From Elusimicrobiota bacterium (lineage in GTDB: Bacteria; Elusimicrobiota; Elusimicrobia; UBA1565), in the NCBI GenBank assembly GCA_002401485.1, contig NVTF01000003.1:1-53194 (forward strand): a stretch of 53,194 nt of DNA. The letters run 5' to 3'. The position numbers and the translations under genes are program-made. A model generated the notes under the pieces. The model was not told the DNA's origin and did not search any database. It was given only the letters and a program-made list of their open reading frames with translations. Positions 1 to 53,194 of this stretch are shown here, piece by piece (position 1 is the stretch's first letter; each line of letters begins with the position of its first letter).

Positions 1-547
1 AACCTGAAACAGTCTGAAAGTTGCCTGACAAGGTAACCAGTGGGCGCCGGCCGCCGAAAAAGTGTCGGCGCAGTCCAAACCCGATCGTGTTGCTCTGGCC
101 GTTGCCGAAAGTGCCTTCCGAGAGCTGGAAATTCTTAGGCGTCGTCATATTGGCGACCCGTATGCCCACATCAAAGCGTTTCGGCAATCCGAGGCGCATA
201 TGCAGGGTTAAATTGGGAAACAGCATTTTGTCAGGCAACGCTTTGCCCGGGTCTTTCTCGGCCAGCGCCGGGACCTGAATTTCCGGGAACGCCGATTTGT
301 CAAAAGGCAAATGCCCCACACCCAAACTGACATCCGGCTGCATGCGCCAAGGTCGCATTTCGGTAGGGGGGTCGAAGGTCGAGCCGGCGGAAAAACTCAG
401 TCCGGTAGCGACCTCACCGCTGAGCCAACCCATCATCCTGCCAAAGTCATCGGATATCAAAGCATTGCCTGCCTTAACGGAACTGGCAGCCCCAGCCCAA
501 CCCGCTGTGGCGAGCCAAAGGAGGACGGCGAGGGCCGTCCTTCTCAT
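1..547 (-). CDS. Exported, probable outer-membrane beta-barrel protein (DUF6588-like); partial, runs off the left edge
   Basis: My translation from ATG 547 (not in the ORF track): signal peptide MRRTALAVLLWLATAGWAGA, then ...FPNLTLHMRLGLPKRFDVGIRV...NTIGFGLRRHFFGG. The frame stays open to position 1 and shows amphipathic strands. Confidence 0.7.
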   Translation of the reverse strand, partial: MRRTALAVLLWLATAGWAGAASSVKAGNALISDDFGRMMGWLSGEVATGLSFSAGSTFDPPTEMRPWRMQPDVSLGVGHLPFDKSAFPEIQVPALAEKDPGKALPDKMLFPNLTLHMRLGLPKRFDVGIRVANMTTPKNFQLSEGTFGNGQSNTIGFGLRRHFFGGRRPLVTLSGNFQTVSG

Positions 548-548
548 A

Positions 549-713
549 TTAATGTTTAATGGGAACGTTTCTGCGGCTTTCGGTGGACCAACGAACCGTC
601 CGTCGTCCGGATTCGAAGCTGAGTTGCGTGTGCCGTTTAGATTCGTCGCGATCATCACATTCGGTTGAACCGAAACGATTGCTGAGCGCGCCCTTGTTTC
701 CGTGTTTTCTCAT
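549..713 (-). CDS. Possible 54-aa leaderless upstream ORF
   Basis: TACAAT (721-726) lies 7 nt before ATG 713. Reads MRKHGNKGALSNRF...NVPIKH*; the stop is 1 nt before the ATG at 547. No recognisable domain. Confidence 0.3.
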   Translation of the reverse strand: MRKHGNKGALSNRFGSTECDDRDESKRHTQLSFESGRRTVRWSTESRRNVPIKH

Positions 714-808
714 CTAATTCATTGTAACGCAGACCTTCCCCGGCTTCATGAGTCGAGAGGCCCAGCAGCATCTGACTATAGGGCCTATATTGTTAAGGGC
801 AATAAGAG

Positions 809-840
809 CACCGCCTCTCCTAGGCATAGGAAAGGCGGTG
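809..840 (-). terminator. Hairpin, probable second terminator
   Basis: CACCGCCTTTCCTA-TGCC-TAGGAGAGGCGGTG followed by CTCTTATT on the minus strand. Confidence 0.55.
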
Positions 841-851
841 ACGAACTCCAG

Positions 852-882
852 AAATTCAGCCCAGAGAAGTTAGGCTGAATTT
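852..882 (-). terminator. Hairpin immediately after the stop of 883..1755
   Basis: AAATTCAGCCTA-ACTTCTC-TGGGCTGAATTT. Confidence 0.6.
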
Positions 883-1755
883 TTAAGGATTATCGTAGAT
901 CTCTAATTTTCCGTTTACTTGCTTAAGGCCCAGTCTTTTATCGTTGAGAACCTTAAAAACGGCGATTTTGTCGGAAGGCACCAGGGACTCAAGAACAAGG
1001 AAAACATGGATGTCACCCTCGGCGTCTGTCGTTATAATTGAAAACAAACGTTTTGTCGGATCGAGCTTAGGACCGTCTCCAACTCCATCGGTGTAGAAGA
1101 TCCGATAGTCCGTGCCGCCGATCTTGATCGCCAAACCCGCCGCTTGAATTTTATTAAGGAGGCTGCCAAGCCGAATGGCGCTCTCTTCATCACCGTTGGG
1201 ATCGTAAATATTAATCCGACTGCGCTTAGGCTTAAGCGGGTTGGCTTGAATTTCAACGGCGTGCTCCTTACCACCGATGGTCACCGACCCTTCCGCTTCG
1301 AGCAATCCAGCAATATTTAAAATCTGGGGTTTTGCATCACCTTCCACCCAGACACTCATGAAGGCATTCTGCTCGTTGTCAAAAACTCCGCTCACATAGA
1401 CCGTTTTTCCGTTAATCGTGGTTGTGTGCGTTTTCTTGAAATGTGTATTTAGATCGGTTTTCAGATCGAGCGTCGCCGTCGGACTGCCTGTAGCAGCCGA
1501 TCCGACCGATTGAGAGACATTTTTGATGTGGAACGGAACATCTTCCCCTTGAGCCACAGCCTGCACCATCATGGTGCCCTGGGAATCCAAATTGCCGAAC
1601 TGGGCTGTCCCAGCAGGTCCAACCAGGCGTCCTGCCGAAACATTGGCTCCGGGTATTAACGAAGTTGGAAGTTGTCCGAGTAACATCGGCTCGTTTGCCG
1701 ATACATTCGATGCGATAAGTGCGAGACTGAATACGAAACTGGCTAGGTGCTTCAT
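883..1755 (-). CDS. Secreted hypothetical beta-rich protein (290 aa)
   Basis: Signal peptide MKHLASFVFSLALIASNVSA; SD GGGAGG; flanked by its own promoter and terminators. Confidence 0.85.
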   Translation of the reverse strand: MKHLASFVFSLALIASNVSANEPMLLGQLPTSLIPGANVSAGRLVGPAGTAQFGNLDSQGTMMVQAVAQGEDVPFHIKNVSQSVGSAATGSPTATLDLKTDLNTHFKKTHTTTINGKTVYVSGVFDNEQNAFMSVWVEGDAKPQILNIAGLLEAEGSVTIGGKEHAVEIQANPLKPKRSRINIYDPNGDEESAIRLGSLLNKIQAAGLAIKIGGTDYRIFYTDGVGDGPKLDPTKRLFSIITTDAEGDIHVFLVLESLVPSDKIAVFKVLNDKRLGLKQVNGKLEIYDNP

Positions 1756-1848
1756 GGTCCTCCCTGACCTTCCCTAATGCGGGACCACCTCCCAGGCGCT
1801 AGGTGTCAGAGTTTTAGACGTTAAGTCCCCCCTTGATTGGGGGTCCCC

Positions 1849-1878
1849 ATTGTATCAACCCGGAAAGCAATTTTGCAA
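1849..1878 (-). promoter_or_regulatory. Sigma70-type promoter
   Basis: TTGCAA-18 nt-TACAAT (TG-extended) about 90 nt upstream of ATG 1755. Confidence 0.55.
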
Positions 1879-1920
1879 GCATGAATTGACCGTGATCAAC
1901 TTCTCGACGGAAGGAGGGGT

Positions 1921-1949
1921 AAAAAAAAGCGCCCCGAAGGGCGCTTTTT
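1921..1949 (-). terminator. Rho-independent terminator (possibly bidirectional)
   Basis: AAAAAGCGCCC-TTCG-GGGCGCTTTTTTTT, 23 nt after the stop of the NarL-type gene. Confidence 0.9.
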
Positions 1950-1972
1950 CCAGGTCCAATGCAGCGAAGGCC

Positions 1973-2650
1973 TTAGCTGCGTGAATCTTCAGGCGAGATC
2001 AGTCCGATCTCAATGCCTTTGACCACTGCTTCGGTCCGGTTGGAAACATCCAATTTCTGGAAAATACTGTTGAGGTGATTTTTGATCGTCTTGACGCTGC
2101 AGGTGAGACCCGCGGCGATATCTTTGTTGGCGAGACCGCGGCCCAACAGGGCAAGAACCTTAATTTCGGTCTTGGTCAGCGCCACCAAGGTCGCCTCGGC
2201 GGTCGAACTCGACATCTGGCGCAGGCCTTGGATGAGCTTGCCCATCACGGGCTGAGGGATCATCACGCCCTCGTTTGCGAAGGTTTTCAGCGCGTTGACG
2301 AGCTCAGAGGCAGGCAGCATCTTAGACAAATACCCATTGGCGCCCGCCTGAATCGACTCCATGACATGGGCCTCGTCTTCAAACGAGGAGAGCATCAAAA
2401 CATTGGTATCGGGACATTCTTGGCGAATCGTGCGCGTTGCACTCACGCCGTCCAAATGGGGCAGCTTAATGTCCATGAGAATCACATTCGGCTTGAGCTT
2501 CTTCGCCAGGCGAACCGCTTCATTCCCGTCAGCAGCCTCACCAATAACAGTGATTGTCTTCTCATTATCGAGAAGATCCTTAATGCCTTCGCGAAAAAGG
2601 GTCTGGTCGTCTGCGATTATAACGGTGAGTTTCTTTTTAGCCGGTGCCAT
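1973..2650 (-). CDS. NarL/FixJ (DegU-like) response regulator, REC + LuxR HTH
   Basis: IADDQ...ILMDIKLPHLDG...GYLSK receiver; LTKTE...GLANKDIA...SVKTIKNHLNSIFQKL HTH. Confidence 0.95.
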   Translation of the reverse strand: MAPAKKKLTVIIADDQTLFREGIKDLLDNEKTITVIGEAADGNEAVRLAKKLKPNVILMDIKLPHLDGVSATRTIRQECPDTNVLMLSSFEDEAHVMESIQAGANGYLSKMLPASELVNALKTFANEGVMIPQPVMGKLIQGLRQMSSSTAEATLVALTKTEIKVLALLGRGLANKDIAAGLTCSVKTIKNHLNSIFQKLDVSNRTEAVVKGIEIGLISPEDSRS

Positions 2651-2740
2651 CTAGCGATTCCTCCATGGAAACGTACAGCGTGATGCAGACGAGAATGTAC
2701 CAAAAATGTACTGCTGCTGTCTGCTAATTTAGGATCTTTA

Positions 2741-3880
2741 TTAAGCTTTTGCGCCCTGCTTTACCGGCTCGTGAGGGATGGTAAAATGAAAAGCGGCACC
2801 CTTGCCCAGACCCTGGGACTCAACCCAGATTTGTCCCCCATGACTATGCACGATTTCCTGGGAAATTGACAGACCGAGACCTAAACGGCCTTTTCGCGCG
2901 TCTTTCCCGCCGCTCTGGTGAAAACTTTCAAAAATCTTGTTCACTTCATCGGCCTCGATGCCCTCTCCGGTGTCTTTAACCGTGAACTGAATCATCCCGT
3001 CCTTATTCTGAGCGATCTGCACCTTCACACTCCCCTTTTTAGGCGTGTGGCGCAGCGCATTCTCCAAGAGATTTCCCAGAACCTGAGACAGCCGGCGTTT
3101 ATCCGCTTGAATGGGGGGCAACCCCTCAACCGGCTCAAAACTCAAGGCCACGCTTCGCTGATTCGCACGGATACTCACCGCTCCAACGGAATCATCGGCG
3201 ATTTTCGCGGGCGAGTGAGACTCCTTTTCAAGTCGGAATTTTCCCTGCTCAATCGAAGCCCAATCGACGAGGTCCTCAATAAGACGGGACAACTGCTGAA
3301 TGCCGTTGGAAATATACTGCGCGCGCTTCTTCTGATCCTCATCCGGGTTCAAGTTACCCATCAGCATCTCAAAGGAAACCTGAAGGGTCATCAGCGAGTT
3401 CGACAAGTCGTGAGAGGCCATCGAAAGAAATTTCGACTTCATGTTTGAGAGAAACAAAAGCTGCTCGTTTGCCTTCGTGAGATCACCGATCAGCCGGTTA
3501 TTCTCCTGCGACAAACGCATCTTCTCAACGGCTTTATGAATGACGCCCTTCAGTCGGTCAAAATCGACCGGTTTTACGAGAAAATCGTATACGGACTCTT
3601 GAATCGCTTTGAGCGCGGTATCGAGGGACGCGTGCGCGGTCAGCATGAGGATTTCACTTTCGGTGTTCACCTTGCGGATCTCGCGAATCACCTCGATGCC
3701 CGTTTTATCGGGAAGATTAAAATCCATCAAAATCACATCGAAGCGACCCGTCACAATGGCTTTCATCGCCTCGGCGCCCGAACCGGCCTCAACGACCTCA
3801 TACCCCTCGAGGTCTAGATTATCGTGCACACTCTCACGCAAGTTAGCATCATCATCAACGATAAGGATTCGAATGGCCAT
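2741..3880 (-). CDS. Hybrid REC-histidine kinase (cytoplasmic)
   Basis: N-terminal IVDDD/LMDFNLP/FLVKP receiver; H-box SHDLSNSL; NLLENALRH, DTGEGI, GLGLSI ATPase boxes. Confidence 0.95.
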   Translation of the reverse strand: MAIRILIVDDDANLRESVHDNLDLEGYEVVEAGSGAEAMKAIVTGRFDVILMDFNLPDKTGIEVIREIRKVNTESEILMLTAHASLDTALKAIQESVYDFLVKPVDFDRLKGVIHKAVEKMRLSQENNRLIGDLTKANEQLLFLSNMKSKFLSMASHDLSNSLMTLQVSFEMLMGNLNPDEDQKKRAQYISNGIQQLSRLIEDLVDWASIEQGKFRLEKESHSPAKIADDSVGAVSIRANQRSVALSFEPVEGLPPIQADKRRLSQVLGNLLENALRHTPKKGSVKVQIAQNKDGMIQFTVKDTGEGIEADEVNKIFESFHQSGGKDARKGRLGLGLSISQEIVHSHGGQIWVESQGLGKGAAFHFTIPHEPVKQGAKA

Positions 3881-3889
3881 CAGTGTTTC

Positions 3890-5914
3890 TTAGACTCCTT
3901 TCCCGCGACTGGGATCGATGAACCGCACCGCGGTTTGCGGAGGCCCCTCCGCCTGTCCCGGGGGCTGCGCTTGGGGAGGGGGCATCATCGGCTGCTGTTG
4001 AGCGATCGGCCCGGACGGAGCCGCGCCGCCGCTGGGCACGAGCGGCAGATACAACATAAATTTCGTTCCCTTGGCGGGACCCGTATCGACTTCAACCTTC
4101 CCGTTTATCCGGTTAATGGCTTTATGCACAACCGCCAACCCGAGTCCGGTGCCGCGCGCTTTTGTGGTGTAAAACGGCGTAAAAATCTTCTCAAGGACGT
4201 CCGGCGGTATGCCCGGTCCGGCATCGTGAATATCGAGCCGAACCCAATGTTGATCCACAATCTGGGTTGTAACCGTCGTTGTTCCCTTTTCAGGCATCAC
4301 CTCAACCCCGTTGCCGATAAGGTTGCGAACGGCTTGGCGCATTTCATCGGTATCGATCGTCACCACCGGGTCGCGGGGGTCAAAATGTTTGACCACCTGG
4401 ATATGCTTGGGGAAAGGATAAATCGATAGGACATCTTCCATGAAGAAATTCAGCTTCACGACTTCAGGCTTGAGATCGCGCTGACGCGAGTAGGTCAAAA
4501 TCTCATCGATAATGCCGTTGGCCTGTTTAACCTCGCTTTGAATGATGGAGCAGTGGCGCTCGACCTTCGGGTCCATGTCTCCAGCCTTCGTCAGCTTGGT
4601 CTTAATAAAGAAAATCGAGTTATTGATGACCGCGAGAGGATTTCGAATTTCATGGCCGACCACCGAGGCCATTTGGCCGATGGCTGCAAGACGCTCCTTC
4701 TTAATGAGCTCATCCTGCGCGGCCTTCAACTCCCGCGTGCGTGCTTCCACGCGGCGCTCCAGGTCGCGACCGTATTTCGTGAGTTCATCCTTCGCGTGCA
4801 GCAATTCCCCGGTTTTTTCCTTGAGGGAATCGCTCATTTGCAGGAAGGATTGCGCGAGGTCGCCGATTTCATCGTTGGTCATCGTGATCTCGGGCAGTTC
4901 CTCAAACTCGCCCATTTTCAGTTTTTCCCCGGCGACCTGCAGGGCGCGAATCGGCTGCGTGATATGGCCCGCCACGGCGAGGGATAAAAGCGGCGTGATG
5001 ATCAACACCCACAGGAAAACACGTGCAATCTGTTTTCGCATCTCAGTCGCCGCGAGATAAGCCGATTCGATGGGCTGCTGGACATAAACAACCCAGCCGA
5101 CTCCTTTCACCTCCGCATAAGCCCCCAGGACGCTCGAACCGTCATCCAATGCGATATTTCCGCCGCCCTTCTTCGCACTTTGCGTCATGATCACTTTTAG
5201 AATCTCATCGGGAAGGCCGGCCTTGCGGCTAAAAACCTTGTTCGGGTCGGAGTGAGCCACGAGAAAACTGTCGCGCACGTCGCCCGCAACAACAGCGGCT
5301 TCGGCGCGTCCCTTGTCTGGAAATTCTTGATGGAGCATCTGAGAAAGCCCGTTCAGACTCACCTTGCCCAGCAGCACCCCGCGTTTGACGGCTCTTGATT
5401 GCGCCATCGACACAATCGGAACCGCGATTGTCAGCGTCGGATACAGTCCCTGGAAGCGGCGCAAATCTCCAACGTATTCGCCCTTCTGTGAGGCGACCTG
5501 AAAAACGGTGTTATCGAAGAAATTCCGAAGCTCCGGCCGGGCGCCGAGGAAACGTCCTTTGCGAATCGTCTCGAGACCGTTTAAGTCGAAAACGGACAAC
5601 TCCAGAAACGCCGGATGCTGCTGCATCACGCGATTTAAATGCTGGTTTTGCCGAACCGGATCCATCGACGAAAATCCGTCGAGACGGGACGCGACATGAA
5701 GGACCGTTTTAAACGTTGTGATCAGGTTATGCGTGGTCTCAGCAAACCCGGTGGCAAGAGATTCCTGATTGCGGAGCGACTCTTCTTTAAGAACGTTTTG
5801 GGAAATGTTGACTAGATGCCAACCCACAACGCCCATCGGCGCCAGCGAGATGAGCAGGAACCAGAAGAGAAACTTATAAGCAAGCTTTCCGCGTCTTGGC
5901 TCCGAATACGGCAT
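3890..5914 (-). CDS. Membrane sensor histidine kinase (Cache-like + HAMP, NtrB/NtrY type)
   Basis: Two TMs around a periplasmic domain; HAMP (ITQPI...DEIGDLA); GHEIRNPL; DAGPGI, FTPFYTTK, GTGLGL; Pro/Gln-rich tail. Confidence 0.95.
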   Translation of the reverse strand: MPYSEPRRGKLAYKFLFWFLLISLAPMGVVGWHLVNISQNVLKEESLRNQESLATGFAETTHNLITTFKTVLHVASRLDGFSSMDPVRQNQHLNRVMQQHPAFLELSVFDLNGLETIRKGRFLGARPELRNFFDNTVFQVASQKGEYVGDLRRFQGLYPTLTIAVPIVSMAQSRAVKRGVLLGKVSLNGLSQMLHQEFPDKGRAEAAVVAGDVRDSFLVAHSDPNKVFSRKAGLPDEILKVIMTQSAKKGGGNIALDDGSSVLGAYAEVKGVGWVVYVQQPIESAYLAATEMRKQIARVFLWVLIITPLLSLAVAGHITQPIRALQVAGEKLKMGEFEELPEITMTNDEIGDLAQSFLQMSDSLKEKTGELLHAKDELTKYGRDLERRVEARTRELKAAQDELIKKERLAAIGQMASVVGHEIRNPLAVINNSIFFIKTKLTKAGDMDPKVERHCSIIQSEVKQANGIIDEILTYSRQRDLKPEVVKLNFFMEDVLSIYPFPKHIQVVKHFDPRDPVVTIDTDEMRQAVRNLIGNGVEVMPEKGTTTVTTQIVDQHWVRLDIHDAGPGIPPDVLEKIFTPFYTTKARGTGLGLAVVHKAINRINGKVEVDTGPAKGTKFMLYLPLVPSGGAAPSGPIAQQQPMMPPPQAQPPGQAEGPPQTAVRFIDPSRGKGV

Positions 5915-5924
5915 CGGCCATTCC

Positions 5925-6308
5925 TTAGCCGCGTCCCCGCATCAACAGCTGACGAATCCGGACCGACAGCTCCTGGAGGTCGAACGGCTTGGTTAAATAC
6001 TCGTCGGCACCGAGCTGAAAACCCTGGGTTTTCTCCTCGGCCGAAAGGAAGCGTCCCGTCATCATAATGAGAATCGCGTCCTTGAACCGTTTTCGCAGTT
6101 CCTGACAAATCTGGAAGCCGCTCGAATCGGGCAATTGAATGTCCATGATCACAACCTGCGGCTCGTTCTTGATCGCCGAATCAATACCGTCCTTGGCATT
6201 CCCCGCTTGAAGGCAGTTAAATCCCTCCAACTCGAGGACTTCCGCGAGACTTTCGCTCAAGTGAGCGTCGTCGTCAATGATAAGAAGCTTGGTCTCTTCC
6301 TCAGCCAT
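5925..6308 (-). CDS. Single-domain response regulator
   Basis: IIDDD, IMDIQLPD, MTG, YLTKPF; no output domain. Confidence 0.93.
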   Translation of the reverse strand: MAEEETKLLIIDDDAHLSESLAEVLELEGFNCLQAGNAKDGIDSAIKNEPQVVIMDIQLPDSSGFQICQELRKRFKDAILIMMTGRFLSAEEKTQGFQLGADEYLTKPFDLQELSVRIRQLLMRGRG

Positions 6309-6316
6309 GAAATCTC

Positions 6317-7114
6317 CTAGCCTAGCGATCCGGGCGGAATGAGCTTATAACCCACACACGGCACGGTCGTAATAAACTTTGCAGCCTTCCCGAGCTTTTC
6401 GCGCAATCGGCGAACGTGAACGTCCACCGTACGCGGCGAGCCAAAATAATTGTAGCCCCAGACCCGCTCGATCAGGTACGGACGACTTAGAACCCGGTTC
6501 GGCGAACTCAGGAATACATACAGCAAATCGAGCTCCTTGGAGGTCAACGGGACATTTTTCCCACCCACCTTCAGCGTGTAGCTCGTAAGATTCAATTCAA
6601 TCGGCCCCATTTTCAACAATTCTTCTTGAGGCTGGGACATGGTCCGATGCAATACCGCACGAATCCGTGCGAGGCATTCCGCCGCATCCTGATCAAGCGT
6701 AAGGCACTCGTCCGCACCGGCCTGAAAAAATTGCAATCGCAGACTCGTCCGCGGAGAGGCGGACGGTTTCGGTTTTACCCGAGCACTCGTCATTCCCCAT
6801 CCGGCGGGTAAGCGTTTCACGCCGCCGATTTCCGCACCCATCGATGGCGGAGGAGGCTGATGGTCCAGCAGCGCCGCAATGGCGAGCTGGCGTGTCGGCC
6901 CACGGGACCGCAAATTTTTCACGACCTGAACCCCTTCCGCATCCACGAGGTTTTGGCCCACAATCAGCAAATCACAACCGCGCTGCCCAATCAGGCCCTG
7001 CAGCTCCTTGGAACGCTGCACGACGGTTGTTGTAATGCCATTTCGGGAAAGTGATTCAAGCAGAACCCCGGCACGATTGGGGTCGCGCATCGCACAAATT
7101 ACGTTAATTCTCAA
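6317..7114 (-). CDS. OmpR/PhoB-family regulator with degenerate receiver
   Basis: Winged helix LTSKELDLL...VLSR...VWGY...RTVDVHVRRLREKL; TTG start overlapping the upstream stop. Confidence 0.9.
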   Translation of the reverse strand: MRINVICAMRDPNRAGVLLESLSRNGITTTVVQRSKELQGLIGQRGCDLLIVGQNLVDAEGVQVVKNLRSRGPTRQLAIAALLDHQPPPPSMGAEIGGVKRLPAGWGMTSARVKPKPSASPRTSLRLQFFQAGADECLTLDQDAAECLARIRAVLHRTMSQPQEELLKMGPIELNLTSYTLKVGGKNVPLTSKELDLLYVFLSSPNRVLSRPYLIERVWGYNYFGSPRTVDVHVRRLREKLGKAAKFITTVPCVGYKLIPPGSLG

Positions 7115-7551
7115 GCCGCTGGTTCCTCCACCGCCTCATCATCTTCCTCAATATCAAGATGGATCCCGCCGAGATTCACCGAATTGCCAAAGAAGTTGTA
7201 CAGAGCGGATACGAGAAGAACAAGCGCATCCATAAGAACCATGTACAGAAGCGCAAAGAAAAGAGTGGAAACAAGTTTCCAAAACAGCGGAGAGTCCGCC
7301 AGTTGAGGATTTGGCAGAATCACGAAGGTGATCAGTCCGCCGAAAAATCCGAGACTTCCCAGCACGCCCGAGACGGCCGGTTTCGTCGCAGCAAGCACGC
7401 CGCCTGCCATCGAGACGCCGCCAATGATGGAAAGGGCGATGTTATTTTTTGCGTAGCCCCCTAACGCCAGCAACATGCCGACAACCGCCGCCGCTATAAC
7501 GACGGGGTGGGCGATCCAGAAGGGGTCGATGCGACGAATTCGATAGCTCAT
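7111..7551 (-). CDS. Small membrane protein (DUF3566-like)
   Basis: N-terminal RIRRIDPF, about 4 hydrophobic segments, LYN...GGIHLDIE acidic tail. Confidence 0.75.
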   Translation of the reverse strand: MSYRIRRIDPFWIAHPVVIAAAVVGMLLALGGYAKNNIALSIIGGVSMAGGVLAATKPAVSGVLGSLGFFGGLITFVILPNPQLADSPLFWKLVSTLFFALLYMVLMDALVLLVSALYNFFGNSVNLGGIHLDIEEDDEAVEEPAA

Positions 7552-7640
7552 GAATGCTCTCCCGAGTACTGCTTTTCCTTAATGGGTCCTTATTATGTAG
7601 CAAGAATAATGCTTTTTAGCAAGGGTACAGGGTTTTCGGC

Positions 7641-8774
7641 TCAGACCATCGGGCCGGTAGCGCTTTTCTTGGGTTCAAAAAGGATAAGAGTCCGCCTAAG
7701 TTCGCCTTCTTCCTCAAGATGCACCGCTCGAACATGACATTGTTCTTGGCGAAAAAGCGTGTCGGTCTCCACAACCTGATTGGGACGATCCAACGCCACG
7801 CCGACGAGGCGAAGCACATCCTGCTGCTGGGAATCGATCACATCCAGCAGGTGAAGGCGTTGATTCGGGTCGGTCGGCTGATTCTGAATCGGGAAATTCG
7901 TGTACAGAACGGTGTTGTCTTCATCCACAACAATCGCCTTGTGATTTTTCGACACAATGGTCATGAGTATCGATTGCCACCAGCGCTGCTCAGCAACCCC
8001 GCGTTGTTTTTCCTTCACGAGCACATTCGCCCGTTCTGCTTTAATCTTCTGCACAAAAACACTGAACACATTGGCGAGTTCACCAATCTCATCCTTGCGG
8101 GCCGAGAATTTCAAATCGAGATTTCTAAAAGAAATAGCCTCAACGGCGTCCCGAAGCGTTTGCAGGGGACTGATCACAAAATGGTGCAGGAAGAAATAAA
8201 GAGGGATCCCCAATAAAAAGAGTACTCCCACCGCGCCCAAAACATATTTGTTCATCGCCTGAGCGATAATCTCGTCCACGCCTTTACGCGTGATCATCAT
8301 ATCGACGATGCCGACAACCTCCCCCCGTACGGCCAGGGGGATAGCAATCTCATAAAACGGCTGATCCGGGACCGCACGCACCTTCGGGGTTTTCGACATA
8401 TACGCCTGTTCAATCGCGTTCGTCGGGATATCCACATGTTTCTGGAATTCGTCAAACACCTTTCCGATCATTCCGGGGTCCTTGTACCACCGGACTTCCC
8501 CGTAGCGATTGAGATAAATTAAAGAGGCAACACGCTCGTCCTTCGAGAGCGCGTTTGAAATGATGTCGTATTCATCCATCGTGATCGACGATTGCCGCGA
8601 GGACAGTCCCTTGATGAGCTGGAAGGCGTGCACCTTCACGATATCGATCGACTGCTGCTTGAGTTTCTCATCGAAGGTCCACTTAAACAGGTTGTAATAG
8701 AAGATGCCGCCGAGGAACATGACATAGATCCCGATGCACAAATACCACATGAGCCATTTCACCGCGAGCTTCAT
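7641..8774 (-). CDS. Membrane sensor with HAMP and PAS-like tail, no kinase domain
   Basis: Start reassigned to MKLAVKWLM (ATG 8774). TM, periplasmic domain, TM, then HAMP (ISPLQTL...KDEIGELA), then about 110 aa without H-box or G-boxes. Confidence 0.85.
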   Translation of the reverse strand: MKLAVKWLMWYLCIGIYVMFLGGIFYYNLFKWTFDEKLKQQSIDIVKVHAFQLIKGLSSRQSSITMDEYDIISNALSKDERVASLIYLNRYGEVRWYKDPGMIGKVFDEFQKHVDIPTNAIEQAYMSKTPKVRAVPDQPFYEIAIPLAVRGEVVGIVDMMITRKGVDEIIAQAMNKYVLGAVGVLFLLGIPLYFFLHHFVISPLQTLRDAVEAISFRNLDLKFSARKDEIGELANVFSVFVQKIKAERANVLVKEKQRGVAEQRWWQSILMTIVSKNHKAIVVDEDNTVLYTNFPIQNQPTDPNQRLHLLDVIDSQQQDVLRLVGVALDRPNQVVETDTLFRQEQCHVRAVHLEEEGELRRTLILFEPKKSATGPMV

Positions 8775-8778
8775 GAGG

Positions 8779-9468
8779 TCACTCCTGTCCGTACTGCCGC
8801 GCGATGCGCAGCAGCCCTGTATGGCAGTCCATATTGGTGGGGTCATTCTTGCGGCACAGCGTCCACTCCTTGCGCGCCTTTTCCAGTTCCCCCTTCTGGT
8901 AGTAACGGATGCCCGCGTTCCAATGTCGGAAGGCTCTTTGGGAACGGGCCTCTTTGGGCCCCTTCGGGCGCGTCTTCGGGGCGGGTTTGGGCTGTTTGGG
9001 CAGCGCAAGCCGGCCTTCGACGCGATCAATGCCGGTTTGGCAATCCTGGTTCATCTTATCGTGTGCCTTGCAAAGCCGCCATTCGGCAAGGGCCTGCGGG
9101 TATAGTCCCTCTTGAAAAAACCGGATTCCGGCGTTCCAGTGTTTGACCGCCCGCTCCTGGGGACCCCGGGGGATTTTAGCCGCTGCGGCTTCCGCTCGTT
9201 TAATGTCAGCGGGATTCGGGGGCGGAGGCGCTTTGGCGCTGGTGTCAGGCTTGGTCCCTAAAAGTTTAAGCCCTGCACGACAGTCGGCATTTTCGGGATT
9301 GAGGCGCAGACATTTCGCCCAAGCCCTCTTAGCCAACCCCTCCTCACCCGCGAGCACAAGAGCAACACCCGCGTCCCATTGTTTGTAGGAAGCGCGGCGC
9401 TCGGCCCGTCCGGTCTCAGCGGAGACCGAGGAAGCGATGAGAAGCAAAGACGCTGTTAAAAATTTCAT
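8779..9468 (-). CDS. Exported protein with three CX9C TPR-like modules
   Basis: Start reassigned to MKFLTASLLLIASSVSA (ATGA overlap with the upstream stop); three W(N/D)AG..EW..C-x9-C..GL-type repeats separated by Pro/Lys linkers. Confidence 0.85.
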   Translation of the reverse strand: MKFLTASLLLIASSVSAETGRAERRASYKQWDAGVALVLAGEEGLAKRAWAKCLRLNPENADCRAGLKLLGTKPDTSAKAPPPPNPADIKRAEAAAAKIPRGPQERAVKHWNAGIRFFQEGLYPQALAEWRLCKAHDKMNQDCQTGIDRVEGRLALPKQPKPAPKTRPKGPKEARSQRAFRHWNAGIRYYQKGELEKARKEWTLCRKNDPTNMDCHTGLLRIARQYGQE

Positions 9469-10013
9469 AAACCGTTTCCGTAGGTCCTGTCGATACGCGC
9501 AAGTCCCGTCTGACAATCCGCGTTCTTGGGATCCAACTGCTTGCACAAAAGCCACTCGTCGCGCGTCTTTGCGTAGTCGCCCTTTTGAAAATAAATAATA
9601 CCGGCGTTCCAATGCTTCACGGCTTGGCGCTTATCTGCCTCATCGGCACCGGACTGAACTCCCGGAGGAGCCACCGCTGACGGCGGGGTTCGCCCCGGAA
9701 TCGTATCCGTGCCTAATTTAGCCATCGACAACTTCATCACCGAATAAGCTCCCGCATCGGAAGGGTTCCTTTCTAAAACCTTCGCTGCTTCGACAAGAGC
9801 CTCAAAGTACTGCCCCTTCCCGTAAAGCATGCGCGCCTTTGTGGAGCTCAACGATTTTTCCTGCACAGGAGCCGCAAATCCATCCCCTGTCGCGTACGCC
9901 TCCTTCACCGTCGAAACCGACCGGTAACGACCCACGCAGTACCCGGCGGCGCCCGTCGCGACGGCGACGACCAACAGAATTAATTGTCCGCGTTTAGCCG
10001 CCGATAAGCGCAC
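9465..10013 (-). CDS. Membrane-anchored TPR protein with one C-terminal CX9C module
   Basis: Start reassigned to GTG 10013 (2 nt after the upstream stop); TM LILLVVAVATGAAGY; one TPR; terminal module. Confidence 0.8.
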   Translation of the reverse strand: MRLSAAKRGQLILLVVAVATGAAGYCVGRYRSVSTVKEAYATGDGFAAPVQEKSLSSTKARMLYGKGQYFEALVEAAKVLERNPSDAGAYSVMKLSMAKLGTDTIPGRTPPSAVAPPGVQSGADEADKRQAVKHWNAGIIYFQKGDYAKTRDEWLLCKQLDPKNADCQTGLARIDRTYGNGL

Positions 10014-10014
10014 C

Positions 10015-11346
10015 TTATAGACCGCCGTAGGTGGAATCAAGCCGCTGCAAACCAGTCTGACAGTCGGCGTTGGTGGAGTCAAATTGTTTACACAACAGCC
10101 ACTCGTCACGCGACTTCGCATAATCGCCTTTCTGGAAATAGATGATGCCGGAATTCCAATGTTTAATCGCCCGGCGCTTATTCTCTTCGTTGGACGGTTC
10201 CGGGTCGGGGATATCTTCCGGGGGCTCGGCCTCAAGGGTACGCTCGGCCTCTTCAGCAGCGAGACGATCTTCCTCTTCCTTGCGAATACGCTCTTCCTCC
10301 GCCAAGCGGGCCTCCTCCTCCTTGCGCTCCCGTTCCCGCTCCGCGGCTATCTTCGCCTGACGTTTGGCTTCCGCCTCTTTGCGCATTTGATTGCGGGCGC
10401 GCGCGATCAAGACATTGGCGCGACGGGGATCGTAGCCGAACTCCACCGCCGTTCCCCACTGCTTGATCGCCGACGTATATTTGCGGCCGCGATAGAGCTT
10501 GCGGCCTTCGGCGACATGCTGCTTCGCGATTTCTAAACGGATTTCAGCGATCAACTTCTGCGCCTTTTCTTCCCCCGGTTCAATGCGAAGCACATCATCC
10601 AGGAGTTTAAGCGAGTCCTGCGTTTTACCCTGCCCGTAAAAATTAAGTGCTTGCTGGAGTTTCGAATTCGCCTCTTGGCGGCGAAGCTCCGCTTCCGCTT
10701 TTGAAATGACGCCCATGAGTCTCGGGTACCGAGGATTTAAGACTAGGGCGGCATACCACTGGTCGAGAGAATCGCGCAGGCGATGCTGCCGGTAGGCTTT
10801 TTGACCGCGACGGTAATGCTCATCCGCGAGTTCCCCGCGCACCTTCTTAAGCCAATAACGCGCCTTAAGATTGCCCGGGGCGAGCTTGGAGGCCTCTTCC
10901 CAACGCTGCGACGCTTCCACGAGGCGGCCCTGACGGTACAGACTTAAACCCTCATCAAAACGCCCTTCCACGAGTTTGCGTCCGGAAATCATGGGTTTGG
11001 AGGTGCCATTAAGCTCGACGGAAGCGCGATGCAAAATCGCCGCGTCTTGAAATCCCGGATCCATGCTGAGGATCTTCGCCGTTAATTCTCGCGACCCGTC
11101 AAAATCCCCGTCTTTGTAAAGGTCGTAGGCGTTTTCATACACGACGCGCAGCAATTTGTGCGTGAGCCGCGACTTCTCCAACTGGATCGTGTAGAGATAC
11201 TTGGTTTTTGAGTCCTTGTCCTTGAGCGGTCCCAACTGCGTCTTGGAATAGTCAAGAAAGAGGCTCTCCATAGACGGACGGCGCGCGTCCGCCGCATAAG
11301 CGGGGGCCGAGCAAACGATCGCAGCGAGTAGGGCAAAACGGATCAT
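10015..11346 (-). CDS. Exported multi-TPR protein (possible TadD/pilotin-like) with coiled coil and C-terminal CX9C module
   Basis: Signal peptide; repeated G..Y..G...A...W...L...P helices; E/R-rich coiled coil; overlaps the tadC stop. Confidence 0.88.
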   Translation of the reverse strand: MIRFALLAAIVCSAPAYAADARRPSMESLFLDYSKTQLGPLKDKDSKTKYLYTIQLEKSRLTHKLLRVVYENAYDLYKDGDFDGSRELTAKILSMDPGFQDAAILHRASVELNGTSKPMISGRKLVEGRFDEGLSLYRQGRLVEASQRWEEASKLAPGNLKARYWLKKVRGELADEHYRRGQKAYRQHRLRDSLDQWYAALVLNPRYPRLMGVISKAEAELRRQEANSKLQQALNFYGQGKTQDSLKLLDDVLRIEPGEEKAQKLIAEIRLEIAKQHVAEGRKLYRGRKYTSAIKQWGTAVEFGYDPRRANVLIARARNQMRKEAEAKRQAKIAAERERERKEEEARLAEEERIRKEEEDRLAAEEAERTLEAEPPEDIPDPEPSNEENKRRAIKHWNSGIIYFQKGDYAKSRDEWLLCKQFDSTNADCQTGLQRLDSTYGGL

Positions 11347-12236
11347 TAGAAACCCATGCCCCCGTCTTGGAAAATATTCTTCATCATCGGAGCCAGCATC
11401 AGGATAAAGACCGTCGGGAAAATAAAGAGGAAGATCGGAATCAGCATTTTGGTGGCGGCTTGCGCCGCCGCTTTTTCCGCCGCGTTCATACGGCGAAAAC
11501 GCATATCGGACGCAAAATTCCGAAGCAAATCAACGAGACTGGTTCCGAGTTCATCGGACTGCACGATCAGCCCGACAAAGGAACGTACATCCTGAAGCCC
11601 CGTGCGCATCGCAAGCCGGCGCAGCGCGTCACGGCGGGAATAACCTAACGAGATCTCCTGAATTGTCCGCCCCATCTCAACTTCAAGCTCGGACTTTACC
11701 CGCGCCGCTTCGATGATGCGTTCAAATGCCGCCATATAATCCAGACCCGATTCGATCGTGAGTGCGGCAAGATCAACGAAGGCGGGGAAATTGCGAATGA
11801 TGAGACGCTGGCGTTCTTGAATTTTGCTTTTGTTAATGAAATCAGGCAGGAAGAACCCGGCCGGGGCGAGGAACAAAGAAAACTTCCAGTCTTCGGTTAG
11901 CGCATACATAAACCCGAACAGCAATACCGCTCCGATCTCCTTGATGTGAAGAATATTGAGCGGCGTCGGTTTTTCGGGCTTGCCGAGCAGCATGTGGGTG
12001 AGTTCGATTTTGGGGCCGAACTTGCAGGTTTCAACGAGAAAAATATCGAGTCGTTCTATGAGACTGCCGCGCGGGTTTAAACTCTCCCAGGGCGAAATAT
12101 CCCCGGGGCCCTTCGGCGCAATGCGCGCCAACGAACTCGAGTCCTCTTCCGGCGGCTGGACGAGGCGGAGCACGAAGGTAAAAATAGCCATCGATCCCAG
12201 CATGCCGATGATGTAGAGAAATATCGGAGAGCTCAT
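11346..12236 (-). CDS. tadC: Tad pilus platform protein TadC (T2SSF family)
   Basis: FVDLAALTIESGL, LGYSRRDALRRLA, QSDELGT, KMLIPIFLFIFP; follows tadB. Confidence 0.92.
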   Translation of the reverse strand: MSSPIFLYIIGMLGSMAIFTFVLRLVQPPEEDSSSLARIAPKGPGDISPWESLNPRGSLIERLDIFLVETCKFGPKIELTHMLLGKPEKPTPLNILHIKEIGAVLLFGFMYALTEDWKFSLFLAPAGFFLPDFINKSKIQERQRLIIRNFPAFVDLAALTIESGLDYMAAFERIIEAARVKSELEVEMGRTIQEISLGYSRRDALRRLAMRTGLQDVRSFVGLIVQSDELGTSLVDLLRNFASDMRFRRMNAAEKAAAQAATKMLIPIFLFIFPTVFILMLAPMMKNIFQDGGMGF

Positions 12237-13750
12237 ACCTGAATATCCGCGAGTTTTCTCACGATCCCCATTCCGATGGTCATCCAGATAACGCAGAACA
12301 AGAAGGTCAAGAGGCCCAGCGGCGAGAAGTAATAATCATTCATCACCTTGGGCTCAAACATCCACATCAAAGCCATCATCACCCACGGCATAAAACCGAC
12401 CACAAGCGCCTGGATGCGCTGCTGCGCCGTCAAGGATTGGGCTTTTTCTTCAAGTTTTCCCTCATCCCGTATGTTCTCAACGATACGGTCGAAAATTTTC
12501 GTGAGATTACCACCGACCGAACGCTGAATGATGACCGCCTTGATCATGTAGGACAACAGGCGAGACATCACGCGATCCTCCATGCCTTCCAATGATTTCT
12601 CAAACGACGTTCCCAGCTGGTAATTCTTGATCACCAGTCCGAATTCCTCGGAAATCGGCGGCACAAGGTCGCGCTGCACCATCTCAAATCCCTGAACAAT
12701 ATCCAGACCCGACTTCAGAGCGTTGGACAGCAAAATCATCGCGTCCATGAGTTGGGATTCGACCTGTTTTCCGCGACGGTAGCGAACCGCTTCCAGTACC
12801 CACTGGGGTAAATGCATGCCGACATAGGACCCAACGCCAACGAGAAAAATAAAGCCCCAAATATTCATCGTCAGCGCACCCATCAAAGCCCCAAATACAA
12901 TCGGCCCAAACACCATATACTGCACCTTCACCTTCATAAACTGTCGATTAAACTCATGCGCCCATACCCTCGAGGCCTCGAGGCGGGTGTCAATTTTCCC
13001 GGTAATCCATTTCGCGTTGAGCGCGCCCAAGCTCCACCCGGCAACAAACAACAAACCAACACCGATAATTTTCATGATCATCGGCGCGGCGCGATGGGTC
13101 TTATTCTCAGGGGACTCTCCAGGATCAAAACCGCGCGGGGCCTTATGCAGAACATGATACGACTGCTGCGTCAGCATGCCGATCGACATCACCGATTCCA
13201 CGTACAATTTTGGATCCTGGCTCGTTAACGCGTCGAGCACGGAATCCATTTCTTTGAGCATCAAATCAAAACTCGCGATCACCGAACGCCCACGCCCGCC
13301 GAGCGAATCCCCCAGCCGGGCACGATAGAGACGGTCCAGCGCCATCTGAAAACGTACACGACTGTCCTCGTAATCCTTGATCAGCGCGTAGGGCGGCGTC
13401 AGGCTTCCGTTAAATTCGGCGGGGAAGGTTTTACGCGTGTGCTCGAAGAACTCGTAGAGGACCGAGACCGGCGCCTGCCACAGTTGCGCTTCGTTCAGAA
13501 CCCCCTCTTCCGGGTCCTGCCAGACCGCGCGCTGCAGCATGCCGGGCAGTACTTCATCGACCCATTTCGGGGGAGTCAATGCCGGATCCCGGTCCGGCTT
13601 AAAATAGTGGTAGAAAAATTGCGCGCGCGCTTCGGCCCCCGTATTGGGATCAATGAGCGAATTGATTTGTTGGCGGCTAAATCCCTGGGCGGACGCATCG
13701 ATAGCGGCAAACCCGAAAAGCAGGACGATCGAAATGAGAATCTTCTTCAT
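12233..13750 (-). CDS. tadB: TadB with N-terminal signal peptide and about 200-aa extra domain
   Basis: C-terminal QLMDAMILLSNALKSG, PPISEEF, QRSVGGNL, LTAQQR; the extension is in frame. Confidence 0.9.
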   Translation of the reverse strand: MKKILISIVLLFGFAAIDASAQGFSRQQINSLIDPNTGAEARAQFFYHYFKPDRDPALTPPKWVDEVLPGMLQRAVWQDPEEGVLNEAQLWQAPVSVLYEFFEHTRKTFPAEFNGSLTPPYALIKDYEDSRVRFQMALDRLYRARLGDSLGGRGRSVIASFDLMLKEMDSVLDALTSQDPKLYVESVMSIGMLTQQSYHVLHKAPRGFDPGESPENKTHRAAPMIMKIIGVGLLFVAGWSLGALNAKWITGKIDTRLEASRVWAHEFNRQFMKVKVQYMVFGPIVFGALMGALTMNIWGFIFLVGVGSYVGMHLPQWVLEAVRYRRGKQVESQLMDAMILLSNALKSGLDIVQGFEMVQRDLVPPISEEFGLVIKNYQLGTSFEKSLEGMEDRVMSRLLSYMIKAVIIQRSVGGNLTKIFDRIVENIRDEGKLEEKAQSLTAQQRIQALVVGFMPWVMMALMWMFEPKVMNDYYFSPLGLLTFLFCVIWMTIGMGIVRKLADIQV

Positions 13751-16203
13751 TTGCCCCCCCGCAGATAATGTTCGGCGCCTTCTTTCTTTTCGAACAACGT
13801 CAGGGGTACGTCGAGCCCGCCGAGTTTAAATTCCGCATAAAATTTAGGCGGCTTGCCGCAGGCCGTGAAAAATCCCTGCGACTTGCCTTCGGCATCAACG
13901 CCGGTCTGGCAGAAGCGAAATAAATCCTGCGTCAGGAGTGTGTTGCCGTCACGACCTGTAATCTCAGTCACATAGGTGACCCGGCGTTTACCGTCGGAGA
14001 AACGAGTCAACTGAACAATCAAATGCACCGCGGAGGCGATCATTTCACGCACCGCCCAAACCGGCAATTCCGAAGACGCCATCATGCACATGGCTTCCAA
14101 ACGGGTTAAGGCGTCGCGCGGGTTATTGGCATGGATGGTGGCGAGAGACCCTTCATGGCCGGTATTCATCGCCTGCAGCATATCCAACGCCTCACCGCCG
14201 CGGCACTCACCGACAACGATGCGATCCGGACGCATACGAAGACAGTTCTTAATCAAATCGCGAATTGTAATCTCACCCTTGCCTTCAACGTTGGGCGGCC
14301 GTGATTCCAGACGTACCCAGTGCGTCTGCATCAAGCGCAATTCGGCCGTGTCTTCCACCGTGATGATGCGTTCCCCCTCGGGGATATAGGTCGAAAGCAT
14401 GTTCAGGAAGGTCGTTTTACCGGTACCGGTACCACCCGAAATAATGACGGACTTTCGGATCTTCACGCAGTTGCCCATAAACTCAAGCAGTTCCTCGGTG
14501 AAGGCCCCAAACCCCAGCAATTTCTGAGGCGTAAACGGCGTCTTCGCAAAACGGCGAATCGTGATCGAGGGACCCGACACCGCCAGCGGGGGGATGATCG
14601 CATTCACACGGGAGCCGTCCTTCAAACGGGCATCCACAAGCGGCACCGATTCATCGATGCGCCGTCCCAACGGGGCGATAATACGCTTAATCACCTGGAT
14701 GATCTGCTCCTCATCACGAAAGCGCAGGGAGGTGAGCACGAGTTTCCCGTTTTCTTCAATAAAAACCTTGTCGGGAGCGTTGACCATAATTTCGTTAACG
14801 CTCTCATCGCGCATGAGCGCTTCCAACGGCCCGAGTCCCAAAATTTCATCAATGAGTTCATCCACGAACTTCGTGCGTTGATCACGCGTCAGCGGAAGAT
14901 TCGATTCTTTCTGCAGGAGATTGTTAATGATCTGGCCGACCTTGCCGCGCACCACAGGGTCATTTTTTGCGTCATCGGTGATGCGCACACGCTCCGTCTC
15001 CATCGCCGCGACGACGTTTTTATGCATCTTTCCCTTGAGCTCATCCCAAAACTCGGGCACGTCTTTGCGCAGTTCCCCGGACCTTGAGACCGATATTTCA
15101 CTTCCGCCGCTGCCGTTGCTCCCACCGGCAGAGCCGCCGACCCAGCCCGAACCCGCCTGCGATTGAATGTCGCGCGACGTTACCGCCGACGTCCAATCCT
15201 TCACAATCGGCTTAAGTTCCATGACCGCACCCAGCAAGGGACGCAGCGCCTTCACCCAATCGGAATGCGGCTGTTCCACAACAAGAATCCGGGCGGTATT
15301 GGCGAACTCAGGGAGCAGGTCTTCCCACGGCATGTAGGACAGAACACGCTTATTCATCGCCTCAAAAAACTTTTCAACCTCCTTGGGCGCCAAGGCCCCG
15401 GGGAGATTTCCCTCATTAATAACGATTTGGAAACGTTCGAGCGGGAAGTGCATCTCCTTGAGTTCGTCGAACATCTTATAGGTCGCTTCGAAATGGGCCC
15501 GCTGCGGCAAACAGGTCCAAAATACGAGATCCGCCAAGTCGAAGGCAAAAACCTGCATCGGGAAAAACGGGTCCACATCGATAAAGATATCGTAAGCACC
15601 GGAAAGGCTCTCAAGTATCGGAACCGCGATTTGGGGCGACACCTCGATGGCCTCGGTGCGTTTATTTCCCAGCGGCAAAATCCCGACGCCCCATTGCGAA
15701 ATCGGAACACGTCCTTTGAGAAGCTTCGACAGCACCGTCACATCCTTGCCGACGAATTGAGCCAGACTGGCGAGAGTCGGCGGCTGCAGGCCAAGCATAA
15801 ACGACAGCTCATTTCGGCAAAGTGGATCGAGGTGGACAATGATGACGTTGCGGCTTTGGGTGCCCGCCCACGCAAGGGCGAGGTTGAGCGCAATCGTGCT
15901 TTTACCGACCCCCTCCTTCGGCCCCGAAAAAACGATAACACGTCCCTTAGTGGGGACCACGGTTTGGGCGACCGGAACCGGCGCCTGCGACGTAATTTCC
16001 GCCGGCATCGTCTGCGGCGGAAGCACCGTGGGAGGCTGCGTGACGGGAGGAGGTGCGGCCGCCGGCGGCTGTGCCTCCGGGATTGGCGCGGGCGCTTGCG
16101 CGGGCATCGGAGTTGGAGCTCCGGGCGTAGGGAGTCCCATCGGGCCTCCCGGCGAGAGGCCCGGCGGTACAAAAATTCCGGGGGGCTTATTTTCGTCTGC
16201 CAT
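13747..16203 (-). CDS. cpaF: Fused CpaE/TadZ-like (MinD/ParA) domain + CpaF/TadA ATPase
   Basis: Deviant Walker A GPKEGVGKST; then GLGPLE, DARLKDGSRVN, GGTGTGKTT, RMRPDRIVVGECRG, MNTGHEG, TIHAN. Alternative TTG start at 16218. Confidence 0.93.
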   Translation of the reverse strand: MADENKPPGIFVPPGLSPGGPMGLPTPGAPTPMPAQAPAPIPEAQPPAAAPPPVTQPPTVLPPQTMPAEITSQAPVPVAQTVVPTKGRVIVFSGPKEGVGKSTIALNLALAWAGTQSRNVIIVHLDPLCRNELSFMLGLQPPTLASLAQFVGKDVTVLSKLLKGRVPISQWGVGILPLGNKRTEAIEVSPQIAVPILESLSGAYDIFIDVDPFFPMQVFAFDLADLVFWTCLPQRAHFEATYKMFDELKEMHFPLERFQIVINEGNLPGALAPKEVEKFFEAMNKRVLSYMPWEDLLPEFANTARILVVEQPHSDWVKALRPLLGAVMELKPIVKDWTSAVTSRDIQSQAGSGWVGGSAGGSNGSGGSEISVSRSGELRKDVPEFWDELKGKMHKNVVAAMETERVRITDDAKNDPVVRGKVGQIINNLLQKESNLPLTRDQRTKFVDELIDEILGLGPLEALMRDESVNEIMVNAPDKVFIEENGKLVLTSLRFRDEEQIIQVIKRIIAPLGRRIDESVPLVDARLKDGSRVNAIIPPLAVSGPSITIRRFAKTPFTPQKLLGFGAFTEELLEFMGNCVKIRKSVIISGGTGTGKTTFLNMLSTYIPEGERIITVEDTAELRLMQTHWVRLESRPPNVEGKGEITIRDLIKNCLRMRPDRIVVGECRGGEALDMLQAMNTGHEGSLATIHANNPRDALTRLEAMCMMASSELPVWAVREMIASAVHLIVQLTRFSDGKRRVTYVTEITGRDGNTLLTQDLFRFCQTGVDAEGKSQGFFTACGKPPKFYAEFKLGGLDVPLTLFEKKEGAEHYLRGGK

Positions 16204-16226
16204 CGTCTCGGCGTCCAACTCCTAAA

Positions 16227-17024
16227 TTACTGCACTACTTCCAACGTCACAAAAAGGAACAACGACTGCTGCTCTTCGGTGACACTGGTGGTTGTAAACA
16301 ACCCACCAATGATCGGGAGCCTTCCTAAGAACGGGATCCGGGTTTTAGCGACGTTTTTCCGACTCGACTTCAATCCGCCGATTACAATCGTTTCACCGCT
16401 CTTAATCTCGATTTCCGTCTGTATCTGGCGCGTGACAATCGAGGGAACGGTTGTGTTCCCAACAGTCACGGGCCGGGAAAAATCAGGGTTGGACACTTCG
16501 AGCTGCAGCTGAGCGTCGATATAGTCCTTCTTATTTGGGTTCATCACCGGCAAAATATTCAAAATCACACCAAATTTCTTAAATTCAACCCCAACGCCCT
16601 GATTGTTGGTGACCGGATACGGCTGATCACCGCCGACAACAAAGTTAGCCTGGGTCTGATTCTTCGTAATAATCTTAGGATTCGACAACAATTGAGCCTT
16701 TCCCTCCGTTTCGAGCATCTTGAGTGATGTCTGCAACTGAGTCAAACGCTCAAAATCTCCGATCTTGATCAGCCCCGGAATCGGACTCTTTTCCGCGAAA
16801 TTAATGCCGGTCGTAAAGGGAGCCCAACTAAAACCAATATCCTTTGATACCGAGCCGCTGATCTCAACGACATCGGCGCTAACTGCAATCATCACCTCAC
16901 TCTGATCAAACTCTTCTTCCTCGTCATCCTCTTGCGCCCATACGGCGATTGGAAATACGAGCAGCACGGCCGCCAGTGCGACCCGGAGCCAATCCGCATA
17001 ATAATCTCGATGTTGCCGTCTCAT
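16227..17024 (-). CDS. cpaC: Minimal secretin (CpaC/RcpA-like, C-domain only)
   Basis: LETEGKAQLLSNPKI, FGVILNILP, SGETIVIGGL, RIPFLGRLPIIGGLF, LFLFVT. Alternative GTG start at 17045. Confidence 0.88.
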   Translation of the reverse strand: MRRQHRDYYADWLRVALAAVLLVFPIAVWAQEDDEEEEFDQSEVMIAVSADVVEISGSVSKDIGFSWAPFTTGINFAEKSPIPGLIKIGDFERLTQLQTSLKMLETEGKAQLLSNPKIITKNQTQANFVVGGDQPYPVTNNQGVGVEFKKFGVILNILPVMNPNKKDYIDAQLQLEVSNPDFSRPVTVGNTTVPSIVTRQIQTEIEIKSGETIVIGGLKSSRKNVAKTRIPFLGRLPIIGGLFTTTSVTEEQQSLFLFVTLEVVQ

Positions 17025-17069
17025 GTTGTCATTCACAATGTGCACGCCTAAAAAACGTCGGTTATTAAA

Positions 17070-17825
17070 CTATCTGAACAGCTTTCGGAAGCTCGCCATT
17101 TGCATCGGATGCATCTCGATGTCGCCGAGTCCCCGTAAAATCGTGGTGATCTCACCCTGCTTCATCGCCAATGCAAGGTACTGCGCCTCATTGGGGTTGA
17201 GTGCGACGCTCATAATGCCGGATTCCGCAAATGCGGAGGCCTGCCTATCCTTCTTCTGTGTTTCCCCAAACTGCATCGCCGTCATGCCTTGACCCAAATT
17301 TCCGCCAATGCCAAGCACCAGCACGTTTTGCAAAATGGTTGCCGTCACCTTCTCCTTCCGGTTATCCGCCATAAGAGCATCGAAGGTCACAAGCACGTCG
17401 ATGCGATCCCCGGGCTTAATCAACTTCATCAAATCGCTTTTCACCGGAATCACCGCTCCACGATACCCCGGAGGGATTTTGACGCTGAGCCCTGAGGTAG
17501 GCGACAAGGAGGTCAACGCGGACTGCGTAATCTGATTGCCCTTAGGAATACGAATGCGGGTCACGAGGTTCGCAATTTGTTTGATGTCTGAGGGAACCTT
17601 AATTTCAAAGGCGTCCTGGGACATGAACTTGCGCGGGACCGCCTTCGTCGCGACGAGATCTTCTTTCAGCAGCGTCCGCTCCGGTAAATCAACCCGGGAG
17701 ACGAGCACCGTTGCGCTCTCGTACGATTTTGAAAGCTGCTTCTCCTTACTCGTCAGCACCATCAGGTACACAACGGCGGCGCCGACAGCCAAAACTAGGG
17801 GAATCATGACTCCTTTTTTTTCCAT
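17070..17825 (-). CDS. cpaB: Flp pilus assembly protein CpaB/RcpC
   Basis: N-terminal TM, SAF-like domain, IPPGYRG, IKPGDRIDVL, ILQNVLVL; SD AAGGAG. Confidence 0.92.
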   Translation of the reverse strand: MEKKGVMIPLVLAVGAAVVYLMVLTSKEKQLSKSYESATVLVSRVDLPERTLLKEDLVATKAVPRKFMSQDAFEIKVPSDIKQIANLVTRIRIPKGNQITQSALTSLSPTSGLSVKIPPGYRGAVIPVKSDLMKLIKPGDRIDVLVTFDALMADNRKEKVTATILQNVLVLGIGGNLGQGMTAMQFGETQKKDRQASAFAESGIMSVALNPNEAQYLALAMKQGEITTILRGLGDIEMHPMQMASFRKLFR

Positions 17826-17857
17826 GGTGTCTCCTTAACGCCCCTCTCCCGTTAAAA

Positions 17858-18334
17858 TCATTTGAACAACGGCCTCTCGATGGGCATCCGCACCTGAGCC
17901 ACCAGAAGTCGTTCTCTCCGCCCCGCCGTATTGGCGAGGATGAGTCCGGTCATAGGAAAAATCATCGGCACGCGCTGCGTCATGGTTACCTTCAAATCGA
18001 AATGCGGGCAGCCTTCCTGAGGGTCTGGCAGCGTCGATTCCTGCACGGCTGCCACGGACGCGTTGCGAAGAATAGCCTGACCGATTGTTCTCATTTTCCC
18101 CGCCCGGATAACGGGCGGCGGGCAGCCCGGCGCAGCGATCGCGACGGCCGTCAAAGATCCGATCCTCGCAACCTCGTAGGCTGCGTGCTGCAGCAGGATT
18201 GTTCGAAACGCGAGGTGTCCCACTTCCATGATCGTAAACACGATGAGCAGAAAAATCGGCAGCATAAGCAGCACCTCGATCAGAACCTGTCCCCGATCGG
18301 ATGCCCTCTTCGCCGCTTTTCTCCACTTTTTCAT
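17858..18334 (-). CDS. tadE: TadE-like pseudopilin
   Basis: DRG|QVLIEVLLMLPIFLLIVF..E....AAYEVAR. Confidence 0.9.
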   Translation of the reverse strand: MKKWRKAAKRASDRGQVLIEVLLMLPIFLLIVFTIMEVGHLAFRTILLQHAAYEVARIGSLTAVAIAAPGCPPPVIRAGKMRTIGQAILRNASVAAVQESTLPDPQEGCPHFDLKVTMTQRVPMIFPMTGLILANTAGRRERLLVAQVRMPIERPLFK

Positions 18335-18355
18335 GTTTCATATTTCTCCCCCGCG

Positions 18356-18384
18356 TCCCCGCCCCCAACAACAGGGGGCGGGGA
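18356..18384 (-). other. GC-rich hairpin between flp and tadE (no U-tract)
   Basis: TCCCCGCCCCC-TGTTGTT-GGGGGCGGGGA, an 11-bp perfect stem. Confidence 0.7.
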
Positions 18385-18398
18385 TTCGGAGATCGACC

Positions 18399-18620
18399 TC
18401 AGCCGGAGCCGACAGTCTGAGCCGCCCCGGAGATCATTCCCATGATCTGGTTGAAAATACCACTGATCTGCGGCTTAAACATCTTTCCGATGACCAGAAC
18501 AACGCCGACGATAACCGCCAACATCATAAGGTATTCGACCGTATTTTGTCCGCGCTTGTCGCGAGCCAATTCCCTAAGAATCTCGGCCTCTTCACGCAGC
18601 CTTGCAACGATGTTAGACAT
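18399..18620 (-). CDS. flp: Flp-type major pilin (73 aa)
   Basis: KRG|QNTVEYLMMLAVIVGVV; strong SD GAGGAGG before ATG 18620. Confidence 0.9.
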   Translation of the reverse strand: MSNIVARLREEAEILRELARDKRGQNTVEYLMMLAVIVGVVLVIGKMFKPQISGIFNQIMGMISGAAQTVGSG

Positions 18621-18651
18621 GTGTTTCCTCCTCAGAATAGTTCCCACCCTT

Positions 18652-18753
18652 TAGTACTGCTACTTTGTCATTCGTCCCAGCACAGCGCCGCATCCGCGTC
18701 GCTAGCACTGCTCCTTTGTCATTCGTCGCAGCACCGCGTCGCTCCCGCGACGC
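18652..18753. repeat. Two imperfect 51-bp tandem units in the flp leader
   Basis: tagtactgctactttgtcattcgtcccagcacagcgccgcatccgcgtcgc versus tagcactgctcctttgtcattcgtcgcagcaccgcgtcgctcccgcgacgc (8 mismatches by my count). Confidence 0.9.
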
Positions 18754-18950
18754 TAGTAATACGCCGTCAAAATGGCCTGTCCCGCCTTTGCGAAATAGGT
18801 TCTCAGCGAAGATTGCAGCACCTTGTACAGCCCGGTGAACAGCGCGAGCAGCATCAAGGTCATCATGAGGTACTCGATCAGGACCTGGCCGCGTTGCGCC
18901 AATCGCCTGACTCGAAAACCCAAATTTCGTGTTTTTATCGGGAACCGCAC
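18753..18950 (-). CDS. Second Flp-like pilin (about 65 aa)
   Basis: QRG|QVLIEYLMMTLMLLALF; GTG 18950 follows GAGGG and lies downstream of the promoter. Confidence 0.8.
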   Translation of the reverse strand: MRFPIKTRNLGFRVRRLAQRGQVLIEYLMMTLMLLALFTGLYKVLQSSLRTYFAKAGQAILTAYY

Positions 18951-18972
18951 CTTTTTTTTCCCCTCTTTCTGA

Positions 18973-19001
18973 ATTGTAACAGGAGACCCTGGGAGCGTCA
19001 A
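18973..19001 (-). promoter_or_regulatory. Strong sigma70-type promoter of the pilin/Tad operon
   Basis: TTGACG-17 nt-TACAAT with TGn extension and an A/T-rich upstream region. Confidence 0.75.
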
Positions 19002-19052
19002 GGACGCCAATGTTTCGTACATAAATCTTTATTTTTCCTTTACTTTCCATAA

Positions 19053-20036
19053 TTAGAACTTCATTTTCAGCGATAACATATCCGCCGTACCCAGAGAACC
19101 CAGCGAAACCAAGGCATAATCGAAGGCAATCCCGTACCCAAATGCCTGAGCCGTAAACAGTCCGACACCAAACGAAAGCTTAGGGGAGCCGACCAGAGGG
19201 TATAATCCGCTCCGATCATCCTCAAGAACCCGGCCAAGATCATCGGTGCTATGAAACCCCACCCGCAAATACACCTGACCCACTTGCAAAAGGTCCTCGG
19301 GCAGCATAAATTCCGCGCCAAGTCCGAGTCGCGCGGAAGAGTCTGACGCGTTGGACAATTCCATGGAAATGGTCAGCAATTCAAAGAGACGCACCGACGC
19401 GCCGCCGCGGGTGACCGACGCTACCCGAGAGTTTCCTGACCCGAAATTCTGCGTTGCAAATCCAAATGTGACATAGGAGTTGGGCTTTAACAAGGCCCCG
19501 AAATCCCCGACAATCGTGTCGTGGATCGTCCCATCATTGTCTTCATGAATCGCCTTGAGACTCGCTCCGAAGAAGAGTTTTTCATACCAGAAGGAACGCG
19601 CCGCGCTCAGCGTGAAAAATCCGTTCTGGACACGAGCCTCGGTTCCGTTTAAGGGGACTCCATTGCCATCGCGCACTTCAAATCCATCGATCGTGATGTA
19701 GCCCAGATTGGCGCCGAAAACGGTGCGGCCCAACGGATGAGCGTACGCCATGAAGACGGGAGAGTCGATCTCCTGGATATAGCGCAAATAAGAATACGCG
19801 AATTCCCTCTGCTGCGTCAGAGCGAGTCCGGCGGGATTCCAGGTCATCGCTTCCGATCCCTCGGCGAGGGCGACATAGGCACGCCCCATCGCCAGCGCGC
19901 GCGGGCTCCCTATGCCGATTTTCATGAATGAGGCGCCGCTCGTTCCTGCCGCAGCGTCCTGAGCATGCACGGCCGGTGCCGCCGCCGCGGCGGCGGCGAA
20001 GAACGTGAGGCTCAAAAGAACGCGTTTGCTCATCAT
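19053..20036 (-). CDS. PorV/PorQ-family (UPF0164-like) outer-membrane beta-barrel
   Basis: Signal peptide; GASFMKIGIGSPRALAMGRAYVA...WNPAGLA plug motif; FDYA...LSLKMKF terminal strand. Confidence 0.88.
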   Translation of the reverse strand: MMSKRVLLSLTFFAAAAAAAPAVHAQDAAAGTSGASFMKIGIGSPRALAMGRAYVALAEGSEAMTWNPAGLALTQQREFAYSYLRYIQEIDSPVFMAYAHPLGRTVFGANLGYITIDGFEVRDGNGVPLNGTEARVQNGFFTLSAARSFWYEKLFFGASLKAIHEDNDGTIHDTIVGDFGALLKPNSYVTFGFATQNFGSGNSRVASVTRGGASVRLFELLTISMELSNASDSSARLGLGAEFMLPEDLLQVGQVYLRVGFHSTDDLGRVLEDDRSGLYPLVGSPKLSFGVGLFTAQAFGYGIAFDYALVSLGSLGTADMLSLKMKF

Positions 20037-23000
20037 GGTATCAGCAGCTTCTTCACAACCTGGAATAATCCCTTCGATCCTCTATTGGTTTCTTGACGTA
20101 CGACGAAGAAATAAACACCGTGAGCCACCGGACGCCCTTGCTGATTCGTTTTATCCCAGAGAAAATTAATGAAGCTGTCCTCGGCCTGGGTCCCAAATTC
20201 TTTAGTCAGAATCAAATCCCCCGCAAGATTAAAAATCTTCAGCGACACGGTCGCCTGCAGCGGGGAATAGATGCGGAAGGTTGCATTGGCACCGCGAATC
20301 GGGTTGGGGAATACAAAGGTATTGTTGACGAAATCCGCCTGAGGGTTTTGAGAGCCTCCCCGGACTACCGGGATTTCGGCGATTATGAGGTCTTCGGCAA
20401 GAGCCGCCCCGGGAGCGATATCTCCGGTGATCGCATTGATCGCGGCGATATCGGTCGATCCGACAATCTTAAAGATGTAGTTGCCGTCGGGGACGATCGC
20501 CAAGGTCTCGTCCGTTCCGTCCCAAACCTCGGTTGTTTCGGTACGCGCGGGACGCACCCCTATAATTCGCTTAATGAGCGATTGTGATTCCGGCGGCGTC
20601 GGGTTTCCATTATTGTCAAAGGTCGTTCCCGGCCTGAATATTTTCACCGCAACCCGCATGGTCTCCGAGACCTGATAGGCGATCAGCGCCGTTCCGAAAT
20701 CAGCGCGAAGCGGACTGACCGCGACGTCATAAATACGAAGCGGATCCACCGAAATCGTCTGTTGGGCCGTCGATCCCGAGGACAACACCGACGCCAAATC
20801 GTCGGCCACGGCGCGAACCGTATAGAATCCGGGTTCCACAAAATTCCCACCGTCATCACGCGCGTCCCAGAATTCCCTGTTCAAAATTCCCGAGTCGCGC
20901 ACCTGCCCCAAAATCAAGGTCCGCACCGTCACGGGCGAAGAATTGGTTGTTAGGATTGAAATTGTCACTGAGGATTGACGCGTCAGGGAATAATCGACTT
21001 CATACGGCGGCAGCGAAATGGTTTGACTGGAGTTAAACAACGTCGGGAAGGTCGGGGTGATGCTGAAAACCGGGAAAACAATTGACCCGCGGGCGACTGT
21101 CAAAGCCCCGGTCACCTGATCAGTGGCAAAAAAACGAGGCGTGGTGGTGGACTCCGCGACCAAGGTGTAAATATAGGTGCCGTCGGGAATAAACAGGCCG
21201 TTAGAATCGCGCCCATCCCAAAATTCCGTAATTCTCAGCCGGCCCGGGCGCATGCCTTTAATCGATATAAGGGGCGCTACAGAATTACCCGAGTTTACGA
21301 TTTGCCCGCACGCGCCCCCGGGGTCCAGGACTCCGCACGGAGGCCACGTAGAGGAGGAGCCTTGAATCGTCGTCCCCGGCGGATAGATATTCCAAACGAT
21401 GTTCATCGGCTGAGAAAGCTGATAACTGATGGTCACGACATCGGTAGCGCCCGTTAACAATGGAGAACCCGATACATCCGTAATGCGAAATAAATCGACC
21501 GGGAAAAGTGCGGTCGTTGTTGATATTTTCGCAGGAAAAAACGGATCAGACGCGGTTAGCTGGATCAAATAGGTTCCAGAAGAAACAAATCCACCGGTAT
21601 CATCGGTGGGTATCAGCCACCGTTCCCGGTTTAAGAAATTTCCCGGGCGGACCTGATTATTGATCAGTGTTTTGATGAGATTTTCGCCGGTACTGTTGAA
21701 AATCTTGAGCGAAACAAACGCCTCGCGCGACAACGAGTAGCTGAATGTAAAGGGATCCAATCCAGCAACCGGGGGCGAGGACCCGATGACGGTAGATGCC
21801 GGACCGACTTGCGAAATCGTCACAAGCCCGCGATTGATCGAGAGAAATCCGCTGCGTGCGTTGGTCGACCAGACGCGTCTGTCGGACGCGACCCCGTTAA
21901 AGGGAACGCCGTTTTGTGAAGGCAAGGACGCATAAAGAACAAATACGTAGTTGCCGTCGTCCATAATCTTTCCGTTCGAATCCCGGCCGTCCCAAAAACT
22001 GATTACGGGTTTTCGGAAGTCCTGTTGTTCCTCAAGATGGCGCACCAACGGCTGGGTCGGGCCGAAATTCTTATGCACCCCTTGATTGGCAGCAGGAGGC
22101 AAATCCGGAATAATGGTCGGGTCATTGACATTATTCAAGCCATTGGTAAACGCGGTTCCGGGAGGGTAAATATCGATAAAGACTGTCGCGGGTTCGGTTA
22201 GCAAATAACTCAGGACGGCAAGAGACGTCGATTGCTCCGTCAACGGCTGCACGCGAATATCGGTAATTTGAAGTGTATCGAGCGCAATCTGCCGCGTCGT
22301 TGCCACGCTCAGATCCGCTCCGAATTCATCGAGCGAAAATGACTGCAGCGTGGCAAGATAGACGCCGGGAGGACCGAGATCCCCGTTTTCGAAACGCCCA
22401 TTCCAGGAATCCCCGTTTTGCAGCGTGCCGGAAGGAATGCCCTCACCCACGCGCGGCAACCCGTTGACGACGTGGCGAATAAAGGCTCCATCGCCCTGCA
22501 CGACGGAGAGGAACATCGTCGCGTCTTTCGCCAATCGATAGGTGATGTTGTAGGGCTCCGCCGCGACACCCGTAAGCGCCCCAACCACCGTCGGAGAGGT
22601 TCGCACCACATGCACATCCGTCACATCGACGATGATTGGCTTTTCATCAACAACGGCATTATTCTCGTCCTTCGTGAACCCGCCCGGATAGGCACGGGTT
22701 TGTGTAATATTGATGTTGCCGCTCGCGCCGGTCTGATTGGTCGCAACCGTTGCGCGAAACCCAAACTGCCCGTTTGATTTACCGAATTCCCCCTGAATAT
22801 TGATGGACCCGTCCCACAGGATGCACATCGGGACGCAGGCCGTGCCGGCGCCCGGACAATCGTTTGCCGAATCCGTGCCCGCGGCTATGAAACCCGGGTT
22901 ATCAACGAAAAATGTTCGAAGCGGTGGAGTTGATTCCGGCGCGAGAGGGTTTGACCCGGGAGCGAATTTGAAAATTTCGAATGATACGAAGTCGAGCGCG

Positions 23001-23401
23001 AAGGCGGAATTGCCGGACTGGGTGTTGGCCCAACCGACCTTCGCGCACAGGACAAGGCGATTATTGCAGAAATTATTATTGATCGTGCCGCTGGGCAATG
23101 GAGTCACCGGACAAGCCGGATCCACTGTCTGAGCGAATTCGATATGGGGGTTGTTGGATAGGTTGCCCGCGCTCGGAAGCAGCGGCCGGTTGATCCCATT
23201 GCCGGTACACGTCAGACGCGAAGTGCCGGCGGGCACCGCGCAAAGCGCCGGATCATTAACCCACAGCCCGTCGATAAATACCTGCTGCGCAAACGGAGTC
23301 GTGACCGCGAATAAAAGCACCGCAACAACAGCAAAGGGTTGCGCGGCGCCAATTAGCGCACGCACAATACCAGCTTTAGAGCGGCTCTGTAGTCGAATCA
23401 T
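20033..23401 (-). CDS. Large exported FlgD Ig-like repeat protein with a T9SS-like C-terminal domain (1122 aa)
   Basis: About 8 W(D/N)G.D..G.....G.Y motifs; terminal VFPNP...LKIFNLAGDLI...WDKTNQQGRPVAHGVYF...KKLLI; Cys-rich N-terminus. Confidence 0.88.
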   Translation of the reverse strand: MIRLQSRSKAGIVRALIGAAQPFAVVAVLLFAVTTPFAQQVFIDGLWVNDPALCAVPAGTSRLTCTGNGINRPLLPSAGNLSNNPHIEFAQTVDPACPVTPLPSGTINNNFCNNRLVLCAKVGWANTQSGNSAFALDFVSFEIFKFAPGSNPLAPESTPPLRTFFVDNPGFIAAGTDSANDCPGAGTACVPMCILWDGSINIQGEFGKSNGQFGFRATVATNQTGASGNINITQTRAYPGGFTKDENNAVVDEKPIIVDVTDVHVVRTSPTVVGALTGVAAEPYNITYRLAKDATMFLSVVQGDGAFIRHVVNGLPRVGEGIPSGTLQNGDSWNGRFENGDLGPPGVYLATLQSFSLDEFGADLSVATTRQIALDTLQITDIRVQPLTEQSTSLAVLSYLLTEPATVFIDIYPPGTAFTNGLNNVNDPTIIPDLPPAANQGVHKNFGPTQPLVRHLEEQQDFRKPVISFWDGRDSNGKIMDDGNYVFVLYASLPSQNGVPFNGVASDRRVWSTNARSGFLSINRGLVTISQVGPASTVIGSSPPVAGLDPFTFSYSLSREAFVSLKIFNSTGENLIKTLINNQVRPGNFLNRERWLIPTDDTGGFVSSGTYLIQLTASDPFFPAKISTTTALFPVDLFRITDVSGSPLLTGATDVVTISYQLSQPMNIVWNIYPPGTTIQGSSSTWPPCGVLDPGGACGQIVNSGNSVAPLISIKGMRPGRLRITEFWDGRDSNGLFIPDGTYIYTLVAESTTTPRFFATDQVTGALTVARGSIVFPVFSITPTFPTLFNSSQTISLPPYEVDYSLTRQSSVTISILTTNSSPVTVRTLILGQVRDSGILNREFWDARDDGGNFVEPGFYTVRAVADDLASVLSSGSTAQQTISVDPLRIYDVAVSPLRADFGTALIAYQVSETMRVAVKIFRPGTTFDNNGNPTPPESQSLIKRIIGVRPARTETTEVWDGTDETLAIVPDGNYIFKIVGSTDIAAINAITGDIAPGAALAEDLIIAEIPVVRGGSQNPQADFVNNTFVFPNPIRGANATFRIYSPLQATVSLKIFNLAGDLILTKEFGTQAEDSFINFLWDKTNQQGRPVAHGVYFFVVRQETNRGSKGLFQVVKKLLIP

Positions 23402-23520
23402 TCAGTTGTGAAGCACTCCGCTTCCTACATCTTAGTGTACGGTCAGTTTACAGTTCTTCGGTTTCACTTTTGTTAACCGGAATTAAAGAAAGTATTGCGT
23501 GGATCGGTGCATAATGCCAG

Positions 23521-25422
23521 TCAAATCCTTAACCGCCTTAAATTCCGGCGCGCGTTGCCCTGACGGGGATTCCAATCAATCGCCCGGCTGTACAGCACAA
23601 TCGCTCCCTCCCGGTCCCCGGCGACCTCCCGCAATTTGCCCAAATTATTGAGAATATCGGCGCCGAGGGTTGCACGCGCACGGCGATGAAGCCGCGCCAG
23701 CGCTTCCCTATAAGCCTTCTCCGCCTCGCGCGGCTGCCCCGCAGATTCGTGAACCCAAGCCTTCAAAAAATAGGCCTGAGCCCGGTCGGAATAGGCCGCC
23801 ACGGCCGCTGCTGCCGATTCCAAGGCGGGCCCAATACGATTCAAGCGGACCAATACAAAAATTTCCATTTGGCGGGCGTTTGCGCAGCCCGGAGCAGCTG
23901 CCAGGGTTCGCCCGAGTTCAAGCAGCAGCCGGTTGGAGCCCTCTCGCGTCGCAACAATCGGCTGAATGTACTGATGATTCGAACGGCCGGGCTGAAGAAG
24001 AACATACCCATGCCGGGCGAGTACACTCTCATTGCTCTTATTCAATTTAAGATAGACCATGGCCTCATCGTCCCAATACGCCAAACGCCAGGCCGGAGAA
24101 ACATCCAAGACCCGCGCCGTATACGCTCCCGATGAGCGACGTCTCACAATCGCATAGTCGAAATTCCAACGCTCATCCAGAACCTGCCACCGATTGGGCT
24201 GGAACCACTGCAGCACATCCCGAAGAAATTCCGGACCGTATTCCAAACTGCGTCCATCCGCAAAAACCTTTCTTTCCGGGGACGCGCGATAAATCAACGC
24301 CCCGCCCGCCTCATATTCGTTAAAACCCCTCCCCCTGATTTTTTCACGATCGAGAAAGGCCAAGGGCCCGCGGAAGGGAACCTCCATCCGGGGAATCCCA
24401 ATCAAACCCCTATGCGGATATACGGCTTCGGTGTGTACCCAAAACCCGATCCCTGCGGCAACGGCAAGACCGGGAAGCAGTACAAAATCTTTCCATGCCT
24501 TTCGTTTTTCCAACCACGGACCCAATACGTCAACCAATGCGGGCACAGCCGCCAGCAGCAGAAAAGGAATATTTCGCTGCATGCCCATCGCACCCAGCGC
24601 TGAAAACCCCAGCCAAACAGCGGTGTGGCGACGACGCTTCCAAAGCACGGGCAAGGAAAAGACCGATGCGGCAAAAAAAACACCTGCAATCCCGAACAAC
24701 TCCGACGTCGGACGACGCCACTCGTACAGAAGATCCTTAGCGGGAAATGTCAGGGTTCCCCAAAACTGCTGCAGGACTCCCCAACCACTCGGATGCACAA
24801 CAACGGCGGCGACACTGGCGCACAGCAACGGCCCCCACGAACGCCAATGGGATTTGCTCGCAACCAACGCTGCCCCAAGCAGGGCCGGACCGAGAAAGGC
24901 GGCTCCACCGTGCAGGTTGCTCCAAAGAACAATCGAAGCCGGAAAAATCCAATCCCGTCGCGACGCCGGGCGAGAAAAATCCCGGTCCCACAATAAAAAC
25001 AACCCTGCCCCGAAAAAAACGAGATCAAAAATAAACGGTCTTTCCACGAAGAAACCGCGTGCACCAAAGGCCGCTGCAATCGCGAGCGCTGCGGCCAATG
25101 CGGGTTGTCGGCGTCCTGTCAAGAAAACGAGAACAAAGGCCGCCGCACACAGGACTCCTTTAAAGGCGACCAGCAAGGGGGCTCCCCCAATACTAAAAAC
25201 CGACCAGAAGAGAACCTGGGAAAGCCATTCGAAAGCGACCCATGATCCGCTATTGAGAACAAAAGAAAAGGGATCGACTCGCGGGAATCCCGACTCAACA
25301 ATGAACCGTCCCGTCCGCAGATGCCAAAACGTGTCCGCATCTGTAGGAGAGAACCAGGACAGGAGAACCGCAACCGCAGCGACAAGCGACCCGTAGGCGA
25401 TGAGACGCCGAGAGGAGGACAC
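23521..25422 (-). CDS. Polytopic membrane protein (GT-C glycosyltransferase-like) with C-terminal TPRs
   Basis: DTFWHLRTG...DPFSF...EWLSQV, LWSNLHGG, FNEYEAGG, VFADGR; many TMs; TPR tail. Confidence 0.75.
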   Translation of the reverse strand: MSSSRRLIAYGSLVAAVAVLLSWFSPTDADTFWHLRTGRFIVESGFPRVDPFSFVLNSGSWVAFEWLSQVLFWSVFSIGGAPLLVAFKGVLCAAAFVLVFLTGRRQPALAAALAIAAAFGARGFFVERPFIFDLVFFGAGLFLLWDRDFSRPASRRDWIFPASIVLWSNLHGGAAFLGPALLGAALVASKSHWRSWGPLLCASVAAVVVHPSGWGVLQQFWGTLTFPAKDLLYEWRRPTSELFGIAGVFFAASVFSLPVLWKRRRHTAVWLGFSALGAMGMQRNIPFLLLAAVPALVDVLGPWLEKRKAWKDFVLLPGLAVAAGIGFWVHTEAVYPHRGLIGIPRMEVPFRGPLAFLDREKIRGRGFNEYEAGGALIYRASPERKVFADGRSLEYGPEFLRDVLQWFQPNRWQVLDERWNFDYAIVRRRSSGAYTARVLDVSPAWRLAYWDDEAMVYLKLNKSNESVLARHGYVLLQPGRSNHQYIQPIVATREGSNRLLLELGRTLAAAPGCANARQMEIFVLVRLNRIGPALESAAAAVAAYSDRAQAYFLKAWVHESAGQPREAEKAYREALARLHRRARATLGADILNNLGKLREVAGDREGAIVLYSRAIDWNPRQGNARRNLRRLRI

Positions 25423-25433
25423 GCCTTAACTTA

Positions 25434-27260
25434 CTATTTCCGAACCAGGAATTTCTTAAAGGTGGGCAGCCCCGTTGAAGGCACGGATAAGCCCCATAAC
25501 TCAAGCTGCTGCTTGCCTTCATCACCCAGGCGTTCGGTGAGATAAATAGCCTGGAGCGGAACCTCAAACTTGGTTTCATGAATCAACTCAAGGACGCGCC
25601 CCTTGCGTTCAAATACCGCGATCCTCGGGGTTTTCGCATCGACGATCCACAACTCTTCGCGGTGCCACGCGATCGCGCTTGGGGCGATATCGCCTGGAAT
25701 CTGATACGGCTCGGTTTCCGCCTCGGGGCCCTCGCCAAGATGGCGATACATCTGCCGGGTGGCGGCGTCATAGGACCATAAATTACGGCCGTCTGAGGTT
25801 AATGCGGTCGGGGCGGGACCGGGAGTCGGCCAACTTTCTTCCACCGTCTCCGGGGATGCGAGCGGATGACGGAAAATACGGCTTTGTCCGGTATCGAGCG
25901 AATACAACTTCTCTCCCCAGACGACGATCCCGGCGGGATGGTACGGCGGCTTCGCTTTTACATGGAGCGTACGCATGGCGACGCTCGGATCCGACGGGTC
26001 TACGGACATCAGTTTTCCGTCCCATTGCGAAATCCATGCCAGGTCCCCATCGTAGGCGATGCTGGTCGCGTTGTTAGCTTCAATCGTATGCGACGCGGCC
26101 AAGGTGAGCTCGAAGCGATGCAGATGTTTGTAGATCGGAAACGAAACGGCGATTAAAACGGCGGCGACGCCCGCTACGATAACCGGGCGCCAGTCTCGAA
26201 TCCTTAAATCGAAGGTCTTCGCGGGCAGGGCGGTCAGTTCCGCGATCTTTTTGGCGCCCGCCGCCGCCTGGCGCATCACGGTATTCATTTTCTCGGCTGC
26301 GTCGGCCGAACGGCGCATAACATCCGACATCGCGCCCGCATGTTTCGTTTCCCGCTCTTCCAACTTCTCCATATTCTGGTGGAAGTCCTCGCGCTGCGAC
26401 TGAACGCGCTCTTCCCAACTGCGGAATTGCTGCTTCTGATTCTCCCACGTCGAACGTTCGCGGTCCCAAAGCTCCTGCCACTGCGTGCGTTCTTCCTGCC
26501 ACAAATTCTGAAGCTCGACGACATGTTCTTCCACTTCCTTAACACGTGAGACAGCCTTATCCCGATCCTTGGCCGCCTCATCGCGGTCTTGCCGCTCCTG
26601 GATCAACTCGGCGAGCGTCTTCTCGATGGCGTTTTTAGCCTCGGCGAGCTCCGCCCGGGACTTGCCGGCATCCCCTTCATTCTTTGCGGAAGCCTGCTGG
26701 AGCCGCTCGGCGCGGACTTCCATCTCCTTGAGCTCCAGCAAATACTGCTGCTCCCGTTCATTCCAGTGATGCTCGGTCTCCCGCCAGCGTGTTGTCTCCG
26801 AGGCAAGCTGCCGCCGCATATTCTCGGCAATCGCCCGCAGCACGCCCTGCTCCTCTTGGTGCCGCTGCGCCTGGGATTCCAGCCCTTTGCGCGAGGAATC
26901 AAGCTCCGCCGATACATTTAATATTTCCTGATAAACCGCTTCTTCCTGCCGCTGCGCATTCGCTCGCATGCGCGCCGTTTCCTGCTCACTCTCCTCCGCC
27001 CTCGTTTTGAGTTCGCGCACGGAACGTTCTTTCAACTCAATGAGCTGCTTGAGACGCATCACCTCGGCGCGGTGTTGGCGCTTCACAAAAGACATGGCTT
27101 CCATGGACGCCTCACGCGTGATCGATGGCGCGTCCGTAAATGTGAAATCCGACGACGCCACAGACGGCGGCGCGGGCGGCAAACTATCGGGGCCGCTCGT
27201 CACACGCTGCCAGAGCATGTCTAGCTCGCGTTGAATTTGGTCTGGTGTCTTCTCTTCCAT
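25434..27260 (-). CDS. Long coiled-coil / single TM / beta-propeller-like protein
   Basis: About 300 aa of E/Q/R heptads; TM PVIVAGVAAVLIAVSF; repeats AYDGDLAW, VVWGEKLY, TSDGRNLW, AWHREELW. Confidence 0.85.
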   Translation of the reverse strand: MEEKTPDQIQRELDMLWQRVTSGPDSLPPAPPSVASSDFTFTDAPSITREASMEAMSFVKRQHRAEVMRLKQLIELKERSVRELKTRAEESEQETARMRANAQRQEEAVYQEILNVSAELDSSRKGLESQAQRHQEEQGVLRAIAENMRRQLASETTRWRETEHHWNEREQQYLLELKEMEVRAERLQQASAKNEGDAGKSRAELAEAKNAIEKTLAELIQERQDRDEAAKDRDKAVSRVKEVEEHVVELQNLWQEERTQWQELWDRERSTWENQKQQFRSWEERVQSQREDFHQNMEKLEERETKHAGAMSDVMRRSADAAEKMNTVMRQAAAGAKKIAELTALPAKTFDLRIRDWRPVIVAGVAAVLIAVSFPIYKHLHRFELTLAASHTIEANNATSIAYDGDLAWISQWDGKLMSVDPSDPSVAMRTLHVKAKPPYHPAGIVVWGEKLYSLDTGQSRIFRHPLASPETVEESWPTPGPAPTALTSDGRNLWSYDAATRQMYRHLGEGPEAETEPYQIPGDIAPSAIAWHREELWIVDAKTPRIAVFERKGRVLELIHETKFEVPLQAIYLTERLGDEGKQQLELWGLSVPSTGLPTFKKFLVRK

Positions 27261-27344
27261 AGAACACCGCCCGGAGGGCTTGGGACCCTCCGGCCGGCTA
27301 AGATCATTGTAACGGGAGAATCGCCCGAAGCTATAACGGAATTG

Positions 27345-27926
27345 TTAACGCTCTTTGCGAATTTCGACCAATGCACTCTCAGCCAATTGGGTCCACCCAT
27401 CCTTATTTGGAACCCGCTGCATATAGGCTTCTAAATGTTCTTCCGCGGCATCCAGATCCCCCAGCCGGTATTGGGACATGCCCGCATGATACATGGCCAT
27501 ATAGTTATAGGGCTGGTATTTAATGACGATAATCATCATCGGCAGGGTGGATTGATCCTCCCCGGCGTCCGCCGCGGGATGAAAGACATCAAATAGGATA
27601 TTTGCGGCCGTATCCTGCCCACGTGAGGTGAGCCTCCCTAATAGGGTGTCTGCAGCTTCTAATTTGCCGGCCAACGCGTAACAGGCCGCGGTAAATCCAA
27701 CGCCTTCATCACCCGGGGGCGGCGGGGTTTTCTTAAGCGCCTCGGCATATTTCTCCGGGAGGCAATCCGGCTTAAGCCGGTTAAACCACTTGTTTTCAGA
27801 ACTGACCGGGCGCGTGGCATGGTAGACAGCGCCGGCGTTTCGCGCGCGCACGGAGATAAGTTCCTTGCGGAATATGACTAAAACCGCGAGGACGGTGAGG
27901 AGGAAGGGTAGGAAGATTCGTTTCAT
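27345..27926 (-). CDS. Membrane-anchored helical/TPR-like hypothetical protein
   Basis: Start reassigned to MKRIFLPFLL; TPR-like AMYHAGMSQYRLGDLDAAEEHLEAY. Confidence 0.8.
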   Translation of the reverse strand: MKRIFLPFLLTVLAVLVIFRKELISVRARNAGAVYHATRPVSSENKWFNRLKPDCLPEKYAEALKKTPPPPGDEGVGFTAACYALAGKLEAADTLLGRLTSRGQDTAANILFDVFHPAADAGEDQSTLPMMIIVIKYQPYNYMAMYHAGMSQYRLGDLDAAEEHLEAYMQRVPNKDGWTQLAESALVEIRKER

Positions 27927-27928
27927 GA

Positions 27929-27960
27929 TGCCAGGCACCGCGTGCGTTTGTTGCGTTTAG
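27929..27960. repeat. 32-bp REP-like dispersed element, copy 1
   Basis: tgccaggcaccgcgtgcgtttgttgcgtttag, identical to 46555-46586. Confidence 0.9.
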
Positions 27961-29342
27961 CGGCGGTTGAGGCGTTGGAGTTCACGATTCGCTCGGCCAA
28001 GGTCGACACCGGTGCCTTTGTAACTGCGCAGGATTTTTTTGAGGAAATCGATGAGGACGACCTCGGCGACGCCCTGCAGCTTTAAGTCGGAGAACGTCTT
28101 CCAATCCTCATTAAACAGGGCTTGTTTATTCGCCAGGCGCATGCGTTCCTGGTCGCGGCGCAATTTCTCGAGCCGCGCCTGGGCGCCGCGCCGCCGCTCC
28201 TCCAGCTCTTTGAGACGCAAAGCACGCGCGGCATCAGCGGCGATTCTCTGAGCCTCACCGGCTTCCGCCTCACGATCCGCGACTTCGATGCGCAAATCAG
28301 AAATTTCCTCACGCATCATGCGAAGTTCCTCAGCCAGCTTCCACTGTTTCACCTCAGCCGCTTCGAGCGCACGGGATAGATCACGCCGGTAAGACAGTTC
28401 CGAACTCAGCAATCGTTCATATTCCTCTTCGGGATCCCACTGCCCGAAGCGATAGGAAATGCTAAACGCATGGCTCCACCGCGACCCGTGCGACAAGGGA
28501 ACGCGAACGGCATAATCAACTCGTGCGCCAAGGGTGCTCCATCCCAAGCCCGCGCTGTACGAGCGCGACAATCCTCCTAGGATAATACCGTTGCGAACGG
28601 TAATCAAACCCTGCTTGGCCGTCGCCCAGGCGTATTCCATCCCCCCCGAGAGACCCCCGGAACCAAAACGACCGCCGGAGCCCTCCCGTTTGGTCAAATC
28701 AGCGACGACCGTGAAGCGCCGCACCTTTCGCGCGTACCCTAATTTCGCGATAAACGGCGCGCGGTCATCGAAGTCAGCGACACTCGTCAACGGGCGAGTG
28801 AGATTAAGCATTGAAAAACCAATTGTCTGATCTTCACCCCAGCGAAAAATCGTCCCAATATCTACCGTCGCTTTCGAAGAACGCGCGCCGATTTTTCGAC
28901 TGCTGCGCGAAATCGCCTTCAGAGAAATCCCGACATCAAGAATGCCCGCTCCAATTTCACGCCAGGAGCGCGTTGCATATGTCAGACCCAGCATCCGGTC
29001 GAGAGCGACCGGCTCGTTAATGTCCTGGGTCCAAGAAACGCCCAACGCGCCTTTAGCCGTGTCTCCATCGATTGGGATCGCAGCCCCAAGGGCCATGCCG
29101 CTTATATCCACCGGGCCGACCGGGGCGTGAAAGAGGCGGCGGATTCCCATCTCAAAGAGGGGGCGACGCACATCGCCCAAGGACGCCGGGTTCAGGATGA
29201 GCCCGGAAAGCCCGCCGGGTTCGGCCATACCGGATCCCGCCATCGCCATGCCGCGCGCGTTAATCGCAAAATCTTCGTTTGAAGCCCGGACCGCGGGCGC
29301 CAAGGCCACGATGAGTGCGAGCACCGAAACAACAATCTTCAA
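27957..29342 (-). CDS. PorP/SprF- or PorV-like beta-barrel with C-terminal coiled coil
   Basis: TTG start after AGGAGG overlapping the DGC stop; signal peptide; ARGMAMAG...NPASLG; barrel ends VDYAV...SISYRFG; about 130-aa coiled coil. Confidence 0.8.
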   Translation of the reverse strand: MKIVVSVLALIVALAPAVRASNEDFAINARGMAMAGSGMAEPGGLSGLILNPASLGDVRRPLFEMGIRRLFHAPVGPVDISGMALGAAIPIDGDTAKGALGVSWTQDINEPVALDRMLGLTYATRSWREIGAGILDVGISLKAISRSSRKIGARSSKATVDIGTIFRWGEDQTIGFSMLNLTRPLTSVADFDDRAPFIAKLGYARKVRRFTVVADLTKREGSGGRFGSGGLSGGMEYAWATAKQGLITVRNGIILGGLSRSYSAGLGWSTLGARVDYAVRVPLSHGSRWSHAFSISYRFGQWDPEEEYERLLSSELSYRRDLSRALEAAEVKQWKLAEELRMMREEISDLRIEVADREAEAGEAQRIAADAARALRLKELEERRRGAQARLEKLRRDQERMRLANKQALFNEDWKTFSDLKLQGVAEVVLIDFLKKILRSYKGTGVDLGRANRELQRLNRR

Positions 29343-30853
29343 GAAGCCTCCTTTCGGCCCGGACCGGAACGACCCCCGATCGCAGCACCATAAGCCGCAA
29401 CCGCGTCGCGACCCTTGGATTTTACCCAATAGAGCGCTTCATCGGCACGCGCAATCAACTCTTTTGCCGTTCGCCCGTCTTCAGGATAAGAGGCAATGCC
29501 GATCGACGCCGACATCCGTACCTCCCCCTCCCGGGCAAACGGGACCGGGATGCGGATCTCCCGGATGTCGTTGAGCAGACGATCCATGATCATCGCCGCA
29601 TCCTCGGCGTTGGTCTGCGGAAGAAGAATTAGTACCTCATCTCCCCCGAACCGGGCCGGGAAATCGATTTTACGCAATCGGTTATTGATGACCACGCCAA
29701 GGAGTTTCAAAGCCTCATCACCGATCTGATGACCGAAGGAGTCATTAATGCCTTTAAAAAAATCGATATCGATCATGGCGACCGATAACGGTTCGCGGCT
29801 GCGTTCGACACGGTAAAGCTCTTCTTGAAAACGTTGATTGAAATACCGCCGCACCGGAAGTCCCGTCAAACTATCATAGAGAGAAAGAGCCTGAACTTCC
29901 TCAAAGAGACGGCCATTGTCGACTGCCAGCGCAATCTGCCCCGCAAACGAACGCAGCAATCCAATATCTTCGCCCTGGATCGCTTCTTGGGAAATGAGAT
30001 TATCAACCACCAGCAGGCCTATTTTCTGTCCCTGCACCGCGAGGGGAACATGAACCACGCGCTCCTCGTAATGCTTCATCATCGCATCCGGCGCTTCACC
30101 CCGCAGGATTCGCGCGAATCGGTGATTCTCATCACCCAGAGGGACCATCTCTTCACGCAAAGCACGTGCGGTGCCGCGCACATCAACACTCAACTCACCG
30201 CGCAAATTCTTTTGCTCGCGGTCGACAAGATAGAGACGTGCCCGGTCCAAATCGAAATGGTGAACGATACCTTGCAGAATCAGTTTAAGTCCGTCCTCGA
30301 CCCGCAGCGAAGACGCGAAAACAGCCGCGAGATCCGTCAACGCCTCAAGCCGCTTCAACTGGCGCTGGCGCGCCTGGCCGACCCGGGCCCGGTAAAGATT
30401 CTGCGCAAGCTCAGCGGACAGCAGGCGCGCGAATTCCCGCTCAGCCGCAGAAAAGGGTTTCCGACTGCCGACACGCTCAAATCGAAGCGCGCCCAGCGCC
30501 GCTTCATCGCCTCCCGATGTCCAACGCAGCGGAACATACAAGAGGGCATGCGGTGAAGAATAACTTTGGAGTTTCTTGCGGCCATGCACCAACTTCCACA
30601 ACCCGCTCTCCTCCGTCAGATGAATTTCCTCAACCATCTCCAACAGCAAACCCGAATGAAGCGTCACCTGCAAAGATAACTCACGACGTCGCGGAGTGAG
30701 CAGGAACACGCCGATCCTGTCCGCCTTGACGCGCTCCCCGATTAATCTCAAACCGCGCGCGAGCATTTCATCTTCGCCCGCAATATCGTGATTGAGCTCT
30801 TTATGAAAATCGTAGAGCGATTCACGAATCCGGGAACTCGTCTTTTGACTCAT
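29339..30853 (-). CDS. GAF-GAF-GGDEF diguanylate cyclase
   Basis: DSLTGL, DIDFFKGINDSFGHQIGD, RKID I-site, ARFGGDEV, ADEALY. Confidence 0.92.
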   Translation of the reverse strand: MSQKTSSRIRESLYDFHKELNHDIAGEDEMLARGLRLIGERVKADRIGVFLLTPRRRELSLQVTLHSGLLLEMVEEIHLTEESGLWKLVHGRKKLQSYSSPHALLYVPLRWTSGGDEAALGALRFERVGSRKPFSAAEREFARLLSAELAQNLYRARVGQARQRQLKRLEALTDLAAVFASSLRVEDGLKLILQGIVHHFDLDRARLYLVDREQKNLRGELSVDVRGTARALREEMVPLGDENHRFARILRGEAPDAMMKHYEERVVHVPLAVQGQKIGLLVVDNLISQEAIQGEDIGLLRSFAGQIALAVDNGRLFEEVQALSLYDSLTGLPVRRYFNQRFQEELYRVERSREPLSVAMIDIDFFKGINDSFGHQIGDEALKLLGVVINNRLRKIDFPARFGGDEVLILLPQTNAEDAAMIMDRLLNDIREIRIPVPFAREGEVRMSASIGIASYPEDGRTAKELIARADEALYWVKSKGRDAVAAYGAAIGGRSGPGRKEAS

Positions 30854-32088
30854 TTGCAGCTCAAACTCAAAATAGTGTCGATTTCTGCGCCAGCGTGGAT
30901 TAATTCCTCGCGCATTAGACGTTCATCCAGACGGTCCGCCACAACCTCTTGCACGAGATGGTCCATACTACGGTCGAATACTTTCTCCAAGGCCCCAAGC
31001 GAATTCAGCGGTGGAAACATGCGCGCACGCTCGAGGCCGCTCATAAAAGCCCGCTCAATGGACGGGTACGCCCGCAGGGCCTCCCGAGCACTGCGCACCG
31101 AGGTCGGCAAAGCGCCGATTGCAGCGGCATACGCAGCGCTGGAATCGCCAAGCGCGAGTTCCCGCACCAATGAATATGCCTCACGCTGATGCTCGGAATC
31201 GGCGAGGATCGCCAGATTTTGAGAAGTCAGCAACGTTCGACCGCCGCCATTGGGATAAGGAACCGCGCCAAGCTCCCGATGTGTTTTCTCCGCGCTGCGG
31301 CGAGCGGCCCCGCGTTTGGGAAGCGCTCTTGGAAGCCGCCCTGAAATCTGGAGTGCGCAGCTGCCGTCAAACAAATCCCGCGGAGCAAGACCGCTGGGCC
31401 CCTTGAGCGGCATCCATCCATTGCGCACGAGGTCGAAATAATCCGCAACACCGCGCAGAGACGCTTCCCGCTGCAGCAGCGAACGGGTGCCGTCAGACGA
31501 AAAGAAATCTCCTCCCCGACCCCACAGACACGGAGCGACATCCCGCATCGAAACGGATTCCCGTGGATTGGGATTGGCCATCGGATGCGTCCGGCCGGTT
31601 GTGGACTTCCAGCGCTCGGCGAGTCGGCGGCAGGCCGTTTTAAGTCCGTCCCAATCCTTTAAGTCTACAGCCGGATCGATCCCCGCGCGCAGGAGCGCGT
31701 CACGGCGGTAATACAAAACGCGCAGACCGATCCACCACGGAAGTGAATAAACCAGGCGTCCATCACCGCCGCGGCAATGATCCCGCAAGGCCGCCGGCCA
31801 CCGGCCTAGGTCCAAGGCGGGGTCGAGTGAACCAAGATCCTGAAGTACACCGAGTCGGGCAAGCGTCGCCGTCCAATGGGAAGGAATCTGAACGATATCC
31901 GGACGAGGTTCCTGGCGGGGATTCTTAAGAATTCTAAACAGATGCCGCCACATCGACTCTTCTGTTCGAACCCAAATTCCCAGCCGTCCGCCCGGCTGCT
32001 CACGTCGAAACCTATACAAATGATCCCGCATCGTCGGAACAGTGGCGTACCCGTTGTTAGGAAGAACCCAAATCTGAAGTTCGCGCAT
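30850..32088 (-). CDS. Family-1 (sugar ABC) solute-binding fold protein without a signal peptide
   Basis: PDIVQIPSHW, YSLPWW...VLYYRRD, WDGL; TAATG overlap with the tsaD stop. Confidence 0.85.
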   Translation of the reverse strand: MRELQIWVLPNNGYATVPTMRDHLYRFRREQPGGRLGIWVRTEESMWRHLFRILKNPRQEPRPDIVQIPSHWTATLARLGVLQDLGSLDPALDLGRWPAALRDHCRGGDGRLVYSLPWWIGLRVLYYRRDALLRAGIDPAVDLKDWDGLKTACRRLAERWKSTTGRTHPMANPNPRESVSMRDVAPCLWGRGGDFFSSDGTRSLLQREASLRGVADYFDLVRNGWMPLKGPSGLAPRDLFDGSCALQISGRLPRALPKRGAARRSAEKTHRELGAVPYPNGGGRTLLTSQNLAILADSEHQREAYSLVRELALGDSSAAYAAAIGALPTSVRSAREALRAYPSIERAFMSGLERARMFPPLNSLGALEKVFDRSMDHLVQEVVADRLDERLMREELIHAGAEIDTILSLSCK

Positions 32089-33158
32089 TACGCCCATGTT
32101 CGCACGAGCAGCGCCGGATCGACAGCCCGTGTTCGCTTGAATTTTCCCGCCGCAATTCGAAGTCCCCCGGCGTAGGCGATCATTGCGGCATTGTCAGTGC
32201 AGAGAGCTAATGGAGGAAAAAAAGCCTTCAACCCTTCTTGCCCCGCGCGTGCTTTCAACTTCGCGCGCAGACGCGAATTCGCCGCAACCCCGCCTCCCAG
32301 AACGATGCTGCGCACACGTAAACGGTGAGCGGCGGCTATCGTTTTCTCAATCAAGGTATCAACAACCGCCTCCTGAAACGAGGCGCATACATCAGCCGTA
32401 AAACGCTTTGGCGGTTTTTTAAGTACCGGATCCCCCGGACGCACCCTTCCTGTCCCGAGGTATCCCGCATCCCGCACGTGATACAACACCGCCGTCTTCA
32501 AACCGGAAAAAGAAAAATCCCAAGACCCTGGAAGCAGGGCGCGCGGGAAGGCAATCGCCTCGGCGTTGCCGCTGCGCGCGAGAGCATCCACAACGGGCCC
32601 CCCCGGATACCCCAGACGCAGCAATTTTGCGACCTTATCAAAGACTTCTCCCGCCGCGTCATCACGCGTCCGACCCAACACGCGGTAAAGCCCCGGTCCC
32701 CGCACCGAAATTAACTCCGTATGCCCACCCGAAACAACAAGCGCCAGAAACGGCGATTTCACCGATGCCTCAAGATCCATGGCCAACGCGTGAGCCTCAA
32801 GATGGTTGACGCCTACCAGCGGAAGTCCGCTGGCGCGGGCAAGCGCCTCGGCCGCGACTTTTCCAACCAACAACGCTCCTGCCAATCCCGGACCCCGAGT
32901 GAATGCAATGGCATCCACCCAGGACTGAAGCGGTTTATCCGCAGCGCGAGCCCCGAACGCGATGACCAAGGCTTCACGAACAACGGGCCCGATCCGTTCA
33001 CAGTGGGCCCTGCTGGCTAACTCCGGAACAACTCCCGAATACGGTTTATGCAGGTCGATCTGAGACGAGATGACATTAGACAAGACCTTTCGGCCGCGAA
33101 CCACAGCGGCAGAAGTCTCATCACATGAAGTCTCTATGCCCAGAAGGACGGGAGACAC
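32088..33158 (-). CDS. tsaD: tRNA N6-adenosine threonylcarbamoyltransferase
   Basis: LGIETSCDETS, GVVPELASRAH, NHLEAH, VSGGHT, DDAAGE.FDK, FSFSGLKT, CTDNAAMIA. Confidence 0.98.
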   Translation of the reverse strand: MSPVLLGIETSCDETSAAVVRGRKVLSNVISSQIDLHKPYSGVVPELASRAHCERIGPVVREALVIAFGARAADKPLQSWVDAIAFTRGPGLAGALLVGKVAAEALARASGLPLVGVNHLEAHALAMDLEASVKSPFLALVVSGGHTELISVRGPGLYRVLGRTRDDAAGEVFDKVAKLLRLGYPGGPVVDALARSGNAEAIAFPRALLPGSWDFSFSGLKTAVLYHVRDAGYLGTGRVRPGDPVLKKPPKRFTADVCASFQEAVVDTLIEKTIAAAHRLRVRSIVLGGGVAANSRLRAKLKARAGQEGLKAFFPPLALCTDNAAMIAYAGGLRIAAGKFKRTRAVDPALLVRTWA

Positions 33159-33164
33159 GTACGT

Positions 33165-34469
33165 TTAGCCGTCGCTGACGGTCAGACTGCTGAGCACTTC
33201 GCGTGCCTTGAGAAGTTCGAGCGCACGGTCGAGAACGGTATCCCTAATCTGTTTTTCTTTATCCACCGCGGATTCGCCACCCTTCCCCTTTTCGAAGATC
33301 ATTTCGCCTTGAGCCTGTAATTTAACCTCGGCTTCACGCGTCACAGTCACCGCGAAGTCGGGAGAAATGCCTCCCGTCTTCTCTTTCTCATTGCGTTGAA
33401 TGCCCCGCCCCGCCGGCGTGTAGTACTTTGCCACGGTTAAGCGAAGACCCGATCCATCCGAGAGAGGAATCACAGACTGAACACTTGCTTTCCCGAAAGA
33501 ACGTGAGCCGACGATCACCGCACGCTTATGGTCCTGCAGGGCGCCTGCAACGATCTCACTTCCGGATGCCGATCCGCCGTTAATCAGTACAACCATCGGC
33601 AGGTAGGAATACGGAGAGCGTGATCCTGCGCGGAAATCCTGACGATTCTCTTTCGCGCGTCCTTGCGTATAAACGATTAATCGATTGTCCCCCAAAAAGA
33701 AAGAGGCGACATCAACGGCGGCCGTCAACAACCCTCCTGGATTATTGCGCAGGTCCAGCACCAGTGACGTGGAGCCGGCCTTCTTGAGCTCCCCCAATGC
33801 AGTGACCGTATCATCGGCCGTGTGAGCGCTGAACTCAAGAATTTTGACGTATCCCGTTTTGTTTTCAAGCATGCGGGATTGAACGCTCTCAATTTTAATG
33901 ATCTCGCGCGTGATCGTAATTTCATGAGTCGACCAATCATGTTCCTCCACGTCCGGGGTATTATCGCGAGCCACGGTAATTTTAATCTTGGTCCCCGGCT
34001 TACCGCGAAGCTTGGTCACCGCCTCGGTCAGGGTAATCCCCTTCGTACTATCCTCTTCAATCTTAATGATGCGGTCCTGGGGCAACACCCCGGCCTTGTA
34101 CGCCGGTGTACCGGGTATCGGCGTGATTACGGTTAACCATTGCTCCCGCATCCCGATTCGGATTCCGAGCCCGCCGAACTGCCCTTCCGTTTCAGTTTTG
34201 ATTTCTTTATGAACCTTCGGCTCCATGAACTGCGAGAACGGATCCAGGGTTCCCACCATGCCCCTAGCGGCTCCGCGCACGAGGTCTGTACTGTCGATCT
34301 CTTCGACGTAGTTTTCCTTGATATAGTCAAGAACATCAACAAGAACCTTGAGCTGCTCATAGGTATTATCCGCAGCGGCATACGCGCGCGGAAGCAACCA
34401 TACACCTAATGCCGCCAAACAAACCGCTACTGTGATCGTCTTAAATTTTTCTCGCAACGCCGCTTTCAT
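33165..34469 (-). CDS. ctpA: S41A C-terminal processing protease
   Basis: PDZ FGGLGI; DLRNNPGGLL, SASGSEI, SFGKASVQ, YYTPAG. Confidence 0.95.
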   Translation of the reverse strand: MKAALREKFKTITVAVCLAALGVWLLPRAYAAADNTYEQLKVLVDVLDYIKENYVEEIDSTDLVRGAARGMVGTLDPFSQFMEPKVHKEIKTETEGQFGGLGIRIGMREQWLTVITPIPGTPAYKAGVLPQDRIIKIEEDSTKGITLTEAVTKLRGKPGTKIKITVARDNTPDVEEHDWSTHEITITREIIKIESVQSRMLENKTGYVKILEFSAHTADDTVTALGELKKAGSTSLVLDLRNNPGGLLTAAVDVASFFLGDNRLIVYTQGRAKENRQDFRAGSRSPYSYLPMVVLINGGSASGSEIVAGALQDHKRAVIVGSRSFGKASVQSVIPLSDGSGLRLTVAKYYTPAGRGIQRNEKEKTGGISPDFAVTVTREAEVKLQAQGEMIFEKGKGGESAVDKEKQIRDTVLDRALELLKAREVLSSLTVSDG

Positions 34470-34487
34470 GATGGTCTCCCTACTTTC

Positions 34488-36419
34488 TTAACGTTTACTC
34501 ATGCTGGTGCTTCTCAAATATAGGGAAGGGTCGAACGCCTTCCCGCCCTGACGAAATTCAAGGTACAAGCGGCCGCGTTTACCGTCAACAGACGCGAGGA
34601 CCGTTCGTGTACTGACGCGATCCCCTTTTTTCCGGCGCAACCCGGATAGATGGCCGTAAATACTATAGAAACCGCGCCCATGGTTCACGATAATGACATT
34701 GCCATAGGAGCGGAAAGGACCTGCAAAAATGACATCGCCAACACTGACGGGGCGAACTTCCGCCCCCTTACGAGCCGCAATATCGATACCGTTATGTATC
34801 GTCCAGGTTTTCAGCTCGGGAACCCGCCGTTTCCCGAATTTTTCCACAACCGGTCCCAAAACAGGCGCCGGTAAAGACCCTTTCGAAAGCCATGGCGTCG
34901 TTGATTGGATTTTGCCTTTTTTCGCGGAGCGTTTCGTTAAATCCCGGATCAGACTCGCAAGTTGGCGCGCAGACGACTCCAACGACTTGAGAAGCTTCTC
35001 AGCCCGCGAAGCGCTCTTGGAAACCGTCTCGACCGCTTTCTTGCTTCGCTTGAGTTTGCTGTCCTCTTTCTGCAGACGCTGGATTTCGCGGCTCGCTTTT
35101 TTCTGAATCGAATCGACCCGCAGCACCGCCTTCTGGCGAGCCCCGATGGAATCGGCATCGATCATCCGCAACTGCGTCAGATAGAGAACCTTTTCCCGGA
35201 TCGCGCCCCGACGCAATGCTTCTTCCCAGAGAGCGCCGCTATCGTAGAACGTATCGGCGCCCTCCGATATGCGGCGATACCCTTCAACCTCTTCTCCGAT
35301 CAATCTGCGGCTTTCATTGCGGGCGATCGAAAGCGATTCCAACTTTGAATCCAGCAAAACGCGTTCGTTATCGAACTCCCGAAAGCTCTCTTTGAGCTCT
35401 TCGACACGCGACGCCGTGGTTCGACGCTGCCGCTTCAAGAGTTTAAGGTGTTCCTGCGCCTTGTTCTTTTCCCGCCGAATCGCACTCACGGTTTTTTTCT
35501 GATTTTCCAGTTTTATGGTCACGTTTTTCAGTTCGCGCCGTTTCGAGCGCACCGATGCAGCCTCAAGTCCAGACGCCGGCAAAAGCAAGGACGCTGCCGC
35601 CAAAACCGCCACATTCTGACGCCGCTCGCGACCCGAAAACGGATTCCAACGTGCGCCCTTGATTTCGGGTAATGACGCCGCAACCCCGCCAAGCGCCGCA
35701 CCCACCAGCAACCCGCACCGGGCGATCCAAGATACCGCCCCCATAATCAGACCCTCCGAAGCCGGACCCGCAAGCGCCGCGGCGGCGGCGGCACCGATCA
35801 GCGCTCCCGACGCTGAGACACCGCCTCCAATCAAAAGTTCCCGTCTAATTTCTTTAGTGAAGGTTCGGCCCGATCGCAAGAATCCCAGGAAACACCATGC
35901 GATCCATAACGCGATCGTTGCGACCGCGAGTGAAATCACGATATTTGCAAACCGTTCATAAAACCGCATTTGCATGAGAGCACGAACCTGATAAGGCTTA
36001 AAAACAACTTCTTCGACTTCTTCAAAATCCCGAACACGCTCAGCCCAAACAGGCAAGGACCCGATCGCCGCGTCCTTCAATTCAACTTCGAATGCCCCCG
36101 GGAGTGGGTTTTCACCCATGAGGGCGACCGAACGAAACACGGTAGGGTCGCGTGCTTCGATGCGCGCCAACGCGTCTTCGGGAGAAACATACACCGCTCG
36201 CTCAGTTCCCGTGAGCGCGGAAATTTTTTTCCCTACCTCAACCGCCCGGTCATCATTAATCGATCCTTCAAGAAAAACAATTATTTTTAAATCCAAGAAA
36301 AGCGATCGCTCCGCCTCAGCCGCATGGGCGCGAAAAAAGAGCAGGCTCTCAGCAAACAGTCCCCCAACAAGGCCTACCACCAAAAGCGAAATTGGCCAGC
36401 GAAATGAGTTATTTTTCAT
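34488..36419 (-). CDS. FtsX-like + EnvC-like (coiled coil, M23) fusion
   Basis: FtsX extracellular motif YVSPEDAL...ENPLPGAFEV; coiled coil; HNGIDI...YGNVIIVNHG...YGHL...LYLEFR. Alternative TTG start at 36443. Confidence 0.85.
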   Translation of the reverse strand: MKNNSFRWPISLLVVGLVGGLFAESLLFFRAHAAEAERSLFLDLKIIVFLEGSINDDRAVEVGKKISALTGTERAVYVSPEDALARIEARDPTVFRSVALMGENPLPGAFEVELKDAAIGSLPVWAERVRDFEEVEEVVFKPYQVRALMQMRFYERFANIVISLAVATIALWIAWCFLGFLRSGRTFTKEIRRELLIGGGVSASGALIGAAAAAALAGPASEGLIMGAVSWIARCGLLVGAALGGVAASLPEIKGARWNPFSGRERRQNVAVLAAASLLLPASGLEAASVRSKRRELKNVTIKLENQKKTVSAIRREKNKAQEHLKLLKRQRRTTASRVEELKESFREFDNERVLLDSKLESLSIARNESRRLIGEEVEGYRRISEGADTFYDSGALWEEALRRGAIREKVLYLTQLRMIDADSIGARQKAVLRVDSIQKKASREIQRLQKEDSKLKRSKKAVETVSKSASRAEKLLKSLESSARQLASLIRDLTKRSAKKGKIQSTTPWLSKGSLPAPVLGPVVEKFGKRRVPELKTWTIHNGIDIAARKGAEVRPVSVGDVIFAGPFRSYGNVIIVNHGRGFYSIYGHLSGLRRKKGDRVSTRTVLASVDGKRGRLYLEFRQGGKAFDPSLYLRSTSMSKR

Positions 36420-36447
36420 CGTTATCGAATTACCATCAAACAAAAAG

Positions 36448-36468
36448 GACCTCCGTAGTCTGGAGGTC
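36448..36468 (-). terminator. Terminator-like hairpin in the ftsX-envC leader
   Basis: GACCTCC-AGACTAC-GGAGGTC then CTTTTTGTTT. Confidence 0.6.
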
Positions 36469-36481
36469 GGCGCACATAGAC

Positions 36482-36510
36482 AAAATAGCCGCCAAATAGG
36501 CAGTTGTCAA
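36482..36510 (-). promoter_or_regulatory. Sigma70-type promoter
   Basis: TTGACA-17 nt-TATTTT. Confidence 0.6.
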
Positions 36511-36573
36511 TACCGTCTACCTTAATTAAGTCATTACGTGGGGATGAGGTTTGTTCTTACAGGGGACCCAAAC

Positions 36574-37872
36574 CTAACGAAACGCGGACATTCGACGCCT
36601 TTTACGCCGCTTCCGAGACGCTAATTGCAGCAGCAGCCACGCCCCAATCAGCATGACGGGGAGATAGGTCGGGTTGTCATTAATAAAAAAAGAGGCTAAT
36701 TTCGCATTCGGAGACCGCTGAGGCTTCTTCGCACGCCGGACCATAGGCATTTTCTTCGGGGCAGGCATCACCTTTACGACCGAAGGGTCCGCCATCACAA
36801 GCGAGAGACTCTCAACTGAAACACTCCCTGAGATCACAACCGCCAACTTATCCGTGCCTGGGATTTTCTGATAGGCGAGCGCCTTCTTAAATCGAAACCC
36901 CGTCCTCCGACCCAGACGCCGCAGCGTTGTCCGTACGATTTCATTAGGCGAGACTTCCGATGGGATGCGAACACCGATCAGGATCTCGGTTTCAGCCGGA
37001 ACTCCGAATTCGGCAGGCGGCTTATTGCTTCGATGCGTCTGCACACGGAGTACCTTATCCGAACGCAGCAGCAACGCGGATTGGCCGGCGGGAACAAAAC
37101 CGCGAATACTAACACGTGTTTTTTTCTCGCCGTAATATTCAGCAGCCGCACTCGGGTCCCGCTTAAATGCGCTGGCAGGAAGTGTACGTAGAACGGCCCA
37201 TGCATCTCCGGGAGAATTCTCTAAATCCAATTCAAGGATGACGGCACGCATGCCTTTGGGAGTGAAGGTCCGTGGTTTCATTTCGGGAGCGGCCACCGCA
37301 CCATCAGCGCCGATTCCAGCGCCTAAAATTTTGTTCTCATAATCGATTCGACCCAAGGTCCGAGCCTGTGAAACAGAGACAGAATCGATCTGATGCGCCG
37401 GCAGCATCATCGGCTGACTCAGTCCGGACCAAAGAGAATACGCTCTCGCATTGAGGGCCGCAGGGGCATCCCGCAAATCCTCGGCCTCTTCCACTTCGAT
37501 CTCCGCTCGGGGGGTAATGCGCCGGATTCCGGGCCACACCTTCGCGGGTCTCTTCGCGTCGCGCTCGGGAAGCGGCCACGGGGCATGCGCCGCCTGACCC
37601 GCACGAACAGTCTCTGGAAACTTATCCCACTGCTCGTTGCGCCGTGAGGCGGTAGAACCCCGCTCATAAACAGGATTAACAGCCGGCTCTATGGAATCGG
37701 TCGGGTTCTCACCTTGCTGGCGAGCCCAACTCTCCTGATGGTCGGAGACTTCAGGTGAAATTTCATAGGGTTGGTTCGGATTTTCACCGAAAAAACTGGC
37801 TTGAAAATCAGCGGCGGCCGCGGGAATGCCAAAACCCAGGAATGCGGCAGCCATCAAAGGTCCCATTTTCAT
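36574..37872 (-). CDS. Exported hypothetical protein with C-terminal TM and poly-Arg tail
   Basis: Signal-like MKMGPLMAAAFLGFGIPAAAA; terminal YLPVMLIGAWLLLQLASRKRRKRRR. Confidence 0.75.
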   Translation of the reverse strand: MKMGPLMAAAFLGFGIPAAAADFQASFFGENPNQPYEISPEVSDHQESWARQQGENPTDSIEPAVNPVYERGSTASRRNEQWDKFPETVRAGQAAHAPWPLPERDAKRPAKVWPGIRRITPRAEIEVEEAEDLRDAPAALNARAYSLWSGLSQPMMLPAHQIDSVSVSQARTLGRIDYENKILGAGIGADGAVAAPEMKPRTFTPKGMRAVILELDLENSPGDAWAVLRTLPASAFKRDPSAAAEYYGEKKTRVSIRGFVPAGQSALLLRSDKVLRVQTHRSNKPPAEFGVPAETEILIGVRIPSEVSPNEIVRTTLRRLGRRTGFRFKKALAYQKIPGTDKLAVVISGSVSVESLSLVMADPSVVKVMPAPKKMPMVRRAKKPQRSPNAKLASFFINDNPTYLPVMLIGAWLLLQLASRKRRKRRRMSAFR

Positions 37873-37928
37873 ATAGGCCCATTGTACCACACCATGGAAC
37901 GGCTAAATCAACCAATTTTCAGGTATTT

Positions 37929-39338
37929 TCACCTGTTTATTGCAGTGTTATAGAGGGCTTCGTAGAGTTTGGCCGACCTCTTCCACGAAAAATCAACACC
38001 CATCGCATCACGGATTCGCGCCTGCCATGCCGATTTCTTCTCAAATGCCCTCCGGGCCGCCCCAATCACACCCGCCACGGACCGGCGCTCGGCACGAGCT
38101 GCTAGAAAACCGTGAGGACGAACGGTATCCGCCAAACCGCCGGTCGCAACCCCGATGGGAAGTGTTCCATAACGCATTGCAATCATTTGCCCGAGACCGC
38201 AAGGTTCAAATCGCGACGGCATCACAAAGGCGTCAGCCCCCGCGTAGACCTGATGTGCGAATGATTCGTCGAACGTTTCGTGCAGGTGCACGCGGTCAGG
38301 ATACCGGTCCCGAAACTTCCTATAGGGGGACAGAAGCGCCACATCCCCCTTGCCCAGCAAGACAAATTGATCGCCCTTCGCGACGCGCTTCTCCAGAGCA
38401 TCTAAAACCAAATCCAAACCCTTTTGCTGGCTGACGCGCGTGACCGAGGCGAATAAACAGGCTGAGGCGTTTGCCTCCAAGCCGGTCTCTCGCTGGAGTG
38501 CCGCCTTGCAGGCCGCTTTGCCTTCCACGAAATCAGACCTTCCATATCGGCGGACAAGATGTTCGTCCGTCTGCGGATTCCAGGTATCGACATCGATGCC
38601 ATTCAAGATGCCGGACAAATTCCCCTTCCGCGCGATCAGAACACCGTCCAGTCCGCATCCAAAATTAGTGGTGGTAATCTCGCGGGCGTAGGTAGGGCTT
38701 ACGGTATTAATCCGGTCGGCCCAAACCAGACCGGACTTTAAAAAACTCAACTGGTCATAAAACTCCGCGCCCTCCGCGGTAAATACCGACCACGGCAGAC
38801 CGAAACGGGACACCCTGTCTTTTGGAAAATTTCCTTGGAATGCAAGATTGTGCACGGTTTGAACCACCGCGGCATTACCAATCACAGGGTCCTCTGCGTA
38901 CAGCGTTTTTAGAACCAAGGGAAGAAGTCCTGTTTGCCAGTCGTGGACATGAAACACATCCACCGAATCAAAAAGAACGCGCGCGCCTTCAAGCACGCTG
39001 CGCGCAAAAAAACCAAATCGATCATCGTTGTCCGGATGCTCCCCTTCCTCATCACCGTACAAGCCGACCCGATCGAAGTACTGAGGACAATCGATGAAGA
39101 CCGTATCCCCTGACCGGAGGAGACGCGCGGAAACGGATTGCTTCCCGATCGGGACGGAAATCATGCCGACCGCCTCACCGTCTGGAAAACGCTCGCGGAC
39201 TTCACGGTAATATGGAAGGAAAAGAGTGACGGCAACCCCGCGCTCGCCCAACGCCTGAGGAAGAGATCCTGCGACATCCGCAAGCCCACCTGTTTTGCAA
39301 AACGGAACGGCTTCGCTGGCGGCAAACACGACCCTCAT
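37929..39338 (-). CDS. glgA: Glycogen synthase
   Basis: KTGGLADV, HVHDWQT, TVHNLAFQG, GILNGID, QKGLDL, MPSRFEPCGL, TGGLADTV. Confidence 0.97.
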   Translation of the reverse strand: MRVVFAASEAVPFCKTGGLADVAGSLPQALGERGVAVTLFLPYYREVRERFPDGEAVGMISVPIGKQSVSARLLRSGDTVFIDCPQYFDRVGLYGDEEGEHPDNDDRFGFFARSVLEGARVLFDSVDVFHVHDWQTGLLPLVLKTLYAEDPVIGNAAVVQTVHNLAFQGNFPKDRVSRFGLPWSVFTAEGAEFYDQLSFLKSGLVWADRINTVSPTYAREITTTNFGCGLDGVLIARKGNLSGILNGIDVDTWNPQTDEHLVRRYGRSDFVEGKAACKAALQRETGLEANASACLFASVTRVSQQKGLDLVLDALEKRVAKGDQFVLLGKGDVALLSPYRKFRDRYPDRVHLHETFDESFAHQVYAGADAFVMPSRFEPCGLGQMIAMRYGTLPIGVATGGLADTVRPHGFLAARAERRSVAGVIGAARRAFEKKSAWQARIRDAMGVDFSWKRSAKLYEALYNTAINR

Positions 39339-39565
39339 TCAAGAGTCCGGGGGACACTCCCGTCGCGGCGTACATCGCTGGGGAGGTTCATGTTGAGGGC
39401 CTCTGTCGAAATAGCGACCGACGCCGGCGCGGGTTTGGAGACTTCTTTAGCGGCCGTATTTTCTGTTGCGTTTAAACGGGCCTCCCGACGCATCAGTCCG
39501 AGTGTATACCCACCGATTGTGCTGGCAAGAAAAACGACGACTCCTAGTAATCGGCCCCTGCGCAT
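39335..39565 (-). CDS. Small membrane-anchored hypothetical protein (76 aa)
   Basis: Fills the scpB-glgA gap, overlaps the glgA start (ATGA), N-terminal TM. Confidence 0.6.
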   Translation of the reverse strand: MRRGRLLGVVVFLASTIGGYTLGLMRREARLNATENTAAKEVSKPAPASVAISTEALNMNLPSDVRRDGSVPRTLE

Positions 39566-39571
39566 TGCGCC

Positions 39572-40306
39572 TTAGGCGTCCTGCGACGACTCGTCTTTGG
39601 AGGTTTCTTTGCTTGAGGGCTCCTCACTCGAGGGTTCCGCTTGGGCGGCCTCTTCTTCGAGCTTATCTTCCAGTTCGGGGGAAATTTGATCCGGCAGGTC
39701 CGCCTCATCTACCAGAGAATCCGCGCCAGGGTCGCGCCCCTTGGTTTTGGTTTCATCGACTTCAGGGATCGCAAAATCCTCAAACGGTGGAAGATCATCG
39801 ACATTCCGCAGCCCAAAATGTCTCAAGAATTCAGTCGAGGTTCCGTACAGAAGCGGGCGGCCGACGGAATCTTTTCTTCCCGCAACTTTGACGAGTGCTT
39901 TTTCCAGCAAGGTTTCCAATGCGGCAATTACCTCAACACCGCGAATCGCTTCAATCTCAGCTCGAGTGATCGGCTGCTTGTAGGAAATGATCGCAAGGGT
40001 TTCAAGCGCGGCGGTCGAAAGACGCATGGTCATCTTGTCTTTATAAAGGTTGCGCACATAGCCTGCGAATTTGCTCCGCGTCGCCATCTGAAAGCCGTCA
40101 GCGACTTCGAGTACCTGAAGCGCCGAGCCGCGCGTGGTGTACTCCTGCTGAATTTCAGAGACCACCTCTTCAACAGACTCCTTATCCTTCACACCTACCG
40201 CCTGGGAGATTTTCTGGATACTGATCGGCGCATCGGTGATAAACAACAAGGTCTCGATTGCGTTCCTCAGCTCGAGCGCTTTTTCTTTGTCGAGTGTTTT
40301 AGACAT
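39572..40306 (-). CDS. scpB: SMC-Scp complex subunit ScpB
   Basis: IETLLF, LSTAALETLAIISYKQPITRAEIEAIRGV, GRPLLYGTS..FL..FGL; start MSKTLD. Confidence 0.96.
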   Translation of the reverse strand: MSKTLDKEKALELRNAIETLLFITDAPISIQKISQAVGVKDKESVEEVVSEIQQEYTTRGSALQVLEVADGFQMATRSKFAGYVRNLYKDKMTMRLSTAALETLAIISYKQPITRAEIEAIRGVEVIAALETLLEKALVKVAGRKDSVGRPLLYGTSTEFLRHFGLRNVDDLPPFEDFAIPEVDETKTKGRDPGADSLVDEADLPDQISPELEDKLEEEAAQAEPSSEEPSSKETSKDESSQDA

Positions 40307-41537
40307 CGTGATTCCCCTCATCCTCGGATTCACCCGGCGCCGCCCCAGGCTCATCGATGAAATTCATTTTTTCCGGTTCTTCTTCCTGGGCCGTCTCAAG
40401 CGTCGCCCCTCCCTCTACATCAGTCCAAGCCTTAAGCGTGTTATCGACCGGGGCAGGCTCGTCGCTTGAGGTCGGAGGTTCAAAGAAGGTCGCTTCAACG
40501 TCGGCTTTCTCAGCAGCCTCCGCTTCCAATTTCGCGGCTTCTTCAGCGGCGATGCGTTCCGACGCACGTTCGACCGGAGCCCGATCGGGAGGCAGTTCAA
40601 ATTCATCCGGCTGTTTAGGTTGTTTGGCGATGATTTCATCCCGCTTCGCACGCTCCGCCAGATACTCGCGAGCGGCGGCTATGGCGCTTTCATCCAACTC
40701 GCCGACCAGAGGTTCAGTCTTGCGAGGTCGCTTCCACGGCGGAGCACCTTTCGCGGTCTCCACCGGCGCAGGGTCCTCAGCAGGTTCTTGCGGGGTGTCG
40801 GAAGCCCAAACGGGAAACAACTCCTCCTCCTTGGCCTCCTTGGTGTAAATCATGATCGCGGCGTAGGGTGTATCCTGGCGGGCGAATACCCGCTGAGTCT
40901 TAATCAACTCCAACAACGCCATGAAGCAGGTGACGATCGCACGGCGACGCGTTTCACCCGCAAACACATCGATGAGCCGAATATAGGACTTCGCTTTGAG
41001 CATGTTAAGAATCTTGTCGATCTTGTCTTCAATCGGATACGCTTCGCCTTCAACGATGCGGCCGTCCTCCTCCGCTCGATCGAGCACTTCCCGCAGGGTT
41101 GCCAACAAATCAAAGATTTGGATATTGAGCGCCTTATCGCGCTCTTCAAATTGCGGTGCCCCCCGGTAGAAAACATTTTGAAATTCTTCCGACCGCCTTT
41201 TCAGGAAATTCGCGACCTCTTTAAACTTCTGATATTCAACAAGCTTAGCGACCAGTTCACTGCGCGGATCGGGGCCCACCTCCTCCTCGGGCATTTCGGC
41301 CGAGGGAAGCAGACTCTTCGCCTTGATCTGCAGCAGCGTCGACGCCATCACTAGAAACTCGCCGACGACCTCAAGATTCAGTTCCTGCATGAGGTCGAGG
41401 TACTCAATGTACTCCTTGGTGATCTTAGAGATCTCGATATTCAAAATATCGAGATCATTCTTCTTGATCAGGAAAAGAAGAAGATCGAGGGGGCCTTCAA
41501 AAATCTCAAGATTGACGCGGTAGTTTTTCGTAGTCAT
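40299..41537 (-). CDS. scpA: Segregation/condensation protein ScpA with long acidic tail
   Basis: FEGPLDLLLFLI, EFLVMASTLLQIK, DPRSELV..L.EY, FMALLELIK. Confidence 0.96.
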   Translation of the reverse strand: MTTKNYRVNLEIFEGPLDLLLFLIKKNDLDILNIEISKITKEYIEYLDLMQELNLEVVGEFLVMASTLLQIKAKSLLPSAEMPEEEVGPDPRSELVAKLVEYQKFKEVANFLKRRSEEFQNVFYRGAPQFEERDKALNIQIFDLLATLREVLDRAEEDGRIVEGEAYPIEDKIDKILNMLKAKSYIRLIDVFAGETRRRAIVTCFMALLELIKTQRVFARQDTPYAAIMIYTKEAKEEELFPVWASDTPQEPAEDPAPVETAKGAPPWKRPRKTEPLVGELDESAIAAAREYLAERAKRDEIIAKQPKQPDEFELPPDRAPVERASERIAAEEAAKLEAEAAEKADVEATFFEPPTSSDEPAPVDNTLKAWTDVEGGATLETAQEEEPEKMNFIDEPGAAPGESEDEGNHDV

Positions 41538-42628
41538 CAGCGTAAATTCATCGCCTTGCGTACGCGCTCCATCGTCGCCTCGGCCGAATCACGCGCCTTC
41601 GCGCTTCCGGCCTCAAGAATCTCTTCAACCAGTCCGGGCTTGTCGTATTTCGCCCGCTTCTCGCGAAACTCCGCGAACGGACCGTCCATCGATCCAAGCA
41701 GGTCTTTCTTGCACTGGAAACATCCGATTTGTCCCGCCTTGCATTCGACCTCACGGCGATCGGCAAAATCGCTGTACAGCTTGTGCATCGCAAAAACGAC
41801 GCAGCCCTCGGGATGTCCGGGGTCGTCCTTGCGAATTTTCATTGGATCGGTATACATATCCATAACTTTCGGTGACAGCGAATCCACCGTTTCAAAAAGG
41901 TCGATCCCGTTTCCGTATGATTTCGACATCTTGCGGGAATCGATGCCCGGGACCTTGCGGTTTTGGGTGACGATCGGTTTGGGCTCCACAAGAACATCCC
42001 CATAAACACCGTTAAAGCGACGCACAATCTCGCGAGAAATTTCGAGGTGCGGCAATTGGTCCTGCCCAACGGGGACCAGCCCCGCGCCATACACCGCGAT
42101 GTCTGCGGTTTGCATGACGGGATAACTCAAAAACCCGGACGTTCTCAATTCCAGCCGGTTTTTCTTCGGATCGGGCTTGATGGCTTCCAGGGGAGCCTGG
42201 GCCACTTTTTGGCGGATCTCTTTGGAGATTACACCCGCGCCTTCAAGCGCTTTGGAAAGCTTGGTCTTTCCAAGCTCCTGCAGCTGTTCCTTGTATGTGG
42301 GATTGTTCTCAAGCCACGAAATCGGCGTGATCATGCCCAGCAGCAGGGTCAACTCAGCGTTTTGCGGGACAAACGACTGGCGGAAAAATACGCACTTTTC
42401 AGGATCCAGACCGGCGGTGAGCCAGTCCAGAACCATATCGCGCACATCCTCGTTTAGACGGGCCGTATTCTCATACCCGGTTGTGAGCATGTGCCAATCC
42501 GCGACACCAAAAAAACACTCATACTCGTCCTGAAGCTCAATCCATTTTTCGAGAGCCCCGTAGTAATTCCCCAAATGCAGGCGTCCCGTAGGACGCATAC
42601 CCGACATCACAATTCCTTTCTTAGCCAT
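41537..42628 (-). CDS. trpS: Tryptophan--tRNA ligase
   Basis: SGMRPTGRLHLGNY, YPVMQTADI, VPVGQDQLPH, KMSKSYGN. Confidence 0.98.
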   Translation of the reverse strand: MAKKGIVMSGMRPTGRLHLGNYYGALEKWIELQDEYECFFGVADWHMLTTGYENTARLNEDVRDMVLDWLTAGLDPEKCVFFRQSFVPQNAELTLLLGMITPISWLENNPTYKEQLQELGKTKLSKALEGAGVISKEIRQKVAQAPLEAIKPDPKKNRLELRTSGFLSYPVMQTADIAVYGAGLVPVGQDQLPHLEISREIVRRFNGVYGDVLVEPKPIVTQNRKVPGIDSRKMSKSYGNGIDLFETVDSLSPKVMDMYTDPMKIRKDDPGHPEGCVVFAMHKLYSDFADRREVECKAGQIGCFQCKKDLLGSMDGPFAEFREKRAKYDKPGLVEEILEAGSAKARDSAEATMERVRKAMNLR

Positions 42629-42631
42629 GCG

Positions 42632-43267
42632 TCATCCCAGTAGACCTATCCAGCCCCAAATGTCGAGCGTGACCCGAATTGCGGGCATCACAATCGCGCC
42701 GAGCATTCCCGTTACCAGCATCACGAGGATGATAAATCCTCCGTAGGGAATATGTCGATTGTAGAGCTTCGCAAGAGGTTGTGCCAACACCCCGCCCAAG
42801 ACCTTGCTTCCATCGAGCGGGTGGACCGGCAGGAGGTTAAAAAACGCCAAAAACAAATTAAGCGTAGCCGTAAATAAAATGACTTCAAGCCACAAACCGC
42901 GCGTCTCGACCCCTACGCCCGGGATCACTGACACAACCTTAAACAGGATCGCGGCACCAAAAGCGAGAACGACATTTGCGAGAGGTCCAACAAGCGCAAC
43001 ACGGATCGCATCGCGGCGGGGATCTTTCATCTGCTTGGAATTAATCGGCACAGGTTTCGCCCATCCAAACATAGGGTTGCCCGTCAAGACGCACAGCATC
43101 GGCATGAAGATGGTTCCAAAAGGATCAACATGCGCGGCCGGGTCCAGTGTGAGGCGTCCGGCACGTTCCGCCGTATCGTCTCCACAGACAGAGGCAACCC
43201 AGCCATGGCAAAATTCATGCACCACAACGGAGAACATTAGCACGGGCAACTGGAAAAGCCACTCCAC
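42632..43267 (-). CDS. Site-2 protease (M50)
   Basis: HEFCH, GWAKPVP, GPLAN, FNLLPVHPLDG. Confidence 0.95.
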   Translation of the reverse strand: MEWLFQLPVLMFSVVVHEFCHGWVASVCGDDTAERAGRLTLDPAAHVDPFGTIFMPMLCVLTGNPMFGWAKPVPINSKQMKDPRRDAIRVALVGPLANVVLAFGAAILFKVVSVIPGVGVETRGLWLEVILFTATLNLFLAFFNLLPVHPLDGSKVLGGVLAQPLAKLYNRHIPYGGFIILVMLVTGMLGAIVMPAIRVTLDIWGWIGLLG

Positions 43268-43307
43268 GACGGAGATTGTACCTATTTCCGTCGGGAGTGG
43301 GATAGTG

Positions 43308-43688
43308 TTATTGCGGCAGGGGATTGCCGTCGTCGAATAACGCCGCCGTCAGCAATTCCCACTTTTTAGGCATCGAGAGAGCGGAAAATTCCATGTCCGG
43401 CAGCACTTCCCACGCCGCCATTAGAACCGCGACCGACTCGCAGGGATCCTCCCAAACAGCCTTCACCAAGGAAATATCTTCGCGCCTGCACGTCACGCCC
43501 AGAGTGCGAACTGCGGTTTCCCGGATTCGCGAATCTTCCTCCTGAAGTAAGGCCCTGATCGCCAAATGCCGGCCCCGCCGGTCTCCATATCCTCCCAACT
43601 CTTCGGCGATCTGCAATTTCAGAAAGAGGCTCTCGGCCTTCTCGTATTTCGCTTGAAGCAATTCCAACGAGTGCTCGTTTTTTTTCAT
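43308..43688 (-). CDS. HEAT-repeat-like hypothetical protein
   Basis: LLQEEDSRIRETAVRTLG; ATGA overlap with the DUF2339 stop. Confidence 0.7.
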   Translation of the reverse strand: MKKNEHSLELLQAKYEKAESLFLKLQIAEELGGYGDRRGRHLAIRALLQEEDSRIRETAVRTLGVTCRREDISLVKAVWEDPCESVAVLMAAWEVLPDMEFSALSMPKKWELLTAALFDDGNPLPQ

Positions 43689-46507
43689 GAGAGAGACTCC
43701 TCCAAGTCCGGCGAGAAACGCTGATAGAGAAACGAAGCCGCGATCAAAACCGCGGACAGCCCAATCAGCGACGCGACCCGATACAGCTGCTCCAATAGCC
43801 AGATGTCATGCAGAAATAACTTGCCAATTGTGACCGAAAGCAGCAACACACTTCCTAAACGCGCCCCACGACTATTGCGGAACAAGCCGATCACCAGAAG
43901 GGTGATGCCAAAGGCGCCCCAACCCAAAGAATAACTCAGGTCCATAGCGAGATTTCCTCCCGCGAAAAACAGGATCGTTGCTCCGGTACTAAAGAAGTCC
44001 GCAATCTCGATGTTGAGAAGCAGGAAGGCGAGAATGGTTCCACCCGCTTCAAGCGCGGCGGTCACAGGACAACCGGCCCACTCTTCCTCCTTAGGACTCC
44101 ACAGCCGCGCCGCCGCGAAGAAACTCGCGATGACGGCGCCATAAACCCCGAGGAACCAATTAAAAACGGGGAGACCGGCCCTGGAGTGATAAAAGAACAC
44201 TGCGGGGTTGGCCGCGAGACGTACAAACGCGACCGCCAGCAGCCCGCCGGCCCACAATTTGAGTCCTTCATGGGGAAGCTTCCGATACAACACCAGCAGT
44301 GCGGCACCCTCAAACGCCCACGCAAGCGTGATCCACTCCTTATCGAACTGCAGCGGAACAATCAAACTCACAAAAAACAGGGTGACCCCGCCAAACCATG
44401 CGATCCGTGTTTTATGAGTCGGATCCGTGAGTTCATCCTCACCCACAATCTGATAACACGCAGCCGCGTACAGGACCGCAAATAATGCGGGGAGAACTCC
44501 GATGAGTGAATTGCCGAGGCTTGCCGAAACGGCGGCATGAATCGGGAGAAACATCGCGGGACCCGACAGAGCCGCGACCGTCCACACAGGGGAGCGTTCC
44601 TTAGGAACTTCAGGATCCAGAAAGGGAATGGTCGCCACCGAGCCGAACAAAATCCCAAACCATGGGAGCACCTGCGCATAGTCGGTCATCGATCGCGCGG
44701 GCGCACCCCACGCCGTGCATACGATCCAAATCCCCCCCAGCAGTCCCCACGCCGCGTCATCATTGCCGAGACGTCGGATCAGAAACACGTTCATCGCGAC
44801 AACCAAGGAGGTGAACAGAAACGGCAAATGTATCGCGCCGGGAACACGGACAACCGCGATTGCAATGAGCACAAACGGTGTCAAACTCGACAACGCCGCC
44901 AGCGACGCTGCGCCCGACGCTGGCTTCTCGCCCTGCAGACGTGTGCCCAAGGCGAAGAATCCGGCGGAAAATACACCCAGCACCACGTAAAACTCGCCGA
45001 TCGGCAGCACATCAACACTCATCCCTAAAAGGCCCATGGACCCAAGTAAGACAAAGGTACAGAGACGCGTCATTCCAAGCGTCACCGCCGCAGTGATCGC
45101 GGCCGCATCAATTAAGAGCACCGCAAACCACAGGCCGGTTGCGTCGCCAAAACCCCGCAGCACGGGAACGCCGATGAGCGCCAACATCACGACCGGCAGA
45201 TACCCTGAAAACTCAAACGGTTTCGCGTCCGGCTCCATCTGCTCCAGAATCCACGGGAACGCGGCATGCAGCAGCGCAAAGACACTTGAGAAAACCAGCC
45301 CTGCCGTCAGGGTGGCCTCGTTCATCGAATCTCCCATCCAAAGCCCAAGAAGAATTGCCGTAAGGACTCCCGCTGTCCCGTGATATACCCGGAAACCTTC
45401 TTTGCGCAGCGCCAAGGCCGCAACCAAGACGCCGCAAAACATGAGCAGCGAGAAAATAATCCACGGATGCCCAGGAGCCGTCTGGACAAATAGCGCTAGA
45501 GCCGCAAACGGGAAGGCGACAAACGGCATCGCCCCCGCGGCCGAATCAAGATCATCCTCCTCGACGCCCCGCAGCACGGATATTTCCCGGGCCGCGACAA
45601 ACAACAAAGGAAAAAACGCAAAGATGCCCGCCGCGAGCAGCGTATTGCCGTCGTTAAAATACCGCAGCATCCAACTCCATTGCGTAAGCGCGGTACCCGC
45701 AGCCGCCATCACCGCGAGAAACCCCCACCGCTTGCGAATCACCGTCGCGAAAATTCCAAGGTTGAGCACGGCGATGTAGCTAAACAACAAGAATGCGTGA
45801 TCATTTCCCATCGAGAGCAGCGGCGGGGTAAGAAACCCCGAGACCAAGGCGATGACGGCGATATATCGCGAATTCATTCGCTCCGACAAAAGAAATGCCG
45901 CCAATGTCGTCGCAGCCATCAACACGGCGGCGACGCCCATCGTCACGAAGCCGAACTTCGCGTGGGCGGCGAAGATGTCCGCATAGAGAATGCCGATCCC
46001 CGCGGCGCATAACGTATGGGCGGTGACGAGAATCGCTTTCTCGCCCCCCCACTCCAAACGTAGGCCGGCAATGATCGCCGCGATGCCCACACCCGCACCC
46101 ATCGTGATTCGCATAAGCGGGGTGATGAGATCATGCTCAATCGAATACTTCACAAAGAAAGCCGCACCCAAAAAGAGCGCAAATCCTCCGACCCAGGAAA
46201 AGACCTGGCCGGCAGTAAAATCCTCCCAAGAAAGAGGCCACTCGAAAGCAGGCTCCACATTCGGAATGTCCTTTTTCGAAGCAGGTTCCGGCTTGGGAGC
46301 CGCGAGAGCCGGTTTGGCCTTCATCGGTAGACCCTTTTTGGGAGCCGCCGGAGGCACCTGAGGGGACGAAGCAGGCTGGGCTGGCTTGTCGCCTCTTAAT
46401 TCCCGAATAGCGTCCGCATGCTGATCGAGCCGCTTCAGCGCCTGCCGAGACCAAAAAAACGAGGCAGATGCTGCAAAAAACGTCCAGATGTAGAGTAGAG
46501 AGTCCAT
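43685..46507 (-). CDS. DUF2339-family polytopic membrane protein (940 aa)
   Basis: WVGGFALFLGAAFFVKYSIE...P..R, GFLTPPLLS, KLFLHD...YRVASLIGL; more than 20 TMs. Confidence 0.9.
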   Translation of the reverse strand: MDSLLYIWTFFAASASFFWSRQALKRLDQHADAIRELRGDKPAQPASSPQVPPAAPKKGLPMKAKPALAAPKPEPASKKDIPNVEPAFEWPLSWEDFTAGQVFSWVGGFALFLGAAFFVKYSIEHDLITPLMRITMGAGVGIAAIIAGLRLEWGGEKAILVTAHTLCAAGIGILYADIFAAHAKFGFVTMGVAAVLMAATTLAAFLLSERMNSRYIAVIALVSGFLTPPLLSMGNDHAFLLFSYIAVLNLGIFATVIRKRWGFLAVMAAAGTALTQWSWMLRYFNDGNTLLAAGIFAFFPLLFVAAREISVLRGVEEDDLDSAAGAMPFVAFPFAALALFVQTAPGHPWIIFSLLMFCGVLVAALALRKEGFRVYHGTAGVLTAILLGLWMGDSMNEATLTAGLVFSSVFALLHAAFPWILEQMEPDAKPFEFSGYLPVVMLALIGVPVLRGFGDATGLWFAVLLIDAAAITAAVTLGMTRLCTFVLLGSMGLLGMSVDVLPIGEFYVVLGVFSAGFFALGTRLQGEKPASGAASLAALSSLTPFVLIAIAVVRVPGAIHLPFLFTSLVVAMNVFLIRRLGNDDAAWGLLGGIWIVCTAWGAPARSMTDYAQVLPWFGILFGSVATIPFLDPEVPKERSPVWTVAALSGPAMFLPIHAAVSASLGNSLIGVLPALFAVLYAAACYQIVGEDELTDPTHKTRIAWFGGVTLFFVSLIVPLQFDKEWITLAWAFEGAALLVLYRKLPHEGLKLWAGGLLAVAFVRLAANPAVFFYHSRAGLPVFNWFLGVYGAVIASFFAAARLWSPKEEEWAGCPVTAALEAGGTILAFLLLNIEIADFFSTGATILFFAGGNLAMDLSYSLGWGAFGITLLVIGLFRNSRGARLGSVLLLSVTIGKLFLHDIWLLEQLYRVASLIGLSAVLIAASFLYQRFSPDLEESLS

Positions 46508-46554
46508 AATTTACCTCTACCCAGGGAGGAGCAATTTATATGCCAGTGGAGAGG

Positions 46555-46586
46555 TGCCAGGCACCGCGTGCGTTTGTTGCGTTTAG
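46555..46586. repeat. 32-bp REP-like dispersed element, copy 2
   Basis: Identical to 27929-27960; overlaps the palindrome GGTGCC-A-GGCACC (46553-46565). Confidence 0.9.
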
Positions 46587-46716
46587 ATCGTGGGCAATGA
46601 AGGAATTGAAAACTTATGCGCAACGGTCCTTGGAGAAATAGGCTCTCCGATCTTAAAAAGTTCTTATTTTTCCTACCCCGAACTAGCCCCGGGGCTAATG
46701 CCGGTCACTCTAAAGG

Positions 46717-48009
46717 TGGTACAAACCGGGTACATAGGTAACAGAGTAGACCGGGCACATAGGTAACAGCTAAGGCTAAAGCAAGGAGGACTCGCTTATG
46801 CCCTGGAAGGAGACTTGTGTGATGAATGAAAAACGTAAATTTATATTGGATTGGCTATGTGGGGATTGGACTATGCTTGCTCTTTGTGAGCATTTTGGAA
46901 TAAGCAGAAAGACGGGTTATAAAATCCTAGGTCGTTTTAAAGTAGAAGGCTTGTTGGGTTTGGAAGCACGCTCAAAAGCACCTGTGAGGCATCCAAACGA
47001 AACCGCGGAGGAAATTCAATTGGCAGTGTTGGCGCAGCGTCGCAAGCATCCGTATTGGGGTCCCCGAAAACTTCGGCGTCGCTTGCAGGATTTGTATCCG
47101 AAAGTCGCGTGGCCTGCGGCGAGCACGATAGGGACTCTTCTGAAACATAAAGGACTGTCGCGTCCCCGTCGCCGTTCACGACGGGTATCGATTTATTCGG
47201 GACCGTTTGACCTTGGTTTAGAACCCAACGATGTTTGGGGTGCCGATTTTAAAGGCTGGTTCCGTACGGGCGACGGTTTGCGAATCGATCCTTTTACCGT
47301 GAGCGACCTTGCGAGCCGCTATTTACTGTTATGCAGGGCTGTAAAAAGGCCCGACGGGGAAAACGTGCAGGACCATTTGACGGGGTTGTTTCGTGAGTTC
47401 GGTCTTCCGCAGGCATTACGCACTGACAATGGTTCCCCGTTTGCATCATTAGGTGCCGGGGGTCTATCGAAATTATCAATCTGGCTAATCAAGTTAGGAA
47501 TTCGACCGGAACGGATTCGTCCGGGACACCCTGAAGAAAATGGGATTCACGAGCGTATGCATAAGACGCTTAAGCAAGAAACGGCGAATCCACCTAAAGC
47601 TAACGAATCGTCTCAGCAACGTGCCTTTGACCGTTTTGTTGCGGAATACAACGATGAACGCCCGCACGAAGGGTTGGAGATGAAAACCCCGACACAGATC
47701 TATCGGACCTCGGAGCGTGATTTTCCATCTCGTTTACGGGAGCTGGAGTATCGATCCCCAATGAGCGTACGCAGAGTGTCTTCAAATGGAACGTTTAAAT
47801 GGCGACGGAAATGCGTTTTCATTGGCAACGCCTTAGTTGGAGAAACGATCGGAATTATGGAGGAAGAATCAGGGACCTGCCGAGCTTATTTTGGGCAGAT
47901 TTACCTTGGGGAATTTGATCAAAATGAGGCAGGAAGTACGTCTGTCACGGGGAGCAGGGTGTTACCTATGTGCCCGGTCTAAAGTGTCACCTATGTCCCG
48001 GGTTGCACA
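46717..48009 (+). mobile_element. IS481-family insertion sequence
   Basis: About 50-bp imperfect terminal inverted repeats, each with two ACATAGGT(A/G)ACA boxes; right end ...TTGCACA; the left boundary is uncertain by 1 nt. Confidence 0.9.
46798..47982 (+). CDS. IS481-family DDE transposase
   Basis: MPWKE, GISRKTGYK, HPYWGPRKL, WGADFKG, TDNGSPF, NGIHERMHKTLK, YNDERPHEGL; SD AGGAGG. Confidence 0.96.
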   Translation: MPWKETCVMNEKRKFILDWLCGDWTMLALCEHFGISRKTGYKILGRFKVEGLLGLEARSKAPVRHPNETAEEIQLAVLAQRRKHPYWGPRKLRRRLQDLYPKVAWPAASTIGTLLKHKGLSRPRRRSRRVSIYSGPFDLGLEPNDVWGADFKGWFRTGDGLRIDPFTVSDLASRYLLLCRAVKRPDGENVQDHLTGLFREFGLPQALRTDNGSPFASLGAGGLSKLSIWLIKLGIRPERIRPGHPEENGIHERMHKTLKQETANPPKANESSQQRAFDRFVAEYNDERPHEGLEMKTPTQIYRTSERDFPSRLRELEYRSPMSVRRVSSNGTFKWRRKCVFIGNALVGETIGIMEEESGTCRAYFGQIYLGEFDQNEAGSTSVTGSRVLPMCPV

Positions 48010-48020
48010 GCGGAAAATTC

Positions 48021-48704
48021 TTAAACTCGCTGATCATCAGCCGCGATCAACGGCTCAATAAACCGAAACGCCCCGCCCCGCACAACCGGACCACGCGCCG
48101 GACACAAAATATCGACGTCGATTTTGGCGAGGGCCTCGACAGACTTTCTTAAATAAGGAACATCGAAAGCCCCGACTCCAACCGCGAGAGCTTTTCCTTC
48201 ATTGGAAAACATATCCCCGCAAATTAAAATCTGCTTCACCGGATCATAAAACGAAAGCGACCCCGCAGTCGGGCCCGGCGTGTGCAGAACCTGCCAATGG
48301 GGAAAGCCGGTCGGCGGAATACCGGGTTCGGCCGGCATCACGGACTCAACGGGCGAAAACGGAAACGCTTTTTTCCGTTTTCGCTTTTTAAAAAACCCGC
48401 CTATCTCAGACATCGGCTTAGCCCCGGTCAGAAATGGAATTTCCCGCGGATGGGCAAACACTCGGACGGGACGTTTGCCGATAAGAACCGATAATCCTCC
48501 CGCACTCTCAGGATCGGCGTGCGTCAACACGACGCGTCCAACGTCATTCCAATCCCAACCATTGTCCATCATTTCAAACAAGAGGGCATCGACGGAAGGG
48601 GCATCCCCTGTGTCCACCAGGGTCAGGTCCTTGGTGCCCACAACAATAAATACATTGGTTGTCGACGCCTCCAACTGAAACAGATTCTCGGCAATGCGCT
48701 TCAT
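48021..48704 (-). CDS. Metallo-beta-lactamase-fold protein with metal ligands lost
   Basis: LVDTG, LTHADPESAGG, HTPGPTAGS, GD, CPARG. Confidence 0.85.
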   Translation of the reverse strand: MKRIAENLFQLEASTTNVFIVVGTKDLTLVDTGDAPSVDALLFEMMDNGWDWNDVGRVVLTHADPESAGGLSVLIGKRPVRVFAHPREIPFLTGAKPMSEIGGFFKKRKRKKAFPFSPVESVMPAEPGIPPTGFPHWQVLHTPGPTAGSLSFYDPVKQILICGDMFSNEGKALAVGVGAFDVPYLRKSVEALAKIDVDILCPARGPVVRGGAFRFIEPLIAADDQRV

Positions 48705-49327
48705 TAGCGCTCTTCGATTTGAACTGATTTAAGAATCTGATCCTGAAAGGGACGATCACGACCGTTGCGGCTCACTGCGGAAATCGCCAAGACGGTTTCC
48801 ATTCCGCGAACGACCTCCCCGAAAATGGTGTGCCGCCTATCCAACCACTGCGTGCGCGCCACCGTAATAAAAAACTGGCTCCCATTAGTATTCGGACCGG
48901 AATTTGCCATCGCAAGAATTCCCGGCTTGGAAAAGGAACGCCCCGTTTGGAATTCATCCTTGAAGGTATAACCGGGACCACCGGCCCCGGTACCAGTCGG
49001 GTCTCCGCCCTGGATCATAAAACCCTCAAGCACACGATGAAAGAGTGTTCCTTCGTAGAGAGACCGCTTCGTACGCTTCTTGGTACTGGAGTCGGTCCAC
49101 TCCTTCTCGCCTCGCGCGAGAGAGACGAAGTTCTCGACAGCCAAGGGGGCCTCATCAGGAAATAGCCGTGCTTCAATCGTCCCTTGGCTTGTTTCAAGAA
49201 TCGCGTACAGCCCCGCTTTATCCTCACCGCTCATTCCCGGCAAGCTGCGCGTTTCAGGAATTTTTTTATCCGCAGAGGAACAGGCGCAAGCTGCAGCCGC
49301 AACCATGAAGAGGACAGCCCGCCTCAT
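48704..49327 (-). CDS. Cyclophilin-type peptidyl-prolyl isomerase, probable lipoprotein
   Basis: AACAC lipobox-like motif; FHRV..FMIQGGDPTG.G.GGPGY, MANSGPNTNGSQFFIT, HTIFG. Confidence 0.95.
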   Translation of the reverse strand: MRRAVLFMVAAAACACSSADKKIPETRSLPGMSGEDKAGLYAILETSQGTIEARLFPDEAPLAVENFVSLARGEKEWTDSSTKKRTKRSLYEGTLFHRVLEGFMIQGGDPTGTGAGGPGYTFKDEFQTGRSFSKPGILAMANSGPNTNGSQFFITVARTQWLDRRHTIFGEVVRGMETVLAISAVSRNGRDRPFQDQILKSVQIEER

Positions 49328-50046
49328 GCACACATCCGGTTAATGAGATCCTTCGGAAAACCAAGTTCGACAACACGAAGATCACCGACATTTTTCAGCG
49401 CGTGCGGCGCCAAGAGACCGCGTTTAGGTAGCCCGAGGACGAAGGTACGGTCGGCCGTGATAAAAACTCCGCTATGGTGTCCCGTTTCACCGTTGATTCC
49501 TGAGGGAATATCGACCGCGATCACCGGTTTTCCAGCCTTCATCATCCGCTGAATCATACGATGCACAAACCCGGCGGGTTTCCCGCTCGCGCCGGTTCCC
49601 AGCAGTGCATCAATAATCACCACCGAGGACCGCAAGCGCACATCCAGCTCGATCAGTTCTTCGGAAACTTCGTGAACGGACACTCCCGACGCATTCGCTT
49701 TGATTAGATTGTCGTCAACTTCCTTGCCGTATTTTGTCTGACGCTTGGGGGGCATGATGAAAACGATCACCTCAGCTCCTTTCGTCTTAAGATGGCGGGC
49801 TGCGATAAGCCCGTCACCGCCGTTTTTGCCGCGACCGCAGCAAACCGTCACCAACGATCCCTCAATCTTCTCTCCCCTCTCAGCCAAAAATTCGACGACG
49901 CCCTCAGCAACCCCACGACCGGCAATCTCCATAAGATCGAGAGCGGAAATGCCGTACTCATCAATGGCTTTTTTGTCGATCTCCGCCATCAACCGCGGGG
50001 TTACCACGGGATAACCGTCGTATTCATCCGGGATCGGAGCCTTCAC
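49324..50046 (-). CDS. nnrE: NAD(P)H-hydrate epimerase (stand-alone YjeF_N)
   Basis: LMEIAG, CGRGKNGGDG, DALLGTG, AVDIPSG; GTGA overlap start. Confidence 0.92.
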   Translation of the reverse strand: MKAPIPDEYDGYPVVTPRLMAEIDKKAIDEYGISALDLMEIAGRGVAEGVVEFLAERGEKIEGSLVTVCCGRGKNGGDGLIAARHLKTKGAEVIVFIMPPKRQTKYGKEVDDNLIKANASGVSVHEVSEELIELDVRLRSSVVIIDALLGTGASGKPAGFVHRMIQRMMKAGKPVIAVDIPSGINGETGHHSGVFITADRTFVLGLPKRGLLAPHALKNVGDLRVVELGFPKDLINRMCA

Positions 50047-50633
50047 GCAGCCGCCCGGGAGACAGCGGCGATCACCATCCAAAACATCCCCCCCAGCCCA
50101 AGGACCAGAGCTGCGGCAATCGTCCCATATGGGGCCGCGAGGGACACCGCCGCCTGCAGACGGGAAAACCGGTAATTTAATCGGATCGTACGAACCTTCA
50201 CCAGAAAAACAATGAATCCTATCGAACCCATTGCGATAATGGACGGCCACATGCTGTCTGGAAAAACCGCAAGGGTGATAAGCGTCACGGGCAAAGCCAA
50301 CGACCACGCCAACTCGCTATAGCCGAGCATGACAAAAAGCGGCGTCACACGGCCTTCACCGCCCATGCCATCGGCAAAAAGATGGACAAGAGCCGCCATC
50401 AAAAAACCACTGGCCACATTCCAGACGCAGTACATCAACAGCGCTATCCAGGAGGAGCCGAATGCATTCACACCGCTCAACGATTGTGCGAGAAAGAACG
50501 TTGCCGCCGCTGCAATGTACGCGGCAACGCCAAACGCCACCGGGGGGCGTTCAGACGCGGCCCTGGCCGCACGCTCAGGATGTTCAAGGAAGTCGTAAAA
50601 CAACTCCACACCGTTGGCGGCTCGAACGTTCAT
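50043..50633 (-). CDS. Yip1-like membrane protein
   Basis: About 5 TMs; HLFADGMGGEG, LGYSEL. Confidence 0.75.
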   Translation of the reverse strand: MNVRAANGVELFYDFLEHPERAARAASERPPVAFGVAAYIAAAATFFLAQSLSGVNAFGSSWIALLMYCVWNVASGFLMAALVHLFADGMGGEGRVTPLFVMLGYSELAWSLALPVTLITLAVFPDSMWPSIIAMGSIGFIVFLVKVRTIRLNYRFSRLQAAVSLAAPYGTIAAALVLGLGGMFWMVIAAVSRAAA

Positions 50634-50637
50634 CGAT

Positions 50638-51711
50638 TCAATGGCTCCAGCGGTATTCAAGACCCGCGTAGCCAAAAATGCCGATTTCCCGAAGAATTGA
50701 CAAGCGCGGCTCAAGCACAACACTGAGACGCATCTCGAGCATATCCATCAAACTCGAAATCGACTCCGATTCAGGGTACAACTCCGGCTCGCCGTCGATC
50801 CCCGCGAGCTTTCCCGCCAACGCAATCGCATCATGAAAGTCGCCGACCTGATCAATGAGTTTAAACCCCAGTGCCTGCTCTCCCGTGAAAATACGTCCAT
50901 CCGCGTGCGGGCGCACCTCGTCCTTGGAGAGTCCGCGGCCATCCGCCACGGCGGTCAAGAATTGTCCGTAGGCATTATCAATCAGTCCCTGCAAAAGTCT
51001 ACGCTCCTCGGCCGTCATGGGACGGGACATGGAGCCGATATCCTTCATTTTTCCTGATTTTATCGCGCCCATGGTCACGCCGACTTTTTTGAGGAGGCCC
51101 TCAACATTTGTCCTGGAAAAAATCACTCCAATAGACCCGACCAATGTTCCCGGGTGCGCCACGATCTTGTCGCATGCCGCAGCAAGATAATACCCGCCGG
51201 AAGCGGCAACGTCGCCCAACTGCGCAACAAAGGGTTTGCCGGTCTCGCGTCTAATCCGCTGAATCGTGCTGTAAATGTCCTGGACAGAACCGACACTTCC
51301 CCCGGGAGAATTAATCGCCAGCACGATCCCCTTCACCTCGGATTTTTTTGCAAGTTTCTCAATGCGTCTGCGCCAATTGGACGCGCCCCTTCCCCATCGC
51401 CGTCCATCGCCGGCATAAATCGCCCCGGAAATATTGACGACGGCAATGTATTGTTTGTCCTTGGTACTGGACAAAATCGAATGGGAAATCTTTTGAACCG
51501 CCGATTTTCCCTCCTTAGTCGCAGAGTCCGCATCCACACCGGCGCTCCGAGAACGCCACAGCAAAGATCCCGACGCGAATAAAGAAACCGCATACAATCC
51601 CACAAGCATGCGGACGGCCAACCGACGCCGCTTAGGCTTATCGGGAGGGGTAACCTCAGGAACGTCTTCGCTGGGTTCGGGTTGAGGCTCAGGGGTCCAT
51701 TCTTCGTTCAT
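50638..51711 (-). CDS. sppA: Signal peptide peptidase SppA (36K type)
   Basis: INSPGGSV, AASGGYYLA, GSIGV, KSGKMKD, ADGRIFTGEQA. Confidence 0.96.
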   Translation of the reverse strand: MNEEWTPEPQPEPSEDVPEVTPPDKPKRRRLAVRMLVGLYAVSLFASGSLLWRSRSAGVDADSATKEGKSAVQKISHSILSSTKDKQYIAVVNISGAIYAGDGRRWGRGASNWRRRIEKLAKKSEVKGIVLAINSPGGSVGSVQDIYSTIQRIRRETGKPFVAQLGDVAASGGYYLAAACDKIVAHPGTLVGSIGVIFSRTNVEGLLKKVGVTMGAIKSGKMKDIGSMSRPMTAEERRLLQGLIDNAYGQFLTAVADGRGLSKDEVRPHADGRIFTGEQALGFKLIDQVGDFHDAIALAGKLAGIDGEPELYPESESISSLMDMLEMRLSVVLEPRLSILREIGIFGYAGLEYRWSH

Positions 51712-53012
51712 AATACCTTCCGCTTATCCACAATATCTACGACGCGATTGCGCCCGGTCTCTTTGGCGTGATACAACGCCTGATCCGCCCGCTGAACGAT
51801 CAAATTCGCCGTCAAACCATCACGGGGAAAATGAGCGATCCCAATCGAAATTGTCACCTTCACCTGCTTCATCGCGAGCTCAAAGGTTTCCGCCTCGATC
51901 GCACTTCTGACTGCTTCCGCCTTCCTCAAAACTCCTTCCGGCTCCGCCCGTGGTAGAAGGATCGCAAATTCTTCTCCTCCATAACGCGCAACAAAGTCAG
52001 TTTCATACACGCTTTCCCGCAAAATTTCACCGACCCGCTGCAGTACCGTGTCGCCAAAAGGATGTCCGTAACTATCATTCAAATTCTTGAACTTGTCGAT
52101 GTCAAGGATCATGACGCAAAAAGTGGTCTTAAACGTCTGCGCGCGCACGACCTCTTCTGCTATCTTCTCGTCGAAAATACCCCGGCGATACACTCCCGTC
52201 AAGCCGTCAATCTGAGATCCTTTTTCGACCTCCTGGAACAGCCGGATACGCTGGAACGCAAAAGAAATTTCATCTACAAAGGATTGCGCCTTCACCAGCA
52301 TTTTTTCGGGATCGCGTCCGTGAGGAATCCGGGCGTAAAAATAACCCATGAGCTTTTTACTCTCAAAGATCGGCACCGCGACTGCGGGAATATTCCCATC
52401 CACAAGATGGGGGACGGTCACATCAACCGCCCGCTCCTGCAAATGACGCTTCACCGTCTCCCAAGAACTGCCCAAACCGTTTCTAACACCCCGACGCACG
52501 AGGGGCCGCAGGTCCTCATCCTCAGACTCACCAACGATGTAAACCGAAAAATTCTCGATCCGAAGGTACTGCTCGACCGCCAGTTCGAGCCTTGGGCGGA
52601 TATCCTCCCATGTCATCGCTTCCGAGAGAGCCTTGACCATCCCGTACAGGGCAAGAACCTCGCGCTGCTCAATCTCAATATCCTTACTCCGCAGTTTGGT
52701 GGCTTTCAGGTTATCGAACACAATCGCACGCCGGGCTTCACGTTTTTTCTGCTGTTCGCTTAAAACCGCATAGTCCGCCGCGTCGCGGTCGACCATAAAA
52801 CGAATATAGATCGACGCAACGACGAATGCGATCCCGGCGACGAACCACGCGATCGGCGCATCAACACCCGTAAGGAGCACACCACCCAACCACGCGCCCC
52901 CCGCCGCAATAGGAGAGACCGTGGCGGCCCATTTCCGTGTGGGCCATGAATACCAAAGTCCCACCGCAGGGGCGAGACCTGCGACTAAAAACAACACCGA
53001 GAACGCAGCCAT
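51708..53012 (-). CDS. Membrane diguanylate cyclase (TMs, GAF-like, GGEEF)
   Basis: DGLTG, DIDKFKNLNDSYGH, ARYGGEEF, ADQALYHAKETGRN. Confidence 0.94.
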   Translation of the reverse strand: MAAFSVLFLVAGLAPAVGLWYSWPTRKWAATVSPIAAGGAWLGGVLLTGVDAPIAWFVAGIAFVVASIYIRFMVDRDAADYAVLSEQQKKREARRAIVFDNLKATKLRSKDIEIEQREVLALYGMVKALSEAMTWEDIRPRLELAVEQYLRIENFSVYIVGESEDEDLRPLVRRGVRNGLGSSWETVKRHLQERAVDVTVPHLVDGNIPAVAVPIFESKKLMGYFYARIPHGRDPEKMLVKAQSFVDEISFAFQRIRLFQEVEKGSQIDGLTGVYRRGIFDEKIAEEVVRAQTFKTTFCVMILDIDKFKNLNDSYGHPFGDTVLQRVGEILRESVYETDFVARYGGEEFAILLPRAEPEGVLRKAEAVRSAIEAETFELAMKQVKVTISIGIAHFPRDGLTANLIVQRADQALYHAKETGRNRVVDIVDKRKVL

Positions 53013-53194
53013 CAGCCGGTCACCTGATTTCGTCCGCTGTGTTTTGAGTTATACATTCGCTCATCAGCCGAACGAACAAGCTGGGTCAGCGACGTCGCGT
53101 CTTTAGGGAACGAAGACACACCAAAACTCATAGTCACCGACGTTCGCCGTCCCTGAAACACGAACGACTCAGCGGCAACCGCCGCCCGGATACG
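53012..53194 (-). CDS. C-terminus of another GGDEF-domain protein (partial)
   Basis: My translation: RIRAAVAAESFVFQGRRTSVTMSFGVSSFPKDATSLTQLVRSADERMYNSKHSGRNQVTG*; TGATG overlap with the next gene. Confidence 0.88.
   Translation of the reverse strand, partial: RIRAAVAAESFVFQGRRTSVTMSFGVSSFPKDATSLTQLVRSADERMYNSKHSGRNQVTG

What the first reader, a model, noticed from the sequence alone, without database searches (positions are those of the whole stretch)
7641..23401. Candidate undescribed system: re-engineered Tad/Flp pilus joined to a PorV / T9SS-like cargo module
Seen in one co-oriented run: FlgD-Ig protein with T9SS-like tail, PorV-like barrel, two Flp pilins, TadE, CpaB, N-domain-less secretin, CpaE-CpaF fusion, extended TadB, TadC, three CX9C-TPR proteins and a HAMP sensor. 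No prepilin peptidase (CpaA/TadV), TadG or RcpB is recognisable. Known: canonical Tad loci have separate TadZ and TadA and secretins with N-domains; divergent Tad machines such as Myxococcus Kil mediate contact-dependent killing. Inference: a lineage-specific Tad subtype for adhesion or cell contact, possibly with the Ig protein as a surface adhesin.
Basis: partly seen in the sequence, partly recalled or inferred. Interest (0 to 1): 0.85.

Follow-up and report, generated by a model that had tools for sequence, protein, structure and literature searches.

The report
Tad pilus operon with PorV-anchored fibre
This is a pilus-building (Tad/Flp) gene cluster of an uncultured Elusimicrobiota bacterium that, throughout its bacterial class, is preceded by genes for a long Ig-like surface fibre and the outer-membrane barrel predicted to hold it, a pairing I did not find described in print.

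Summary
Window 7641-23401 (minus strand) encodes an Ig-repeat protein with a type-IX-style C-terminal domain (CTD), a PorV-family barrel, two Flp pilins, TadE, CpaB, a 272-aa secretin, a fused CpaE-CpaF ATPase, a long TadB, TadC, three TPR proteins and a HAMP protein.

Several "re-engineered" features have precedents. Tad systems are reported in Elusimicrobia. The TadZ-TadA fusion and the use of PilD in place of TadV are described for Bdellovibrio.

The link to the CTD-cargo/PorV pair is what remains new.
- The pair lies directly upstream of the flp genes in 38 of 40 relatives' loci; the other two are cut by contig ends.
- Tad-linked PorV genes form one clade, apart from paralogues.
- 19 of 20 genomes without the ATPase also lack the orthologue.
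- A complex model docks the CTD on the barrel (0.89; best control 0.01).

The pair is also a general cassette, with at least 6 copies in this genome. The genome holds a distant SprA-like translocon, but I found no GldL, GldM or PorU. Function is inferred: a pilus plus an anchored fibre for adhesion or cell contact.

This scan reached the same reading on other DNA (e1-4883615). I rate it a new variant of a known kind, interest 0.6.

The parts
20033..23401 (-). Ig-repeat surface-fibre protein, 1122 aa: Sec signal peptide, a string of beta-sandwich domains, and a C-terminal type A T9SS-like CTD (about residues 1030-1122).
   Evidence: FlgD_ig 7.4e-26, CHU_C 2.8e-11. TIGR04183 37.4 bits against cut-off 23. 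AF2 model is all-beta with mean pLDDT 80.2. Foldseek finds only strings of MG/Ig domains at low TM. CTD motifs PNP, KIYNLAG, GVY and KKxLIP are conserved in 33 orthologues.
19053..20036 (-). PorV/PorQ-family outer-membrane barrel, 327 aa, ending in Phe. Its start overlaps the stop of the Ig gene by 4 nt.
   Evidence: NF033709 1.4e-23, 84 bits against cut-off 90. No Pfam hit and no PDB sequence hit. Complex model with the CTD scores 0.89 against a best control of 0.01. Orthologue clade.
18973..19001 (-). Promoter-like site (TTGACG-17-TACAAT with TG) in the PorV-flp1 gap.
   Evidence: Consensus scan only.
18753..18950 (-). Flp-type prepilin 1, 65 aa, GTG start, motif RGQ/VLIEY.
   Evidence: Read. 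No family hit. tblastn hits in 24 of 40 relatives' loci.
18652..18753 (-). Two tandem copies of a 51-nt repeat between flp1 and flp2.
   Evidence: 84% identity. Function unknown.
18399..18620 (-). Flp-type prepilin 2, 73 aa, motif RGQ/NTVEY. Probably the major pilin.
   Evidence: Flp1_like 4.7e-07. tblastn hits in 36 of 40 loci.
18351..18389 (-). GC-rich hairpin just after flp2 (16-nt arms).
   Evidence: A role as attenuator or RNA stabiliser is inferred.
17858..18334 (-). TadE-like minor pilin, 158 aa.
   Evidence: PF07811 8e-10.
17070..17825 (-). CpaB/RcpC, 251 aa.
   Evidence: TIGR03177 4.3e-29, above cut-off. RcpC 2.7e-17.
16227..17045 (-). Short secretin, 272 aa: signal peptide, about 55 residues, then the secretin core.
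   Evidence: PF00263 9.5e-40. Best solved relative by sequence is RcpA 8odn, 2e-23. AF2 model. Foldseek hits GspD, PilQ and RcpA-TadD cores. Secretins of 245-316 aa lie at tad loci across the phylum.
13747..16218 (-). Fused CpaE/TadZ-CpaF/TadA ATPase ('TadZA'), 823 aa: Pro/Ala-rich N-terminus, ParA/MinD-like domain with KEGVGKS, Gly/Ser linker, TadA ATPase.
   Evidence: CbiA 95-303 and T2SSE 461-740. TIGR03819 2e-96. Full-length fused homologues in 35 of 40 relatives and across the class.
12233..13750 (-). TadB-like platform protein, 505 aa, with an extra N-terminal part of about 230 aa behind a signal-like segment.
   Evidence: T2SSF at 340-462 only. Long form in families f1-f5 and f8, about 280-330 aa elsewhere.
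11346..12236 (-). TadC-like platform protein, 296 aa.
   Evidence: T2SSF 2.9e-14.
10015..11346 (-). TPR protein 1, 443 aa, in the TadD position, ending in a C-x9-C module.
   Evidence: TPR_2 3.7e-16. Only weak hits to the pilotin-type TPR lipoproteins Tgl and PilW. Conserved in 38 of 40 loci.
9465..10022 (-). TPR protein 2, 185 aa from GTG 10022, with one C-x9-C module.
   Evidence: In most class-level loci its hits fall on the TPR1 orthologue, so it is a family-level duplicate.
8779..9468 (-). TPR protein 3, 229 aa, with three C-x9-C modules.
7641..8774 (-). Membrane HAMP(-PAS-like) protein, 377 aa, with no kinase domain.
   Evidence: HAMP 2e-4, under cut-off. Atlas neighbours are Elusimicrobiota HAMP and HAMP-PAS clusters. 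tblastn hits in 34 of 40 loci.
25434..27260 (-). Upstream conserved neighbour: 608-aa coiled-coil membrane protein specific to Elusimicrobiota. Membership in the system is uncertain.
   Evidence: No Pfam hit. Atlas gives only Elusimicrobiota hypothetical proteins. Present upstream in 27 of 40 loci.
3890..7551 (-). Downstream conserved neighbours: 146-aa membrane protein, OmpR-type regulator with a weak receiver domain, and a dCache-HAMP histidine kinase. Probable regulators.
   Evidence: Mem146 in 24 and RR in 23 of 40 loci. Not found in the small-genome family f4.

Best explanation
The region is the Tad/Flp (Cpa-type) pilus operon of an Elusimicrobiota bacterium, preceded by a co-inherited two-gene surface-fibre module.

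Shown by sequence:
- flp1, flp2, tadE, cpaB, a short secretin, a fused TadZ-TadA ATPase, tadB, tadC, a TadD-position TPR gene and a HAMP protein form one tightly packed minus-strand operon. Gaps are small or the reading frames overlap.
- The two genes directly upstream encode a 1122-aa chain of beta-sandwich domains ending in a type A T9SS-like CTD, and a PorV/PorQ-family barrel whose start overlaps the cargo's stop.

Inferred mechanism:
1. The prepilins are cut by the genome's single PilD-type peptidase.
2. TadZA on the TadB/TadC platform polymerises Flp through the short secretin, which the TPR protein helps to assemble.
3. The Ig protein is exported by Sec and crosses the outer membrane by a T9SS-like route. 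A distant SprA-like translocon lies on contig C19.
4. With no PorU sortase found, the Ig protein stays bound to the surface through its uncleaved CTD, docked on its own PorV-like barrel. This resembles PorU-PorV, PorZ-PorQ or SprB-SprF.
5. Pilus and anchored fibre then act together in adhesion or cell contact, under the downstream HAMP and two-component genes.
For: Gene identities.

Tight operon: coordinates.

Synteny: all 40 fetched loci of the class are collinear and on one strand. Ig and PorV are present in 38 of 40; the two misses (L075, L077) end at contig ends. The PorV-to-tadE gap is 430-1200 bp, room for the flp genes only. By contrast, flanking genes drop out: up608 in 27 of 40, RR in 23 of 40, up633 in 7 of 40.

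Co-occurrence:
- Eight of 9 ATPase-positive genomes of the class have a PorV match of 151-302 bits.
- The ninth (G104) has 91 bits, 3.6 kb upstream of its ATPase gene.
- Nineteen of 20 ATPase-negative genomes have at most 82 bits or none.
- The exception (G368, 247 bits) sits at the start of a contig in a 360-contig assembly.

Orthology: in a quick tree of 68 PorV-family rows, the 35 tad-linked rows form one group (SH-aLRT 86) with family f8 as sister (100). All paralogues fall outside it. Own-genome paralogues are at most 28% identical over long alignments.

Retention in small genomes: in 8 of 8 genomes of 1.1-2.2 Mb, the best PorV_fam match is the tad-linked one.

Docking: ipSAE 0.89 against a best of 3 controls of 0.01. 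That mark was reached by 58 of 80 solved complexes and 2 of 110 mismatched pairs. The runs share at least 97% of contacts and the partner's pLDDT is at least 86. My own alignments were used, so those counts hold only roughly. The interface uses the conserved CTD motifs and conserved barrel residues.

Peptidase: one A24 gene in the own genome, and exactly one, far from the tad locus, in each of 5 closed or nearly closed genomes. PilD processing Flp1 is shown for Bdellovibrio (preprint passages).

SprA-like gene: 1860 aa, TIGR04189 1.7e-37 in 3 collinear stretches, and present in 5 of 5 closed relatives.
Against: - No experiment or expression data exist. A promoter-like site lies between PorV and flp1, so the pair may be a separate transcript.
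- The pair is a generic cassette with at least 6 copies in this genome, so adjacency alone proves little.
- Kin are not independent. The class-wide pattern may rest on one ancestral arrangement that was simply never broken.
- Outside the class the pair is next to tad genes in only 2 of 15 loci (L102, L109). Those PorVs group with paralogues, not with the tad-linked clade.
- In family f7 the grouping with the tad-linked clade is weak (support 48). In L111 the PorV gene lies about 7 kb from cpaB.
- PorV_fam (84 against 90) and SprA (128 against 200) are both under their curated cut-offs.
- PorV-CTD complexes may have been solved, so the high complex score may reflect likeness to them rather than binding of this copy.
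- GldL, GldM and SprA_N searches found nothing, but their controls rang nowhere. Absence of a T9SS motor is therefore not shown.
Confidence: 0.6

Rival explanations
1. Conserved neighbour only. The Ig/PorV pair is one of many self-contained surface-protein cassettes of this genome. It has stayed next to the tad operon since the class ancestor, perhaps through shared regulation, without taking part in pilus function.
For: - At least 6 abutting CTD-cargo/PorV pairs lie elsewhere in the genome, none beside pilus genes.
- A promoter-like site sits upstream of flp1.
- Outside the class most tad loci lack the pair (13 of 15).
- The cargo's length varies from about 357 to about 1680 aa while the tad genes stay constant.
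Against: - Adjacency survives at 30-35% protein identity while the outer flanks change.
- The orthologue is missing wherever the ATPase is missing, in 19 of 20 genomes.
- It is the best-kept PorV-family gene in 8 of 8 small genomes.
Confidence: 0.28
2. The Tad machine acts as a secretion device. Like a type II system, its short pilus pushes the Ig protein out through the short secretin, and the PorV-like barrel then catches the CTD.
For: - The Tad-linked cargo and its receptor are co-inherited.
- No T9SS motor was found (controls silent).
- The TFF superfamily includes secretion machines (PMC6668835, passages).
Against: - A distant SprA-like translocon exists in the own genome and in 5 of 5 closed relatives. 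It offers the usual route for CTD proteins.
- The other CTD/PorV pairs have no Tad genes beside them.
- Nothing in the locus resembles a T2SS substrate-recruiting part.
Confidence: 0.07
3. The barrel, with its Ig partner, is a structural accessory of the short secretin. It would stand in for the missing N-domains, RcpB or TadG.
For: - The secretin has only about 55 residues before its core.
- No RcpB or TadG was recognised.
- The barrel gene always lies in the locus.
Against: - Short secretins also occur at tad loci of the phylum that lack the pair.
- The barrel is predicted to bind the CTD, as PorV-family proteins do.
- No test of barrel-secretin contact was possible.
Confidence: 0.05

Closest known systems
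Tad/Flp pilus of the Cpa type (Caulobacter cpa, Aggregatibacter tad; parts as drawn in the Bdellovibrio preprint's Figure 1 legend)
   Same: Flp pilins with G/xxxxEY, a TadE-like minor pilin, CpaB/RcpC, a secretin closest to RcpA, TadA-type ATPase, TadZ-type domain, TadB and TadC, and a TPR gene where TadD lies.
   Different: - No TadV, TadG or RcpB in the locus.
- TadZ and TadA are fused.
- The secretin is only 272 aa.
- TadB carries about 230 extra N-terminal residues.
- A CTD cargo and a PorV-like barrel precede the pilin genes.
Bdellovibrio bacteriovorus Tad system (bioRxiv 10.64898/2026.07.08.737194; abstract and passages read)
   Same: TadZA fusion with a Walker-A-like motif and a flexible linker. 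No TadV, with PilD encoded elsewhere and processing Flp1. TPR genes near the tad genes.
   Different: - There the genes are scattered over several loci; here they form one compact operon.
- 'PorV' does not occur in that text (0 occurrences).
- The predatory role is shown there; nothing is known here.
T9SS surface-anchoring pairs: PorU-PorV and PorZ-PorQ of Porphyromonas (recalled, and named in earlier scan notes); SprB-SprF and type B CTD/PorP-like shuttles (PMC9143113 and PMC12618676, abstracts read)
   Same: A CTD-bearing surface protein is held by a cognate outer-membrane barrel, often encoded next to it. Here the CTD passes the type A model and the barrel is PorV/PorQ-like.
   Different: - In Flavobacterium all type A CTDs use one PorV (PMC12618676 abstract); here each type A-like cargo has its own PorV-like barrel.
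- The phylum is Elusimicrobiota.
- No GldL, GldM or PorU was found.
- One pair is fixed to a Tad operon.
Myxococcus Kil Tad-like system
   Same: A divergent Tad machine that may serve cell contact.
   Different: No evidence here for killing or predation. I made no direct comparison of gene content.

Membership tests
Tad/Flp pilus (TFF superfamily) | TadA/CpaF-type ATPase | tested here: met
   T2SSE 2.3e-64. The best NCBIfam model is TIGR03819, a TadA-family model, at 2e-96 and 323 bits, under its equivalog cut-off of 373.
Tad/Flp pilus (TFF superfamily) | Two platform proteins, TadB and TadC | tested here: met
   T2SSF in two adjacent genes, 2.6e-15 and 2.9e-14.
Tad/Flp pilus (TFF superfamily) | Flp pilin with a G/xxxxEY processing motif | tested here: met
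   The motif was read in both genes. Flp1_like scores 29.6 bits against a cut-off of 33.5 for Flp2, and Flp1 has no hit. The feature is met by motif, not by the curated score.
Tad/Flp pilus (TFF superfamily) | TadZ/CpaE ParA-like protein | tested here: met
   CbiA/ParA domain at 95-303, 33.5 bits against a cut-off of 25.4, present as the N-terminal half of the ATPase gene.
Tad/Flp pilus (TFF superfamily) | RcpC/CpaB and an RcpA/CpaC secretin | tested here: met
   TIGR03177 above its cut-off. Secretin 9.5e-40. Best solved relative is RcpA.
Tad/Flp pilus (TFF superfamily) | Dedicated prepilin peptidase TadV/CpaA | tested here: not met
   None in the window. One PilD-size A24 gene lies on C167. 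One per genome in 5 closed relatives. The published models treat this part as able to lie apart (PMC6668835 passage).
Tad/Flp pilus (TFF superfamily) | Classed as Tad by MacSyFinder TFFscan | not testable with these tools
   The program is not on hand. The paper reports Tad systems in Elusimicrobia.
TadZA fusion ATPase | One polypeptide: ParA/MinD-like TadZ part with a Walker-A-like motif, a linker, then TadA | tested here: met
   KEGVGKS, a Gly/Ser linker, and both domains in one 823-aa frame. Conserved in 35 of 40 relatives.
Type IX secretion system (Bacteroidota T9SS) | Cargo with a type A CTD | tested here: met
   TIGR04183 37.4 bits against a cut-off of 23. Motifs conserved.
Type IX secretion system (Bacteroidota T9SS) | PorV/PorQ-family barrel | tested here: inconclusive
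   NF033709 84 bits against a cut-off of 90. The PorV and PorQ equivalog models score far below their cut-offs.
Type IX secretion system (Bacteroidota T9SS) | SprA/Sov translocon | tested here: inconclusive
   A 1860-aa protein on C19: TIGR04189 1.7e-37, 128 bits against a cut-off of 200, in 3 collinear stretches. No Pfam SprA_N hit.
Type IX secretion system (Bacteroidota T9SS) | GldL/PorL-GldM/PorM motor | tested here: inconclusive
   No match in the own genome or in 5 closed relatives. The controls rang nowhere and the own genome is 78% complete.
Type IX secretion system (Bacteroidota T9SS) | PorU sortase, with CTD removal and A-LPS linkage | tested here: not met
   NF033707 matches only CTD-sized pieces in the own genome. 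The chemistry cannot be tested.
Cargo plus cognate anchor or shuttle barrel (PorP/SprF type B paradigm) | Cargo and barrel genes adjacent, with the barrel binding the cargo's CTD | tested here: met
   A 4-nt overlap of the two genes. The complex model supports binding: 0.89 against 0.01. The barrel family and the CTD type differ from PorP/type B.

The most novel reading that the evidence does not exclude
A whole class of Elusimicrobiota has built a composite surface organelle. A stripped-down type-IX-like pathway (SprA-like pore, one PorV-like barrel per cargo, uncleaved type A CTD, no GldLM motor or PorU) supplies an Ig fibre. The fibre's cargo-anchor pair has become the fixed first two genes of the Tad pilus locus. 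Fibre and retractile pilus would then work as one adhesion or contact machine, possibly with the barrel-fibre complex sitting at the short secretin.
Probability: 0.3. Interest if true: 0.8.

Novelty: new variant of a known kind. Interest (0 to 1): 0.6.

Why it matters
Tad pili and type IX secretion are treated as separate envelope systems, and type IX as a trait of Bacteroidota. Here parts of both are inherited as one block across a bacterial class that includes small-genome, host-associated lineages.

If the fibre and the pilus work together, this would be a new way of equipping a pilus with a fixed adhesin. It would also show that CTD/PorV-type anchoring works outside the classical T9SS.

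The finding gives concrete, testable pairs: CTD with barrel, PilD with Flp, and the TPR protein with the short secretin.

Tried and rejected
- RNA evidence: no RNA holder listed for window 16200-21000.
The single protein then gave 5 loci, used only for their organism titles.
- Pfam SprA_N, GldM and GldL searches found nothing, but their controls were silent, so they say nothing about absence.
- PDB sequence searches for the barrel and the Ig protein found nothing.
- Foldseek on the Ig model gave only generic MG/Ig strings at TM 0.10-0.19, so no function can be drawn from it.
- I considered that the tad-adjacent pairs outside the class (L102, L109) extend the linkage to the phylum. I rejected this because their PorVs group with paralogues.
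- I considered general genome collinearity as the cause of the synteny. I rejected this as a full explanation because the flanks vary.
- The weak hit of the TadB N-terminus to NF053838 (E 0.053) was treated as noise.
- The careful tree did not finish in 300 s, so only the quick tree is reported.
- The 2009 genome paper on Elusimicrobium minutum is not held, so what it says about pilus genes was not seen.
- Supplements of PMC8809381 (its Fig. S5 and S6 on the Tad region) and of PMC6668835 could not be seen. They may show this locus.
- Literature searches for a PorV-Tad link found nothing relevant: 'PorV'+'Tad pilus', 'PorV'+'Elusimicrobi', 'Elusimicrobia'+'type IX secretion', 'T9SS'+'Elusimicrobiota'.

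Full report
**1. What is in the window**

All genes of the finding lie on the minus strand. In order of transcription they are:
- A 1122-aa protein (20033-23401). Its last ~95 residues match FlgD_ig (7.4e-26), CHU_C (2.8e-11) and the T9SS type A sorting domain TIGR04183 (37.4 bits against a cut-off of 23).
- A 327-aa protein (19053-20036). It has no Pfam hit but matches NF033709 PorV/PorQ family at 1.4e-23 (84 bits against a cut-off of 90). Its ATG overlaps the cargo's stop codon by 4 nt.
- Two small Flp-type prepilins, with RGQ/VLIEY and RGQ/NTVEY. Flp2 matches Flp1_like at 4.7e-07, under its cut-off.
- TadE (8e-10) and CpaB (TIGR03177, above its cut-off).
- A 272-aa secretin (PF00263 9.5e-40).
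- An 823-aa fusion of a ParA/CbiA domain and a TadA-type T2SSE ATPase.
- A 505-aa TadB and a 296-aa TadC.
- Three TPR proteins carrying five copies of a ~45-aa module with C-x9-C.
- A 377-aa membrane HAMP protein.

From tadE to the HAMP gene the genes overlap or are separated by at most about 30 nt (coordinates). The secretin keeps about 55 residues between the signal peptide and the core. They are modelled at low confidence and may be one small N3-like element.

**2. Organism and setting**

- Close relatives of the barrel gene sit in records titled as Elusimicrobia or Elusimicrobiota MAGs.
- The window is contig C16 of a 2.9-Mb assembly that is 78% complete.
- Only the window's ATPase among 11 T2SSE matches in the genome is of the Tad type.
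- The genome has one Peptidase_A24 gene, on another contig in a 279-aa frame.
- Five closed or nearly closed genomes of the class also have exactly one each (frames of 260-285 aa), far from their tad loci.

**3. The features that looked re-engineered have precedents**

- Denise et al. [quoted passage not shown] Their models let the peptidase lie apart from the locus.
- PMC8809381 (passages) notes a large chromosomal region for Tad-like pilus synthesis in Endomicrobium and Elusimicrobium, and one PilD per genome.
- A 2026 preprint on Bdellovibrio (10.64898/2026.07.08.737194; abstract and passages) describes a TadZA fusion, the absence of TadV with PilD processing Flp1, and TPR genes near the tad genes. 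Earlier notes of this scan led me to that preprint.
- The first TPR gene follows tadC, where TadD lies in canonical loci. The solved RcpA-TadD complex is among the fold matches of the secretin model.
- The fusion is old in this lineage. Full-length fused homologues occur in 35 of 40 relatives of the order, with three more cut by contig ends.
- All 150 listed best matches of a 401-genome phylum sample span both halves of the fusion. So do matches in other classes at 38-41% identity.

**4. The link to the cargo/barrel pair**

I fetched 40 neighbourhoods around the fused ATPase gene: 20 from the order and 20 from other families of the class. I then searched them with the window's proteins.
- All 40 loci are collinear and on one strand.
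- Ig and PorV are present in 38 of 40. The two misses (L075, L077) end at contig ends.
- The PorV-to-tadE gap is 430-1200 bp, which leaves room for the flp genes only.
- Identity falls to about 30-35% for Ig and PorV in the small-genome family f4, yet the order holds.
- The outer flanks are less constant: up608 in 27 of 40 loci, the response regulator in 23 of 40, and up633 in 7 of 40.
- Only TPR1 is conserved across the class. TPR2 and TPR3 are family-level duplicates.

**5. Co-occurrence and orthology**

With the window's PorV as query over 31 genomes:
- Eight of 9 ATPase-positive genomes of the class gave 151-302 bits. Where contigs allow, the match lies at the tad locus.
- The ninth (G104) gave 91 bits, 3.6 kb upstream of its ATPase gene.
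- Of 20 genomes with no ATPase match at 1e-30, 19 gave at most 82 bits or nothing.
- The exception (G368, 247 bits) lies at the start of a contig in a fragmented assembly.

Further points:
- Own-genome paralogues are at most 28% identical over long alignments.
- In a quick maximum-likelihood tree of 68 PorV-family rows, the 35 tad-linked rows form one group (SH-aLRT 86). Family f8's tad-linked genes are sister to it (100) and f7's join only weakly (48). All paralogues lie outside. The careful search did not finish.
- In 8 of 8 genomes of 1.1-2.2 Mb, the best PorV_fam match is the tad-linked one.

**6. Limits of the link**

- Outside the class, 15 tad loci were examined. Only 2 have a CTD-cargo/PorV pair beside them: after tadC in L102, and between the ATPase gene and tadB in L109.
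- Those two barrels group with paralogues. I therefore read them as chance or independent events. The linkage is a class-level trait, not a phylum-level one.
- The pair is also a general cassette. The own genome has at least 6 abutting CTD-protein/PorV pairs (C155, C165, C70, C9, C35 and the window), plus C4 by Pfam and NCBIfam.
- A promoter-like site lies between PorV and flp1 (consensus match only).

**7. How the pair probably works**

- The Ig protein models as a chain of beta-sandwich domains (mean pLDDT 80.2). Foldseek finds only strings of Ig/MG domains at low TM and no enzyme domain.
- The CTD keeps the PNP, KIYNLAG and GVY motifs and a C-terminal KKxLIP in 33 orthologues.
- A complex model of barrel residues 26-327 with the CTD scored 0.89, against 0.01 for the best of 3 controls. 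That mark was reached by 58 of 80 solved complexes and 2 of 110 mismatched pairs. The runs agree in at least 97% of contacts and the partner's pLDDT is at least 86. My own alignments were used, so the counts hold only roughly.
- The model supports binding but does not show it. It may partly reflect likeness to solved PorV-CTD complexes.
- No full-length PorU was found, so the CTD may stay on the protein as the anchor.
- Precedents are the type B CTD proteins held by PorP/SprF-like barrels encoded next to them (PMC9143113 and PMC12618676, abstracts).

**8. A type-IX-like route in the genome**

- TIGR04189 (SprA/Sov) matches a 1750-1970-aa frame in 5 of 5 closed relatives, in collinear pieces.
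- It also matches a 1860-aa protein on own contig C19 at 1.7e-37 (128 bits, under the cut-off of 200).
- GldL and GldM were not found in 6 genomes. The controls had no positive genome, so absence is not shown.
- Four literature searches found no paper that links PorV or T9SS with Elusimicrobia or with Tad pili.

**9. Verdict**

- The Tad part is a member of a known kind with known variations.
- The fixed union with a CTD-cargo/PorV-like pair is a new variant. It is supported by synteny, co-occurrence, orthology and a docking model, but not by any experiment.
- The same reading was reached by this scan on another genome (e1-4883615). The one-barrel-per-cargo, SprA-like picture was reached in e1-4901683, e1-5260783 and e1-1236279. 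I reproduced those points here independently.
- Interest is 0.6.

Noticed in passing
window 18652-18753 and 18351-18389: Two tandem 51-nt copies (84% identical) fill the gap between flp1 and flp2. A GC-rich hairpin with 16-nt arms follows flp2. Together they may set the pilin-to-machinery expression ratio.
   Followed up: partly
L126 4880-10462 (= G000:C19:37879-43461), minus strand: A 1860-aa distant SprA/Sov-like protein (TIGR04189 1.7e-37, under its cut-off). It lies divergent from lptF/lptG. Two 413- and 419-aa TraF_2-type barrels with PorV-like N-termini lie upstream.
   Followed up: partly
G000 contigs C155, C165, C70, C9, C35, C4: Further big proteins with a CTD (509 to about 5200 aa), each directly followed by its own PorV-family barrel gene with abutting or overlapping frames.
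   Followed up: partly
G000:C104:4976-5554: A second locus with three copies of the C-x9-C TPR-like module found in the window's three TPR genes.
   Followed up: no
G000:C25:9525-9677: An orphan Flp2-like open frame, 71% identical over 51 residues, away from the tad locus.
   Followed up: no
window 29339-30853: A GAF-GGDEF diguanylate cyclase a few kb upstream of the locus. It is a possible c-di-GMP input to adhesion genes.
   Followed up: no
window 6317-7114: An OmpR-type regulator whose receiver domain matches only weakly and in part (Response_reg 0.0012, residues 18-75). It is conserved downstream of the tad locus in the order and in family f5.
   Followed up: no
window 23521-25422: A 633-aa polytopic membrane protein with C-terminal TPRs. 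It is inserted between up608 and the Ig gene in only 7 of 40 loci.
   Followed up: partly
L109 12853-18415 (G050, another class): A 1452-aa CTD protein and a PorV-like barrel sit inside a tad operon, between the fused ATPase gene and tadB. The barrel groups with that genome's paralogues, so this looks like an independent insertion.
   Followed up: yes
L110 4273-5343 and L114 14038-15201 (family f7): The tad-linked cargo is only about 357-388 aa there, against 1122 aa in the window and up to about 1680 aa in family f4. The fibre part is variable while the CTD and barrel persist.
   Followed up: partly
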